From assembly GCA_002269645.1 (NCBI GenBank), contig NIVC01001356.1:243381-307380 (forward strand): a DNA stretch of 64,000 bases. Direction: 5' to 3'. This document shows, one piece after another, positions 1 to 64,000 of the stretch (position 1 is the first letter of the stretch; the number at the start of each line of letters is the position of its first letter). The position numbers were made by a program, and so were the translations under genes. This DNA is from Macrostomum lignano. Taxonomy: Eukaryota. The notes under the pieces were generated by a model. The model was not told the DNA's origin. It saw nothing but the letters and a program-made list of their open reading frames with translations, and made no database searches.

Positions 1-956
1 TATGCCTGCGGCAATTTGACTGCCGACAATATGACTGCGGCAATTTGACTGCCGACAATAATGAATAACCGAGTACAATGCAATCCAGTAGTAGTTTGTT
101 ACACCATGAAAATTTTAACATTAAGTTTCACATAAGGGTACCTTAAAATTCAAATGACCTTAAGAATGCGTATTTCCTTGGGTGTAAGGCTGTAAACTGC
201 GGTGGAGCTGGAGATACACAAACTTCTCTCAGGGCTGCTAATTGGCCAGAAAGATGACGCGATTAAAGCATGAGAAATGGTAATTAGAGTAGTACGTCCC
301 ACAAACTGGCTTTCGAAGCAGGGATTGGCAGACTTTAACCTCAAAGGCCAGATAAAGAATCCACCTCATAGCTGCGGGCCAGATGCGAGTGGAAAGGAGA
401 AGAAATAGACTGTTAGAAGAGAGGAGAGGCGAGAGGGGGGTAAGAGAAAAGATAGAAGAGACGAGGGGTGAAGAGAGAGCAGAGAATAGGGGAGGAAGAA
501 GCGAGAGGAGGGAGAAGGAAAGAGTAGAGGTGAGAGGAGGGAAGAGATGAGACAGAGGATCAATGAGAGAGGAGAGTTGAGAAGAGAGCAGAGAGGAGAT
601 AAAAGAGGATCGAGAGGAGAGATTAGAAAGGATAGAGAAGAGAGGAGAGAGAGATGAGAGAGCAGAGACGAGAGAGAAGAGACGAGAGACGAAAGAGAAG
701 TGAGAAAAAAGAAGAGAAGATAGAAGTTTCAAAAGATGCAAAGGACATAGGGAGAGGCAGAGGTAGAGGCCAGAGTTTGCCTGACATTCTGCACAGCACC
801 CCAGCCAACAATATCAATTAATAATCGGTTATTCATTAATTTTTTCTTGGCAGTAATTTTGTCCGCAGTCGTATTGTCGGCAGTCAAATTGTCCGCAGTC
901 AAATTGTGGCAGTCAAATTGTGGCAGTCAAATTGTGGCAGTCATTGTCGTAGACCC
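1..956. mobile_element. Non-autonomous TIR/foldback-like element with subterminal repeats (left end runs off the window)
   Basis: taatgaataaccga (59-72) is the exact reverse complement of tcggttattcatta (825-838). Repeats gcggcaatttgactgccgacaat at 8-60 are mirrored by attgtcggcagtcaaattgt and (ggcagtcaaattgt)n at 855-950. No coding capacity inside. Confidence 0.55.
395..780 (+). repeat. Degenerate purine-rich (GA/GGA/GAGA) low-complexity tract
   Basis: Almost pure A/G on the + strand; gives the L/S-rich spurious ORF 238-741. Confidence 0.85.
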
Positions 957-1984
957 GCTGATATGAGCCTCCCACTCTGCGGAGGGAAGGCCCACTTCTT
1001 TTTCCGGTATCTCTCTGCGATTCTCACTCAGTTGTGCAGAGAAAACTTATACAAGCCAGTCAGCCATTGCCTTCCAAGATATTACAGTTGATTACGTAGT
1101 TAGTTAGCTAGGTAATGTACATGTATAGCAGCCATAACTATATCCAATAGCAGTGTTCAGGAAGGAGAGCTTATGCATGAAATAGCAGCTGAATGTATTG
1201 CTTACATTTATGCTTATATATACGAGCTACAATTGATATCAGTTTGCAAATCTCAGCTTGCGTGCAGTTAACTTGAACTGTTAAAGTCAAAATTGCCTGT
1301 CTACACTGAATAAACAGCACAGTTGCGGTGAGTGAATCCAGCATCAGAAACATTTTTGCTGCCAAATAAATTATTTAACTGCTAAATATATAGTGGTGTC
1401 TTCCTGCGGACATGGCTTACCAAGAAAACTTTATCTTGATAAACTCTTTCTGCGACAATTTGACTGTTGTCACAATTCCACAAGGTGAACCAGCCCCAAA
1501 AAAGGCACAGATCGAGATTGTACATGCCTGAAAGTCTAAGAATCCAATCTAAGAAATGCTAGGAAACTTCCGATCGGTTGTGTCGGTGTCGAGTACATCG
1601 TAAGCCAAAGCGGTATCGGTAATTAAGGGGGTTTATGTACATCCTGGCGCACTTTAAGCGACATTGTCACAACCGACGAGAGACATTACTGCCCATTCCG
1701 CCGACCCCCCCCCTGAGCAGGCACACAAGCGCGCGGATACGTACGCAGTCATACGCACAGGTACACACTCAGACAGGGAGTGTACATCGACCCTACTAAA
1801 CTTTATTTATCGTTAGGCATGTACACTTCACTGTGCCTTGGTGGGGGGGGGGGGGTCGGTCTTCAGGGCGTTAATTGCACGAGCAGAGCCAAGCCGAGAT
1901 TCCAATTTTAGCCCAATATATTAATGTGGCTGCACTTGGAATCGAGCCGTTGACCGTTATTACTTATCATTAAGTATTAATCAT

Positions 1985-2181
1985 CATGCTTATGAGAGGG
2001 GTCGCCACACACACCCTCAATTACCCCAGCTAATGCTGGCGCCCATTTTACAGCTGGGTGAACTGAAGCAATGCAGAATTAAGTATCTTGCTCAAGGACA
2101 CAATTTGTTCCGAGTTGGTCAAGAATCGAACCCCCGACCCTTCAGTCGTGAGTCCGACGCTCTAACCACTAGGCTGCAACC
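1985..2181 (-). mobile_element. tRNA-derived SINE with CORE-like central domain (copy 1)
   Basis: Minus strand reads ggttgcagcctagtggttagagcg (A box), ggttcgattc (B box), then tgtgtccttgagcaagatacttaa...cttcagttcacccagctgtaaaatggg, which resembles the MIR/CORE consensus. A second copy lies at 12369-12565. Confidence 0.75.
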
Positions 2182-3146
2182 CCTCCCCACTAAGTGAACC
2201 CACTGAGCCAGTCAATGATTACAATTGGATCATAATAGCCTAGAAATACGCATACAAGTCATGACCAAGTCCAGAGGGTAAGAAACACTGCCAATATTAT
2301 GCTTAAGAAATGCCTGAAAATCTAAAAATGTGAGTGCTCAGCATTCTTCTGCTTTTACGAGATGGAGCTGGGCGTATAAACCTTCCATACTTTGTAGCAG
2401 TCCCTCTCTCTCCTCAAAGTGTACAGAGATTGGCAGCATGCTCAAAAAAGATTCCCCAACCCCCACCCCAGGGAGGCCGTGATGAGGCCTGTGAGTGATG
2501 GGGAAAATTTTGGTAAGCACGCTTCGAAATTTCGTCCCTCCATCCCACTTGCCTTACCTTCCCTCGCCCTCCTCACTGACCAGCAGCCTCTGTACACAGG
2601 CAGGGAGTGGATAAGATAAAGCTTAAAAATCCTTAGTTCTTGCTTTGCGAATTGCTTCAATGAAGGAATCACATTGTGATAGCGGCCTGAGTAAACGGCC
2701 TTCATAAGAAAGCTCAAAGGATCGCTACACTCTTGGCGGTACGTTTGAAAAATGCAACATTTTGTGATTACACTAGAAAATTTGTCTAATTCGTTACATT
2801 TTTGGTTTTGAAGCAAACAACGAAAAGAGGCTCTGTCGAATATCCAAAATCGTAGTGGTTAAATTAGTAGTTAAAGTGTGCCAGGCAAATCACTGAATTC
2901 TTTGTTGGTTTAACAATAAAAAAATCATACAATTTTGCAATTTGATTTGCCCCTATGCTCAGTTTTAGTCATTTATTGCTTTGGAAACTTCAAGATTGAG
3001 ATCTTACGTTAAAAATATTCTCTCCATTCTACAAGCCTACACAGAAGTATTTATTAACGTTTCCTTGTGTTATTTTGAGTAACTTTTTTGCCTTGCACAC
3101 TGATTTCTATAGCCGGAACATACTCTCGCCCCCTTTCTCTCCCTCA

Positions 3147-3977
<831 letters not shown>

Positions 3978-4158
3978 TGTGGTAGCGTGGGTCTGCTCAA
4001 TTGCTCCGCTTAGTGTAATGTACAGTGCAGGTGTACACCTGCACGCGCGCGTGTGATTGGCTGACGCTTTGTCAGACAACCTTTATTGTTGGCCAGCTAT
4101 ATTAAATACAAGCTCTCTGCCTTGGGGGGGGTCTTACCCCCGAAGTGGAGTTTTCACA
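3978..4158 (+). repeat. 5' LTR of Mag-like element (181 bp)
   Basis: tgtggtagcg...ttttcaca, repeated at 8376-8558. Confidence 0.95.
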
Positions 4159-4159
4159 G

Positions 4160-4169
4160 TGGCGACGAG
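4160..4169 (+). promoter_or_regulatory. Primer-binding site, probably tRNA-Ser(GCT)
   Basis: TGGCGACGAG lies 1 nt after the LTR and is complementary to the ...CTCGTCGCCA 3' end of metazoan tRNA-Ser(GCT). Confidence 0.7.
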
Positions 4170-4189
4170 ACTGAAACGATCCTGCGCAA

Positions 4190-7100
4190 ATGAGTAGTGC
4201 AAGTGCACTAGGGCTTGTCGGCCCATACGAAGAAGGCTCTGAGCCGTGGCATATGTACCAAGCAAGGTTAGAACAATATTTTGTTGCCAATGACGTCACT
4301 GAGGAAGCGAAAAAGCGAGCGATTCTGCTGAGTTCATGCGGCAAGAAAGTCTTCCATCTGGCCTTCAGTTTGCAGTCTCCTGCACAGCCATCAGCCAAGA
4401 GCTACACCGAAATTTGTGAGGCACTGAAGAGCCATTTCGAGCCTGAGGAGTCCGAGATCGTCCATCGTTACCGATTCTACACCAGAAATCGCAGGGAAGG
4501 TGAGGGCGTCGCTGACTTCGTCGCAGACCTCCGAGACCTGGCTCGCGACTGCAAGTTCGGCGACAGCCTGACTTCGATGCTTCGCGACAGGCTGGTGCTG
4601 GGAATCAACAACGACGGCGCTCAGCGGCGGCTGCTGGCGGAGCCCGATCTCACTCTAGCGAAGGCATTGAAGCTGGCCCTGGCCCACGAGTCCGCCGCCA
4701 AGGGCTGCCAGCTGGTGTCGGGAGCGAGTAAGCCAGATCCAGTCAGTCAGGAGTCCGTCAGCATTGTCAAGCAACAGCAGAAGTCATCTTCGACAAGGAG
4801 GTGCTTCAGGTGCCTGTCAACGAAGCATCTCGCTAATAAGTGCCCGTTCGCCACCCAGAAGTGCTACAAGTGCTCAAAGACCGGCCACACTGCGGCTGCC
4901 TGCAAATCCCAGTCGAAGGACGATAGAAGAGAGGCTCTGCAGATGCAGGACGGTGAGGAAAAAGACAGCTGCGAGGAGGAAACGGCCCACTCACTGTACC
5001 AGCTGTCCGGCAAGCGAGTGTCGAAGGTGCCGCCGATTACAACGACGGTGCGCATCAATGGCCGACCTGTTGTCATGGAAGTGGACACCGGAGCCTCCGT
5101 GTCCCTGGTATCCTCGAAGACCTACAGGACCGTGCTCAACTCCCAGCCAGCACTGCAGCCTGCGTCCATGCAGCTGCGAACATACTCCGGTGAGAAAGTG
5201 TCAATCGAAGGCTGCATCTGCGTTGCTGTGGAAGCTGCTGAAGCACCGCCCAAGTCACTCAGCCTCCTTGTGGTCGCCGGCTGCGGATCCGACCTGCTCG
5301 GAAGAGACTGGCTGTCCGAGTTGCGGCTCGACTGGAGATCAATCAAGCAAATGGCGGCTGCTCCGGAGGTGTCGCCCAGACTGCAGCAGCTGCTCGACAA
5401 GTACAGCGATGTTTTTTCGCCTGAGCTAGGAAAGTACAACGGACCACCAGTGAGTTTGAATATGAAACCCGATGCTCAACCTCGCTTTATGAAGGCCAGG
5501 AATCTCCCCTTTGCTGTGAAGGATAAGGTGGAGAGCCAACTGAACCGCGAGATCGAACAAGGAATCCTGGTGCCCGTGCAGCACTCCGAGTACGCATCGC
5601 CGGTGGTGCCAGTGCTCAAGTCCGACGGCTCTGTGAGGGTCTGCGCCGACTTCAAGCAGACCGTCAACCCGAACGTGGAGCCCGACTCGTATCCTCTGCC
5701 GCGGATCGAAGAGCTGTTCGCGAAGCTGACTGGTGGGCGGCTCTTCACTAAGCTCGATTTGTCGCAGGCGTACATGCAGCTGCCACTCGATGAGGCTTCC
5801 CAGGAAGTCTGCACGATCAATACGCACAAAGGGCTGCTTCGGTACACGCGGCTGCCCTTCGGTGTCTCGCCAGCGGTCGGGATTTTTCAGCGCCGGATGG
5901 ACTGCTTGCTGCAAGGAATCACCAGCACCGCCTGCTTCATCGATGACCTCATCATCACCGGGAAGGACGACAGCAGTCATCTGAACTCCCTGGAGCAGGT
6001 TCTGGAGAAGCTGAGCCAGAGCGGCCTCCGGTGCAAGCTGGAGAAGTGCCAGTTCATGCAGACGAGCGTCAGTTATCTCGGTCACCGCATCGATGCCGAC
6101 GGCCTGCACCCGATCAAAGACAAGGTCGAGGCGATTGTCAGCGCTCCAGCTCCCAAGGACGCAACTCAGCTGCGCAGCTTCCTAGGCATGGTGAACTACT
6201 ATGGCAAGTTCCTGCCTAATTTGTCTCAAGTCCTGGCACCGCTGCACCTGCTGCTGTGCGAGCAACACCGCTGGAACTGTGGCGCTGCTCAGAACGCCGC
6301 TTTCGAGAAGTGCAAGGCCCTGCTGTCTTCGGCTCCGGTATTGGCGCACTTCGACCCGAGCGAAGACCTGCTGCTTGAGTGCGACGCGTCCCCCTACGGC
6401 CTGGGCGCGGTCATTAGCCACAGGATCGATGGAGCTGTCCGGCCTGTGGCCTTTGCCTCGCGTACGTTGCACGACGCTGAGAAAAACTACTCGCAGCTCG
6501 AGAAGGAAGCCCTCGCTGTAGTGTTTGCGGTCAAGAAGTTCAACGCGTACCTGTTCGGCCGCCCATTTCTGCTGGTGAGTGACCACAAACCTCTGCTTGG
6601 ATTGCTTGCTGAGAACAAGGCCGTGCCGGCCCTGGCATCTGGAAGAATTCAGAGGTGGGCTCTGCTGCTGTCTGGCTATAACTACCGCATGGTTCACCGA
6701 GCCGGAGCCTCACTGCTGTGCGCCGATGCCCTGAGTCGCCTGCCGCTGCCCGACAAGCCGGCGACGGTCCCGAAGCTGGCAGAGCTGGTCATGCTGATGG
6801 ACCACCTAGACGATGGACCTGTCACGGCAGCTCAGATACGCGGCCTGACTCGAAGGGACCCCACACTAGCCCGAGCTCTGCACTTCACGCAAATTGGCTG
6901 GCCAGAGCGGGTCAGTGACGATCTGCTGCCATACTCCAAGAGAGCGGTTGAGCTCGGTGCGCAAGACGGCTGCCTCCTGTGGGGCGCTCGAGTGGTGGTC
7001 CCGGTCGGAGCGCGAGCTGCACTGCTCCAGGTGCTGCATCAAGGTCATGCGGGGGCGTCACGCATGAAGACGCTAGCCCGAGGTTATTTCTGGTGGCCAG

Positions 7101-8113
7101 GATTAGACTCGGAGATTGAAAACCTGGCCAAGGCCTGCTCTGACTGTCAGGAGTTGCAGAACGCCCCGGCGCCTTCGCCAATGTTGTCGTGGCCGTGGCC
7201 TGACCGACCGTGGTCTCGAGTGCATATCGACTATGCGGGTCCGGTGTCTGGCAAGATGCTGCTGGTTGTCGTCGATGCCCATTCAAAGTGGCTGGATGTG
7301 CATGTGGTGACGTCAGCGACCTCAGTTGTCACCATCCAGAAACTCCGCTCCAGCTTCGCGATACACGGGTTGCCAGATGTGCTGGTGTCGGACAATGGGC
7401 CCAACTTGGTCAGCGAGGAGATGTCCGATTTTCTGCGGAGGAACGACATTCAGCACATGCGCGTTGCTCTCTACCATCCGGCGTCCAACGGCCTGGCGGA
7501 ACGAGCTGTCCAGACGCTGAAGCGGTCCCTGGAGAAGCAGCGCGAAGGCTCCTTGGAGGATAAGGTCGCCCGGTTCCTGCTGAGCTACCGGGTCACTCCG
7601 CATGCGGCAACTGGTGTGGCTCCCTGCGAACTCCTGATGGGACGGCGCCTGTGCACGTTGCTATATCGAGCTCGGCCAGACCTGGGAGCAAGAGTACAGC
7701 GTAAGCAAGGTCAGCAAAAAGAGCACCACGACTGCAAAGCTCGGTTCCGGACCTTCGAGACTGACGACGCTGTACTCGCCAGAGACTTTGGAGCCAACGG
7801 AGGTCGGTGGAAGCCGGCGCGAGTTGTCGGTGCCGCCGGTCCAGCCTCCTACCTGTGCGGCTTCGATGCCGACGACCGAGTGGTGCGGCGGCACGTTGAC
7901 CATGTCCGCGGTGGTCCTGAGCAGCCGCGACCTACCGGAGCTGGCGTGACAGACGGTGCTACCGACGCCAAGGCCGCGCCTGAGCCGAAAGCTGCGATGC
8001 CGGCCGTGGACGAGCCGCCAAACCTGGCTGCTCCTGGAGACCCTGAGATCGACGGGTCTCTGCGCCGATCGTCGCGAGTTCGACGTCCCCCGGAGCGCCT
8101 GAGCTACGGGTGA
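4190..8113 (+). CDS. gag-pol: Gag-Pol polyprotein (1307 aa): Gag, two zinc knuckles, protease, RT, RNase H, integrase
   Basis: CFRCLSTKHLANKC and CYKCSKTGHTAAAC knuckles; VDTGAS protease; LPFGVSPA and FIDD in RT; CDASPYGLGAV RNase H; H-x3-H...C-x2-C, then IDYAGP, SDNGPN and AERAV in integrase. Confidence 0.97.
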   Translation: MSSASALGLVGPYEEGSEPWHMYQARLEQYFVANDVTEEAKKRAILLSSCGKKVFHLAFSLQSPAQPSAKSYTEICEALKSHFEPEESEIVHRYRFYTRNRREGEGVADFVADLRDLARDCKFGDSLTSMLRDRLVLGINNDGAQRRLLAEPDLTLAKALKLALAHESAAKGCQLVSGASKPDPVSQESVSIVKQQQKSSSTRRCFRCLSTKHLANKCPFATQKCYKCSKTGHTAAACKSQSKDDRREALQMQDGEEKDSCEEETAHSLYQLSGKRVSKVPPITTTVRINGRPVVMEVDTGASVSLVSSKTYRTVLNSQPALQPASMQLRTYSGEKVSIEGCICVAVEAAEAPPKSLSLLVVAGCGSDLLGRDWLSELRLDWRSIKQMAAAPEVSPRLQQLLDKYSDVFSPELGKYNGPPVSLNMKPDAQPRFMKARNLPFAVKDKVESQLNREIEQGILVPVQHSEYASPVVPVLKSDGSVRVCADFKQTVNPNVEPDSYPLPRIEELFAKLTGGRLFTKLDLSQAYMQLPLDEASQEVCTINTHKGLLRYTRLPFGVSPAVGIFQRRMDCLLQGITSTACFIDDLIITGKDDSSHLNSLEQVLEKLSQSGLRCKLEKCQFMQTSVSYLGHRIDADGLHPIKDKVEAIVSAPAPKDATQLRSFLGMVNYYGKFLPNLSQVLAPLHLLLCEQHRWNCGAAQNAAFEKCKALLSSAPVLAHFDPSEDLLLECDASPYGLGAVISHRIDGAVRPVAFASRTLHDAEKNYSQLEKEALAVVFAVKKFNAYLFGRPFLLVSDHKPLLGLLAENKAVPALASGRIQRWALLLSGYNYRMVHRAGASLLCADALSRLPLPDKPATVPKLAELVMLMDHLDDGPVTAAQIRGLTRRDPTLARALHFTQIGWPERVSDDLLPYSKRAVELGAQDGCLLWGARVVVPVGARAALLQVLHQGHAGASRMKTLARGYFWWPGLDSEIENLAKACSDCQELQNAPAPSPMLSWPWPDRPWSRVHIDYAGPVSGKMLLVVVDAHSKWLDVHVVTSATSVVTIQKLRSSFAIHGLPDVLVSDNGPNLVSEEMSDFLRRNDIQHMRVALYHPASNGLAERAVQTLKRSLEKQREGSLEDKVARFLLSYRVTPHAATGVAPCELLMGRRLCTLLYRARPDLGARVQRKQGQQKEHHDCKARFRTFETDDAVLARDFGANGGRWKPARVVGAAGPASYLCGFDADDRVVRRHVDHVRGGPEQPRPTGAGVTDGATDAKAAPEPKAAMPAVDEPPNLAAPGDPEIDGSLRRSSRVRRPPERLSYG

Positions 8114-8375
8114 CGTCATCTGTGAAAGAGACTGTTTTGATTGACTGTTGAGTTCGCACGTTTAATTTTGGATTTTGAACTTTGTTATGGTTATGGTTTA
8201 TTTTCCTTTATTCTGTTGTGTCGTTGCTTTCCTATCAGGCGTTTGCGTAGTTTTGGTGCTGGTTAATTATTATTTATTATTAAGTTATTAAGTTTCGAGT
8301 TATTGTTCCTCACTAAAATGTGTTGCTCTAATGTATTCTCTTGCGATCCCTGATCCCCACGTAGATGGGGAGGGA

Positions 8376-8558
8376 TGTGGTAGCGTGGGTCTGCTCAATT
8401 GCTCCGCTTAGTGTAATGTACAGTGCAGGTGTACACCTGCACGCGCGCGTGTGATTGGCTGACGCTTTGTCAGACAACCTTTATTGTTGGCCAGCTATAT
8501 TAAATACAAGCTCTCTGCCTTGGGGGGGGGGTCTTACCCCCGAAGTGGAGTTTTCACA
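8376..8558 (+). repeat. 3' LTR of Mag-like element (183 bp)
   Basis: Copy of 3978-4158, preceded by the polypurine tract. Confidence 0.95.
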
Positions 8559-8894
<336 letters not shown>

Positions 8895-10112
8895 TTCGAT
8901 GGAAAGTTCGATGGAAAATTTTTTCTGCAAGTGAAAGGCACGGCCATGGGAAAATCGTTTGCGCCCAGCTACAGTAACATCTACATGGGCTACTGGGAGC
9001 AGCGGGGCCTGGAGCTCAGCCCGCAGAAGCCCGCCCTGTGGCTGCGCTACATCGACGACATCTTCGGCGTCTGGCACGGAACGAGAGACGAGCTGGTCCG
9101 CTTCCACGAGCTCCTGGATGGCCTCGACCCGAACATCAGGTTGCAGCTGAGCTACAGCAGCACCGAGGTCAACTTCCTGGATACCACCGTCTTCTGGGAC
9201 CGCGAGGGTGACGTTAAGCGCCTGGCAACTAAGGTGTATTTTAAGCCGACCGACAGCCGAACGCTCATTCACCGCGACTCTTTCCACCCGAAGCGGACGT
9301 TCCGGGGCGTGGTGAAGTCCCAGCTCCTCAGATACGCCCGGCGGTGTTCCCTGATGGCCGATTTCGACGCAGCGTGCACCGGGCTGTTTTCAAGTCTGGT
9401 GCAACACCAGGGCTACAATCGGCGGTTCCTGCGCACGATCAAGTACGAGATGCTGACGGAGCTGGGCTTCTACCCGACGAGACGGTGGGAATTCGGCTTT
9501 CTGCCGTGCAACCCGACCCGGCTGTGCAGGTGCTGCCAGGCACACGCCAGGTTCGCCTCCGTCTGCCCCGGATCAGCAGCCACGACAGTCCAGCTCATCA
9601 TCAGTCAGCGGATCGACTGCAACGCCACCAACGCCGTCTATGCCGTGTTCTGCCGCCGGTGCGACCACACGATCTACGTAGGCGAGACCGCCAACAGCAT
9701 CCGCGGCCGCATGCTGGCGCACATCGGCGACATCCGGCACGCCCGTGACACTCCGGTGGCCCGCCATTTCACCAGTGATGGCCACAGTCTGGCGGACTTC
9801 GCCTTCACCGGCATCTGGTCTCGTGACGGCACGGGACCCAGAGCGAACGAGCGGCGGCAGCGCCACGAGGCCAAGCTCATCGAGGTGTTAAAGACTCAAA
9901 CCCCGCACGGCGCCAACGAGCTTGCCGGCACGCTGCACAACCCGGCCATCCCGCTGATCCTGCCCCATTGTGCGAGGTCGGACGCCCTGGTGGCCGCGAT
10001 GAAGGACCGCGTGGCCCGGTGCTGCGAGGCGCCGGTGCTGCCCGCCTACACCAAAGGGCGGAACCTCCGGCAGCTGCTCTGTCCCAGTCGACTGGAGTCC
10101 ACCACTGATTGA
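8895..10112 (+). pseudogene. Truncated PLE RT/GIY-YIG reading frame (open, but lacking the N-terminal RT motifs and a start codon)
   Basis: Real coding part of ORF 8484-10112 starts at FDGK (8895); upstream residues are translated microsatellite and LTR. Confidence 0.85.
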
Positions 10113-10719
10113 ATTTTTGTATTTTTTCCTTTTGATTTTTTACTTCACTTTCCCTTCTACTTACCTTTGTCAGACCGTGCCGGTACCTACCAAGCCTTTT
10201 GTTGCTCCTTTCTTAGAAATTTTTTTATTCTCATCGCTAGCCCAAGCTCAGCTTTTGTATATTCTCAGCATTTATTCTGCATCAACATTTCTATTGTTTC
10301 TTGACACCCTGTACTTTTTATTACACTTTTTACTTTTACTCTTTTGCTTATCGTACAATTGCTCTTTTTTAAGTTTTTGAGGGCCTTTCACCTTATTTAT
10401 TTATTTATTGATTTACTGCTTATTTATTTATTGAGGTCAATTTTGTAAAGTGCTTAGAGTCACTCTTTCTCCTTTTTAGACACCGGTGCAGTCGCACTAT
10501 TCCATTATTTATTTCGTGTGTAGGATCGCTGCAGCCCACGTGCGGTTCACTTTATTTGTGCACTGTTTTTTATTTTGCATTTTCAACTCTAATAGTGTTT
10601 TATCGACTCACACCAAGTGTACATACCGTACGCTCTCTATCTACCTGCCTACTCTCTCTCCCCTCTAACCCGCCTATTTAATAACTTTTACAACACCACT
10701 TGTCGCTACTACTTTTCAC

Positions 10720-10760
10720 TTGCCCTGACGAAGAATTTACCTAATTCGAAATATCGGCAA
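10720..10760 (+). ncRNA. Minimal type I hammerhead ribozyme
   Basis: ttgcc-CTGACGA-a-gaatt(tacct)aattc-GAAA-t-ATC-ggcaa: stem I ttgcc/ggcaa, stem II gaatt/aattc, intact core, and a loopless palindromic stem III (ATAT) as in dimer-type PLE hammerheads. Confidence 0.8.
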
Positions 10761-10828
10761 CTTAAATCATCTTGACTTGTTTGTCCTTTTTACATGTACC
10801 GCGTCCGTGCCTGAGATTGGAGGCGCCC

Positions 10829-10855
10829 TCCTCTCTCTCTCTCTCTCCCTCTCTC

Positions 10856-10912
<57 letters not shown>

Positions 10913-10917
10913 GTCTA

Positions 10918-10950
<33 letters not shown>

Positions 10951-10951
10951 G

Positions 10952-11042
<91 letters not shown>

Positions 11043-11057
11043 GTCTATCTCTCTCTT

Positions 11058-11142
<85 letters not shown>

Positions 11143-11147
11143 GTCTA

Positions 11148-11203
<56 letters not shown>

Positions 11204-11255
11204 CCCTCTCTTCCTCTTTTCCCCTCCCGTCTCTCTCCCTCTCTCCTTCTCTCTC
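10829..11255 (+). repeat. (CT)n compound microsatellite
   Basis: Seen directly; carries the same ctctgtctctctgtctatc variant units as 8559-8894. Confidence 0.97.
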
Positions 11256-11262
11256 ATAATAA

Positions 11263-11297
11263 CCCTGAGGAACAATATATAATATTCGAAGTATCGG
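11263..11297 (+). ncRNA. Second, degenerate hammerhead ribozyme (GAAA changed to GAAG)
   Basis: cc-CTGAGGA-ac-aatat(ata)atatt-c-GAAG-t-ATC-gg has the same layout as 10720-10760. Confidence 0.5.
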
Positions 11298-12203
11298 AAC
11301 TTCGCTTAAAACATCTGCATTACCGTCCTGTGTCAGTGCTTTGGGTTTGAGGACTCTTCCCTCTCTCTCCCTCTCTAGCTCTCTGTCCCCTTCTCTCCCT
11401 CGATCAATTCCCGAGTCCTTTCTTTCATTGAGGGGTTGAGCACTCCCTGTTACGCAGCCTGCTTTGTGAAGGTGATTTCCATCGCCTAAAAGTGTAGGGG
11501 CAATGGGAGATTTGTCTCAGTTCTAGCCGGCTCCCGAATAGACGAAAAACGCGCCGACTGAGTGAGTCGCCAACAACCCCACTCCCTCCCTGCCTCCCAT
11601 CCCTCCTGTCCATCACGAGTTCCTTGTGCGGTTTTGCATCCCCCCCCCGACGTTCCCCTGCGCCCGCCCCATCCATCCATCTTCCTTTTGAGTCTTATTA
11701 TTTGCTTTTCTATCCAGGAACCCCTGCACCACAACCTCTTGGACGAAAGGTCTCGGTTGGTTATTTCTATATGGGAGGAGGATTGTCTATTCTAAGCTCA
11801 ATCTATCAATCACTCTACTAGCTCAAGCTCAATCTCAGAATAACACTCGCATCCAGCACAAACTAGCTTTGTATAAGCTTAACTATGATACAGTGTTAGC
11901 TATCGTGACTATTTCGGCTCGTGTGCAAGCAATTCTGTCAGTATAATTTGGCTTTTTATATATAACCTTATCTTGGGGCTGAGGCCTGTACAGTGCTTGG
12001 AAGAATTCAGATTTGTCACCCAGGCACAAGCGAACAAGTAGTCCTGTTATTGCAGTTGTTGTACAGTACTGATAAAGCGCTTCTACGTCTTAACCTATTT
12101 CAAGTGTTTATAAATTTATCTGTATATTTACCAGGCCTAGCTATAATTCTTTCAGAACCGAAACACTAATTAACGAGCAAGTATCTCAGGAACCCAGGAA
12201 GAA

Positions 12204-14728
12204 ATGCGCATTGGACTGTTCTGCTATTTTCGACGATGGAACAGCTTGATTTCATCGGCAAGAGGAAGGAGGCAGCTTCGCTGGTTGCTAGCGGCTTGCT
12301 GTTTGACAGTTCTGCTTGGATGGCAAAGTGAGTCTTTGCTAAGCTTATCTGCCATTGCTAATCGTTGTGGTTGTAGCCTAGAGGTTCTGAAGCCCAGTGG
12401 TTAGAGTGTCGGACACACGACTTAAAGGTCGGGGGTTCGACTCTTAACCAACTCGGAACAATTTGTGTCATTGAGCAAGACGCTTAAGCTTAAGTCTTTG
12501 CTTCAGTTCACCCAGTTGTAAAATGGGTGCCAGCATTAGCCATAGGGTAATTGAGGGTGTGTGATAAGTCAAATGGGCGGAATCAGATCAATTGTTGCTA
12601 TCATTATGCTCACTGGAGATTGTAACACTCCAGCATGCAAAAGGAGGATTGCAAGCTGCAACATTAACCTCATAATCTAAAAATGCGCCCGAAACAACCT
12701 AGCTAAGTTAGGGAACTAATGAATCCTTCCACACTCAACACCCGTCAGTTCTGATGCAAAACGACATGGAACTCCGCGACCTCGCCGCTCTGGTCCGTGA
12801 CCGAAACGCTGCCGCTGAGATCCAATTCGCTCTGTCGGAGAACTCGCCGTTGGCTACCAGTGTCGGTTGTCCAGCCAACGCCACTTGTATCGGCTTGGCT
12901 ACCAGAATCTTCCGCAGCTACAGCTACTGGAATGAGGTGCTGCAGCCTGGCCTGGTGCCTGCCTGCGCCTCCAACTGCCGGCTCATTGCTGACCATTCGC
13001 AGGCCCACGCGCTGCTGTTTCACGCCTACGATCTGCCCAGTCGGAGACGTCTGCGTCGCATGCGACAGACGCTGCCGCGGAATCAGCTGTGGATCTACTA
13101 CAGCATCGAGAGTCCGATGCAGATGACTACTCAACGATGCGGTCGGCATTGCTTGAAAGCGACCTGGTTATCCTTTGTTGACGACACTCTGGCCTACTTA
13201 AAACAGTTCACGTTTCCTTCCTACCTGTTGCGAGAATACCCGGACACTACAGAGGAGGCGACTTACTTTAATTGGACGATGACTTACCGACGCGATTCGA
13301 CAATCTACACGCCCTACGCTCGGTTTGAGCCGGTTGTCAGCGCGACTGGAGAGAAGCATAGCGGGTAAGGAGATGGCAGCTACTTCAGCGTGCACTGTTG
13401 TAGGCTTCACAGCTACATCCTGCTTAAATCCCGATGAAAATGTTACCGTGACAAGAATGGCTAAGTAGTCATTGCAAACAACTCACAAGTGACTCTTGCG
13501 ATTCTTGGGTGAATCTTGTACGACTCAAATGACTTTAATGCGACGGAGAGGCGACTTTGAAAGTCACGAGCGCGCATCACGTGAATTCTAGAATCGCAGG
13601 GAGTCGTGAAAAAGTCGTCCATGCTTGTCGTCGAGTCTGTTTGTTATTAGTCTGCCTAACTTTCTACTAACTTAAGTAGATCATGTAGTGACGCAGGTGC
13701 GCTTTAGACACAACTCAGTGATTCTAGAGTGACTCTCGCTAGCACGCCTCAGATACGACTCTACGGCCCCAGAGTCGTTAAAGCCTCAAATTGACTCTTA
13801 GGTGTCCTTTTGACGACTTTTTGGCTACTTGTGCCGTCTGTGTTACCTGCAAAAACTCTGAAGCGACTCTGGGACGCTTCTCGGCCTATAGGTACCGTTT
13901 TCATCGGGAAATGCTTAGCTTACAAGTATAATGTTCCACCTCTTCCCCATCCCTTCTTAACTTGTAATTGGAATCCCTTAATTCACTGATTGAATTGATG
14001 CCAGAATTGAAGTAGCTATCCTTAATAACAAGCTAGAGGAATTAAACTGCCTCGGAATTATGAAATTTTGAATCGAAACCGCTGCCCTACGTTCCAGACC
14101 GATCGCTCTGCCTCCGAAAGTCTCCCTTGCCGAGAAGAGATTCCTCAGCTTCATAGCCGCGTCCAACTGCTATCCGTCCAACCGTCGGCAAGAAATTCTG
14201 ACGGAGCTCGCCAAGCACATGGAGCTGCACTTTTACGGACGTTGTGGCGACAGAGTACTGCCAGACAGTCAGAGCATGGTTGACCTTTCTAGACAGTACT
14301 ATTTTCACCTGAGCTTTGAAAATGTATTCTGTCGCGACTATATCACGGAGAAGTTCTACTCCAACGGGTTGTGGGGCCACGCGGTGCCAGTGGCATTTGC
14401 TGGCTACTCCAAGGAGGAGCTCGAGGCCGTGGCCCCGCCGCATTCGTTTATCTACGCTGGAGACTTCAAGTCGCCAACTGAGCTAGCCGAGCATTTGAAG
14501 AGTTTAGCGGCAAATTCTGAGAAGTACAACGCCTACCACCGCTGGAGACGAACCTTTGGCTTCGTAGACAACTACCGGAACCCGTCTTATAATGTGTTCT
14601 GCCAGATCTGCCGGAAGCTGCAGCAGGCGCCCAATACTGCTGCAGAAGTGGACTTGAACAAATTCTATAATATTAGCCAGCAGTGCAGGCCGCTTGATTA
14701 CAATCCTTTTTCTGCTCATAAAGTATAG
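12204..14728 (+). CDS. Alpha-1,3-fucosyltransferase (GT10), 4 exons: 12204-12327, 12749-13141, 13253-13364, 14098-14728 (419 aa)
   Basis: N-terminal signal anchor (WLLAACCLTVLLGW) followed by a GTGAGT donor. All three GT..AG introns are phase-compatible (1, 1, 2) and the exons sum to 1260 nt. Motifs: LLFH, WIYYSIESP, FNWTMTYRRDS, ASNC, YGRCG, LSFENVFCRDYITEKF, APPHSFI, YHRWR. Confidence 0.9.
12369..12565 (+). mobile_element. tRNA-derived CORE-like SINE (copy 2), in intron 1 of the fucosyltransferase
   Basis: agtggttagagtg A box, ggttcgactc B box, then cttcagttcacccagttgtaaaatggg; collinear with 1985-2181. Confidence 0.75.
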
Positions 14729-14806
14729 TTAATTAGCTGGCTTTAATCATTGATTTCCAAGCAGTTGGCTCGCTTTTTTACTGTTATTTATCTCTTAAAA
14801 TAAAGG

Positions 14807-15120
14807 GTGAGGCTCCCTGTGTCTCTGTCTGTCTGTCTTTGTGAGGCTCCCTAAGACATTCTCGGTTTTAGTGAGGCTCCCTAAGTCACTCTCGGTTTTA
14901 ATGAGGCTCCCTGAGTTACAACTCTGCTTTAGTAAGGCTACCGGAGTCTGCTGCGTTCTTTTGTGGCTCCCTGCGTCATTTGCGTTTTAGTGAGGCTCCT
15001 TGCGTCACTCTCCGTTTTAGTGAGGCTCCCTGTGTCACTCTCCGTTTTAGTGAGTCTCCCTGCGTCAATTTCCGTCCTAGTGAGGCTCTCCGCGTCACTC
15101 TCTGTTGTGCTGTGACTCTC
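14807..15120 (+). repeat. 30-bp minisatellite (tttagtgaggctccctgcgtcactctccgt), about 10 degenerate units
   Basis: Seen directly; related array at 54046-54312. Confidence 0.9.
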
Positions 15121-16019
15121 AAAGTATGCGTTCTGTTTGTTTACGGCAGGCTTCTGAAGTACATGCAGCTCTCATTTCTTCTGGTGAGGCTGAATTCCTA
15201 CTTCAATAGCAGTTGAAGTTATACCTCAAATTCTACGTCAGTTATCATGCAATTCTGATTTGTCTCCGCTATTTTAAAAGCATATTATGCTGTGTTTTAT
15301 ATTACTTGTGCTTTAACCCGAGTGTACATTCGTCGGAATTCTATGTCGCTCAAATTCTGTATGAATAAACTTCTAAACAATTTATGACACAGCACCGATT
15401 CTGCAGCCTTTGAACGACGTACGCTTGTATATTTGGCTTTATTGATCGATTGCATTGGATTTATAAATTGTCAGCGATAGAATAACGATTAGAATAAAAA
15501 CGACTCGCCCCTGAGGAGCGGAGGTTAAAATGTACAGAGCCACGCATACAAAGAGCATGTGACCAAATAAAGGAATAGAATAACAAACACAAACACGAAG
15601 GCCCAACCTCCACCCGCAAACCTCGCACTACTCTCTCCCAAGAAAAGCACAACTGGAGAAACAACAACAAGAAATAACGGCTTCATCCGGTCAGTCGGCG
15701 CTTGCCGTTCACAGCCTGCAGCCGGTAGTTCACTGGGCCGACATTCTTGGCGATGGTATACGGAGCGGACTATCGGTTCGACAGCGCGTCTTGGACTGTA
15801 ATCCGCGCTTAATCGTCTGGTGCGTCAGCATCACTCGGTCGTTGATCTTGAATTCGATCGTCTCAGCTCCGATCGGTTGTAGGACTCGTGCTGTGACCGC
15901 TGAGCGGCGTGCAAATGTGCTCGCACCACCTGGAAGCCCCACCGCGGTCGATTGTCGCTTGCATGCAGATCCGCGCGTTGTCCTGCGGCTGGTCGCGCTC
16001 GTCTCACTCACCACGAGCG

Positions 16020-16510
16020 CTAAATCGACCGGCAGTCTGGACTGCAATAGTTCTTGTTGTAAGGCGACTCGCCTGTAGAGATGTGCGCAGAGCTGTTGTA
16101 GGCCCATGCACACGACCTAGGGCAGAAGGGTATCCCAGCCGGTCTGATTCTCCGAGCTGAAGGTCGAAAGCATGCTGCCAAGCGTGTTGAGCCTCTCGAC
16201 ATTGCCGTTGCCGCTGGGGTGAAACGGTGAGTTCCGCAACCGTTTTAAGCAGTGCGCAGGCCTGCTTAAAAAATTCAGCCTCAAACTGGCGACCTTGATT
16301 GGAGTGCACGACTTCGGGAACACCATGCCGCAGGACAACGCGGCAGACGACGGTAGACGGCGCTGGTCAACAGGGCTTCGGCTACCGTCTTGGCGTCGAT
16401 TTGGCTGAGTGCCGCAGTCTCGATGTGGCTCTTAAAATCTTATTGAAAATTATCAAATTTACGTTGCGGGCGCGTTGCAAATTCCGAAGCCCATTTTTCG
16501 GAATTGCAGA
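16020..16510 (-). mobile_element. Degraded Gypsy pol remnant (short RT motif joined to a frameshifted integrase core)
   Basis: Minus-strand pieces in several frames: KMGFGICNAPAT (RT), IDAKTVAEALL, HGVPEVVHSNQGRQFE, SPFHPSGNGNVERLN, AWAYNSSAHISTGESPY. Confidence 0.8.
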
Positions 16511-16519
16511 TTTTTCAGA

Positions 16520-17334
16520 TCAGTTTCCCTGAGTCTCAATCGAGCACGCGAGAAGCTGATGCAGCTCGTAAAGGAAATCGAAAGCTACGAACAGACACGG
16601 CTCGGGAAGCGTCTGTGCACCATCGACCGCAGACTCCGCCTTCAACACTTTGCTGCCTGAAGCATCAGCCCAGAAGCCCTTCGTGTTGCTGCAGCATGAA
16701 ACCCAACCAGGCAAACGAGTCCTTGGATCTCGCTGTGGAACTCACAAATGCTCTGCTTCTCGCACAGCTGCATCACGTCCTTGAAATGCCGGTCGATGCT
16801 CAGCTGCAGGTCTCTCAGAGCTCCGCAAACGTCGCCCAGCTTCACTGGTCCTTGTTCGTCTTCGCTAGACACCGCGTCCTCGAGATCGCAGCACTCCAGC
16901 TCCATGCGCGAGGACAGCTCAAGGACGCTTCGAAGGTCGCTGGTGCTTTCCGCCGCTGCTATCGAGCTGTCGAACTTCTGCAGCACTGCAAAGTCGCTCA
17001 GCTTCTGCCTTGCTGCGTCAGTCCTGGCAGTGAGTCGACTCGTCACAGCTTCCTTGTGCTTCATCAGCGACTCAATGGCTTCATTGAGCAGATCCTCAGC
17101 CACCTGTAGCTCTGCTTCCAACACCTGCACGTCCGTTCTTAGACGGTCGCGGACGAGCCTCAGAGGCTGCAGCCTCGCCTCAACTCTGTCATGAATTTCA
17201 CGCACTCTGTCGGAGTCTCGGTCCAGGTGTCTCTGGCACAGAGGCTGCAGTGTCTGAGCTCCGATGCCAGAAGCTGCTTCGTTGCAGGTGGCCAGGGAGC
17301 AGCCCTGACTGCCTGCTTGAGTGGCTTCGGTCAT
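16520..17334 (-). pseudogene. ZnF-coiled-coil-NHL paralog A1 (class A), frameshifted and truncated in propeller blade 1
   Basis: ATG at 17334 (MTEATQ), C-x4-C-x15-C-x2-H, coiled coil; frameshift near 16710; homology stops after LLACSI, next to the Gypsy remnant. Confidence 0.85.
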
Positions 17335-19169
17335 GGCTCTTCTGAGCTGAAGCGGAGAGGTTGGGAGAAGCTGAGAGGCATTGTGAATTATATGCTCAGG
17401 AAATTGCAGAAGCTGCACTTTTACAAGCGTAGTCAGGTGGAGGGGCTCAGAAACTCATCTGGCCTAAAATAATGGGCTGAAGATCTCGTTGGAAATACCG
17501 ATCTCTTTCAATCATGACATACTCGTATTTTTTATTTTGTTCCCTACTAAAACTGAACATTCTGTCTCTCTCTCCTGCTGCTGCAGACGTAACTTGATAC
17601 TATGAGAATGAGAATTTTAGAGAAAATCCCATGATTAAACTTTAAATGATGACAGAAAAGTTGCAGTCGTCCTCCTTGCACACTAGTGAGTCTTCAGCAA
17701 AGTTAATTAATAAATATTGGGTTTGCTGCTCGCTAAAGGTTGGTCTGGTGTAGTTATTTAACCACTTAGCATTGATCCAGAACAGAGTAGGATAATCAAT
17801 ACGAATTTATACTGAGAGTCAGTACAGAGTTTAATATAAAACTCTGTACTGAGGTATTAGCTGACCTGCATACAAGAACAATAGTAAGCATTAAAAAGGT
17901 ACATAACTAAAAACATTTTAATCAAGCAATAAAAGTCAAAAGTGCAGTATAATTTGAACTTCTAACTTTTATATAGAATTTGGTGCAAGTAGCTATTTAG
18001 ATCTATTGGATTTTTCACTGATGACTTACTTTGTTTTCATTTTAAAAAACAAGCCACTTTCAATGCTTCAAAACCAGAAAATTTTCCATAAGTGTATTTA
18101 ACTAATTCCTAATTCATTTATGCTTACAGATAAATCGGAAATAAATACTGACCCATCTGTTTGTTCTGAGACACACTAAAACTTTAATACAATAAATTTT
18201 GTTTTTGTGTAAGGGTATTGGTATTGTAATTTTTACATTTGAATTGTAAGTTGAAGCAAGTTTACAGATTTATTGCAATTATTTGCATTTTGAAAATAAG
18301 TTAATTAAAAGCAAAGCTTATGCGTTGGATTGTGTCTGAGTCTGAGTTTTCTCTCTATTTGTTCCAAATTATAATTCGATTCATAACGCAGTCAAAGGTA
18401 AGGTAAGGTATATAAAACTTAATATTATTGTTCGGAATAAGTAATGGTATGCATGTCAGCATCGACACGTCGTATTGGCTATTTATTTTAGTTAGCAACG
18501 CGCATACTGCTTCCTTTAATATTCGCTCGTACATAGCCGTCTTTTCGAGTAAATATATAAATAAAACCACGACTAAGGTTTCAAGTTAAGCGCGTGCGCA
18601 ACATACACTAATGAAAACAGTGAATAAGTAAAACAAAAAATGATTATATATCGTTAATGTCTGTTAGTTCTTCAAGAGAGGTACAAGTGTAGCAATATAT
18701 TATTTTACTACCAGCAAATATAATTGAACGATACTCTTTAAAATACCTTTACAGTGCACTAACACTAACAAGGCAGAAGGCTTGGCTGCATGTGTGTGTT
18801 AAGAAATCGAACAAACACTTGAATGCTCATTTGTATGTGAAACTGGAGGATGTGCATGTACAATTGAATTTCCGTCTAATATGGTCGTTGTCGAGCTAGA
18901 TGTACATGTACACGTAATCCAATTCCTGCCAGTGAAATATATTTATTTGTTTGTACATGTACCCGTGGCAGTGAGCAGGGCCGTGTGGCCGGGACGGAGG
19001 GGTGAGCTTCTGCCGGGGCCGCCAAAAGCGAACCGACCAGCCCGCCGGCAGCATGGCCCCGCGTCTACGTCAGCAGCACGAACCTCAATTTCTGCAACGA
19101 GAGTAATACAACCTACGTTCGACAACGGGCGGTGGGCCCAAGTCATCGACATCCATGCACAATCGCATC

Positions 19170-19380
19170 GCCTGCTGGACTGCTATTCACAGTCACGGAC
19201 TGGCGAGTGTGGGACGAGGACTCGCTCTCGGACCATCGTTTTATCCTCTTTTGCATCGGGCTGACCAAGCAAAAGCCGAAGGTCACCTGGAGCCGGAACT
19301 TCAGGAATACCCAAGCGATCAACGAGTTTAAAAGTCAAGTCAGAGGGCCAAGACGGCCGGCCACCATGTGGCGCCAATAG
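19170..19380 (+). mobile_element. Non-LTR retrotransposon APE-endonuclease fragment (R1/LOA-like)
   Basis: Translates to VTDWRVWDEDSLSDHRFILFCI...RNFRNT; SDH is the catalytic C-terminal APE motif. Duplicated at 49563-49765. Confidence 0.65.
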
Positions 19381-22286
19381 TGCGGAGGGCTAATTGATGT
19401 CACTCACCCTGTAAGCCTGCGGGGTAAAAACACTCACAAAGCGACAGTTTTTAAACTCTGTTGAGGAAGCTCTTTCGCTATTTCCTGAAGAACTCTCTGC
19501 AGAGACCCTAGACCTCATAGTCGAATCCTCGACCCAGAAGGGCCTATCTACCCATGCCTGTATTTTATGGTGAGGATACAAAATTCGATAATTCCTACAC
19601 GAATAAATTCCTACATTTGTTGGGAATCTAAGTGTCTTTAGCACAGCTCATTTTGGCACTTTACAACAAAATGATTGATTTCCATAACGGGTCACTAGAT
19701 AAGGCGGGGGGACAAAGAATTTCCATCTTCCCCTAAAGCTTTTACTGGGAGGGGATATTCCCCCTGTCTCCCCCGTTAGCAACACGCCCTTGTTAGGTGC
19801 AAAAACTGTAAGATTTCGGTCAAAAACGATTTGAGTGATATGTCCTGGTCTCTTGTCCAGGCTTTGGAAACAGATGCCGTTGCGATTACGAATTCATCTG
19901 TAATTCATCTGTTGAGATTTCACTCGCCCAGCTGGAACGAGTCACAGCCACTCCGACGCACAGGCTGTACGAGCTACGATTTTTTGCTACGCTGCGACTG
20001 TCGACTCTCCGTCTTTTTAATCAGCAGCTCAGCTTATTCGCAACTTTGCACGTAATTGCTGCCACTTCCACACCAGCGAACACTAGAAATGTAACATCCA
20101 GTGCGCTGGTCTTGGTGAGATGTGGGAACTGCTGCTGATTCAGATAAGATCATAAAGAACTGTATTTTCGAAGCTAGGTGAATCTCAGCGATCAACTGTA
20201 CTACTATCTCTTCGATGAGAGATACATGCAGTGCAACAATCCATCAGTATTGGTGCAAGAATTTATTCGGACATAAAGAGGACAATAATGCGAAAATACA
20301 TTGTAGTTTGAATAATACTATAGCAGTTCCGCATAGTTGTCCGTTATCTCTGTTTCCCGCCGGTTGTCGATCGCGAACTGATTTTTCAATTAGTCATCAG
20401 AAACTGCAAAACAATAATTCAGCACAATCTTAGAATGTTTAGGAGCGCAAACTTACATGTATAAACTTTTGAAGTCTCGCCAATTCAAGCGCCACATTTT
20501 CTGATGAAATCTGACATCTTGAGGTGTTTATTGTACTGCCTTCTACCAATACTCGAATCCTGTTGCACATACTCACTTGTACGCTTTGTATTGCTTTACT
20601 GCTTCAAGCAAAACTCCTCGTTTCAAGCACTGACTGCATGAACTGTCCTTGTATGCCTCGCATAGTGTCTCTCGGCCATTTCTAGTACAGTTGAGGTCAG
20701 GAACCTTCGTCTGTTCGTCGATCGTCGATAGGTCGAGAGGAATGATATTCTGAGTGACATGCTTCTGAGACGTGGTGGACGCTGCGGCCGCGAAAGAAGA
20801 CGGCGAAGATAACGGTCAAGTAGCCCTTTTTTCCTTTTCGGGGCTTCGTATTTAATCCGTTTTGCATTGTCTCGGATAATGAGGATTGATGATCTGCTGA
20901 AAGCTGGCTCCTCGGGCGGTATTGGAACTTTTTCTTCCCCAAATCTTCCTTCACGTTCAGTCTAAATCAATCATCTCGAGTATTCTATCTGTTTAAATTG
21001 TGTCTTTGCTATCTGGTCGTTTAATGTGCGTCTAATTGTAATTCATTTCACTGGCTGGAATTCAATTACATGTAGCTGGAAAAAATGCATTCGACGTCAA
21101 AAAATGTACATTAAGATCCAACCAGTGTCTGTCCGATATTTACATATGCAGGTAACGCTTCTGACTTGTTGGTGCGAAAATGAAACATTTTGAGAATTTT
21201 TCTTCATTCTGTTCGTGTCAAAGTTTTGCTATATGGTTTGTATTTTATCTTTAAAAAAATAAGGTGCAACTCTATAAAGATTTAACTTTTTTGTTTTACT
21301 TAATTATACGCTCGTATCATTGTTTTCATTAGAGCGCACGCATTTAACATGATACCATACTCGGATTTTAATTATTCGAATCATTACCCGAAATCAAACG
21401 CTCACTAGGAACGAAAACAGATAGTTAAAATTTAAATTATTATTTTAATTTATTAGTTTCGAGTTCCCAACGAAGACATTAATTTTTATAATAATAAATC
21501 TTTGACAGCGTTTAGAATCTAATTCTACGAGTATTTTGCATGAACGGATAAATAGTGAAGTAAAATGAAGTAAATATTTGTAAAAATTGTCACTTTCTGA
21601 AATGTTCAGAATTTTGTGTTTTTAAGAATTAACAATAGCTGCACGATTAGAAAATATTTGGTGTGAAATTTTCAATTGTGCTACGCTTTTTAGGGGTAAC
21701 TCTTTATTACTTTAGATATAAAAAAATACTTATTAATAGAATATTTACTAAACGTTACAAACAAACAAACAGATCTTAGAGATTTAGTGTAGGTAGATTA
21801 TTTTTACTATTGCCTCAGTCAGTATTTCTGTATATTGCTGTACATGGTGCGAGACACAGTGTAGCAATTTAGTCTAAATATTCCAATATTTTAGTGTTCA
21901 ATACTTTCATACTTAATTTGCATAAATTGGTCCTCCTTATATTATGGCCTGTAATTTATTACGTTACGTCAACCGATATTTCATTGATAATAAATGTTGG
22001 CTAAATGTTCAAAATGGAAGGTTAAATTATGGCGGACTTATAAAAAGATAAATAGAAACTAAAAATAAATAATGATAATTTTAGCACCAAATTTTGAATC
22101 AAAATGGATCCATGATTGAAAGAGATCGGTATTTCCAATCAGCCGTTTAGGCCATAAGACACTATCCTAATTGAGTTCCTGAGTTCCTTCATCTGACTAA
22201 AAGTGCGGCTTCTGCAGTTTCCTGAGCACATAATTCACAATGCCTCTCAGCTTCTCCCAACCTCTCCTCTTCTGCTCAGAAGAGCC

Positions 22287-23855
22287 ATGGCCGAAGCCAC
22301 TCAAGCAGGCAGTCAGCGCTGCTCCCTGGACACCTGCAGCGAAGCAGCTGCTGGCACTGGAGCTCAGACACCGCAGTCTCTGTGCCAGAGACACCTGGAC
22401 CAAGACTCCGACAGAGTGCACGAAATTCAAGCCAGAGTTCAGGCGAGGCTGCAGCCTCTGAGGCTCGTTCGCGACCGTCTAAGAATGGACGTGCAGGTGC
22501 TGGAAACGGAGCTGCAGGTAGCTGAGGATCTGCTCAATGCCGCCATTGAGTCATTGATGAAGCACAAGGAAGCTGTGACGAGTCGACTCAATACCAGAGC
22601 TGACGCAGCAAGGCAGAAGCTGAGCGACTTTGCAGTGCTGCAGGAGTTCGACAGCTCGATAGCAGCGGCGGAAAGCGCCAACAATCTTCGAGGCGTCTTT
22701 GAGCTGTCCTCTCGCATGGAGCTACAGTGCAGCGATCTCGAGAATGCGGTGTCTGGTGGAGACAAACAAGGACCAGTGAAGCTGGGCGACGTTTGCGGAG
22801 CTCTGAGAGACCTGCAGCTGAGCATCGAATGGCATTTTACGGACGTGATGCAGCTGTGCGACTCAGCTAATCCGCTGAGCGTAGAGAAGCTGAAAATTCG
22901 TAAGTTGCGCAGAGAGATCCAGGGGCTTGATGGTCATCCTGTTTGGGCTTCATACTGCAGCAACACGAAAGGCTTTTCCGCTGATGCTTCAGGCAGCAAA
23001 GTGGTGAAGGCGGAGTCTGCGGTCGATGGTGCACAGATGCTTCCCGAGCCGTGTCTGTTCGTAGCTTTTGATTTGCGATCCGATCTGGATTACCTTCTCG
23101 CGTGTTCGATTGGCAGATCCGTGAGGCTGAAAGTTCAAGCCGACCTCGACTGGTCCACGCCAATCACAGGACTCTGCTGTGACAACGAGCGCCAAGCTCT
23201 GTACATCTCGCAACAAAACTGGGTAAAGATGTCGGACCTGAGCGGTCAGGTGTCGCTCGAGATCAACTCGAGCAGCCTCGGACGGCCTGTCAGATTTATG
23301 GGGCTGACCTGCAGCTCTGACAAGATAATTTCTCTGGACAAAAGCGGCTCGGAAATGCAGCTGCTGTGCATCGACAAAGACAGCGGCCAGCTGCAGACCT
23401 GCGTTTCTCTCGGTGGCGTGCCCAGTTCCCCAGATCGCTCAGAATCCATGTCGGTCATCGACCATGCGGTGCTGATCACCGATTGGGAAGCTGACAAGCT
23501 CTACAAAGTTTGCATCGCCAGCGGTCAGCTGATCTTGACCTACCCGACCAAGCGAAGTCATCGTGATAAGCTTCGAAGTCCTGCAGGAGTCGTGGCTCAT
23601 CGCTCGGGTCTGCTGTTCGTCAGCGAGTGTATAAGTCATGTGGTTCGTGTGATGCGAAGTGACGGCACTGTGCTGCAGACTGTCGGAGTCGAGGGTGAGG
23701 CTGGCAGAGGCCGAGAGAAAATGAACGGTCCGTATGGCTTGGCCATCGTTGAAGGCGACTCCGAGTTTGCCGTGTGCCAGCGGGATGGTCATTCCATAAA
23801 TTTTTACGAATTTTATACTGGTCCTGATGTTCCTGACTTGTGTATTTTGTTGTAG
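22287..23855 (+). CDS. ZnF-coiled-coil-NHL protein A2 (class A, 522 aa), inverted relative to the rest of the array
   Basis: gagccATGG start at 22287 (the track uses an upstream GTG); CSLDTC...LCQRH; coiled coil; six propeller blades including [10 protein letters not shown]...LFVSE and MNGPYGLAI. Confidence 0.85.
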
Positions 23856-24273
23856 AGAGCTGGAGGCTAAAAAGCCTCAATAACCTACCGTAGGCCCGGT
23901 GCGATCGATTAATTTATATTTGTATATAACGGCGACTATGTAATTGAAAATGCGTACATCTGACACCCTGCGACGAAAGTACATTGGATGTAAATTGCAT
24001 GTTTACACCACGAGCATGCATAAGTCATTGCTATACCCTGCTACCAAGCATTAGGCAGTAGGCCCCTGCAATTCTCCCAAACCAGAGAGATTGGATAAAA
24101 ATAATAAACAAAATTTAAACACCCTAAAGCAATCAGGACGACCACAACACGTTCTTTTTGTAGTTGAGCACCCAGCCTTGGGAACCTCCAGGCTGCTGTC
24201 GCGTGGCGATATCACCGCTGGGTAGGCAGCTAGACAGGCTCTGGTAGTGGCAATCTAGTTTGAACAATTTGTA

Positions 24274-24370
24274 GGGCTTGGCCATCGTAGATTCAGAGCT
24301 GCTGCTTGCCTTGTGCCTAGGGGATAGAAATTTGATCAGGTTCTACCGGGTCTCAACTGGTTCTGCCGAT
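24274..24370 (+). pseudogene. Isolated C-terminal (blade 6) fragment of an NHL paralog
   Basis: [32 protein letters not shown] matches the family C-terminus. Confidence 0.7.
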
Positions 24371-25027
24371 GGTGTTCCGCAGTTTTTTATAGCTACAGCA
24401 AAAAACAGTAAAATTGGCTCCGTGTTTGAGTGTTTTAGTATAGTATTGAATTTTCTTAGAGATAAAAAATGTCTAGCTTTGTAAGTAGCAGCGAGTCACA
24501 ATTGGTTTTTTATTGTGGTAATGAACTACGAGCGTAAGCTACTGGATTAAATCTCCTTATTTGAGTTTAACAGTTGACTATTCTCTCTGAGAAGTTTTTT
24601 CGTTGAATAATTTTTTCTGCGCTTCAGGGTTTCTGAGCTGCAATCTATGAAGTAATTCACTAATTGCTATTTTATCAATAAAGTCTATCGGTTCTATATT
24701 TTTCTGCTGTAAATCAAATGCTTTTCAAAGCTTTCAATGAAGCGGTTATGCGCTCATTAAATAAAAATATAATAATACTCTGCACTTTACTGATTCTTTG
24801 GCGAATGCTTCCCCTTCTCAATGGCATCTCCTTTGAGCTTTCTCTACTTTAAAAGTTATTTTCTTCCGCTGTGAAAAAGTGCGGGGTCCACAGGAAATTA
24901 GTTCATTATATAGCTGCATTGTTGTAGAGAGTTATTAGAACCTTCCTTAATGCGCTACTAAAGGTAATATTCTAAGAATTTAAACTTGCAATCTATTTTC
25001 AGAATGAGTCACAACCATACGTAGGAC

Positions 25028-25061
25028 CATAGATCTTACTGGTATATTTCTAAGATCTATG
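25028..25061. mobile_element. 34-bp TIR mini-element (hAT-like) with 8-bp target-site duplication
   Basis: 11-bp TIRs catagatctta/taagatctatg are flanked by cgtaggac at 25020-25027 and 25062-25069. The paralogous block near 41190 has one cgtaggac and no insert. Confidence 0.65.
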
Positions 25062-26636
25062 CGTAGGACCAAAGTATGATTAATCAAGGAACCGCGATTT
25101 CACCAGCTGTATTTGAACCCGATTTAGTTCTTGCTCCTAGAGCGTTGATAAGTTGATTAATTGAGTTTACGAGAGCTTCTCTTTGGCCTCTTTTTTCGTA
25201 GGATATATTCCTAGATATTTTATTGATGAGTTGTCCGTTACGTTTCGGACGTAACGAAGAATACGCCCTTCAGTAGGACCTATTGCAGAACTCAGAAAAC
25301 TCAATTGCTCATAAGGGCGCAAGATCTATTGTTAATTCTGAGCTCGAGGATCGTCAAGTCTTCTGATTCGCTCTCGTTTTGGTCGACACAGAGATAAAGT
25401 TAGAGACTCCAGGAGACAGCCGTTAACCGAAGCCGGCCGCCGCTACCGATCAACAAAGCCAGCCAGCCTTACAACCCATGACTCAGACGAGACGTCTGTA
25501 ACCACAAGAGGATTCGCTACAGTAAGAGAGCTTTGATTTTGCACATACCAATATGCACTTGTTCCTCATTAGCATTTCTATAGCTCTTCAGCATTTCTAT
25601 TCTGGAAAATCCTGACGTGCATGGATATGCGCTCTTTTCTCCTTGCTGTGTTTTATACAGCTTGCGTTTTAACATTCCGAGTGTATATTCGGAATGCCAT
25701 GTCGCTCAAATTCTGTCTAAATAGACTTAAACAATTAACAGTACAGCACAGACTTTGGAGCTTTACAACAATGCACAAGGCAGAAATGCGAGGCAAAGTT
25801 GACAACTAGAAGTAGCTTTGTCATCAAGCTGATTTATTCAGCAATAAAGAGCTTGAGCAATTCTGTTATTTTAGGATCTTTCAATTAATTGAAAATCCAG
25901 CCTTCAACCCTTCATAGTCCAAGCTTCCAAGATCGACTTCCAATATCCTCATCCTCTTTCAGAAAATCTCACTCAAAAATTATCTGCTGCTGAAAAGTCG
26001 TCCAGTTCGTGCACCATGCAGACGCTCGATTGAACGCTCAGCAGAGTTGCATCTTCAACTACCGGCTGCTCCATTCTCCATCATCAGTGAAGGTGCCAGC
26101 ATCTGCGGTCCCCCTACAGTACAGGTGGCCTGAAGACCAGCAAAGTGGCGTTAACAGTGGAACAAGAAGGAATTTTAAAGCAGATACTCGTACTACTAAA
26201 CAACCAGAAAAAATGTTTGCCAAAGAATTAGTACAGTGCTTATTGTTTAATATTATTATTTAAAAAGCGCATTTCGTTGAAAGCTTCAAACAACAATTGC
26301 TTTAAAGGCAGTGTAAAATGTATAAAAGGCTTGATGGTAACAAATGTATTTCAAACGTAAGTTAACTGTTCAACTCAATAAAGAAGATTACATTTAGTTC
26401 AAGTAGCTTGATTCATTGACGCATTAAAAAACCTCGTCACTCACGACACTGCCACTTACTAACCTGACGCATTCTACCACTACGAACATGCAACACTATA
26501 GTAAAACACTAAAATGCATATTACTTTACCTTAATGACACCTTAACACACTATAATTAGTGATAGCAATAAGTCATTAAAGGTCTTATATGCTGAATGGT
26601 AAAAAAAGTTTCAGCTGAAAAATCCTGAATCTGATG

Positions 26637-28178
26637 TCACACATCAGGACCTGCAGTCGAAACTCGGTAAAGACTGATCGAATTTCTATCCGCTAGGCAC
26701 ACCGCTAGAAGCAGCTCTGAATCTCCGTCTAACATGGCCAAGCCATACGGATTGTCCATTTTGTCTCGGCCTCTGCCAGCCTCGCCCTCGACTCCGACAG
26801 TCTGCAGCACAGTGCCGTCACTACGCATCATTCGTACCACATGTCTACCAAACTCGCTGACGAACACCAGACCTAAGCGATGAGCTGCGACTCCTGCAGG
26901 ACTCCAAATCTTATCAAGACGACTTCGCTTGGTCGGGTAGGTCGAGATCAGCTGACCGCTGGCGATGCATACTTTGTACAGCTTGTCAGCTGTCCAATCG
27001 GTGATCAGCACTGCATGGTCGATGACAGACATGGCGTCCAAGTTATCTGTTAAACTGGGCACGCCACCGACAGAAACGCAGGTCTGCAGCTGGCCCCTGT
27101 CTTTGTCGATGCACAGCAGCTGCATTTCCGAGCCGCTTTTGTCCAGAGCAATTATCTTGTCAGAGCTGCAGGTCAGCCCAATAAAAATCACAGGCCGTCC
27201 GAGGCTGCTCGAGTTGATCTCAAGCGACACCTGACCGCTCAGGTCCGACACCTTCACACAGTTTATCTGCGAGACGTACAGAGCTTGGCGCTTGCTGTCA
27301 CAGCTGAGTCCTGTGATTGGCGTTGACAAGTCGAGGCCGGCTTGAACTTTCAGCCTCACGGATCCGTCAATCGAACACGCGAGAAGGTAATCCAGATCGG
27401 ATCCAAAAGTAAAAGCTACGAACAGACACGGCTCGGGAAGCATCTGTGCACCATCGACCGCAGACTCCGCCTTCACCACTTTGCTGCCTGAAGCATCAGG
27501 GGAGAAGCCCTTCGTGTTGCTGCAGCATGAAACCCAAACAGGCGAACTATCGAGTTCTTGGATCTCGCTGTGGAACTCACAAATGCTCTGCTTCTCCTCG
27601 CTCAGCGGACCAACACTCTCGCACAGCTGCATCACATCGCTCAGCTGCCTGTGAATCAGCAGCTGCAAGTCTCTCACGCCTCCGCTCACGTCGCCAATGT
27701 CTCTGCCGACTTGCTCAAAGCTGTCTCTCTTTTCATCCAAGTCGCCGCACTCCGCACTCACTGCAGCTGAGAGTGAGAGCAATGTCTTCAGGTCAGCATT
27801 GGCCTCAGCTTCAGTAAGGCCAATCTCATACTCCTGCAGCACTGACAGCTCATTCAGCTTCTGCAGGCTGCTCTCATGTCTCACAGTCAATCGGTTGAGC
27901 ACAGATTCCTTGTAGGTGAGCAGCGACTCCACAGCCGACTCGAACAGCTGCTCGATGCTCTGCAGCTCGGCTGCCAGCGCTCGCTGATGAACTCGAAGGC
28001 CGTCTCGCAGCCTCTTCAGCGGCTGCAGCTGCTCGAGCGCCTTCTGTGCGAGGTGGCGCACCGCGGCAGCGTCCTGAGCCAGGTGTCTCTCGCACAGTTG
28101 CTCTGAAAGGCGAACGCCGATTCCGGTCGGGGCAGCGCTGCAGCCTCTGATGAAGCAGCTCGTGCTGGAGTCGGACAT
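26637..28178 (-). CDS. ZnF-coiled-coil-NHL protein B1 (class B, 513 aa)
   Basis: Intact ORF: MSDSSTSCFIRGC...LCERH, coiled coil, six-blade propeller ([19 protein letters not shown]). Confidence 0.88.
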   Translation of the reverse strand: MSDSSTSCFIRGCSAAPTGIGVRLSEQLCERHLAQDAAAVRHLAQKALEQLQPLKRLRDGLRVHQRALAAELQSIEQLFESAVESLLTYKESVLNRLTVRHESSLQKLNELSVLQEYEIGLTEAEANADLKTLLSLSAAVSAECGDLDEKRDSFEQVGRDIGDVSGGVRDLQLLIHRQLSDVMQLCESVGPLSEEKQSICEFHSEIQELDSSPVWVSCCSNTKGFSPDASGSKVVKAESAVDGAQMLPEPCLFVAFTFGSDLDYLLACSIDGSVRLKVQAGLDLSTPITGLSCDSKRQALYVSQINCVKVSDLSGQVSLEINSSSLGRPVIFIGLTCSSDKIIALDKSGSEMQLLCIDKDRGQLQTCVSVGGVPSLTDNLDAMSVIDHAVLITDWTADKLYKVCIASGQLISTYPTKRSRLDKIWSPAGVAAHRLGLVFVSEFGRHVVRMMRSDGTVLQTVGVEGEAGRGRDKMDNPYGLAMLDGDSELLLAVCLADRNSISLYRVSTAGPDV

Positions 28179-29805
28179 TGTGCTTGAAGAATGGTGCTGA
28201 AAATGTGCAAAATTGTTTCAATATATCGAATACGCCTGGCTAAAAACTTCATAATTGTTTCGATTAAAGTCAATTATCTGCTGAAACACACTGGCATCAG
28301 CATATTGCAGAACCAGCTGAGTGACTTTTACAACACCGGAAAAGGATGTCAGCTTAGTTGAAATACCAGAGAGGATTCTGTGCCGAATCCCATCGGACTG
28401 GCGACGAGGGTGCAGAGTCATAGAAAATTACACGTCTCAGCCTCAGTGGGTTAATTGGGGAGAACTTGTGTAACTTAAGCCATAAGAAACCGCTAGTATC
28501 CGAGATTGTGATCTTTACGTTCACCTCATCAATGATGTGCTCAGCTTAGTTGCTCATCACAAACAATGTCCCTTGTTTTTCAGATAAAGGTGTCCAAATA
28601 TGAGCACACTGAAACTGAAATTTCCCAGCCTTTGTGTTGAAATCTGAATACAACAAGAGAATATTTCATGCATTCAGAGTCAGATTGGAGAGCTCACATG
28701 GGGGGCAGAGAAGTTCTGCTCAGCCTTAGTGCGGGTGGGGTCTCACTTTAGGCAGGGCAGCTGATGAAGTCTTGAGGGGTTTCAGATATACTCAGCTGGC
28801 ACTTGTTGATCATCTGATGCTTACTGCATGATCGTGTTTAAAATGAAATTTGACAAACAACATCACCACAGTAACGGCTCTGCAAACTGCTATATTTGAG
28901 GCAACATTGGCTACTGCTGTTAAAATTACATGCAATTGTTAGCTAAAGTACATCGCTAGTTACAAAAGATCAATAAAACCAACTGCAAGACAGCAGAAAC
29001 CGGTACATTAGATTGGCTGGTACAGATTTGGAACTTTTAAATTCAATAAAACTTAATCAGGATAAATTCTATCCTGAGATTTCTGGGATTTCTTAATCAG
29101 ATCTCATCAGGACTCAGAAAAACCCCGCAAGATTTGTTAAGACAGATGCATGCAATTAGGCACTGATCAAGCTCCAGATTAGCAACAACTCACATGGTGC
29201 ATCAAACACTTGAAAATGCTTTGATTCAAACTGTCTGAAAACGACACATCGGATGCTGTTTGAGCTCGGCTTAAAAAATAAACTCAAACAGCAAATTTGA
29301 GCAAGTTCAAGTTGGCAGACGGTATGAGCAAGTTTCTGGAGCCAGCATTCATGTCCGTAATGTTACCTGATTGTTTTTTTATTTATCACTTATTTACCCA
29401 GGTAAGTTGAAAAACTTGGCCGCAGCCTACTTAAACTCACAGATAAACCTCCCAATCAGTTTCAAATATACTCTACAAGTAGTTTCTTTTCAGCTCATTT
29501 TGTGAACAGACTTCACGAAAATTGCCTAAGATAATTTTCGTGAAGTAATTCGCACTAGTGGCAAAAAAAATACCAGTTTGTGACTGAAATTCTCAAATTT
29601 GGCAATGTTGCACAATTTATAAGTCAAAGAGGAGCTCCGTTTCCATGCCCTACTCACGGACCAGGGTAAAAAGCTCCGCTTGGTTACTCTGATACTAGTA
29701 CAGTTGATTGGTCAAGCAGGCACAGTATAAAAATAATTTTTGTGATAAAGCAAAAACATGCAGATTCACAGATGAATCGAAAAGCTGATTCACAATCATC
29801 CGCTG

Positions 29806-31353
29806 TCAATCGGCCGAAACAGTTGAAACTCTGTAAATACTGATGGACTTTCCTTCCTTCTGGCACACGGCAAGCAGCTCGGAGTCGCCTTCAACGGTGG
29901 CCAAGCCATACGGACAGTTCATTTTGTCTCGGCCGCTGCCAGCCTCATTATCGACTCCGACAGTCTGCAGCACAGTGCCGTCACTACGCATCAAACGAAC
30001 CACATGACTAATGCACTCGCTGACGAACAGCAGACCCGAACGATGAGCTGCGACTCCTGTAGGACTCCAAATCTTATTAAGACGACTTCGGCTTGTAGGG
30101 TAGGTCGAGATCAGCTGACCGCTGGCGATGCACACTTTATAGAGCTTGTCAGCTGTCCAATCAGTGATCAGCACTGCATGGTCGATGCCCGATATGGCTT
30201 CTGAATGATCTGGTGAACTGGGAACCCCACCGACAAAAACGCAGGTCTGCAGCTGGCCGCTGTCTTTGTCGATGCACAGCAGCTGCATTTCCGAGCCGCT
30301 TTTGTCCAGAGCAATTATCTTGTCAGAGCTGCAGGTCAGCCCCATAAATCTGACAGGCCGTCCGAGGCTGCTTGAGTTGATCTCGAGCGACACCTGACCG
30401 CTCAGGTCCGACACCTTGACCACGTTTTTCTGCGAGATGTACAGAGCTTGGCGCTTGCTGTCACAGCTAAGTCCTGTGATTGGCTTGGAGTCGAGGTCGG
30501 CTTGAACTTTTACCCTCACTGATCCGTCAATCGAACACGCGAGAAGGTGATTCAGATTGGAACGCAAATCAAAAGCAACGAACAGACACGGCTCAGGAAG
30601 CATCTGTGCACCATCGACCGCAGACTCCGCCTTCACCACTTTGCTGCCTGAAGCATCAGCGAAGAAGCCCTTCGTGTTGCTGCAGCATGAAATTCGAATA
30701 GGATGACCATCGAGTTCTTGGATCTCGCTGTGGAACTCACAAATGCTCTGCTTCTGCTCGCTTAACGGACCAGCACTCTCGCACAGCTGCATCACATCGC
30801 TCAGCTGTCTGTCAATCAGCAGCTGTAAGTCCCTCAAAGCTCCGCAAACGTCGCCCAGCTTCAGTCGTCCTTGTTCGTCTCCACCAGACACCGCGTCCTC
30901 GAGATCGCTGCACTGCAGCTCCATGCGAGAGGACAGCTCAAAGACGCCTCGAAAGTCGCTGGCGCTTTCCGCCGCTGCTATCGAGCTGTCGAACTCCTGC
31001 AACACTGCAAAGTCGCTCAGCTTCTGCCTTGCTGCGTCAGTCTTGGCATTGAGTCGACTCATAACAGCTTCCGTGTGCTTCATCAGTGACTCAATGGCGG
31101 CATTGATCAGATCCTCAGCCACCTGCAGCTCCGCTTCCAGCGCCTGCACGTCTGTTCGCAGACGGTCGCGGACGAGCCTTAAGGGCTGCAGCCTCGCCTC
31201 AACTCTGGCGTGAATTTCGCGCACTCTGTCGGAGTCTTGGTCCAGGTGTCTCTGGCACAGAGGCTGCGTTGTCTGAGCTCCGGTGCTAGAAGCTGCTTCG
31301 TTGCAGGTGGCCAGGGAGCAGCGCTGACTGCCTGCTTGAGTGGCTTCGGTCAT
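29806..31353 (-). CDS. ZnF-coiled-coil-NHL protein A3 (class A, 515 aa)
   Basis: Intact ORF from ATG 31353 (MTEATQ); same domain layout. Confidence 0.88.
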   Translation of the reverse strand: MTEATQAGSQRCSLATCNEAASSTGAQTTQPLCQRHLDQDSDRVREIHARVEARLQPLRLVRDRLRTDVQALEAELQVAEDLINAAIESLMKHTEAVMSRLNAKTDAARQKLSDFAVLQEFDSSIAAAESASDFRGVFELSSRMELQCSDLEDAVSGGDEQGRLKLGDVCGALRDLQLLIDRQLSDVMQLCESAGPLSEQKQSICEFHSEIQELDGHPIRISCCSNTKGFFADASGSKVVKAESAVDGAQMLPEPCLFVAFDLRSNLNHLLACSIDGSVRVKVQADLDSKPITGLSCDSKRQALYISQKNVVKVSDLSGQVSLEINSSSLGRPVRFMGLTCSSDKIIALDKSGSEMQLLCIDKDSGQLQTCVFVGGVPSSPDHSEAISGIDHAVLITDWTADKLYKVCIASGQLISTYPTSRSRLNKIWSPTGVAAHRSGLLFVSECISHVVRLMRSDGTVLQTVGVDNEAGSGRDKMNCPYGLATVEGDSELLAVCQKEGKSISIYRVSTVSAD

Positions 31354-33904
31354 GGCTCTTCTGAGCAGAAAGGGAGAGGTTGGAGAAGCTGCGGCATTGT
31401 GGACCGTGTGCTCAGGGAACTGCAGAAGCTGCACTTTTAGTCAGATGGAGGACCTTAGGAAGTAATTTTGGACAGTGATAGTAAATTTGGCCTAAAGGGC
31501 TGATTAGAAATATCGATCTCTTCCAATCATGGTATAATTTGATTCAAACTTTGCTACTGAAATGATTATTTTCTATCCATATTTTTTAAATATCCTCCAT
31601 AATTAATTTAACCTTCTAGGGTATGCCATCTACATCTACACATATTTGAGAACATTTGGCCAGCTTTTACTGAAAAAACTTTTAAATTTAATTCGATAAG
31701 TTAGAGGAAGTCTTTGTTTAAAATTTAAATGTTTCAGTGGTACCACTTGGAGACTAGCGAGACTTCAGCAAAGTCAATCGACTGCAGACAGGCTATAATA
31801 TAAAGACCAAGTTAGTAAATTATTCAAACCTAAATATAGGAAATTTAAATGATAAAAATATTGGAATATTTTTACTAAATTGGTGCAATGTGTCTTTACC
31901 TTGGGCTGCATAAAAACGCTAATTTACTGACCAAGGCAATAGTAAAAATAATAAGTTATTATTATCAGTAAACATTTCTTATCAAGTAATTAAGAGTCAA
32001 AAAAGTGTAGCACAGTTGAAAATTTCTCAGCAAGAATTTTTTACACGTGTATTTGTTTTGTTTCAAAGAAAAGAAAGTCAGTATTCGAGAGTGTTGTTTT
32101 ACAACTCATTTATGCACACTGATTGGGTCACTATTAACTTGTTATCATTTAGACTAACACTAATGCTAAAATTGTTTCGTTTAAATTTCATAATTACGAA
32201 AAAGAAACATTATACACTTTTTGTAATATTTCATATTGTAACGATACGATAAGTCAATTAAGAACGCTAAGCTTATGCGCTGGATTTTGTCCTAGTTCAC
32301 TTTAAAATACCAGTCCGTTCAAAATTATAATTTGCTTCATAACGCAGTCAAAGGTTAATTTTGACATATAAAGTAATTTCTTGGTTCCAAACTCGAAACG
32401 GAGAAAAATAAATTAATAATTTTATTTAATTTGTAATAGTTTGTAGTCAGCAACATACATACTGTAATTTTAAATATATAATCCTTGGATTTCGGTTAAA
32501 TATTCGAATAATTTTAATCTCAAAAAAGGATCATGTTAAATACGTGCGCTCTAATAAAGCAGATATGAGTAAAACAAAAATTTAAACTCCTATAGATTTG
32601 CACGTCTGTATACAGGTATAGCAACATTTTTACTTGTGCAGAATTCGCACTTTTCGCACCAACAAGTCAAAGGCTTTACCTGCAATGTGTAAAAAATCGG
32701 ACAGACATTGGACTCAGTGGACTGTAAATTTGTGTGAGGAACTGGTGGATGTAAATGTACATTTGTTTTGACGTCTAATAATGTTCTTTGTCTAGCTACA
32801 TGTAATGGAATTCCATCCAGTGAAATGTTTACTTAAACAATTTACATATGCATGTAAGGACCAGTAGCAAAAGACAGAAAAACGGAGAGAATACGAGAGG
32901 ATTGATTTGACTGAGCTGGTAGAAAAGATCAGGGAAGAAAGAGCTCCAATACCAGCGCCCGAGAGGAGCCAATCAGCTGTCAGCAGCTCTCGATCATCCA
33001 ATTCATTCGAGACAGGCAAAGACAGGCACAGACAGCGTACATGTACGAAGCCCCAGAAGGAGGAACGAGCAAACATTCGAAAAGCATCAAAAAAGGTTTC
33101 ACTTTTCTCAGCTCAGCCTTCCGCCGCTCAAGGATGTCCCTCCACAGCCCCCCTCAGCGATTTCAACCGACACCGATGATCACTGCTCACCCTTCGTTTC
33201 CTGCTCTAGAGATGTCGAGCAGCAGTCCCTACGAACTCCCCATCGCCTGCTGCTCGCCTCGCCCAGCTCCCTACTTGCCGACTACGTGACCTTCGTCAAT
33301 GCGGCCATCTTCGCCCGTCTTCCGTCGCGACCACAGCGTCCACCGCGTCTCGGAAGCGTGAGTCACTGAGACAATCATTCCTCCCGATATCTACCTCAGC
33401 AACCTCTGGGCTCTGGCGCTGAAAGGTACAGCCACCAGGCCTCGTCCCTATAGACTTTGTCCGCCTCTGGATGGTGCGATCCCATGGTGAGATACCATTA
33501 TCTAGGCAGCGAGCCGGGTTGTTTTAAGGTACACGCCAAAGGCGCGGCCGCCACCAGTCAACTGTGCAGGAGTCACCCTATGAAAATCCCACTAAAGAGA
33601 CGGGACTACCGGTCTGGAACAGACGAAGGTTCTTGGCCCCAACTCTACTAAAAATGGCCGATTGAGGGACTCTATGCGAGGCATATATACAAGGATCAGT
33701 CTAGTCAGTGCTGGAAACGAGGACTTTTGCATAGGGGGTCTTTTAGCTGTTGAGCAAAAAGACTACAATTACCTCATAAGCCCCAGGATTCCAAGTGTTA
33801 ATAGTTAATTAACAAATTGCATGTACGTCATCATGTTTACGTAATCACATCGGATGAGGATAGACGTCGGTTGGGACTGCAGCTGAGAATAACCAGGAGT
33901 TGAA

Positions 33905-34300
33905 GTTTGCCCATTATTGATGCTTGGTCAATGGAATGAAAGAAATTTGCAACAGCGTGACCATAGTCGCCTGGTGTAATCTGTTGAAGGTACCGACGAC
34001 GGCTGTATGACAACCGAATGCTTGAAAAACTAGTTTAGGATGCCTAGCAGTTGAGGCTTGTCCATTATTGAAGCTTGATAAGATCTGGCATATTTGTAAC
34101 AGGATGTTCATGGTCACCTGATGCCACCTGTTGAAAGTGCCGACGGTGTCCGGGTGATGACGGAGTGCTCTATAGACTAGCTGATGATGTTCATCAGTTA
34201 AGGCTTGCCCACTGTCGATGCTTGACCGACGAAACTAGAGAAATTTGCATCATAGTCTGCTCATAGTCACCGGGTGCCACCTGTTGAAGGTCTAGAAGCT
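33905..34300. repeat. Three degenerate ~150-bp tandem units
   Basis: ctgttgaa anchors at 33981, 34128 and 34281 (spacing 147 and 153), with other shared words such as gaaatttgca and atagtc(a/g)cc. Confidence 0.55.
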
Positions 34301-34639
34301 CCGTCTGGGTGAAGGCCAGTGACCAACGAAGTCGAAGCTGATGCAGACACATGTGATCAACGTGCTGTTGAAATTTGGAGGCTTTGCAGGGCTGCACCGA
34401 GGCGCAGTGCTGATTGGCGTACAGGGGTGTACTGAATACACTGGCGCTTATGGGAAAAATCCAACCTTCTGGCAGAATCTTCGAATATCTCGACGGTCCA
34501 GAAGACTGGCGACTTGATTCTAGTTTGAGAAGGAGCGCAACCAAAAGGTAGCCCTTTTCTTGCAATTTTGTGTGCCTGCGTTGCTCTGTTCCGGCGCAGC
34601 AAAAAAATTGTCGTGGGGGATTCGTCCCCTCTTGGTAGT

Positions 34640-34795
34640 TGTAGCATTCTTGTAAATAAATAAGAATGATATTGATTGTCCAAGGCTCCAAACTGAGCCA
34701 AAACCAAGAAAACAAGTATCGCCCTCTGGCGCGCACCAGGTCTATTTATAGACTTATCAAAAATGGGGTGGCACAAAGAAAAGTCCACCGTCACA
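34640..34795 (-). repeat. 3' LTR of Gmr1-like element
   Basis: tgtgacggtg...gaatgctaca on the minus strand. Confidence 0.93.
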
Positions 34796-34930
34796 CCCTC
34801 CACCAAAAGATCGAAGCCGGAAAAATCGCAAGCCAAAAATCAATCGCAGGGTCACGCAAAGTTCGGATATGTCTTACAAGAAAACAATGCAAACTTGGCC
34901 ACTAATTACTTTAATAAAAGTTAAATCGCT

Positions 34931-35002
34931 CAGTCAGTCTCTAAATCACTTGGTCAGTCACTAAATCACTTGGTCAGTCACTAAATCACTTGGTCGGTCA
35001 CT
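34931..35002. repeat. 20-bp tandem repeat (ggtcagtcactaaatcactt, about 3.5 units) spanning the pol stop codon
   Basis: Seen directly. Confidence 0.85.
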
Positions 35003-38000
35003 AGCCCAGATCCTGCTGAGACCATCGGCCACCGTGTTGCTTTCGCCTGGCTGGTACTGGATCTCGTAGTCATAGCCGGAAAGATAGAAGGCCCACCGCT
35101 GGAGTCGTGGGTTGGCGTGGTCCATCTGCAGGTACTGCAGCGGCTTATGGTCGGACTTGATGACGAACCGGCGGCCTAGCAGGTAGTGCCGCAGCTTCTC
35201 GACCGCCCAGCGCACGGCGAGGCACTCCTTCTCGATCGTCGCGTAGCTCTGCTCCGCCGAAGTCAGCCGCCGAGATACGAATAGCACGGGATGGATGCCG
35301 TCCTCGAACTCTTGCGTTAGCACCGCGCCGATCCCAGTCTCCGAGCTGTCAGTCTCCAAGGTGAACTGCCGACTGTAGTCCGGCGCGCGCAGCACCGGCT
35401 CGCTCGCCAGCAGAGATTTCACAGTCTCGAAGGCTCGCGTCTGCTGCTCTCCCCAGGCCGCCGTCAGGTCATCGGGTGCCGACTTCTTCGTGAGGTCCGT
35501 CAGGGCCGCCACCTTTTCTGAGTAATCGGGCACGAACCGACGGTAGTGGTTGAGCACTCCGAGCACAGATCGCAGCTGAGCCTTGGTCCGGGGCTGAGCC
35601 AGCGCCGTGATTGTCCGCACTCGGTCCTCGCTTGTACCGATCTCGCCTCCGCCGAGCTTGAAACCCAGGTAGTCAGCAGAGTTGCCGCCCAGGTAGCACT
35701 TTCGGGGTTGCACCGTTAGACCGGCAGCCTTAAGGCGACCGAATACTTCCCTCAGGTCCTCGACGTGCTGCTCGAATGTCGCGCTAAACACGGCGATGTC
35801 ATCGATGTAGGAGTCCGCGTTGTCCAGCCCTTGGAACAGCTTGTCCATGAGCCTCTGGTACGTCGCGCTGCTGCAGTTTAAGCCCATGGGCATCACAGTA
35901 AATTGATACAGCTTGCCGCAGGCCGCGAAAGCCGTCAATCGCTTTGAATCCTCGTACAGTGGAATTTGCCAGTAGCCCTTGCAGCAGTCTAGCTTAGATA
36001 TGAACTTGGCCTTGGCGACCCGCTCCAGTAGGTCCTCGATGTTCTTCATCGGATAGGAGTCGAAGGCCACCAGCTCATTCAGCGCCTTGAAGTTGACAGT
36101 GAACCGGACTGAGCCGTCCTTCTTGGCCACCAGACAGACCGGGGAGCAGTAGTCACTGTCAGATGGTTCGATCACCCCGAGGTCCAGCATGTGTTGAATC
36201 TCCTCTTGGAGCACCTGCCGATGCGCCTGCGGCTCCCGTCGCGGCCGGATGCGCACTACGCGGTCAGATGTCGTCCGGATACGATGCTCCACTAGGTCAG
36301 TCCTCCCCGGGGTCTCGCTGAAGACGCCCGCGAAGTCATGCACCAGCTCCAGGAGACGATCCCTCTCGGCAGGTGTCAGATGATCGGACAACTCAGGAGC
36401 ATTCGTAGCTGCCGCTGGAAGCTGCATCAAAACCGCCTCTCGTGAATTGTACTTCTTAAGCAGGTTGACATGAAACGTGTTTGTCGCAGGGCCCATTTGG
36501 ATCCGGTAGTTCACATTGCTGCACCTCTCCAGTACTTCATAGGGACCGCGCCATTCAGCGTGAAGCTTCTTGGATGACGATGGCAGCAGCAGCAGCACCT
36601 GATCTCCGGGCTGCAACTCTCGTTCCCGCGACTGCCGGTCGTACCAGAGTTTCTGACGCTTCCGTGCTAGCTCTTCGTTGTTCCATGCTGCTTCCTGGCC
36701 AGCCCGCAGTCGGTCTCTCTGGGCCAGCACGAACGAGATGATGTCCTTCTTCTCTTCGGAGAGCTGCTCATCCCAGGTCTGCCGCAGTAGATCTAGCGGT
36801 CCCCGCACAGTGCGTCCATACAAAAGTTCGAATGGGGAGAAGCCAGTTGTTTCGTTGGGCACCTCCCGAATGGCGAACAGCAGATACGGTAGGTACTGGT
36901 CCCACTTCTTTTTCTCGCGAGCTGGTAGTCTCCTCAACATATTCTTGAGAGTGCCGTGGAACCTCTCCACCAACGCCTGGCTTTGCGGATGGTACGGCGT
37001 CGACTGGATGCCCTCGACCCCGGTACACCGGTACAGGGCCTGCAGCAGTGCTGATGAAAAGTTAGTACCCTTATCGCTCTGGATCTCCCTCGGGAATCCG
37101 GTCCTCACGAAGCAGTCCACCAATGCCTTCGCTACGGACTCAGCGTCGATCTTTCGCAGCGGGACTCCTTCGGGGAATCGAGTAGCCGCATCGATAATCG
37201 ACAGGATGTACTGGTGACCACTCGCAGTCCTCGTATACGGTCCACTGATATCGATGATAACTTTGGTGAAGGCCTCCTCCACTCCAGGCACTTGGACTAG
37301 TGGTACCTTGTGATTGCCTGGGACTCGAGCCGTCTTCTGACACTTGTCGCACGTTGCTACGAAGTCCTTCACGTCCTTTGTCATCGTTGGCCACCAGAAT
37401 CGCTGTTCCAGTCGTTGACAAGTCTTCCTTGTTCCCAAGTGGCCAGCGAATGCACTCTCATGGGCCTGGGACAGCGCCGTAGCACGCAGAGCCTTCGGAA
37501 GCACCAGTTGGTCCTCTCCAGCTGCTCGATGCCGAAACAGTCTGCCGCGGCTTTCCTTCACCAAGTCGTTGGTTTGTACCGCTGCTTGCAACTCCTTGTC
37601 GTCTTGTAGGGCCGCCTCGTAGTCCAATTTTATAGGGCGCATTGCAGTTTCTTGTCTCGTTTTGTTGTACTCTTGCCGTTGTTTACGCGCTTGGGCTCTA
37701 GTTATTCTTGATTTTGTTTTGCCAGCCGGCTCCGGATCGATCTGGTTAAGGCCGCTAGCCACGATGCCCTCCGCGAAAAGCCTCTCGTCCCCCTCTGACT
37801 GGGGCATTGGGCGGTGCGGCGCACCCACCCCTTCTCTCTCATTGGCTGAGAGGGGTTGGCCGTGGACCCCCTCGCGCGTCTCTCTGCCAAGCACTGTACT
37901 CGGGGCGTCTCCACCCCCCAACTTGAACTGGCAAATCAAATCCAGTCCAACCAGCGCGCTTACGGGTAGTGAGTCAGCCACACAAACCTCAGTGGTTCTA

Positions 38001-38548
38001 TTGTAGCCCTTTAGGTGAAGCTCCACTTTAGCGATTGGAAGACGGTGTAGGTCGCCGCCAAAACAGCGCAATAGTGCATGATGTCCTGTCCAATTAATGT
38101 TTTCAGGTAGACAGCTACGCCGAATCGTAGTTCGATCAGCTCCAGTATCCATCAGGAACCGCAGTTCTTTGCCATCCGCATGTCCGGTGATGAACCTGCC
38201 CGAAGCAGCATCCATAGCTCTTTCCTCTGAGGCCAAGTGGACATTGGCGGGCTTGTTGGTACACTGAAACTTCTTGTGGGGGCCTCCGCAGTTGAAGCAG
38301 CTAATCTTAGGCTTTAGGCTTTGCGGTCTCTGAATCGTCCTTTGTTTGTCCATAACATTGGACGCCGTCGCCCCCTCAGAGGTCTCTTGGCTCGGGTGTC
38401 CTGGTGTTCCGCCGCCCTTGTCGCTGTTTCTTGCCATTGCGTAGTCATCGGCCAGTTTCGCAGCCTCTTTGATGTCCTTCGGTTTTCTCTCTCGCATCCA
38501 CACCTGGAGTCCTCTTGTCAGAGAGTCCGTAAACTGCTCCAGAAGCAC
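34961..38548 (-). CDS. pol: Gmr1-like polyprotein, C-terminal frame: end of SCAN/Gag, zinc knuckle, protease, integrase, RT, RNase H
   Basis: LLEQF...WMRERKP, CFNCGGPHKKFQC, LMDTGAD, HESAFAGH...CDKCQ, IIDISGP/SDKGTNF/VERFH, then MPMGL/YIDD and TDSSETGIGAVL. Integrase precedes RT. Confidence 0.93.
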   Translation of the reverse strand: MLLEQFTDSLTRGLQVWMRERKPKDIKEAAKLADDYAMARNSDKGGGTPGHPSQETSEGATASNVMDKQRTIQRPQSLKPKISCFNCGGPHKKFQCTNKPANVHLASEERAMDAASGRFITGHADGKELRFLMDTGADRTTIRRSCLPENINWTGHHALLRCFGGDLHRLPIAKVELHLKGYNRTTEVCVADSLPVSALVGLDLICQFKLGGGDAPSTVLGRETREGVHGQPLSANEREGVGAPHRPMPQSEGDERLFAEGIVASGLNQIDPEPAGKTKSRITRAQARKQRQEYNKTRQETAMRPIKLDYEAALQDDKELQAAVQTNDLVKESRGRLFRHRAAGEDQLVLPKALRATALSQAHESAFAGHLGTRKTCQRLEQRFWWPTMTKDVKDFVATCDKCQKTARVPGNHKVPLVQVPGVEEAFTKVIIDISGPYTRTASGHQYILSIIDAATRFPEGVPLRKIDAESVAKALVDCFVRTGFPREIQSDKGTNFSSALLQALYRCTGVEGIQSTPYHPQSQALVERFHGTLKNMLRRLPAREKKKWDQYLPYLLFAIREVPNETTGFSPFELLYGRTVRGPLDLLRQTWDEQLSEEKKDIISFVLAQRDRLRAGQEAAWNNEELARKRQKLWYDRQSRERELQPGDQVLLLLPSSSKKLHAEWRGPYEVLERCSNVNYRIQMGPATNTFHVNLLKKYNSREAVLMQLPAAATNAPELSDHLTPAERDRLLELVHDFAGVFSETPGRTDLVEHRIRTTSDRVVRIRPRREPQAHRQVLQEEIQHMLDLGVIEPSDSDYCSPVCLVAKKDGSVRFTVNFKALNELVAFDSYPMKNIEDLLERVAKAKFISKLDCCKGYWQIPLYEDSKRLTAFAACGKLYQFTVMPMGLNCSSATYQRLMDKLFQGLDNADSYIDDIAVFSATFEQHVEDLREVFGRLKAAGLTVQPRKCYLGGNSADYLGFKLGGGEIGTSEDRVRTITALAQPRTKAQLRSVLGVLNHYRRFVPDYSEKVAALTDLTKKSAPDDLTAAWGEQQTRAFETVKSLLASEPVLRAPDYSRQFTLETDSSETGIGAVLTQEFEDGIHPVLFVSRRLTSAEQSYATIEKECLAVRWAVEKLRHYLLGRRFVIKSDHKPLQYLQMDHANPRLQRWAFYLSGYDYEIQYQPGESNTVADGLSRIWASDRPSDLVTDQVI

Positions 38549-39251
38549 TTAATTTCTGCCTGACGATGGAGTCGCCACTTATCAGTTCCTCTCTCTGATC
38601 CTCGTCCAGCCCAGCTGTCATCCATCGGACAAACAGGTCTTCCAGCTTTGTCGCGAACACCTGGAAGGTCTCTTCAGGCGCCTTCCGCAAAGACCGAAAT
38701 CGCTGTCGGTGGGTCTCCTCGCCGATGTTGTATCTCGCTAAGATGGTCGCCTTTACCAAGTCGTAGTCCGCGCTCGCCGCTGTCGTCAGACTGTGGAATG
38801 CGCTCTGCGCAACGCCCGTCAGTAGCGGTGCCAGCCGAATCGTCCACTCTGACTTTTGCCATCCACACGATGCCGCTGCCCTTTCGAAGGTCATCAGGAA
38901 TGCCTCGATGTCATCAGAGTCCGTCAGCTTAAACAGCTTGGGCTCCGCTGCTTGTGGTCGTGGCTTAGACTCGGCCAGGAGCTTTGTGAACTCCGCTTGT
39001 TGACGAGCCAGTTGCTCCAGGTAAAATGCTGATTGCCTTTCTTGCGCGCGAGTCATTTCTTGTAGCTGCTGACTCTGGAGCGTCAGGAGCATCTTCATTG
39101 TCTCCATCAGATTCGCGCCCTCCAGCGTAGCTGAATCTTGGATTCCGCTGGCTTCTTCAGCATTGTCTTCGGAGCCTTCTCCGAGCGCCCCGTCTTGGGA
39201 ACGCAGGTTGTACGGGTGCTTCGAGCCCGCACCGCTGCCACCATGTTGCAT
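38445..39251 (-). CDS. gag: Gmr1-like Gag N-terminal part with SCAN-like domain; needs a frameshift near 38549 to join pol
   Basis: PYNLRS, DDIEAFLMTFERAA...W...LAPLLTG, YDLVKATILARY...EETHRQRFR. Removing one A from cagaaattaagtg gives QKLVLLEQF, continuous with the pol frame. Confidence 0.8.
   Translation of the reverse strand: MQHGGSGAGSKHPYNLRSQDGALGEGSEDNAEEASGIQDSATLEGANLMETMKMLLTLQSQQLQEMTRAQERQSAFYLEQLARQQAEFTKLLAESKPRPQAAEPKLFKLTDSDDIEAFLMTFERAAASCGWQKSEWTIRLAPLLTGVAQSAFHSLTTAASADYDLVKATILARYNIGEETHRQRFRSLRKAPEETFQVFATKLEDLFVRWMTAGLDEDQREELISGDSIVRQKLSASGAVYGLSDKRTPGVDAREKTEGHQRGCETGR
39230..39243 (-). promoter_or_regulatory. Primer-binding site, probably tRNA-Leu
   Basis: TGGTGGCAGCGGTG directly abuts the LTR end and is complementary to the ...CACCGCTGCCACCA 3' end of metazoan tRNA-Leu. 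Confidence 0.7.
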
Positions 39252-39399
39252 TCTTGTAAATAAATAAGAATGATATTGATTGTCCAAGGCTCCAAACTGA
39301 GCCAAAACCAAGAAAACAAGTATCGCCCTCTGGCGCGCACCAGGTCTATTTATAGACTTATCAAAAATGGGGTGGCACAAAGAAAAGTCCACCGTCACA
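39244..39399 (-). repeat. 5' LTR of Gmr1-like element
   Basis: tgtgacggtg...gaatgcaaca on the minus strand. Confidence 0.93.
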
Positions 39400-42300
39400 G
39401 TAGTTCGACGGGCGAAAAAAGGCTTGGTATTCCTACTGTTAATGTGCTTCTGAGAAATATCGACATTTCTCCAAAACAGTATCTGTGATTAGCTAAACGA
39501 TACAGAAGATCGCTGCGGGAAGCATAATCGTTTTCCTGATCGACAACGAGTTTGGGGCATGCTTGGGAGAGGCAGCAATATTTTTGATCTATTGAAGTAG
39601 ATTACATGTTAATGAAAGACGCAACATGTCCAAGCCTAAAATATATTGTCACTTTTTAGGCCCCGGATGCAGAGGCAAGTATTGCAAAGGCTCTACTAGG
39701 ACGACGCTGACAAGAAGTCAGCGTGATGAAGCAGGCAGGCACGAGAACCACAAGAAGACACGTATCAATACGGTTTTCAGGCAAGCGATTGGAACTAGTG
39801 ATTTCTACAAAGACTGTCACCAAGACCAAGCCAGCAGCTTAAAAAACGCCAAAAAGTCAAAAAGTTGAAGATCGTGACGCCAGTGACGCCTACAGACACG
39901 GCGCATAGTAACTCCGCGAGCAAAAATAGAGACAAAGAAGTTAAATTCGAGAAAATGCCAGTGACGCTGAATTTGGGATTTTCGGCGATGATATGTTAAT
40001 CGATCTTAACGACATTGACCTCGAGATTGAGGCTCGTCTTAGGCGGGCTTTATGTGACAAATCTGGCTGCTGATCGGAATGTTGTGCCGGTAAACTACGT
40101 CCTTGAAAGCATGTTTAGGAAAGTCATGTTGGCCATCAACAGTGTCAGCGTGTGTGTACAGCCGTATTGAATCGAGAACTGGCTATTGGCATATCATGTT
40201 CTGATTATGGAACCGTGGTAAAGTTGCGCGTCTGAGAAAAAGTAGAATTAAGAAGGTGAGCGCTATCATTTTTTATGCGACATGTTTCGCCTCGCGTCAG
40301 GCATCTTCAGGCTCTTAAAATTAGTCAGTCTCAGTTCCAAACACTTGTGCAGAAATTCTTGATCAAGACGACTTTTATGCAGAGAAACAGTGGTCTTTTC
40401 TAATTTCCTAAGATTCTGGACGGTCACGTCCTTAAGACTATTGTAGCATGCAGATTGGACTGCAAAACTGCAAGTAAAAATGAAGCAATAGTTTGGAGCT
40501 CACACTAAAACTTTATAATGACAAGTCAATTCAGGCGACAAGCCAATAAGGATTTGCAGGGCTTGTTGATGAATAGAGAACAATTGACGCTTTTGCATAC
40601 ATCGCACTGGAAGAGAAAGAGAGAAGAAAAGTCGAAAATTATGGTCGAAGCAGAGGATTCTGGAAAAGTCGCGGTTGTCATCGCTCCAGAATCAGATGCA
40701 GCAGAGAAACCAGATTGCTTCCAAGTCGACGAAGAAGGTATGGAGCCCCATCTTGGCAACGCGGAGGCTATCCTGATTTTGACGAGTTGGCGAGAATTAT
40801 GGGAGCGATGAAGATGACTAAATTGACAAGAAAGACGATGATCGATTGATCACTCTTTAAAGGATGAAATATTCACCTTGCTGGTATAGCCTACTTTTCT
40901 TGTTTCAAACTGAGTCGTGGATCTAGAAAGTTCCTTGCTGATGGTCTGAGAGACATACGCTTGCCTGTCAACTCTAATTGAGGCTGTCAACAGTGCTGGT
41001 GATCGAAAAGAAAAACTGCAGGAGTCCACGGGAAATTATTAGTTCATTATCGCTGGATCGCTATTAGAACCTTACCGTAATCCACTACTCAAAGTAATAT
41101 TCCAAGAAAAATTAATTTCAATTTGCAATCTATTTTTATAATGAGTTATATCGATTGTTAGAATATCTATACTTAGATTGAGTCAGAGTCCTACGTAGGA
41201 CCAACGTTTGTTTGATCCAGGAACCGGATTTCAGCAGCTGTATTTGCTCGACTCCATATATGGTAATGATCAAACATGAATGACCTAGGTGTAAATATCC
41301 GATCTCAAACCGGTTTTGCCCCTTAAAAATTTTGCATCCGATCTAGTCCTTTGCTACTAGCGTTGATAAGTTGATTAAATGAGTTTACGAGAGCTATTTA
41401 TCTGAAAAAGGCCTCCTTGTTTCCTAGGATATATTTCTAGAGGTTTTATTGATAGATTTGGGTTATCCGTTACGTTTCGGACGTAACGAAGAAGACGCCC
41501 TTCAGGAGGACCCATTGCAGAACTCAGAAAATTCAATTGTTCATAAGGGCGCACGTTCCATTGTTAATTCTGAGCTCGAGGATTCCGAGAAGACTTCTGA
41601 TTCGCTCTCGTTTTGGTCGACCCAGAGATAAATTTAAGGACTTCAGGAAACAACCGTTGACCGAAGCCGGCAGCTGCTACCGCTCAACAAAGCCAGCCAG
41701 CCTTACAACCCATAAGACTCAGACGTCTGCAACCACAAGAAGAGATATTTGATCCGCTACAGTAAGAGATATTTGATTGCGCACATACCCAGGCGCTTGT
41801 TCCCGAGTGTCTAGATGTGACTGTTTTCGAGTGACTGATCACAACTCATAAACTCTTCAGCATTTCCATTCTGGAAAATCTTGAAATTGCGCGTACATGC
41901 GCTCTTTTCTTCTATCGAGGCTTCCTACTTCAATATCCTCGAAGTTTGACCTCGCATTTGATTTGTTTTGTGCTAGTCAGTGATCAAGAAAGTCTGACTT
42001 GTTTTATATTGCTTGCGTTTTACCCGAGTGTCATTCGGAATGCCGCGTCGCTCTCAGTTCTGTCTAAATAAATTTCTTAACAATTTACAGTACATCAACG
42101 ACTCTTGAGCCTTACAAAGTAGAAATGCGAGGCAAATTTGTGAACTAGAAATGGCTTTGTCTTCAGGCTGATTGACTCAGCATTAACCATGCCTGAACAA
42201 TTCTGTTCCTTTGTGATCTAATTCTGCTAACTGAAAATCCAGTCTTCAACCCTTCATAGTCCAAGCTTCCAAGATCTCCATTCGTCTATATTTTTCCAGA

Positions 42301-42809
42301 GAATCTCAAAACAGCCCGAAAACTCGCAAAGTCCCATTAACAGCGGAACAAGGACTTAAAATATACCATTAACGAACGGATACAAAGCACTCGCTAAAAA
42401 TCAGTAAAGTTCTTATTGTTGTATCTTATTGTTTAAAAAGCGTACGAGCGTATTTGTTGAAAGTTTCAATTAACAATTGCTTTAAAGGCAGTGTCAAATG
42501 TATAAAAGGCTGGACGTAAAAAATGTATTTCAACCGTAAGTCAAATAAATTGTTAAACTCAATAAAGAAGATTACTTTTAAATCAAGCAGCATGATTCAT
42601 TGACGCATTGAAAACCTTGTTACTCACTGCCACGCACAAACGTGACGCATTCTACCACTAAGAAAATAAAGAAGATTTCATTCTATTTAAATTGCTGTAT
42701 GAAAAATAACACACTAATAGTACTATCAAGTAATATAAACAAGTAATTAAAGGGCTTATACGCTGAATGGTAAAAAAAAGTTTCAGCTAAAAAAATCCTA
42801 AATCTGATG

Positions 42810-42935
42810 TCACACATCAGGACCTGCAGTCGAAACTCGGTAAAGACTGATCGAATTTCTATTCGCTAGGCACACCGCTAGAAGCAGCTCTGAATCTCTG
42901 TCTAACATGACCAAGCCATACGGATTGTCCATTTT
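42810..42935 (-). pseudogene. Orphan B1-type C-terminal fragment just downstream of B2
   Basis: [39 protein letters not shown] is nearly identical to the B1 end (26637-26760) and has the same 3' flank. Confidence 0.8.
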
Positions 42936-43033
42936 GTCCATTTTGTCCATTTTGCATAAAAATAGTACATTGTGATAAAGCAAAAACATGCAGATTCAGA
43001 GCTGAATCGAAAGGTGATTTACAGTCATCTGTG

Positions 43034-44511
43034 TCACACGGCAGAACCAGTTGAAACTCGGTAAAATCTGATGGACAGTCCTTCCTGCTGGCACACGGCA
43101 AGCAGCTCGGAGTCGCCTTCAACGATGGTCAAGCCATACGGACGGTTCATTTTGCCTCTGCTGTTGCCAGCCTCACCCTCGACTCCGACAGTCTGCAGCA
43201 CAGTGCCGTCACTTCGCATCACACGAACCACATGCCTAAAACACTCGCTAAGGAACACCAGACCCGAGCGATGAGCAGCGACTCCTGCGGGTCTCTGAAG
43301 CTTATCAAGACGACTTCGCTTGGTCGGGTAGGTCGAGATCAGCTGACCGCTGTCAATGCACACTTTGCAGAGCTTGTGAGCTTCCCATTCAGTGATCAGC
43401 ACCGCATGGTCGATGACTGACATGGATTCTATGTAATCTGGGGAACTGGGCACGCCCCCGACAGAAACGCAGGTCTGCAGCTGGCCGCTGTCTTTGTCGA
43501 TGCACAGCAGCTGCATTTCCGAGCCGCTTTTGTCCAGAGCAATTATCTTGTCAGAGCTGCAGGTCAGCCCCATAAATCTGACAGGCCGTCCGAGGCTGCT
43601 CGAGTTGATCTTGAGCGACGCCTGACCGCTCAGGTCCGACACCTTCACACAGTTTTCTTGCGAGATGTACAGAGCTTGGCGCTTGCTGTCCCAGCAGAGT
43701 CCTGTGATTGGCGTGGACCGGTCGAGATGGGCTTGAACTTTCAGCCTCACGGATCCGTCAATCGAACACGCGAGAAGGTAATCCAGATCGGATCCAAAAG
43801 TAAAAGCTACGAACAGACACGGCTCGGGAAGCATCTGTGCACCATCGACTGCAGACTCCGCCTTCACCACTTTGCTGCCTGAAGCATCAGCGGAGAAGCC
43901 CTTCGTGTTGCTGCAGCATGAAATCCAAACAGGCGAACCATCGAGTCCCTGGATCTCGCTGTGGAACTCACAAATGCTCTGCTTCTCGCTCAGCGGGCCG
44001 GCACTCTCGCATAGCTTCATCACATCGCTCAGTCTCTGCCGACTTGCTCAAAGCTGTCTCTCTTTTCATCCAAGTCGCCGCACTCCGCACTCACTGCAGC
44101 TGAGAGTGAGAGCAATGTCTTCAATTCAGCATTGGCCTGAGCTTTAGTGAGGCCAATCTCATACTCCTGCAGCACTGACAGCTCATTCAGCTTCTGCAGG
44201 CTGCTCTCATGTCTCACAGTCAATCGGTTGAGCACAGATTCCTTGTAGGTGAGCAGCGACTCCACAGCCGACTCGAACAGCTGCTCGACGCTCTGCAGCT
44301 CGGCTGCTAGCGCTCGCTGATGAACTCGAAGGCCGTCTTGCAGACTCTTCAGCGGCTGCAGCTGCTCGAGCGCCTTCTGTGCGAGGTAGCGCACCGCGGC
44401 AGCGTCCTGAGCCACGTGTCTCTCGCACAGGGGCTCTGGGAGGCGAACGCCGGTACCGGTCGGGGCAGCGCTGCAGCCTCTGATGAAGCAGCTCGAGCTC
44501 GAGTCGGACAT
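43034..44511 (-). pseudogene. ZnF-coiled-coil-NHL paralog B2 (class B), frameshifted by a 55-nt deletion near 44030
   Basis: ATG at 44511; ORFs 44029-44550 and 43034-44023. Relative to B1, the stretch attggcgacg...caggcagc (55 nt) is missing. Confidence 0.85.
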
Positions 44512-46205
44512 TGTGCTTGAAGTCTTCAAGAAGGTGCTGAAAATGTGCAAAATCGTTTCAGTATCGAATCTGCCTGGCTAAAATACTTCATAATTGTTTC
44601 GATTGAAGTTTATCAGCTGCGGAAACACATCAGCATAGCGCAGGACCAGCTCAGTGACTTTGCAATACAAGAAGGGGATGTCAGCGCAGTCGAAATCCCA
44701 GAGCGGATTCTGTGCCGAATCCCATCGGATTGGCCCCAAGGGTGTCAGAAAATCCTCCTTTTCAGCTCCAGAAGGATGACTAAAGAAAATGAGGAACTTG
44801 TGCAACTTAAGCCGTACGAAATCGTAAGTATCTGAGTTTGAGTTCTTTGTGTTTACCTCATAAAATATGACACACTCAGCCCAGCTGCACGTCGCAAACA
44901 ATGTCCTGTGTTCTCCAGACAGAGGTGTCCCAACATGAACAGACAAGAACTCGGATATTTCTTGTCTTTGTGTCGAAATCTGAATGCTACAGGGCAATAT
45001 TTTATACTTTCAGAGCTTATTTACTGACAAGAAGAGGGTGCAGAGAGCAGCTAGAAGAGCTCACATGGCGGGCAGAGAAGTTCTGCTCAGCCTTATGGCG
45101 GGTGGAGTCTCACTTTAGGCAGGGCAGCTGATAAAGTTTTGAGGGGTTTCAGGTCTACTCAACTGGCACTTGTTGATCATCTGATGCTGACTGCATGATC
45201 GTGTTTAAAATGAAATTTGTCAAACAGCATCACAACAGTAACAGCTCTGCAAACTGATGTATTTGAGGCAACATTGGCTGCTGCTGGTAAAAGTACACGC
45301 TGTTGTTAGCTAAAGTACATCACTAGTCACAAAAAATCAATAAACCCAACTGCAAGACAGCAGAAACCGGTACATTAGCTTGGCTGGTAAAGATTTGGAA
45401 GTTTTAAAATTCAATAAAAGTTATCACAGATGTCATCAGGACTCATAAAAACCTTCAAGATTCGTTAGCTCGTAGTACAGATGAGTAGCAATGCATGCAA
45501 TTGAGCACTGATCAGGCATCAGATTAGCAACAACTCGCATGGTGCAGATAAACACTTGAGAATGCTTTGAGTCAAACTGTCTGTGCTGAATAACAAAGTC
45601 GTCAAACAAAGCCTTACGAAGCTGGCAGCCTTGATTCTTCATCAGAGCAGCGCCTGAACTGCGCTGAGTTCGTCGACAAATCAGAAGATGTTTGAGTTTG
45701 GCCTAACAAATAAAATCCAATGGCCGAAATCTATAGCCAGCATTCATGTCGAAATGCCACCTGATTTACTCGCTAATTCAACACTCATTCACCCAGGTAG
45801 CCAGAAGAACTTAGCTGCCACCAAGTTAAACTCACAAATGAAACTCCCATTCATATTCTAGCAAAATCTAAACATTTTGGTGTCAGCTGAGTTTGTGCGA
45901 ACAAAACCAATTAATAAATTAGTCAACGCCTCAATGCAAAATCTGCAACCAAACTTGACAGAAATTTGCTACGGTACGTTGCAGTGGCAAGGATGGCACG
46001 AGATCGTGACTGAAATTGTCAAATTTTGTAAAGCAGATTCATTTAAAATCAAAGACGAGCTCCTTTTTTCCGTGCTTACGGACTACGGTAAAAAAGATTT
46101 AATTAATTGGTCCAGCACGCAGAATTTAAAAATATAAATTTGTGATACAGCAAAAACATTCCAATTCACAGCTGAATGGAACTGCTGATTCACAATCATC
46201 CGCTG

Positions 46206-47741
46206 TCAATAGGCAGACCCAGTTGACACTCTGTAAAATCTGATGGACTTTCCATTCGGTTGGCAGACGGCAAGCAGCTCTGAGTCGCCTTGAACGATTG
46301 CCAAGCCACATGGATTGTCCATTCTATCTTCGCCACTGCCGGCCTCACCCTCGACTCCAACAGTCTGCAGCACAGTGCCGTTACTTTGCATCACACGAAC
46401 CACATCCCTTAACAACTCGCTGACAAACACCAGACCCGAGCGATGAGCCGCGACTCCTGTAGGACTCAGAAGCTTATCAAGACGACTTCGCTTGGTCGGG
46501 TAGGTCGAGATCAGCTGACCGCTGGCGATGCACACTTTGTAGAGCTTGTCAGCTGTCCAATCGGTGATCAGCACCGCATGGTCATAAAAAGACATGGATT
46601 CTGAGCGATCTGAAAACACAGGCACGTCACTGATAGAAATGCAGGACTGCAGCTGGCCGCTGTCTTTGTCGATGCACAGCAGCTGCATTTCCGAGCCGCT
46701 TTTGTCCAGAGCAATTATCTTGTCAGAGCTGCAGGTCAGTCCCATAAATCTGACAGGCCGTCCGATGCTGCTCGACTCCATCTCAAGCGATACCTGACCG
46801 CTCAGGTCCGACGCCTTCACCCAGTTTTTTTGCGAGATGTACAGAGCTTGGCGCTTGCTGTCACAGCAAAGTCCTGTGATTGGCTTGGACCAGTCGAGGT
46901 CGGCTTGAACTTTCAGCCTCACGGATCCGTCAATCGAACACGCGAGAAGGTAATCCAAATCATCAAACGATACGACCAGACACAGCTCGGGAAGCATCTG
47001 TGCCGCATCGACTGCAGGCTCCGCCTTCACCACTTTGCTGCCTGAAGCATCAGCGGAGAAGCCCTTCGTGTTGCTGGAGCATGAAATTAATTTAGGTTTA
47101 CCATTGAGTTCTTGGATCTCGCTGTGAAACTCACAAATGTTCAGCTCGCTCAGCAGACCAGCTGACTCGCACAGCTTCATTGCATCCTCAAAATGCCTGT
47201 CGATGCTCAGCTGCAAGTCTCTCAGAGCTCCGCAAACGTCGCCCAGCTTCACTTGTCCTTGTTCGTCTTCGCTAGACACCGCGTCCTCGAGATCGCAGCA
47301 CTCCAGCTCCATGCGCGAGGACAGCTCAAGGGCGCCTCGAAGGTCGCTGGCGCTTTCCGCCGCTGCTATCGAGCTGTCGAACTCCTGCAGCACTGCAAAG
47401 TCGCTCAGCTTCTGCCTTGCTGCGTCAGTTCTGGCAGTGAGTCGACTCGTCACAGCTTCCTTGTGCTTCATCAGCGACTCAATGGCGGCATTGAGCAGAT
47501 CCTCAGCCACCTGTAGCTCTGCTTCCAACACCTGCACGTCCATTCTTAGACGGTCGCGGACGAGCCTCAGAGGCTGCAGCCTCGCCTCAACTCTGTCATG
47601 AATTTCACGCACTCTGTCGGAGTCTCGGTCCAGGTGTCTCTGGCACAGAGGCTGCGGTGTCTGAGCTCCGATGCCAGAAGCTGCTTCGTTGCAGGTGGCC
47701 AGGGAGCAGCCCTGACTGCCTGCTTGAGTGGCTTCGGTCAT
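46206..47741 (-). CDS. ZnF-coiled-coil-NHL protein A4 (class A, 511 aa)
   Basis: Intact ORF from ATG 47741; same domain layout; N-terminal half nearly identical to A1. Confidence 0.88.
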   Translation of the reverse strand: MTEATQAGSQGCSLATCNEAASGIGAQTPQPLCQRHLDRDSDRVREIHDRVEARLQPLRLVRDRLRMDVQVLEAELQVAEDLLNAAIESLMKHKEAVTSRLTARTDAARQKLSDFAVLQEFDSSIAAAESASDLRGALELSSRMELECCDLEDAVSSEDEQGQVKLGDVCGALRDLQLSIDRHFEDAMKLCESAGLLSELNICEFHSEIQELNGKPKLISCSSNTKGFSADASGSKVVKAEPAVDAAQMLPELCLVVSFDDLDYLLACSIDGSVRLKVQADLDWSKPITGLCCDSKRQALYISQKNWVKASDLSGQVSLEMESSSIGRPVRFMGLTCSSDKIIALDKSGSEMQLLCIDKDSGQLQSCISISDVPVFSDRSESMSFYDHAVLITDWTADKLYKVCIASGQLISTYPTKRSRLDKLLSPTGVAAHRSGLVFVSELLRDVVRVMQSNGTVLQTVGVEGEAGSGEDRMDNPCGLAIVQGDSELLAVCQPNGKSIRFYRVSTGSAY

Positions 47742-49920
47742 TGCTCTTCTGAGCTGAAGCGGAGAGGTTGGGAGAAGCTGAGAGGCATTGTGAATTATAT
47801 GCTCAGGAAATTGCAGAAGCTGCACTTTTACAAGCGTAGTCAGGTGGAGGGGCTCAGAAACTCATCTGGCCTAAAATAATGGGCTGAAGAGCTCGTTGGA
47901 AATACCGATCTCTTTCAATCATGACATACTCGTATTTTTTATTTTGTTCCCTACTAAAACTGAACATTCTGTCTCTCTCTCCTGCTGCTGCAGACGTAAC
48001 TTGATACTATGAGAATGAGAATTTTAGAGAAAATCCCATGATTAAACTTTAAATGATGACAGAAAAGTTGCAGTCGTCCTCCTTGCACACTAGTGAGTCT
48101 TCAGCAAAGTTAATTAATAAATATTGGGTTTGCTGCTCGCTAAAGTTTGGTCTGGTGTAGTTATTTAACCACTTAGCATTGATCCAGAACAGAGTAGGAT
48201 AATCAATACGAATTTATACTGAGAGTCAGTACAGAGTTTAATATAAAACTCTGTACTGAGGTATTAGCTGACCTGCATACAAGAACAATAGTAAGCATTA
48301 AAAAGGTACATAACTAAAAACATTTTAATCAAGCAATAAAAGTCAAAAGTGCAGTATAATTTGAACTTCTAACTTTTATATAGAATTTGGTGCATATACC
48401 TTTTAGATCTATTGGATTTTTCACTGATGACTTTGTTTTCATTTTAAAAACAAGCCACTTTCAATGCTTCAAAAACCAGAAAATTTTCCATAAGTGTATT
48501 TAACTAATTCCTAATTCATTTATGCTTACAGATAAATCGGAAATAAATACTGACCCATCTGTTTGTTCTGAGACACACTAAAACTTTAATACAATAAATT
48601 TTGTTTTTGTGTAAGGGTATTGTAAATTTTTACATTTGAATTGTAAGTTGAAGCAAGTTTACAGATTTATTGCAATTATTTGCATTTTGAAAATAAGTTA
48701 ATTAAAAGCAAAGCTTGGATTGTGTCTGAGTCTGAGTTTTCTCTCTATTTGTTCCAAATTATAAATCGATTCATAACGCAGTCAAAGGTAAGGTAAGGTA
48801 TATAAAACTTAATATTATTGTTCGGAATAAGTAATAGTATGCATGTCAGCATCGACACGTCGTATTGGCTATTTGTTTTAGTTAGCAACGCGCATACTGC
48901 TTCCTTTAATATTCGCTCGTACATAACCGTCTTTTCGAGTAAATATATAAATAAAACCACGACTAAGGTTTCAAGTTAAGCGCGTGCGCAACATACACTA
49001 ATGAAAACAGTGAATAAGTAAAACAAAAAATGATTATATATCGTTAATGTCTGTTAGTTCTTCAAGAGAGGTACAAGTGTAGCAATATATTATTTTACTA
49101 CCAGCAAATATAATTGAACGATACTCTTTAAAATACCTTTACAGTGCACCAACACTAACAAGGCAGAAGGCCTGGCTGCATGTGTGTGTTAAGAAATCGA
49201 ACAAACATTTGAATTTGAATGCTCATTTGTATGTGAAACTGGAGGATGTGCATGTACAATTGAATTTCGTCTAATATGGTCGTTGTCCAGCTAGATGTAC
49301 ATGTACACGTAAACCAATTCCTGCCAGTGAAATATATTTATTTGTTTGTACATGTACCCGTGGCAGTGAGCAGGGCCGTGTGGCCGGGACGGAGGGGTGA
49401 GCTTCTGCCGGGGCCGCCAAAAGCGAACCGCCCAGCCCGGCAGCATGTCCCCGCGTCTACGTCAGCAGCACGAACCTCAATTTCTGCAACGAGAGTAATA
49501 CAACCTACGTTCGACAACGGGCGGTGGGCCCAAGTCATCGACATCCATGCACAATCGCATCACCTGCTGGACTGCTATTCACAGTCACAGGCGAGTGTGG
49601 GACGAGGACTCGCTCTCGGACCATCGTTTTATCCTCTTTTGCATCGGGCTGACCAAGCAAAAGCCGAAGGTCACCTGGAGCCGGAACTTCAGGAATACCC
49701 AAGCGATCAACGAGTTTAAAAGTCAAGTCAGAGGGCCAAGACGGCCGACCATGTGGCGCCAATAGTGCGGAGGGCTAATTGATGTCACTCAACCTGTAGC
49801 CCGAGTGGTAAACAGCACTCACGAGTGACCGTTTTTAAACTCTGTTGAGGAAGAAACCTGATATCGCTATTTCATTAAGAACTCTGCAGAGACGGCCTAC
49901 AGACCTCATGGTCGAATCCT
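47200..49920. repeat. Recent segmental duplication, near-identical to ~16800-19520
   Basis: Gene 5' half, about 1.5 kb of AT-rich upstream DNA and the LINE fragment are collinear, with only scattered substitutions and small indels. Confidence 0.9.
49563..49765 (+). mobile_element. Duplicate of the APE-endonuclease LINE fragment
   Basis: RVWDEDSLSDHRFILFCIGL, as at 19170-19380. Confidence 0.65.
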
Positions 49921-50420
49921 CGACCTAGAACGGCCCATCTACCATGTGAGGGTTTCCCGACAGATATTCAGACAGATATTCAAAACGATCATCTACTACT
50001 TTTAACAAAATGGACCAAACAGAACCATATTTTTGGCAGATGTTTACGCATGTGTTTGCAATCAAATGAGCCCAAATTTGTTTTATAAAATAAAAAACTT
50101 TACGAAGTGCATTGTTTCAAAGATTGCTTGGCAACACCCTGATTCAGCATCTCTTCAACGTTTTCTGAAAATGATTCAATTTTTACATCCCATAAATGTG
50201 CCCCGTATCCCAAAAAGACAATGGACTAACTCTTACGCATGTTTCAGCTGTAAAATGCCGCATCACGCGTCTAATAAAATACTTTACTTCTTGAATTATT
50301 TTCTTTTAAAGTGTGCTTGGAGATTTGCTTTTTTGAAGGCAAGTCAAGAAACAGCGCATATTTGCTGATGTCAGAACTCCATTTCGCTCTCAAATTAAAT
50401 GAATTTATAGTTCCATTCTT

Positions 50421-50680
50421 ACGCACATCCCAGCTTTAGAATGACACCATTGAAGCTGAAAAAGAAACAGTATTTCCTGAGATATTCGACTCTAAAGTGT
50501 GCTTTGCTTTTGAGTCAATAACGCTTGACGTTGTGTGTCGAAATATACGCCAAGAAATTGTGACACTATTTTTTGCTTACGAAACATAAAACTTAACTCG
50601 CTCTTTTACGCACGTCCCAGCTTTAAAATGACACCTCAGGCGTCGCCAAAGACGCCTCCGTTCGTGAGATATTCGACTCG
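50421..50680. repeat. Two dispersed direct repeats (acgcac.tcccagcttta.aatgacacc ... gagatattcgactc), spacing about 187 bp
   Basis: Seen directly; resembles subterminal repeats of non-autonomous DNA transposons (inference). Confidence 0.45.
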
Positions 50681-53600
50681 AAACATTGCTCGGCGTGCAG
50701 GTTAGCTAACTCGCTGCCACCAGCCCGTACGTCCCGGCTCACCACCCCGGGACTCTCGAAATCGGGCTTCCGACTAGAAGGGGCTTTGCACTTACCTGCC
50801 AACTAGTGTCTTTTTGCTGTCAATCTCGAAGTCATAGCCGATGATAAGGGACACTGCTGGGACTAGATCGCATTGGCCATGCAGGTACAGAGGGGACTTG
50901 TGCAGGGGATTCTTGCAGTGGCGAGACTATGGGGTAGCTACATGTACTATTACATTGCTAAATACGAAGATATGTACTTTTGGCCTTCAACGCGCCAACT
51001 AGCCTCTCCTAGCGCTGATGATAGGCTAACTCGAACATCGGAGACCGCATGATTCATTTACCCGAGCCGCTTGGCTACCCTAGAGTGCACAAAGTACATC
51101 TCTGGCGCCGATTCTGCACTACTGGCTGTTTTGCTCACTGATTTGTTAGATTGATCGACTGAGAACTGCCTTGCCATTGGTTCACTGTGACCGGCGCCTA
51201 CTAGCTTAGCTACTCATTTGAGCCATCGGCGAACAAAGAAATAAAACCGATAAAAATAACTGTTAGGGACTCGTCCTTGATGATGATGGGGGAGGTCGCA
51301 ATCCGGGGATCAAGAAACGACGGTCGCGCTCCGGGATGTCTCAATCTAGGCTAAGGTCCCAGGAGGAGTCGAGAGGAGCGCGGAGTTTGGTCCAAGCGGG
51401 CCAAAAACACCGGTTTAAATAGCCGCCAACTGGACCGCAGTTTGTTATAATGGAACACGTCAATTCTGATTCGCTAATCGCTAATCCCAAAGTACTTTTA
51501 GGGGTAAAACGCATAGCTGTCAAAGCTGTCACACGCTTGAGTGAACACGAACAATAGGCTCTGACCTCATAAATCTTGATGGCCTGTCAAAATGATGAGA
51601 AAAAAGCTACCGCCCGCATCCTCTCAGACCATCTGGCGGCCGCCTCAACACTGAGTGAGGCGCAGGTGGCTGTCAGACCAGCTTCGAAAGCGATGATTTA
51701 TGACCCAAAAAGCTGCGCCTATGTTATTATGACTACTAGTATGACCAAACATTATATCTAGTATAGATTCTATGACAATTCGCAGAAAAATGATAAAAAT
51801 GCCCATTGCCCACTGTTAGTAGGCTAGTAAGTTTAGAGCCCGTGTGCTAGCGCGGGGTTTGGAAAAAGCGCGGCCTCATCAAAAGCTTGCTGACATCTGA
51901 GAGGTTTTCTATTGTACTGCCTTCTATCAATACTCCTGTTCATATACTCAGTTGTACGCTCGCATATTGCTTTATCTACTGTTTTTTACTCGCATGTGCA
52001 AAGTTTTTTTAGTTTATCATTATAGTGCCAGCTGCTCCATGCAAAAGTTAAATACTACTCTCCACCAAGGGGGCGATGCACAAATGATAGCATCAAATGC
52101 AATTTGCGAATAATAATTTAGGGTATACTCGTAGCCTGAAAACCTGGATCTCTCAATGAAAAAACTGAAGAATAGTACCCACGCTTGTATAAGCCAAGAA
52201 CAGCAAAGTTTTGAGCAATAAAACTGACTCTGATCTCTCCGAAACAAACACCGAATGTTAAATAATGACGTCAGCAGACTTTAAAGCTGTTAGCAGGCAG
52301 TCGCCTTTGTAAAACTCGTTTGAGACACTTTCTATCTACTGAGAGAACTCGGCGAACTTTTGCCTGTCTGGATGAAGCTGAAGCTGAAAAATGATGACGG
52401 AGATTAAAGGCACAAAAACTTGCACAGTTCGTAACTGAATTTCATAAATATATTATGATTACACTGTAGCGCTGGCTATCAAAAGATGAAGAAGACTGAT
52501 TAAGTTGAGCGAAAAGTTAAATCTCGGCTGGGGGGCGATTGCGTCTATTTAATAAAAATAAAGTACAGTTAGTTTGGGGCTGCAACCGTAAGTTCGAGTT
52601 TGGGCCATAGACAACCTAGCTTGTGGGCAGTCAAAGAAAGTACTTTTTATGAGCTGCATGAGCTGTATATTCTGTGGAATGCAGTCATATTTGCGAAGGA
52701 CGGCTGCACCTAAAACTTGCTGCGTAATTTGCAGTTTGTTCTGTGTAGCCTATAAGAGTTTACGTTCCCACGCGCCTGTTTGGCAGTGTTTTAAATAAAA
52801 AGGAGAGACAGTGGAGGCGCTCGCTTCACTTTTCTCTCGCCCGCATCTGCGGGCCTAAAGGCATGGCCATTGCCTCGGCTGGGCTGTAGGCCGCAGCAGC
52901 CTGGGCCCAGAAAAACCGTGCTTCGAGTTCACTTCTTTGTTATCCGACGTGAGCAGAAGGTGCAGGATGGACGCAAAATCGTACCTGTTACAATGGTTCC
53001 CTGACCGCGTGAGTCTGCTAGATGAAGTTCCTGTCGCAAAGGATAACGGAGGGTCGAATAGAAGCCGGTTGAGGACAGCACAACATCAGCAAATCGAGAT
53101 CCGGCGACCAGAGGACATCTTGCGTCGTTGGCGTGCTTGACGGCATTAAGTCGCAACCGGTGGTTCAGTTCAACTGCCACCACGGTGCAGCCGCCGCCCA
53201 AACTGACGCGTGTTCAACAGCCGTTCGGATGGATCGACAAGAAGAGTCAGCCCCGACGTCACTGTCTCGGCGACCGGCATGCAGATCAATTTTCCTGCCC
53301 TGAGGAGACCGAATGAACGCAGACCGAATGAGACCGAATGAACGCAGGGACCGTGGGAAAAAAGTCGCTACAACACCAATAGATTAGAAAATCTTGCTTA
53401 CAACTCGATTGTCTAAAAAAAGAAGGTAGAATTCTCGCAATCGAAGACAGACGGAGGGCTTAACTTTAAAGGCCGATGTGATGGATCCTGGCAGTTATTT
53501 TTATAACATAAACTGAGAGTGGGTCTTTATAGAAAAATTCTTAAAAGAAAGCTCCATTTCTCAGGTTCGCTTTTATCTTTGAGAAAGTTAAAACTCGGAC

Positions 53601-54045
53601 AGCCTGCTGCTTTTCTGATTAATTATTTGATTTGCAGCCAGACATAAGTTGGTTGTACGTCAATCCAAGATAGTAATAAACACAAGTAAATTGTATCTTT
53701 TACGGATGTTTCTCTTATCTATTGACTTTTCATAGAGCAGCACCAATAGTTTGGCGCCCTGGTGATGAACCCCGATGCAATTGTCTCCGACCAGGAGAAA
53801 CCGGGCCTGGCGCGAAGCACACCTCCCTCAGAAACGTCTTGAATTCAGCTCGCGCGTACCTCAATTAAGGACACTGGACGAGCTGAGTTCTTCCTTACCG
53901 CCGGCGAGGAGGACCGGCGAGACCGACAGATCCTCCTGACAAGTTTTTGGTCACCAGAGACTGGCGGAATGGGGATTCTCCTCCGCCGCCACGCTGCATC
54001 CGCCAGTTGATGCGACCCCTGCAAGCTATAAGTTAAGTAATTTAA

Positions 54046-54312
54046 GAGGCTCCCTGCGTCACTCTTTGTCCTTGCAAGACCCCTGCCACTTCCGTCAGGT
54101 GGAGGCCCCCTGCGCACTCACCGTTATAGTGAGGCCAGGTAAGGTACACCGTTTGAGGAAAGTCAGGAAAATGAAAGGAGGCTCACCATAGTGAGGCTAT
54201 AATAGTAGTTATAGTGAGGCTCACCACGTCACTCTGCGTTTTTTTGTGGCTCCCTGCCATACTATCCGTCGTGGTGAGGCTCCCTGCTTCACTTTCCGTT
54301 GTGCTGCGACTC
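54046..54312 (+). repeat. 30-bp minisatellite (gtgaggctccctg... family)
   Basis: Same unit and same downstream flank as 14807-15120. Confidence 0.8.
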
Positions 54313-54671
54313 TTAAAATCCTTATTATTTGTTAAGGTCTTAAAAGTATGTGCTCGTTTCTTCTGACCTACTTCAATATCCGTTTAAGTTTGACCTCGCA
54401 TTCAATTTGTTTGTGTGCCACTTCATAGTCAGTCATTATGCAATTCTGACTAATCGCCTCTCTTTTATAAGCATATTCCGCGGTGCTTTATATTGCTTGT
54501 ATTTTAACATCAGTGTCCATTCGGAATGATAGATTCCTGCATGGAAAATCAGCCGACAATGCCATTTCGCTCAAATTCTGTCTAAATAAACTTAAAAACA
54601 TCACATGATTTATGAACATCACAAAATCTGAAGCCTTTGAATACAAGAAGCAAAGTTTAGGAACTTAAGTA

Positions 54672-55894
54672 CACCATTTTACCTCCTATTTTGAACAAAG
54701 TCTTGTTCATAAGAAACAAGCAGAACTTCAATTCAAACACTTTAAGAAATATCAGCGCTTGCGGAACTTCAATTCAAACAAAGTCCCTTTCTATTGAAAC
54801 AGAAGAACTTCAATTCAGACTGTCTGTGGCCAAAATTGTCCCCGAGTGACGCGCATGTGCAGATTTGAAATTCAAAATAAACAAAGTCAAATTCACATTC
54901 GACAGAGATTTTTGCACATACATTTAGATACGAGAGTACATTTTAGTACATTAATATAATTTTTTTTCCTGTACAGAATAACTGTACAATCGTTGCGCAA
55001 CAAGAAACGATATGAACGCTGAAGATCAGATTGAAAAAGACGATGAATTGCTGAAAGATGGAATCGATTAATTTGAAGCAGAATTCGATGAAGATATCAT
55101 GGAACAGCAGCCTCGGAAGTACGCAATTGTAAGCAACAGTGACAGAGACTGTATCATCAGGGCTGCTGATCGTGAGGGTGACTTTGTGGAACTGGCGCGC
55201 CAACTTGAAGTCAAGAGGTCAACAGCGTACACGATTGTGAGGTCAGGGAGAGCGGAAAAGCAGCCTACGAGATTCCGGACACCATTCAGGTCAAGCGGCT
55301 TCCACCCTACCACCATTTTGACTCCTGTGTGGAGAACTTAATCTCTGTTGGAAGGCCGCTATGAAGAGAGCAGACCAGCAAAATTTTATCGCTCCGACAG
55401 CTGAGTAGCACGGCAATCAGTCGATGGCGGCCTATCGGCGAGACATTCTGTCATGCTGGACAGAACAATTGGCTGCATCTCTGTGGACAAGAGCACTGAG
55501 GGGTTCAACCATGTGTTTACATACGTCCCTCGCTGCCTTGGTGTTGGTGGACAGGCAATTGATGGTTAGATGTCTCAAGTTGGCCAACTGACACTGTCTT
55601 GTTCCTGTTTTTAATTTTACTCTTTATGTTCGTCGATATGCTGTGTTTTATCCCTTTGTCGAAATAAAATGTGACTTTGTTTCTTTTGAATTTCAAATCT
55701 GCGCATGCACGTCGAGTCATTCGGGGACAATATTGGCCACAGACAGTCTGAATTGAAGTTCTTCTGTTTCAATAGAAAGGGACTTTGTTTGAATTGAAGT
55801 TCCGCAAGCGCTGATATTTCTTAAAGTGTTTGAATTGAAGTTCTGCTGGTTTCTTTTGAACAAGACTTTGTTCGAAATAGGAGGTAAAATAGTG
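54672..55894 (+). mobile_element. Internally deleted Tc1/mariner-type DNA transposon with long TIRs and a transposase HTH remnant
   Basis: TIRs of about 220 bp (cac.attttacctcctattt..., with internal gaacttcaattca repeats); TA at 54670-71 and 55895-96; ORF 55099-55341 begins RKYAIVSNSDRDCIIRAADREGDFVELARQLEVKRSTAYTIV (HTH-like). Confidence 0.8.
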
Positions 55895-56588
55895 TAGTAA
55901 GATTAACTAGCTCCGTCATCAAGCAGATTTTTTAGCATTAAACAGCATGGACCAGTCTCTTGTTTTGTGATAACTCTGTCAATTGAAAATCCAACCTCAT
56001 AGTCCAAGCTTCCAAAAACCTACACTTCCCTACCTCTTATGCTCTTCCAGAGAAACTCCCTGAAAAGATTTCTGCTGATGAAAAGTCGTCCAGTTCGTGC
56101 ACCAGACGCCCGATTGAACACTCAGCAGAATCGCATCTACAACTACAGGCTGCTTCATTCTCCATCATCAGTGACGGTGCCAGCATCCGCGGTCCCCTAC
56201 AGTACAGTGGCCAGCAAAGTCGCGTTAACAGTGGAACAAGAAGAACTTTAAAAGCGGATACCATTAACGAACAGAAACAAAGTGCTTGCCACTAGATCAG
56301 TGAAGCGCAATATGTTATAGCTGTATTGTCATTTATCTACGCTCGTAGTTAGCGCATAAACGCTTTGTTGAAAGCCTTTGACAACAAGTCAAAGAGCTCC
56401 TTTTCTATGCCGCACCCACGGGCCAGAGTAAAAACGTTCCACTTGGTTTACTCGTACTAAAATAGTATAGTCTGGAAAAACTATTCGATTTGTCAAGCAC
56501 GCCGATTCTAAAAAATAGCAATTCGTGATAAGGCAAAAAAATGAAGATTCACAGCTAAATCAAACAGCTAATTCACAACCATCAGCTG

Positions 56589-58124
56589 TCACACAGCAGA
56601 ACCAGTTGAAACTCGGTAAAGACTGATGGAATCTCTATTCGGTTGGCACACGGCAAGCAGCTCGGAGTGGCCTTCAACGATGGCCAAGCCACACGGATTG
56701 TGCATTCTGTCCCCGCAACTGCCAGCCTCACCCTCGACTCCGACAGTCTGCAGCACAGTGCCGTCACTACGCATCATTCGTACCACATGCCTATCAAACT
56801 CGCTGACGAACAACAGACCTAAGCGATGAGCTGCGACTCCTGCAGGACTCTGAAGCTCATCAAGACGACTTCGCTTGGTCGGGTAGGTCGAGATCAGCTG
56901 ACCGCTGGCGATGCACACTTTGTAGAGCTTTTGAGCTTCATAATCAGTGATCAGCACCGCATGGTCAATGACCGATGTGGATTCGTAGAAGTTATTAATA
57001 GAAGGCACGCAACCGACGAAAATGCAGGTCTGCAGCTGGCCGCTGTCTTTGTCGATGCACAGCAGCTGCATTTCCGAGCCGCTTTTGTCCAGAGCAATTA
57101 TCTTGTCAGAGCTGCAGGTCAGCCCCATAAATCTGACAGACCGTACGCCGAGGCTGCTCGAGTTGAACTCGAGTGAAACCTGACCGCTCAGGTCCGACAC
57201 CTTGACCACGTTTTTCTGCGAGATGTACAGAGCTTGGCGCTTGCTGTCACAGCTGAGTCCTGTGATTAGCTTGGACCAGTCGAGGTCAACCCGAACTTTC
57301 AGCCTCACGGATCCGTCAATCGAACACGCGAGAAAATAATGTAGTTTTGATAGTGGATAAAAAGCTACAAACAGACACGGCTCGGGAAGCATCTGTGCAC
57401 CATCGACCGCAGACTCCGCCTTCACCACTTTGCTGCCTGAAGCATCAGGGGAGAAGCCCTTCGTGTTGCTGCAGCATGAAACCCAATCAGGCGAACCATC
57501 GAGTCCCTGGATCTCGCTGTGGAACTCACAAATGCTCTGCTTCTCGCTCAGCGGACCAACACTCTCGCACAGCTGCATCACATCGCTCAGCTGCCTGTCA
57601 ATCAGCAGCTGCAAGTCTCTCACGCCTCCGCTCACGTCGCCAATGTCTCTGCCGACTTGCTCAAAGCTGTCTCTCTTTTCATCCAAGTCGCCGCACTCCG
57701 CACTCACTGCAGCTGAGAGTGAGAGCAATGTCTTCAGGTCAGCATTGGCCTCAGCTTCAGTAAGGCCAATCTCATACTCCTGCAGCACTGACAGCTCATT
57801 CAGCTTTTGCAGGCTGCTCTCATGTCTCACAGTCAATCGGTTGAGCACAGATTCCTTGTAGGTGAGCAGCGACTCCACAGCCGACTCGAACAGCTGCTCG
57901 ACGCTCTGCAGCTCGGCTGCTAGCGCTCGCTGATGAACTCGAAGGCCGTCTCGCAGACTCTTCAGCGGCTGCAGCTGCTCGAGCGCCTTCTGTGCGAGGT
58001 GGCGCACCGCGGCAGCGTCCTGAGCCAGGTGTCTTTCGCACAGGGGCTCTGGGAGGCGAACGCCGGTGCCGGTCGGGACAGCGCTGCAGCCTCTGATGAA
58101 GCAGCTCGGGCTCGAGTCAGACAT
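56589..58124 (-). CDS. ZnF-coiled-coil-NHL protein B3 (class B, 511 aa)
   Basis: Intact [16 protein letters not shown]...LCERH; six-blade propeller. Confidence 0.88.
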
Positions 58125-59844
58125 TGTGCTTGAAGAATGGCGCTGAAAATTTGCAAAATCGTTTTGATACTTTGAATGCGCCTGGCTAAAATGCTTTTAT
58201 AGTTGTTTCGAGCACGACCAGCTTAGTGACTTTTACAACACAGGAAGGGGATGTCAGCTTAGTCGAAATACCAGAGCAGATTCTGCTCTGAATCCCATCT
58301 GATTGTGTAGAGTATCATTAATTAAAAAATGCTACTATTAGTACAATAATGCAAACATGAGGAGCAAAACTTAATCTATGAGCTAAGTTACTATTTTTAT
58401 CGAAAACTATGAAACATCTATTTATAACAAAAAGAGGAATTGTGTACGATATACACGATATATACCGAAAGGATGGTTTAGGTTGCTATTTATATTTCGC
58501 AAAACTTGTCTATAAATACAAGCGAAAAATCCGAGCTGAAATCTCAGACTCGGAGCAGCCTCGACTTGAGCACACCCAGGAACTACGAGGCTACATGTAC
58601 ATCTCTGAGAGAAGTAGATGCCGTTCGGTAAGCCTTTGTTCAAGTTTTCGTTATTTGATTATTGAGAGCGATTTTATTGACGGCCGTTACTGTTCAGTTG
58701 AATTTACTGAATTTTTTTGAATTTGAGGCCTCCCTATTCCTAAGGGATTGGATAGGATCTGCGGACCGATTCCAATACCCTTAGAGGATTATCAATTGAT
58801 GATTTTGGTACCCTAGAGTAACCGATAGGGGCAACGACTCCGATTCCGTTATTTAAAGAAGAAGACGCCCTTTCTTGAGAACCTCGAATCTGTGTTTAAA
58901 AAGAAATTTGTCAAACAGCAGCACAACAGTAACAGCTCTGAAAGCTTCTTTATTTCACGCAACATATTGGCAGCTGCCGGTAAAAGTAAACGCAATTGTT
59001 ATCTAAAGTACGTTACTACTAAAATATCAATAAAACCAACTGCAAGACAGCAGAAACCGGTACATTAGCTTGGCTGGTACATATTTGGAAGTTTTAAAAT
59101 TCAATAAAAGCTATCACAGATATTATCAGGACTCATAAAGCCTCCAATATTAGATGAGACAGATGAGTAGAAATGCATGCAATTGAGCACTGTCAAGCAT
59201 CAGATTTGCAACAACTCACATGGTAAAGTCAAACACTTGAGAATGCTTTGAGTCTGAACAGAACAGATACAAATCATATTTTATTGGAGCACGGCTTAAC
59301 AAATAAACTCTAACAGCAACTTTGAGTAGCCTCAAGCGGCAGAAGCTCTGATGAGACAAAAATCTGGTGCCAGCATTCATGTTTAGAATGTCACCTGATT
59401 ATTCGCTTATTCTTCACTTATTCACGAAGGTAGCCAGAATAACCTGGTAGTTTAGAAGTTAAACCCACAGATGAACCTCCTAATCAATCATAATCACAGA
59501 TTAACTCTACTAGCAGATTGGTGTCACCTCAGTTTGTGAGAGGAAAACCAAATCAACGCGCCAATGTAAAGTCTGCTAACAGAATTCACGAAAATTGGCT
59601 GCGGTATGTCAAAGTGCCGCAGATGCTTCGAGTTTGTAACTGAAATTCTGAAATTTGGCAAAGCATAACAATTTCGTAAAGCAGATCCATTTAAAAATCA
59701 AAGACGAGCTCATTTTCTATTCTGTGCTCACAAGCTGCGGTAAAAAAGCTCCAATTAATTGGTCCAGCATGCAGATTATAAAAATAAAAATTTGTGATTC
59801 AGCAAAAACATGGCGATAACAGGTAAATTCACAATCATCCGCCG

Positions 59845-61378
59845 TCAATCAGCAGAACCAGTTGAAACTCGGTAAAATCTGATGGAGAGGCTTTCTTCCT
59901 GGCACACGGCAAGCAGCTCGGAGTGCCCTTCAACGATGGCCAAGCCATACGGATGGTTTATTTTGTCTTCGCTACTGTCAGCCTCGCCCTCGACTCCGAC
60001 AGTCTGCAGCACAGTGCCGTCACTACGCATCACACGAACCACATGATTAAAACACTCGCTGACGAACACCAGACCCGAGCGATGAGCAGCGACTCCTGCA
60101 GGACTCTGAAGCTTATCAAAACGACTTCGCTTAGTCGGGTAGGTAGAGATCAGCTGACCGCTGTCAATGCACACTTTGTAGAGCTTACCAGGCTTACCAG
60201 CTTCCAATCGGTAATCAGCACCGCATGGTCGATGATCGACATGGATTCGTCAAATATTTGTCCATAAGGCACGCCACGACAGAAACGCAGGTCTGCAGCT
60301 GGCCGTTGTCTTTGTCGATGCACAGCAGCTGCATTTCCGAGCCGCTTTTGTCCAGAGCAATTATCTTGTCAGAGCTGCAGGTCAGCCCCATAAATGTGAC
60401 TGGCCGTCCGAGGCTGCTCGAGTTGATCTCGAGTGACACCTGACCGCTCAGGTCCGACACCTTGACCAGTTTTTGCGAGATGTACAGAGCTTGGCGCTTG
60501 CTGTCACAGCTGAGTCCTGTGATTGGCGTGACCAGTCGAGGTCGACATGAACTTTCAGCCTCACGGATCCGTCAATCGAACACGCGAGAAGTAATCCAGA
60601 TCGGATCCAAAAGTAAAAGCTACGAACAGACACGGCTCGGGAAGCATCTGTGCACCATCGACCGCAGACTCCGCCTTCACCACTTTGCTGCCTGAAGCAT
60701 CAGCGGAGAAGCCCTTCGTGTTGCTGCAGCATGAAACCCAAACAGGCGAACTATCGAGTCTTGGATCTCGCTTGGAACTCACAAATGCTCTGCTTCTCCT
60801 CGCTCAGCGGACCAACACTCTCGCACAGCTTCATCACATCGCTCAGCTGCCTGTGAATCAGCAGCTGCAAGTCTCTCACGCCTCTCCTCACGTCGCCAAT
60901 GTCTCTGCCGGACTTGCTCAAAGCTGTCTCTCTTTTCATCCAAGTCGCCGCACTCCGCACTCACTGCAGCTGAGAGTGAGAGCAATGTCTTCAGGTCAGC
61001 ATTGGCCTCAGCTTCAGTAAGGCCAATCTCATACTCCTGCAGCACTGACAGCTCATTCAGCTTCTGCAGGCTGCTCTCATGTCTCACAGTCAATCGGTTG
61101 AGCACAGATTCCTTGTAGGTGAGCAGCGACTCCACAGCCGACTCGAACAGCTGCTCGACGCTCTGCAGCTCGGCTGCTAGCGCTCGCTGATGAACTCGAA
61201 GGCCGTCTCGCAGACTCTTCAGCGGCTGCAGCTGCTCGAGCGCCTTCTGTGCGAGGTAGCGCACCGCGGCAGCGTCCTGAGCCACGTGTCTCTCGCACAG
61301 GGCTCTGGGAGGCGAACGCCGGTACCGTCGGGCAGCGCTGCAGCCTCTGATGAAGCAGCTCGGGCTCGAGTCAGACAT
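59845..61378 (-). pseudogene. ZnF-coiled-coil-NHL paralog B4 (class B N-terminus), multiple small frameshifts; pseudogene or consensus errors
   Basis: Full-length homology split over ORFs 60779-61378, 60751-60960, 60561-60782, 60448-60633, 60215-60460 and 59845-60207. Confidence 0.75.
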
Positions 61379-62884
61379 TGTGCTTGAAGAATGGCGTTGA
61401 AAATGTGCAAAAAGTTTTCAATATATCGAATGCGCCAGGCTAAAATATTCATTATTGTTTTGATAGAAAATGGATCAGCTGCGGGAGACACTGCATCAGC
61501 ATTGCGCAGGACCAGCTCAGGGACTTTTACAACACCGAAAAAAGATGTCAGCTTAGTCGAACTACCGAGCGGATTCTGTGCCGAATCCCATCGGATTGGC
61601 CACCGAGGTCGCAGAGTCATAGAAAATCCCAGGTCTCAGCCTCAGTAGGTTAATTGGGGAGAACATAAGAAATCTTAAGTATCTGAGAGCTTGAGTTTTT
61701 TTAATTTACCTCATCAAATGATGCCTTCAGCTTAGCTCAGTCTTGAGGGGTTTCGGATCTACTCAGCTGGCACTTGTTGCTCTGTCTGATGCTGATTGCA
61801 TGATCGTGTTTAAAATGAATTTTGTCGAACAGAATCACAACAATAACAGCTCTGCAAACTGATGTATTTGAGGCAACATTGGCTGCTGCTGGTAAAAGTA
61901 CACGCAGTTGTTAGCTAAAGTACACCACTAGTCACAAAAAATCAATAAAACCCAACTGCAAGACAGCAGAAACCGGTACATTAGCTTGGCTGGTAAAGAT
62001 TTGGAAGTTTTAAAATTCAATAAAAGTTATCACAGATGTCATCAGGACTCATAAAAACCTTCAAGATTCGTTTGCTCGTAGTACAGATGAGTAGCAATGC
62101 ATGCAATTGAGCACTGATCAGGCATCAGATTAGCAACAACTCACATGGTGCAGTCAAACACATGAGAATGCTTTGAGTCAAACTGTCTGAGCTGAATTAA
62201 AAAGACGTCAAACAAAGCCTTACGAAGCTGGCAGCCTTGGTTCTTCATCAGAGCAGCGCCTGAACTGCGCTGAGTTCGTCGGCAAATCAGATGATGTTTG
62301 AGCTCGGCCTAACAAATAAAATCACACAGCCAAAATCTAGAGCCAGCATTCATGTCCGGAATGCCACCTGATTTACTCGCTAATTCAACACTCATTCACC
62401 AGGTAGCCAGAAGAACTTAGCTGCCACCAAGTTAAACTCCCAAATGAAACGCCCATTCATATTCAAGCAAAATCTAAATTTAATAATCAAATAATCAAAA
62501 TTTGATTATTTATAATAATTAATAAATCTAAATCTAAATCAGCAACAGCGAACAACTTTGTAACAGCGAAACCATATCAACGCCTAAATGCAAAATCTGC
62601 AACCAAATTTCACCAAGTTTTGGACTGAAATTCTCAAAATTGGTGAAACACATCCATTTAAAAGTCAAAGACGAACTCATTTTCTCTGCTGAAGTCATGG
62701 TTAAGGTAAAAATCCGCTTTGTTATACAAAATTACTGCTGTTACCAGGCACAAATTCTAAAACTATAATGGTCAAGCTTCAATTCATGTGTCAAAACACG
62801 CAGAGCATAAAAATAGTACATTTTGATAAAGCAAAAACATGCAGATGCAGAGCTGAATCGAAAGGTGATTTACAGTCATTTGTG

Positions 62885-64000
62885 TCACGGCAGAACCATT
62901 TGAAACTCGGTAAAATCTGATGGACAGTCCTTCCTGCTGGCACACGGCAAGCAGCTCTGAGTCGCCTTCGACGGTGCCCAAGACACACGGACAGTGCATT
63001 TTGTCTCGGCCTCTGCCAGCCTCGCCCTCGACTCCGACAGTCTGCAGCACAGTGCCGTCACTTTGCATCACACGAACCACATGCCTATTATACTCGCTGA
63101 CGAACACCAGACCTGAGCGATGAGCCACAACTCCTGCAGGACTCAGAAGCTCATCAAGACGACTTCGGCTTGTCGGTAGGTCGAGATCAGCTGACCGCTG
63201 ACGATGCACACTTTGTAGATCTTTTTTAGCTGCCCAATCAGTGATTCAGCACCGCATGGTCGATGACCGACATGGATTCGAGCGATCTGGGGAACTGGGC
63301 ACGCCCACCGACAGAACGAGGTCTGCAGCTGGCCCGCTGTCTTTGTCGATGCACAGCAGCTGCATTTCCGAGCCGCTTTTGTCCAGAGCAATTATCTTGT
63401 CAGAGCTGCAGGTCAGCCCCATAAATCTGACAGGCCGTCCGAGGCTGCTCGAGTTGATCTCGAGTGACACCTGACCGCTCAGGTCCGACACCTTGACCAC
63501 GTTTTTCTGCGAGATGTACAGAGCTTGGCGCTTGCTGTCACAGCTGAGTCCTGTGATTGGCGTGAACCAGTCGAGGTCGACTTGAACTTTCAGCCTCACG
63601 GATCCGTCAATCGAACACGCGAGAAGGTAATCCAGATCGGATCGCAAATCAAAAGCTACGAACAGACACGGCTCGGGAAGCATCTGTGCACCATCGACCG
63701 CAGACTCCGCCTTCACCACTTTGCTGCCTGAAGCATCAGCGGAGAAGCCCTTCGTGTTGCTGCAGCATGAAACCCAAGCAGGCGCACCATCGAGTTCTTG
63801 GATCTCGCTGTGGAACTCACAAATGCTCTGCTTCTCCTCTCTCAGCGGACTAACACTCTCGAACAGCTTCATCACGTCCTCGAACTGCCTGTCGATGCTC
63901 AGCTGCAAGTCTCTCAGAGCTCCGCAAACGTCACCCAGCTTCAGTCGTCCTTGTTCGTCTCCACCAGACACACGTTTTCGAGATCGCTGCACTCCAGCTC
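62885..64000 (-). pseudogene. ZnF-coiled-coil-NHL paralog A5 (class A coiled coil), frameshifted, 5' part beyond the window
   Basis: [22 protein letters not shown] class-A segment plus propeller, split over ORFs 63246-63992 and 62784-63209; a 2-nt loss removes the normal stop. Confidence 0.75.

What the first reader, a model, noticed from the sequence alone, without database searches (positions are those of the whole stretch)
16520..64000. Tandem array of RING-less ZnF-coiled-coil-NHL genes: candidate diversified recognition system
At least nine paralogs (A1-A5, B1-B4) plus two orphan fragments span over 47 kb. Five are intact (A2, B1, A3, A4, B3); the rest are truncated or frameshifted. All have an uninterrupted CDS with a zinc finger, coiled coil and six-blade NHL-like propeller (seen). 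TRIM/NHL and related B-box-coiled-coil proteins are known RNA-binding and antiviral/immune factors. Rapid birth and death, TE-rich spacers and patchy hypervariability are typical of immune or allorecognition loci. The function is inferred, not shown.
Basis: partly seen in the sequence, partly recalled or inferred. Interest (0 to 1): 0.82.

Follow-up and report, generated by a model that had tools for sequence, protein, structure and literature searches.

The report
Flatworm tandem array of TRIM-like NHL genes
The window ends in a real tandem array of intronless genes from the flatworm Macrostomum lignano, each encoding a cysteine/histidine motif, a coiled coil and an NHL propeller; the family is large, so far seen almost only in this species and unstudied, and an immune role is possible but not shown.

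Summary
Window 16.5-64 kb carries nine copies of one gene family plus two 38-residue orphan fragments. Five copies are intact, uninterrupted ORFs of 511-522 aa. The window is the last 64 kb of Macrostomum lignano contig NIVC01001356.1, so the contig end cuts the array.

Each protein has an invariant C-x4-C-x15-C-x2-H motif, about 160 residues of long helices and a C-terminal propeller. The propeller best matches the six-bladed NHL domains of TRIM3, TRIM2, Thin and TRIM71. No RING or B-box is detectable.

New findings:
- The array is built of B->A two-gene modules.
- The N-terminal halves form two deep types (40-44% identity). The propeller halves are about 80% identical across both types, which indicates gene conversion or recombination.
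- The propeller core and the coil are under purifying selection (omega about 0.4 and 0.6). Loops assigned to the top face evolve at omega about 1, so positive selection is not demonstrated.
- Every named relative is from M. lignano, often in other tandem arrays.
- Only one of the five intact copies matched an annotated product.

Best reading: a lineage-specific, RING-less TRIM-like NHL family of non-catalytic dimeric binders with an unknown ligand. The immune or allorecognition reading is untested.

The parts
16535..17418 (-). B-type copy fragment (B_16f): 5' leader and codons 1-~300 only, one frame change, no propeller
   Evidence: tblastn. Part of a 3-kb segmental duplicate of 46930-49943 at 94.5% identity.
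22287..23855 (+). B-type intact gene (B_22), 522 aa from Met; the only copy on the + strand
   Evidence: ORF. Met position. Exact product not on record.
24260..24370 (+). Orphan fragment of the last ~38 codons, with a stop, 400 bp downstream of B_22
   Evidence: tblastn
26637..28178 (-). A-type intact gene (A_26), 513 aa; the protein used for the structure models
29806..31353 (-). B-type intact gene (B_29), 515 aa from Met; forms a B->A module with A_26 across a 1.6-kb spacer
34640..39399 (-). LTR retrotransposon inserted in the spacer: gag, then pol with PR-IN-RT-RNaseH order, and 156-nt direct repeats 99% identical
   Evidence: Pfam; repeats
42813..42938 (-). Orphan fragment of the last ~40 codons, 100 bp downstream of A_43p
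43034..44511 (-). A-type copy (A_43p) split into two ORFs by one frame change near codons 160-167 (the alignment suggests a ~55-nt deletion); the propeller half is still an open 329-aa ORF
46206..47741 (-). B-type intact gene (B_46), 511 aa from Met; forms a B->A module with A_43p
56589..58124 (-). A-type intact gene (A_56), 511 aa; the only copy whose product matched a record among the called genes of the assembly (P0001)
58143..58149 (-). 'ttttcag' splice-acceptor-like site 18 nt upstream of the A_56 ATG. The product P0001 begins exactly after its AG. Conserved in A_26 and A_43p, mutated in A_59p.
   Evidence: annotation method in PMC5730564
59848..61378 (-). A-type copy (A_59p) with several frame changes and stops; the sister contig still shows one stop and one frameshift
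62886..64000 (-). B-type copy (X_62), codons ~155 to the end, cut by the contig end, one stop. Its counterpart on contig NIVC01004574.1 is the intact, annotated 516-aa P0002.

Best explanation
This is a Macrostomum-lineage expansion of TRIM-like genes derived from the TRIM-NHL group. The genes have lost the RING and any recognisable B-box. They keep a single Cys3-His knuckle, a TRIM-style long helical hairpin and an NHL propeller.

Shown:
- The genes are intronless within the CDS and sit in head-to-tail B->A modules about 5 kb long that have been duplicated segmentally.
- The N-terminal halves and 5' flanks form two old lineages, A and B. The propeller halves are exchanged among all copies of the array.
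- The fold is kept by purifying selection, while the loops assigned to the top face change at about the neutral rate.

Inferred mechanism: the protein dimerises through the coiled coil, as TRIMs do, and presents two propellers. These bind a ligand (protein or RNA) on the variable top face. With no RING it has no ubiquitin-ligase activity of its own. It would therefore act as a binder or adaptor, as the RING-less relative Brat does in translational repression.

Also inferred: at least some copies are expressed as SL trans-spliced mRNAs, possibly cut from multi-gene transcription units. The biological process is unknown. An immune or conflict role is one possibility, not the default.
For: - Organism and contig.
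- Copy map.
- Fold. Sequence match to the Thin, TRIM71 and TRIM2 NHL domains.
- CCCH motif, with the three Cys invariant and the His nearly so, in 18 divergent members.
- Module structure and segmental duplicates.
- Mosaic ancestry: the N-half and 5' flank of A and B differ at 42% of nucleotides but by only 1-15% within a type, while the C-half differs by 5-17% with no A/B structure. At protein level A and B are 40-44% identical in the N-half and 78-83% in the C-half. The A N-half is closer (51%) to genes of another array than to its B neighbours.
- Selection.
- Family restricted to M. lignano among named hits, 24 representatives at E < 1e-30, with gene names that place several members in one transcription unit.
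- A second array with the same birth-and-death pattern.
- The annotation is transcript-based and cuts transcription units at trans-splice sites (PMC5730564). P0001 starts exactly after a conserved 'ttttcag'.
- TRIM-like proteins that lack part of the RBCC signature, including Brat, are classed with TRIM2/3/32/71 (PMC3503706).
Against: - Dimerisation, ligand binding and zinc binding are all inferred.
- The N-terminal model has low confidence (pLDDT 45-70).
- The propeller is acidic overall (pI 5.0-6.0, net charge -4 to -9). That does not favour RNA binding of the Brat or LIN-41 kind.
- The top/bottom loop assignment comes from strand order, not from coordinates.
- Only one of five intact ORFs matched a called product.
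- The excess of change in top loops is weaker and non-significant in the second array.
- Relatives in other Macrostomum species could not be sampled properly, so 'lineage-specific' may mean the genus or order rather than the species.
Confidence: 0.6

Rival explanations
1. One reading: the array is a diversified innate-immune, antiviral or allorecognition receptor system. Propeller variants recognise different non-self ligands and are kept diverse by selection.
For: - Tandem birth-and-death array.
- A large lineage-specific family in several arrays.
- Amino-acid changes concentrate in loops assigned to the ligand-binding face: omega 1.5 in B-C loops and 0.9 in D-A loops against 0.4 in the core, Fisher p = 8e-5.
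- Exchange of propeller segments among copies would shuffle variants.
Against: - Omega in the top loops is not above 1 (p = 0.4-0.9). Top against bottom loops gives p = 0.053, and the second array shows no significant effect.
- The within-array propellers are about 80% identical, so diversity is modest.
- Gene conversion here homogenises as much as it diversifies.
- There is no expression, challenge or polymorphism evidence, and no paper mentions the family.
Confidence: 0.17
2. The genes are Brat/LIN-41-like RNA-binding post-transcriptional regulators. They would have expanded for germline or stem-cell (neoblast) programmes, with no role in conflict.
For: - The closest solved folds and sequences are RNA-binding TRIM-NHL propellers (TRIM71/LIN-41, Brat, TRIM2/3, Mei-P26, NHL-2).
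- A RING-less TRIM-like precedent exists in Brat (PMC3503706).
Against: - The propeller is acidic and its putative top loops carry about zero net charge.
- Six relatives' gene IDs were searched in the supplements of the neoblast/germline re-analysis; the only hit was another gene of a shared transcription unit, not a family member. Those files were cut when stored, so this is weak evidence.
- Fast turnover and pseudogenes are unusual for core developmental regulators.
Confidence: 0.15
3. The array is mostly redundant or decaying duplicated DNA in a recently duplicated, repeat-rich and redundantly assembled genome. On this view most copies have no function.
For: - Four of nine copies are disrupted or truncated.
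- Only one of the five intact ORFs matched a called product.
- Overall dN/dS is 0.45-0.7.
- The assembly is known to be redundant (PMC5730564), and a sister contig duplicates the last 5.5 kb.
Against: - Five ORFs of about 515 codons stay open at dS of about 0.2.
- The core and the coil are significantly below neutrality.
- The CCCH motif and the fold are kept in members down to 19% identity.
- An environmental contig carries a full-length member at 34% identity.
Confidence: 0.06
4. The gene is cargo of a transposon or virus and is copied along with it.
For: - The CDS is intronless and multi-copy, and retroelements lie nearby.
Against: - Homology between copies ends within 0.1-2 kb of the CDS.
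- The search for direct repeats, run only on the 31.4-43.1 kb spacer, found just the LTRs of the separate retroelement; no inverted-repeat search was run.
- No transposase, RT or capsid ORF is linked to the modules.
- The copies are arranged in local tandem, not dispersed.
Confidence: 0.02

Closest known systems
TRIM-NHL proteins (class VII / subfamily C: TRIM2, TRIM3, TRIM32/Thin/Abba, TRIM71/LIN-41, Mei-P26, NHL-2)
   Same: A C-terminal NHL propeller, which gives the best fold matches (TMt 0.73-0.78) and the only significant sequence matches. A long helical region lies N-terminal of it, and a Cys/His motif directly precedes the helix.
   Different: No RING, no recognisable B-box and no filamin domain. 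The CDS is intronless. There are tens of copies in tandem arrays instead of a few conserved single-copy genes. No orthologues were found outside Macrostomum.
Brat (Drosophila), listed as a TRIM-like protein lacking part of the RBCC signature (PMC3503706)
   Same: A RING-less coiled-coil plus NHL architecture, hence a non-catalytic binder. The Brat NHL domain is among the fold matches (TMt 0.72-0.75).
   Different: From general knowledge, Brat keeps two B-boxes and has a basic RNA-binding top surface. Here there is only a Cys3-His knuckle, and the propeller is acidic. Brat is a conserved single-copy developmental regulator.
NHLRC1/Malin (RING plus six NHL repeats, no B-box; PMC3503706)
   Same: A TRIM-derived protein that lost part of the N-terminal signature but kept the NHL propeller.
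   Different: Malin keeps the RING and lacks the coiled coil. This family is the reverse.
Tandemly expanded vertebrate TRIM clusters (primate TRIM5/6/22/34, fish finTRIM; PMC3137616 for fish)
   Same: Lineage-specific tandem arrays with birth and death of copies, and variable loops on the C-terminal ligand-binding domain.
   Different: Those clusters carry RING and B-box, and their variable domain is B30.2/SPRY. From general knowledge, positive selection is demonstrated there. Here the domain is NHL and positive selection is not demonstrated.

Membership tests
TRIM / RBCC family | N-terminal RING finger (C3HC4, eight zinc ligands) | tested here: not met
   No RING Pfam hit at E <= 1-10. Only four conserved Cys/His lie before the helix. 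The motif matches the spacing of the first half of a RING only.
TRIM / RBCC family | One or two B-box zinc fingers | tested here: not met
   No zf-B_box hit in Pfam even at E <= 10 on the isolated N-termini. A profile of 17 N-termini finds no B-box chain in PDB. Some database names for relatives say 'B box-type' or 'RING-type', but these are automatic labels and were not reproduced here.
TRIM / RBCC family | Coiled coil following the zinc fingers | tested here: met
   AlphaFold2 gives helices at aa 30-126 and 130-188 with moderate confidence (pLDDT 60-70). Only coiled-coil-type weak hits appear in Pfam and PDB. Dimerisation was not tested.
TRIM-NHL (class VII) | C-terminal six-bladed NHL propeller | tested here: met
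   phmmer to the Thin, TRIM71 and TRIM2 NHL domains, E = 6.5e-10 to 5e-4. Foldseek top hits are all TRIM NHL domains, with TMt up to 0.78 at rmsd 3.5 A. Pfam NHL reaches only 13.5-19.8 bits against a cut-off of 20. The blade number is inferred, not counted.
TRIM-NHL (class VII) | Filamin/Ig domain between coiled coil and NHL (present in TRIM2/3/71) | tested here: not met
   No Filamin hit. The aa 189-246 segment holds four short strands of unassigned role.
Diversified immune / allorecognition gene array | Multi-copy tandem locus with gain, loss and pseudogenes | tested here: met
Diversified immune / allorecognition gene array | Positive (diversifying) selection on ligand-contact residues | tested here: inconclusive
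   Top-loop omega is 0.9-1.5. This is above the core (p = 8e-5) but not above 1 (p = 0.4-0.9). It was not replicated in the second array. Recombination confounds the test.
Diversified immune / allorecognition gene array | Induction by, or protection against, pathogens; or polymorphism that controls self/non-self outcome | not testable with these tools
   No expression or population data were available. The literature and supplement searches found no mention of any family member.

The most novel reading that the evidence does not exclude
The paired B and A genes encode two coiled-coil types that share a common, recombining pool of NHL propellers. They are expressed from trans-spliced multi-gene units. 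Together they would form a flatworm-specific combinatorial recognition system against viruses, transposons or non-self, built on an NHL propeller rather than on SPRY, LRR or Ig domains.
Probability: 0.1. Interest if true: 0.8.

Novelty: new variant of a known kind. Interest (0 to 1): 0.45.

Why it matters
Flatworm innate immunity and genome defence are poorly known, and Macrostomum lignano is a transgenic model in which candidates can be tested. This family has tens of members, is unannotated and appears in no paper found here. It shows how a TRIM-NHL gene can be stripped down to knuckle, coil and propeller. It then expanded in arrays in which the two halves of an intronless gene follow different evolutionary histories.

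If the variable propeller face binds fast-evolving ligands, this would be an NHL-based counterpart of the SPRY-based TRIM restriction factors. If not, it is still a clean case of concerted evolution with a breakpoint at a domain boundary. It also warns that frameshifts near the contig ends of this PacBio assembly can mimic pseudogenes.

Tried and rejected
- Pfam on full proteins, isolated N-termini and ten distant members: no RING, B-box or Filamin, and NHL only below threshold.
- PDB profile search with 17 N-termini: only coiled-coil noise, so the finger class stays unassigned.
- hhalign of single blades against each other and against aa 196-246: all probabilities are below 16%, so the blade number could not be settled from sequence. 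Model coordinates are not exposed, so blades could not be counted directly.
- The word-indexed homologue search returned the same 7 proteins twice and is clearly not exhaustive. Taxon range therefore rests on the full HMMER scan.
- Exact-product look-ups for four intact ORFs found nothing. This is weak evidence of non-annotation, because the boundaries must match exactly. One search shows that the look-up fails even for the annotated copy when the start differs.
- Supplements of two M. lignano expression papers and a full-text search for six gene IDs mentioned no family member. The only match was another gene of a shared transcription unit, Mlig001567.g1 = PDCD2.
- Transposon-cargo idea rejected. 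No inverted-repeat search was run, and the direct-repeat search covered only the 31.4-43.1 kb spacer.
- Neutral decay rejected for the intact copies.
- Tandem Repeats Finder found no satellite in the array.


Full report
**Origin of the window.** The window is eukaryotic. Homologues of its long ORFs are 'hypothetical protein BOX15_Mlig...' entries of the free-living flatworm Macrostomum lignano. One window-encoded product (P0001) lies on contig NIVC01001356.1 of assembly GCA_002269645.1. Its distance to the contig end shows that window position 64000 is the end of that 307,380-bp contig. The assembly therefore truncates the array.

**Copy map.** ORF listing and tblastn with the five long ORFs give nine copies and two orphan fragments between 16535 and 64000.
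- Five copies are uninterrupted ORFs from Met to stop: 22287-23855 (+), 26637-28178 (-), 29806-31353 (-), 46206-47741 (-) and 56589-58124 (-). They encode 511-522 aa.
- 16535-17418 (-) holds only the first ~300 codons, with one frame change.
- 43034-44511 (-) has one frame change near codons 160-167.
- 59848-61378 (-) has several frame changes and stops.
- 62886-64000 (-) has one stop and runs off the contig.
- Two fragments of the last ~38 codons lie just downstream of full copies, at 24260-24370 (+) and 42813-42938 (-).

**What the protein is.**
- Pfam gives nothing above threshold. NHL reaches 13.5-19.8 bits against a cut-off of 20, and no RING, B-box or Filamin is found.
- phmmer against PDB sequences aligns aa 390-487 with the NHL repeats of Drosophila Thin (E = 6.5e-10), TRIM71 and TRIM2.
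- AlphaFold2 on a 12-sequence alignment gives two long helices (aa 30-126 and 130-188, pLDDT 60-70) and a beta-propeller at aa 200-506 (pLDDT about 85-93).
- The propeller modelled alone has pLDDT 85 and pTM 0.88.
- Foldseek against PDB ranks the six-bladed NHL domains of TRIM3, TRIM2, Thin, TRIM71 and LIN-41 first (TMt 0.73-0.78, rmsd 3.5-4.4 A), with Brat, Mei-P26 and NHL-2 further down. Seven-bladed WD40 or YncE propellers fit clearly worse (TM 0.5-0.57, rmsd 8-10 A).
- Six NHL-like blades can be laid out on aa 247-506. Four short strands at aa 200-236 remain unassigned.
- Blade-to-blade profile comparison was uninformative.

**The N-terminal motif.** It reads C-x4-C-x15-C-x2-H and directly precedes the helix. 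C8, C13 and C29 are three of only eight invariant columns in an alignment of 18 family members that are 19-67% identical. H32 is nearly invariant. Distant members show C-x2/4-C-x15-17-C-x2-H. This is good evidence for a structural, probably zinc-binding, knuckle. It matches no finger family in Pfam or PDB. 'Zinc finger' is therefore an inference from conservation.

**Family and taxon range.** A full HMMER scan of 1.84 billion representative proteins finds 24 representatives at E < 1e-30. About thirty representatives match the profile end to end. Below these, only generic NHL-repeat proteins match.
- Every named member inspected is from M. lignano.
- Many members share contigs and transcription-unit names, for example Mlig005084.g1/.g6, Mlig012638.g4-g8 and Mlig017974.g1-g5.
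- A second array on NIVC01000989.1 has three full copies, one of them with a stop, plus two fragments on one strand within about 14 kb.
- Three representatives come from JGI environmental samples. One 1.9-kb contig carries a complete 533-aa member with the same motif, coil and propeller at 34% identity. Relatives therefore exist outside the reference strain, from an unknown source.
- No paper mentioning the family was found.

**Organisation of the array.** Self-comparison shows a repeated unit about 4.9 kb long: a B-type gene, a spacer of about 1.6 kb, then an A-type gene, all head to tail on the minus strand.
- The modules are 29806-31531 with 26629-28178, 46206-47923 with 43027-44511, and 62886-64000 with 59848-61378 followed by 56589-58124.
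- One B copy is inverted (22287-23855).
- One truncated B copy belongs to a 3-kb duplicate at 94.5% identity.
- The larger spacers are AT-rich.
- An LTR retroelement with 99% identical 156-nt direct repeats sits at 34640-39399. No other transposon coding sequence was found inside the array.

**Mosaic ancestry.** Pairwise nucleotide distances by segment show two deep types in the 5' flank and codons 1-200. A and B differ at about 42% of sites, against 1-5% within A and 2-15% within B. Codons 201-511 show no A/B structure at all, with 5-17% divergence among all copies.
- At protein level A and B are 40-44% identical in the N-half but 78-83% in the propeller half, which equals A against A (82%).
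- The A N-half is closer (51%) to genes of the other array than to its B neighbours.
- Synonymous divergence follows the same pattern. A/B dS is about 1.1 in the N-half and about 0.2 in the C-half. Within A, dS is 0.05 in the N-half and 0.2 in the C-half.

The two halves therefore have different histories, with a boundary at the coil/propeller junction. The simplest cause is gene conversion or unequal recombination among propeller halves within the array. Short tracts with very low dS (aa 221-250 and 326-370) fit recent conversion. A good part of the 'patchy' variability reflects this mosaic.

**Selection.** Overall dN/dS among the intact copies is 0.45-0.7. I split sites by predicted structure and counted changes against the column consensus in seven sequences.
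- Propeller strands plus bottom loops: omega about 0.4 (84 non-synonymous of 151 changes, p = 1e-7 against neutrality).
- Coil: omega 0.58 (p = 1.5e-5).
- B-C loops: omega 1.47. D-A loops: omega 0.90.
- Top loops against core: Fisher p = 8e-5. The top loops do not differ from neutrality (p = 0.38 and 0.92).
- Of the 18 sites with four or more different residues, 12 lie in loops assigned to the top face.
- Top against bottom loops gives p = 0.053. The second array shows the same direction without significance.

By propeller convention the B-C and D-A loops form the top face, where NHL domains bind ligands. My assignment rests on strand order, not on coordinates. The genes are thus not neutral relics. 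One face is relaxed or diversifying, and positive selection is not demonstrated.

**Expression clues.** The assembly's annotation is transcript-based and cuts transcription units at trans-splice and poly(A) sites (PMC5730564).
- Only A_56 matched a called product (P0001). That product begins six codons upstream of the ATG, exactly after a 'ttttcag' that is conserved in A_26 and A_43p and mutated in A_59p. This fits an SL trans-splice acceptor.
- Exact-product look-ups for the other four intact ORFs found nothing. This test is weak, because the boundaries must match exactly.
- The average M. lignano gene has 4.9 introns, so the intronless CDS is unusual.

**Assembly caveat.** The last 5.5 kb of the window matches contig NIVC01004574.1 with 52 mismatches and 42 mostly one-base gaps in 5463 nt.
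- The last copy differs from the intact, annotated P0002 gene there by 4 substitutions and 9 one-base indels in 1111 nt. Its stop is probably a consensus error or a haplotype difference.
- The neighbouring A copy keeps one stop and one frameshift on the sister contig as well, so it is probably a real pseudogene with fewer lesions than the window suggests.
- On the sister contig no further copy lies within 10 kb beyond the last gene.

**Interpretation.** The family fits the definition of TRIM-like proteins: relatives of TRIMs that lack part of the RING/B-box/coiled-coil signature after duplication and domain loss. That group includes Brat and Malin, next to TRIM2/3/32/71 (PMC3503706). Without a RING, the most likely mode of action is a coiled-coil dimer that presents two NHL propellers as a binding module. 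The ligand is unknown. The acidic propeller (pI 5-6) argues mildly against Brat-like RNA binding. An immune or conflict role is compatible with the array dynamics and the variable face, but no direct evidence supports it.

**Scores.** I rate the structural and evolutionary description as secure, the binding mechanism as plausible, and the immune reading at about one in six.

Noticed in passing
window 58143-58149 (-); equivalent sites upstream of 28178 and 44511: A conserved 'ttttcag' lies 18 nt upstream of the A-type start codons. The called product P0001 starts exactly after its AG, which suggests SL trans-splicing. B-type copies have 'ttctgcag' about 84 nt upstream of their ATG.
   Followed up: partly
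window 58493-64000 versus L003 10433-15950 (contig NIVC01004574.1): A sister contig duplicates the end of the window at about 1% substitutions plus about 0.8% one-base indels. There the last gene copy is intact. This is either assembly redundancy with consensus errors or a second haplotype or homeologue.
   Followed up: yes
window 34640-39399 (-): An LTR retrotransposon with integrase placed before reverse transcriptase (PR-IN-RT-RNaseH order), a SCAN-like gag end, and 156-nt direct repeats 99% identical. It is probably a recent insertion.
   Followed up: partly
window 4190-8113 (+): An intact 1307-aa gypsy-type gag-pol ORF (protease, RT, RNase H, integrase) upstream of the array.
   Followed up: partly
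window 8892-10112 (+): An ORF with an RT-like YIDD motif and a GIY-YIG-like C-terminus, possibly a 5'-truncated Penelope-like element. It has no Pfam hit at E <= 0.001, so this reading is from inspection only.
   Followed up: no
window 12754-13368 and 14219-14728 (+): Two exons of a GT10 alpha-1,3-fucosyltransferase gene (N- and C-terminal Pfam domains) just upstream of the array.
   Followed up: partly
window 3088-4056, 8558-8895, 10830-11255: Long pyrimidine-rich microsatellite tracts. Where an ORF is listed across them (3088-4056, 8484-10112) they read as SIYL or SL repeats. They produce spurious long ORFs and a strong GC/AT skew.
   Followed up: no
L004 (JGI sample 3300040775, contig Ga0450778_159907), 134-1735 (+): An environmental 1.9-kb contig encodes a complete 533-aa family member (34% identity) with the same CCCH motif, coil and propeller in one ORF. 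The source organism is unknown.
   Followed up: partly
L001 (contig NIVC01000989.1), 143-14161 (+): A second tandem array of a sister subfamily (about 53% identity): three full copies, one with a stop, plus two fragments, all on one strand. One member shares a transcription-unit name with a PDCD2 gene (Mlig001567.g1/.g3).
   Followed up: partly

What the first reader, a model, noticed from the sequence alone, without database searches (positions are those of the whole stretch)
22900..23820. Hypervariable residues cluster in the predicted top-face loops of the propeller
Across A2/B1/A3/B2/A4/B3, strands and bottom turns are near-invariant ([27 protein letters not shown] is identical in five of six). 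The loops before strand a and between strands b and c differ in almost every copy: [37 protein letters not shown]; SQQNW/SQINC/SQKNV/SQENC/SQKNW; [48 protein letters not shown]; KLRSP/KIWSP/KLQRP/KLLSP/ELQSP; SECISH/SEFGRH/SECFRH/SELLRD/SEFDRH; MNGPY/MDNPY/MNCPY/MNRPY/MHNPC; QRDGH/LADRN/QKEGK/QQEGL/QPNGK/QPNRD (seen). These loop classes form the ligand/RNA-binding top face in NHL propellers such as Brat and LIN-41 (established). The inference is diversifying selection on one binding surface.
Basis: partly seen in the sequence, partly recalled or inferred. Interest (0 to 1): 0.8.

Follow-up and report, generated by a model that had tools for sequence, protein, structure and literature searches.

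The report
Flatworm NHL propellers with variable top face
A tandem family of flatworm (Macrostomum lignano) genes encodes NHL-type beta-propellers whose framework is kept almost identical between copies by DNA exchange while the loops on one face differ in nearly every copy, which looks like a set of binding specificities, although selection for diversity is not proven.

Summary
Window 22908-23852 encodes the C-terminal six-bladed NHL-type propeller of one gene (A2). It belongs to a tandem, intronless, Macrostomum lignano-specific family with a zinc knuckle, a coiled coil and an NHL propeller. All quoted strings are present.

Variable residues concentrate in the b-c and d-a loops, which define the top face. 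Variable columns number 55/92 in top loops, 14/56 in bottom loops and 50/145 in strands (Fisher, top vs bottom, 4e-5). A second, independent gene cluster shows the same pattern (p 2e-5).

The "invariant" framework is also invariant at silent sites. Silent diversity falls about 7-fold with distance from hypervariable codons, and recombination tests are positive. The framework therefore reflects concerted evolution as well as purifying selection.

Evidence for dN/dS above 1 depends on the model:
- As a class, top loops run at about the neutral rate (omega 1.06 and 0.74; 0-fold/4-fold 1.29, CI 0.89-2.04).
- Site models give strong signals with one tree, partitioned trees or local silent rates.
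- With free per-site rates the signal drops to p=0.036, or 0.17 for both clusters jointly.

Selection for diversity (about 0.45) and plain lack of constraint on loops that escape homogenisation (about 0.38) both remain open. No ligand is known, and RNA binding is not indicated.

The parts
22287..23855 (+). Gene A2 (ORF open from GTG 22203; probable ATG at 22287): N-terminal C-x4-C-x15-C-x2-H knuckle, coiled coil, C-terminal NHL-type propeller
22908..23852 (+). Propeller-coding part of A2 (residues 236-550), the region of the finding; modelled as a six-bladed propeller
   Evidence: AF2 pLDDT 83.6, pTM 0.85; Foldseek NHL domains of TRIM3/TRIM2/Thin/TRIM71
23070..23093 (+). Top loop Ib-Ic (A2 290-297, DLRSDLDY), hypervariable, carries a 3-codon deletion in A4
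23136..23162 (+). Top loop Id-IIa (A2 312-320, QADLDWSTP), variable
23214..23222 (+). Top loop IIb-IIc and first residue of strand IIc (A2 338-340, QNW), hypervariable
23424..23447 (+). Top loop IIId-IVa (A2 408-415, SSPDRSES), the most variable loop (pN 0.40)
23484..23495 (+). Top loop IVb-IVc (A2 428-431, WEAD), variable
23544..23579 (+). Top loop IVd-Va (A2 448-459, [12 protein letters not shown]), variable at its C-terminal end (KLRS)
23628..23639 (+). Top loop Vb-Vc (A2 476-479, CISH), hypervariable
23685..23729 (+). Top loop Vd-VIa (A2 495-509, [15 protein letters not shown]), variable in its second half
23781..23792 (+). Top loop VIb-VIc (A2 527-530, RDGH), hypervariable (pN 0.48)
22959..22997 (+). 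Conserved top loop VId-Ia (A2 253-265, [13 protein letters not shown]); the S-N/D-T-x-GF motif is kept in distant family members
23295..23396 (+). Homogenised framework core (A2 365-398): one synonymous variant in 34 codons across six copies; contains a 52-nt run identical in all six
26637..28178 (-). Paralogue B1 (513 aa, intact)
29806..31434 (-). Paralogue A3 (intact; probable ATG at 31353)
43034..44490 (-). Paralogue B2: propeller ORF 43034-44023 intact, N-terminal half out of frame (deletion/frameshift near 44032-44071)
46206..47825 (-). Paralogue A4 (intact; probable ATG at 47741)
56589..58124 (-). Paralogue B3 (511 aa, intact)
59848..61357 (-). Copy B4, several frameshifts (pseudogene, or errors of this assembly; its counterpart in L002 is also broken)
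62871..64000 (-). Copy A5, runs off the window, frameshifted here; the NCBI counterpart P0001 (L002:10001-11551) is intact
16535..17418 (-). Truncated A-type copy A1 (N-terminal half and the start of the propeller only)
42813..42938 (-). B1-like relic of the last blade, about 95 nt downstream of the B2 stop codon, followed by B1-like 3' flank
24260..24370 (+). Relic of a last-blade/C-terminal segment about 400 nt downstream of the A2 stop

Best explanation
The finding lies in the C-terminal NHL-type six-bladed propeller of one member of a tandemly arrayed, intronless gene family found only in Macrostomum lignano. Each protein has a short Cys/His knuckle, a long coiled coil and the propeller. 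Distant family members are named RING-type or B-box-type by UniProt, so the family looks like a RING-less derivative of TRIM-NHL proteins.

Two processes shape the paralogues. First (shown): non-reciprocal DNA exchange, meaning gene conversion or segment replacement, keeps the propeller framework almost identical between copies, silent sites included, and even between A-type and B-type genes whose N-terminal halves are saturated with silent differences. Second (shown): short patches encoding the b-c and d-a loops, the top face, stay different between copies, and silent diversity peaks right next to them.

My preferred reading (inferred) is that the paralogues form a repertoire of binding specificities. 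Exchanges that overwrite a loop patch are selected against, or new loop variants are favoured, so one face diversifies on a homogenised scaffold. Exchange also reshuffles loop patches between genes.

The coiled coil probably makes dimers that present two propellers (inferred from TRIM architecture). The ligand is unknown. The uncharged top loops give no indication of RNA binding.
For: Fold and family:
- (NHL domain)
- (helices 30-126, 130-144, 147-188)
- (about 20 full-length relatives below 50% identity, all M. lignano, sharing the N-terminal C...C...C-x2-H motif; distant ones named RING-type or B-box-type).

Concerted evolution:
- N-terminal dS between A and B is about 1.1, but propeller dS is about 0.2 for every pair.
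- Silent diversity at amino-acid-invariant codons falls from 0.177 (1-2 codons from a hypervariable codon) to 0.026 (more than 10 codons away), perm p=0.0005. In the second cluster it falls from 0.229 to 0.087, p=0.008.
- The same framework silent sites differ at 0.29 between clusters.
- PHI p=0.0005 in both clusters.
- 3' flanks are mostly unalignable.
- An A-type last blade is inserted ahead of a B1-like relic at B2.

Top-face bias:
-, two independent clusters.
- Candidate omega>1 sites: 18 in top loops, 6 in strands, 0 in bottom loops (Fisher 6e-6).

Selection signal:
- M1a/M2a 2dlnL is 77 on one tree, 50/42/26.5 with 3/6/10 separately treed partitions, and 59-79 with local silent rates.
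- The code was checked on 12 simulations under M1a (maximum LRT 4.1).
- Strands (omega 0.39) and bottom loops (0.35) are constrained, and three top loops are conserved, so the proteins and part of the top face are under selection.
Against: - Omega for top loops as a class is about 1 (1.06 and 0.74; 0-fold/4-fold 1.51, 1.10, pooled 1.29 with CI 0.89-2.04).
- With free per-codon rate classes the test for omega>1 is weak (p=0.036) or absent (joint p=0.17).
- The second cluster alone gives p=0.21 under plain M1a/M2a.
- The radical/conservative ratio is about 1.
- Third-position diversity at hypervariable codons fits simulated fast neutral sites.
- Homeologous or allelic pairs also show a neutral-like N/S ratio in top loops (21/7), though several of those copies are pseudogenes.
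- No expression, ligand or function data exist.
- Faces were assigned by topology, not coordinates.
- The likelihood code is my own, not PAML or HyPhy.
Confidence: 0.45

Rival explanations
1. Relaxed constraint without adaptive diversification. The top-face loops are simply not needed for function. They drift at the neutral rate and, once diverged, block or escape gene conversion, which needs near-identical sequence. The constrained framework stays similar enough to keep being homogenised, silent sites included. The hypervariable patches would then be old neutral islands, not a selected repertoire.
For: - Omega is about 1 in top loops at all depths.
- The radical/conservative ratio is about 1.
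- A model of fast neutral sites (14% of codons at 3.8x rate, omega<=1) fits better than M2a (lnL -3233.4 vs -3243.0) and nearly as well as its own omega>1 extension.
- That model reproduces third-position diversity.
- In-frame indels sit in these loops.
- Homology also ends abruptly in the unconstrained 3' flanks, the same behaviour on a larger scale.
Against: - Replacement rates at about 6% of codons exceed the silent rate of their immediate neighbours several-fold, and they survive partitioning by segment.
- Three top loops are strongly conserved family-wide, so the top face is not generally dispensable.
- It is unclear what a propeller maintained under omega 0.35-0.39 would do if about 60 residues of its main interaction face were irrelevant.
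- Many paralogues are kept intact.
Confidence: 0.38
2. A mutational origin. The clustered differences, silent and replacement together, are introduced by short conversion tracts from more divergent family members or spare blade relics, or by a local error-prone process. They persist only where the protein tolerates them.
For: - Silent and replacement differences co-cluster.
- Many hypervariable codons differ at 2-3 positions.
- B3's Ib-Ic loop shares states with the other cluster (P291, K294, CTA295).
- Relic last-blade segments lie downstream of B2 and A2.
- Loop motifs are shared in mosaic fashion between A and B genes.
Against: - No donor matching any whole patch was found among the 12 aligned copies.
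- Conversion from functional paralogues should also import silent differences into strands, which are nearly free of them.
- No targeted hypermutation system is known for such genes in animals (own knowledge).
- This explains the supply of variants, not why they are kept on one face only.
Confidence: 0.1
3. Artefact. The variable patches are products of assembly indel errors (compensated frameshifts) or of misalignment.
For: - This assembly differs from the NCBI assembly by 39 gap openings in 5 kb.
- Copies A5 and B4 are frameshifted.
Against: - Only 1 of 85 patch comparisons fits better in a shifted register.
- Patch differences are substitutions of equal length.
- The same pattern is seen in P0001 and in the second cluster, both from a different assembly.
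Confidence: 0.02

Closest known systems
Podospora anserina NWD/HNWD genes (het-d, het-e, het-r): WD40 propellers of fungal NLR-like allorecognition proteins (PMC1805685, PMC2873952)
   Same: A beta-propeller whose repeats or framework undergo concerted evolution within and between paralogous loci. A few positions on the interaction (top) surface are hypervariable, and exchange reshuffles variants. Pseudogene copies lie nearby.
   Different: In Podospora the units exchanged are individual WD40 repeats inside NACHT-domain NLR-like proteins, repeat number varies, and four positions per repeat pass dN/dS tests. Here the propeller is NHL-type with a fixed six blades and sits behind a coiled coil. 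Exchange is between whole paralogous propellers or blade segments. dN/dS above 1 is model-dependent, and no recognition function is known.
TRIM5alpha, TRIM22 and the fish finTRIM, btr and trim35/hltr multigene families: B30.2/SPRY variable loops (PMC3137616, PMC3845644)
   Same: Lineage-specific tandem expansions of TRIM-type proteins (coiled coil plus a C-terminal binding domain). Variation concentrates in the surface loops of the binding domain. Recombination between paralogues had to be controlled for in those studies too.
   Different: Those families keep RING and B-box domains, use a B30.2 beta-sandwich rather than an NHL propeller, have introns, and show positive selection that survives PARRIS/GARD controls. 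Here RING is absent, the B-box is at most a remnant, and the selection test is not robust.
Canonical TRIM-NHL proteins: Brat, LIN-41/TRIM71, Mei-P26, NHL-2, TRIM2/3, Thin/TRIM32 (PMC4015489, PMC5908797, PMC9634614)
   Same: Closest sequence and fold relatives of the propeller. The coiled coil precedes the NHL domain. The top face (b-c and d-a loops) is the ligand or RNA-binding face in these proteins.
   Different: Canonical members are single-copy, slowly evolving developmental regulators with RING and B-box domains and an electropositive top face. These genes are multi-copy and restricted to one flatworm lineage. They lack RING, miss the Pfam NHL threshold, and have top loops with net charge about 0.

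Membership tests
NHL-repeat six-bladed beta-propeller | Significant sequence similarity to NHL domains of known structure | tested here: met
   phmmer against PDB: Thin 1.2e-11, TRIM71 2e-07, TRIM2 3e-06, Brat 4e-03. Family profile: Thin 9e-11, TRIM71 3e-09.
NHL-repeat six-bladed beta-propeller | Match to the Pfam NHL repeat model (PF01436) above its gathering score | tested here: not met
   No Pfam family for A2, B1 or A4 at E<=1 apart from chance hits. A distant relative, P0028, scores 19.8 bits against a cut-off of 20.
NHL-repeat six-bladed beta-propeller | Six blades of four antiparallel strands; fold closest to solved NHL domains | tested here: met
   The AF2 model shows 24 strands in the a-d register, with the N-terminal strand 246-252 as strand d of blade VI (blade assignment inferred). 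The top 12 Foldseek hits are NHL domains of TRIM3, TRIM2, Thin and TRIM71, TM 0.62-0.76. This is a prediction, not an experimental structure.
TRIM-NHL (RING, B-box, coiled coil, NHL) | N-terminal RING finger | tested here: not met
   Only about 30 residues precede the coiled coil in B-type genes. There is no Pfam RING hit. RING-type is a UniProt name for distant family members only (P0169, P0170).
TRIM-NHL (RING, B-box, coiled coil, NHL) | B-box zinc finger | tested here: inconclusive
   A conserved C-x4-C-x15-C-x2-H motif (C-x2-C-x12-17-C-x2-H in distant members) could bind one zinc. There is no Pfam B-box hit. B box-type is a UniProt name for P0041 only.
TRIM-NHL (RING, B-box, coiled coil, NHL) | Long coiled coil between the N-terminal module and the NHL domain | tested here: met
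   AF2 model of B1 residues 1-205: helices 30-126, 130-144 and 147-188, pLDDT 77. Foldseek gave no significant match, so similarity to TRIM coiled coils in particular is not shown.
RNA-binding TRIM-NHL domains (Brat, LIN-41) | Electropositive top surface | tested here: not met
   Net charge of all top-loop residues is -6 to +3 in twelve copies, and of bottom loops -2 to -6. This is a crude count without a surface calculation. The criterion comes from PMC4015489.
Diversified recognition repertoires (NWD WD40, TRIM B30.2 type) | Hypervariable residues confined to the interaction surface of the binding domain | tested here: met
   Top against bottom loops: 55/92 vs 14/56 and 53/92 vs 12/56 in two clusters. 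Candidate sites: 18 top, 6 strand, 0 bottom.
Diversified recognition repertoires (NWD WD40, TRIM B30.2 type) | Concerted evolution or recombination between paralogues | tested here: met
Diversified recognition repertoires (NWD WD40, TRIM B30.2 type) | dN/dS above 1 at the variable sites, robust to recombination and rate heterogeneity | tested here: inconclusive
   Significant on one tree, with partitions and with local silent rates. It is p=0.036 and p=0.17 with free per-site rates. Class-wide ratios are 0.74-1.5, with confidence intervals that include 1.
Diversified recognition repertoires (NWD WD40, TRIM B30.2 type) | Demonstrated recognition function (ligands, immunity or allorecognition phenotype) | not testable with these tools
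   No paper mentions these genes or an NHL family in Macrostomum.

The most novel reading that the evidence does not exclude
Macrostomum lignano carries an NHL-propeller-based recognition repertoire. Dozens of RING-less TRIM-NHL-like genes sit in tandem arrays, and gene conversion keeps a common scaffold while shuffling top-face loop cassettes between genes. Spare blade relics next to the genes could serve as donors. This would generate and maintain many binding specificities, for example against viruses, transposon products or non-self. It would be an animal counterpart of the fungal NWD WD40 system, built on a different propeller.
Probability: 0.3. Interest if true: 0.8.

Novelty: new variant of a known kind. 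Interest (0 to 1): 0.55.

Why it matters
If the top-face diversity is functional, this would be the first NHL propeller used as a diversified recognition module. It would also be a new case of the 'homogenised scaffold plus hypervariable surface' design known from fungal WD40 NLRs and vertebrate TRIM B30.2 families, in a regenerating flatworm model whose innate immunity is almost undescribed.

It is also a caution about method. Standard site models gave p around 1e-17 here, yet most of that signal can be absorbed by rate heterogeneity created by gene conversion. If the loops are merely unconstrained, the locus is still a clean example of how conversion tracks constraint at the scale of a few codons.

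Tried and rejected
- Pfam on A2, B1, A4 and the B1 N-terminus gave no meaningful family. Pfam on eight distant relatives gave only a sub-threshold NHL hit.
- Foldseek of the N-terminal model found nothing significant (best E 1.2), so likeness to TRIM coiled coils could not be tested by fold.
- The word-indexed protein search found only 8-9 proteins, even with a profile. The exhaustive search was needed; its first job was lost.
- I looked for frameshift or misalignment artefacts behind the patches and rejected them.
- I expected third codon positions at hypervariable codons to be unusually conserved, which would have favoured selection. Simulation shows they are not.
- Strand residues nearer the top are not more variable than those nearer the bottom (24/68 vs 22/68).
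- The radical/conservative replacement test was uninformative (about 1).
- Homeologue comparison had too few changes, and several of those copies are pseudogenes.
- 3' and 5' flanks could not serve as a general neutral yardstick because most pairs are unalignable.
- The cluster around P0010/P0011 (L005) was fetched as a third replicate, but its copies are too divergent for silent-site analysis.
- A first joint likelihood run timed out, and one script call returned no answer.
- Literature searches for the genes or for an NHL family in Macrostomum found nothing.
Full report
**What is there**

The window is eukaryotic DNA with LTR retrotransposons and microsatellites. Its best protein matches are hypothetical proteins of the flatworm Macrostomum lignano.

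It carries a tandem array of intronless genes of about 510-550 codons:
- Intact: A2 (22203-23855, +), B1 (26637-28178, -), A3 (29806-31434, -), A4 (46206-47825, -) and B3 (56589-58124, -).
- B2 (43034-44490, -) has an intact propeller ORF but an out-of-frame N-terminal half.
- Broken or truncated: A1 (16535-17418), B4 (59848-61357) and A5 (62871-64000).
- Two short relics of the last blade lie at 24260-24370 and 42813-42938.

A-type and B-type genes alternate as two-gene duplication units: A3-B1, A4-B2 and A5-B4. The finding's coordinates are the propeller-coding part of A2.

**What the protein is**

Pfam finds nothing. HMMER against PDB sequences matches the C-terminal 300 residues to the NHL domains of Thin/TRIM32 (1.2e-11), TRIM71, TRIM2/3 and Brat (profile search).

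An AlphaFold2 model of A2 residues 236-550 has pLDDT 83.6 and pTM 0.85. Its best Foldseek matches in the PDB are the NHL domains of TRIM3, TRIM2, Thin and TRIM71, TM 0.62-0.76.

The N-terminal 200 residues are predicted as one 97-residue helix plus two shorter ones, typical of a coiled-coil hairpin. They are preceded by a conserved C-x4-C-x15-C-x2-H motif.

An exhaustive profile search found about 20 further full-length relatives below 50% identity, all from M. lignano. The most distant are named RING-type or B box-type by UniProt. I read the family as a lineage-specific, RING-less offshoot of TRIM-NHL proteins. RING is absent, the B-box is unproven, and the Pfam NHL threshold is not reached.

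**Check of the observation**

All quoted strings are present.

I classed residues before looking at variability. Strands were taken from DSSP of the model and ordered a-d using the NHL repeat register. That register is confirmed for blades III-VI by the residue-by-residue alignment to TRIM71 and Thin. Faces follow the published definition: b-c and d-a loops are top, a-b and c-d loops are bottom (PMC4015489).

| Class | Six window copies + P0001: variable columns | Same: columns with 3 or more residues | Second cluster (L001): variable columns |
|---|---|---|---|
| Top loops | 55/92 | 26/92 | 53/92 |
| Strands | 50/145 | 15/145 | 61/145 |
| Bottom loops | 14/56 | 2/56 | 12/56 |

For the first set, Fisher top vs bottom is 4e-5 for variable columns and 1.5e-4 for columns with 3 or more residues. 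The second cluster consists of five paralogues on another contig (L001, NIVC01000989.1). It is 48% identical to the window genes and gives p 2e-5.

Hypervariable columns also cluster along the sequence. The observation therefore holds, with three caveats:
- A third of strand columns vary.
- Three top loops (253-265, 356-364, 380-383) are conserved.
- Faces come from topology, not coordinates.

**The framework is homogenised, not only conserved**

The codon table shows that the invariant stretches are invariant at synonymous sites too. Codons 365-398 carry a single silent variant in six copies, and one 52-nt run is identical in all six.

Pairwise Nei-Gojobori estimates give dS of about 1.1 between the A and B N-terminal halves, but about 0.2 for the propeller in every pair, A-B pairs included.

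At codons whose amino acid never varies, the fraction of copy pairs with different codons depends on the distance to the nearest hypervariable codon:

| Distance (codons) | Window cluster |
|---|---|
| 1-2 | 0.177 |
| 3-5 | 0.107 |
| 6-10 | 0.075 |
| more than 10 | 0.026 |

The permutation p is 0.0005. The second cluster falls from 0.229 to 0.087 (p=0.008).

Between the two clusters the same framework silent sites differ at 0.29, so there is no nucleotide-level constraint. PHI tests detect recombination in both clusters (p=0.0005), and 55% of informative site pairs are incompatible. Homology mostly ends at the stop codon.

At B2, an A-type last blade plus about 80 nt of 3' UTR sits in front of a B1-like last-blade relic and B1-like flank. 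This is a fossil of segment replacement, with an end point in the V-VI top loop.

**Is there an excess of replacement change?**

By class, no.

| Measure | Top loops | Strands | Bottom loops |
|---|---|---|---|
| Omega, window cluster | 1.06 (0.73-1.58) | 0.39 | 0.35 |
| Omega, second cluster | 0.74 (0.49-1.19) | 0.40 | 0.25 |
| 0-fold/4-fold, window cluster | 1.51 (0.94-2.83) | 0.41 | 0.36 |
| 0-fold/4-fold, second cluster | 1.10 (0.61-2.31) | 0.54 | 0.24 |
| 0-fold/4-fold, pooled | 1.29 (0.89-2.04) | 0.49 | 0.29 |

By site, I wrote a Goldman-Yang codon likelihood. It recovers its parameters and gives LRTs of at most 4.1 in 12 null simulations. Results for the test of omega above 1:

| Analysis | 2dlnL | p |
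|---|---|---|
| One tree, M1a/M2a | 77 | 2e-17 |
| One tree, M7/M8 | 78.6 | 8e-18 |
| 3, 6, 10 segments, each with its own tree and branch lengths | 50, 42, 26.5 | at most 1.7e-6 |
| Branch lengths scaled by local silent rate (neighbours within 3 or 6 codons) | 78.7, 59.3 | at most 1e-13 |
| Same, second cluster | 13.0, 8.7 | 0.0015, 0.013 |
| Free per-codon overall rate class (3 classes), window cluster | 6.7 | 0.036 |
| Same, both clusters sharing site classes | 3.6 | 0.17 |

On one tree, about 7.5% of sites have omega about 7.

The free-rate null, without any omega above 1, fits better than M2a (lnL -3233.4 vs -3243.0). Simulations from that 'fast neutral sites' null reproduce the third-position diversity seen at hypervariable codons.

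Radical and conservative replacements are equally frequent in top loops. Homeologous pairs between two contigs of the NCBI assembly show N/S of 21/7 in top loops, against 22/26 in strands and 6/7 in bottom loops. That is again neutral-like, but the numbers are small and several of these copies are pseudogenes.

Wherever sites are flagged, they lie on the top face: 18 in top loops, 6 in strands and none in bottom loops.

**Reading**

Two things are shown: concerted evolution of the propeller framework, and persistence of short divergent patches that encode top-face loops.

Why the patches persist is not settled. One possibility is that selection keeps or promotes different loops, giving a repertoire of specificities. 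This resembles the fungal NWD WD40 genes (PMC1805685) or the TRIM B30.2 families (PMC3137616). The other is that the loops are unconstrained, drift apart, and then escape conversion because conversion needs near-identity. The 3' flanks and the A/B N-terminal halves have evidently done exactly that.

- Part of the top face is strongly conserved.
- The proteins are clearly under selection.
- Many copies are kept intact.
- Replacement rates at a few codons (412, 413, 458, 477, 530 and others) exceed the silent rate of adjacent codons.

The margin is small: 0.45 against 0.38. A purely mutational origin (0.1) and an artefact (0.02) are less likely.

The top loops carry no net positive charge.

**Novelty**

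No paper in the searchable library mentions these genes or an expanded NHL family in Macrostomum. The design, a homogenised scaffold with a hypervariable interaction face, is known. An NHL propeller in that role, in a flatworm, is not. I therefore rate it a new variant of a known kind, conditional on the diversity being functional.

Noticed in passing
window 26637-28178, 56589-58124 against 22203-23855, 29806-31434, 46206-47825: A-type and B-type genes have N-terminal halves saturated with silent differences (dS about 1.1, about 45% amino-acid identity). Their propellers are as similar as within a type (dS about 0.2). B1 and B3 show the reverse: N-terminal dS 0.05, propeller dS 0.20. The two halves of the gene have different histories.
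   Followed up: partly
window 42813-42938 (-) and 24260-24370 (+): Spare last-blade segments lie just downstream of B2 and A2. At B2 the relic is 93% identical in protein to the B1 C-terminus and continues into B1-like 3' flank. The functional last blade and about 80 nt after its stop are A-type. The junction falls in the V-VI top loop (KMDNPY). These relics could be leftovers of segment replacement or possible conversion donors.
   Followed up: partly
window 22959-22997 (A2 residues 253-265): One top loop, [13 protein letters not shown], is invariant in the window copies. Its core (S-N/D-T-x-GF) is kept in family members below 50% identity (CCNTSGF, CPDSSGF, CSDTSGF). It may be a common functional site next to the ring closure.
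   Followed up: no
window 28064-28157 (B1 residues 8-32) and the equivalent in all copies: A conserved C-x4-C-x15-C-x2-H motif lies at the N-terminus (C-x2-C-x12-17-C-x2-H in distant relatives). It could be a single zinc site and a remnant of a B-box. There is no Pfam hit.
   Followed up: partly
window 59000-64000 against L002 (NIVC01004574.1): This stretch is 97% identical to the NCBI Mlig_3_7 contig, with 53 mismatches and 39 gap openings in 5 kb. A5 is frameshifted here but intact there (P0001). Either this is another haplotype or subgenome copy, or this assembly carries indel errors. Pseudogene calls for A5, B4 and B2 should be treated with care.
   Followed up: partly
window 23809-23855 (A2 residues 536-550): A2 has an aberrant C-terminus ([15 protein letters not shown] instead of RVSTGSAV). 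It also has several private replacements in otherwise invariant turns (G304, R305, N328, E329, S377). It may be the most derived or a decaying copy.
   Followed up: no
window 4190-8113 (+): An intact 1307-codon ORF of a Ty3/gypsy-type LTR retrotransposon (zinc knuckle, aspartyl protease, RT, RNase H, integrase).
   Followed up: partly
window 34961-39398 (-): A second retroelement with two overlapping ORFs. The pol has integrase ahead of RT-RNase H (order PR, IN, RT, RH) and a SCAN-like segment at the gag-pol junction. It lies between the A3-B1 and A4-B2 gene pairs.
   Followed up: partly
window 3088-4056 and 8484-8900: Long microsatellite-like tracts that read as SIYL or SL repeats in ORFs. 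ORF 8484-10112 continues into a unique 400-residue part with no Pfam match.
   Followed up: no
window 12754-13368 (+): An ORF with a fucosyltransferase N-terminal domain (PF17039, 1e-13). It is probably one exon or a fragment of a glycosyltransferase gene.
   Followed up: no
L001 (NIVC01000989.1) and L003/L004 (NIVC01003604.1): The second cluster exists as two syntenic copies, 95-99% identical, on different contigs of the NCBI assembly. Their differences are themselves clustered (for example C1 codons 149-160 and 271-293), as expected from conversion between neighbouring paralogues. C3 and its counterpart each carry a different in-frame stop.
   Followed up: partly
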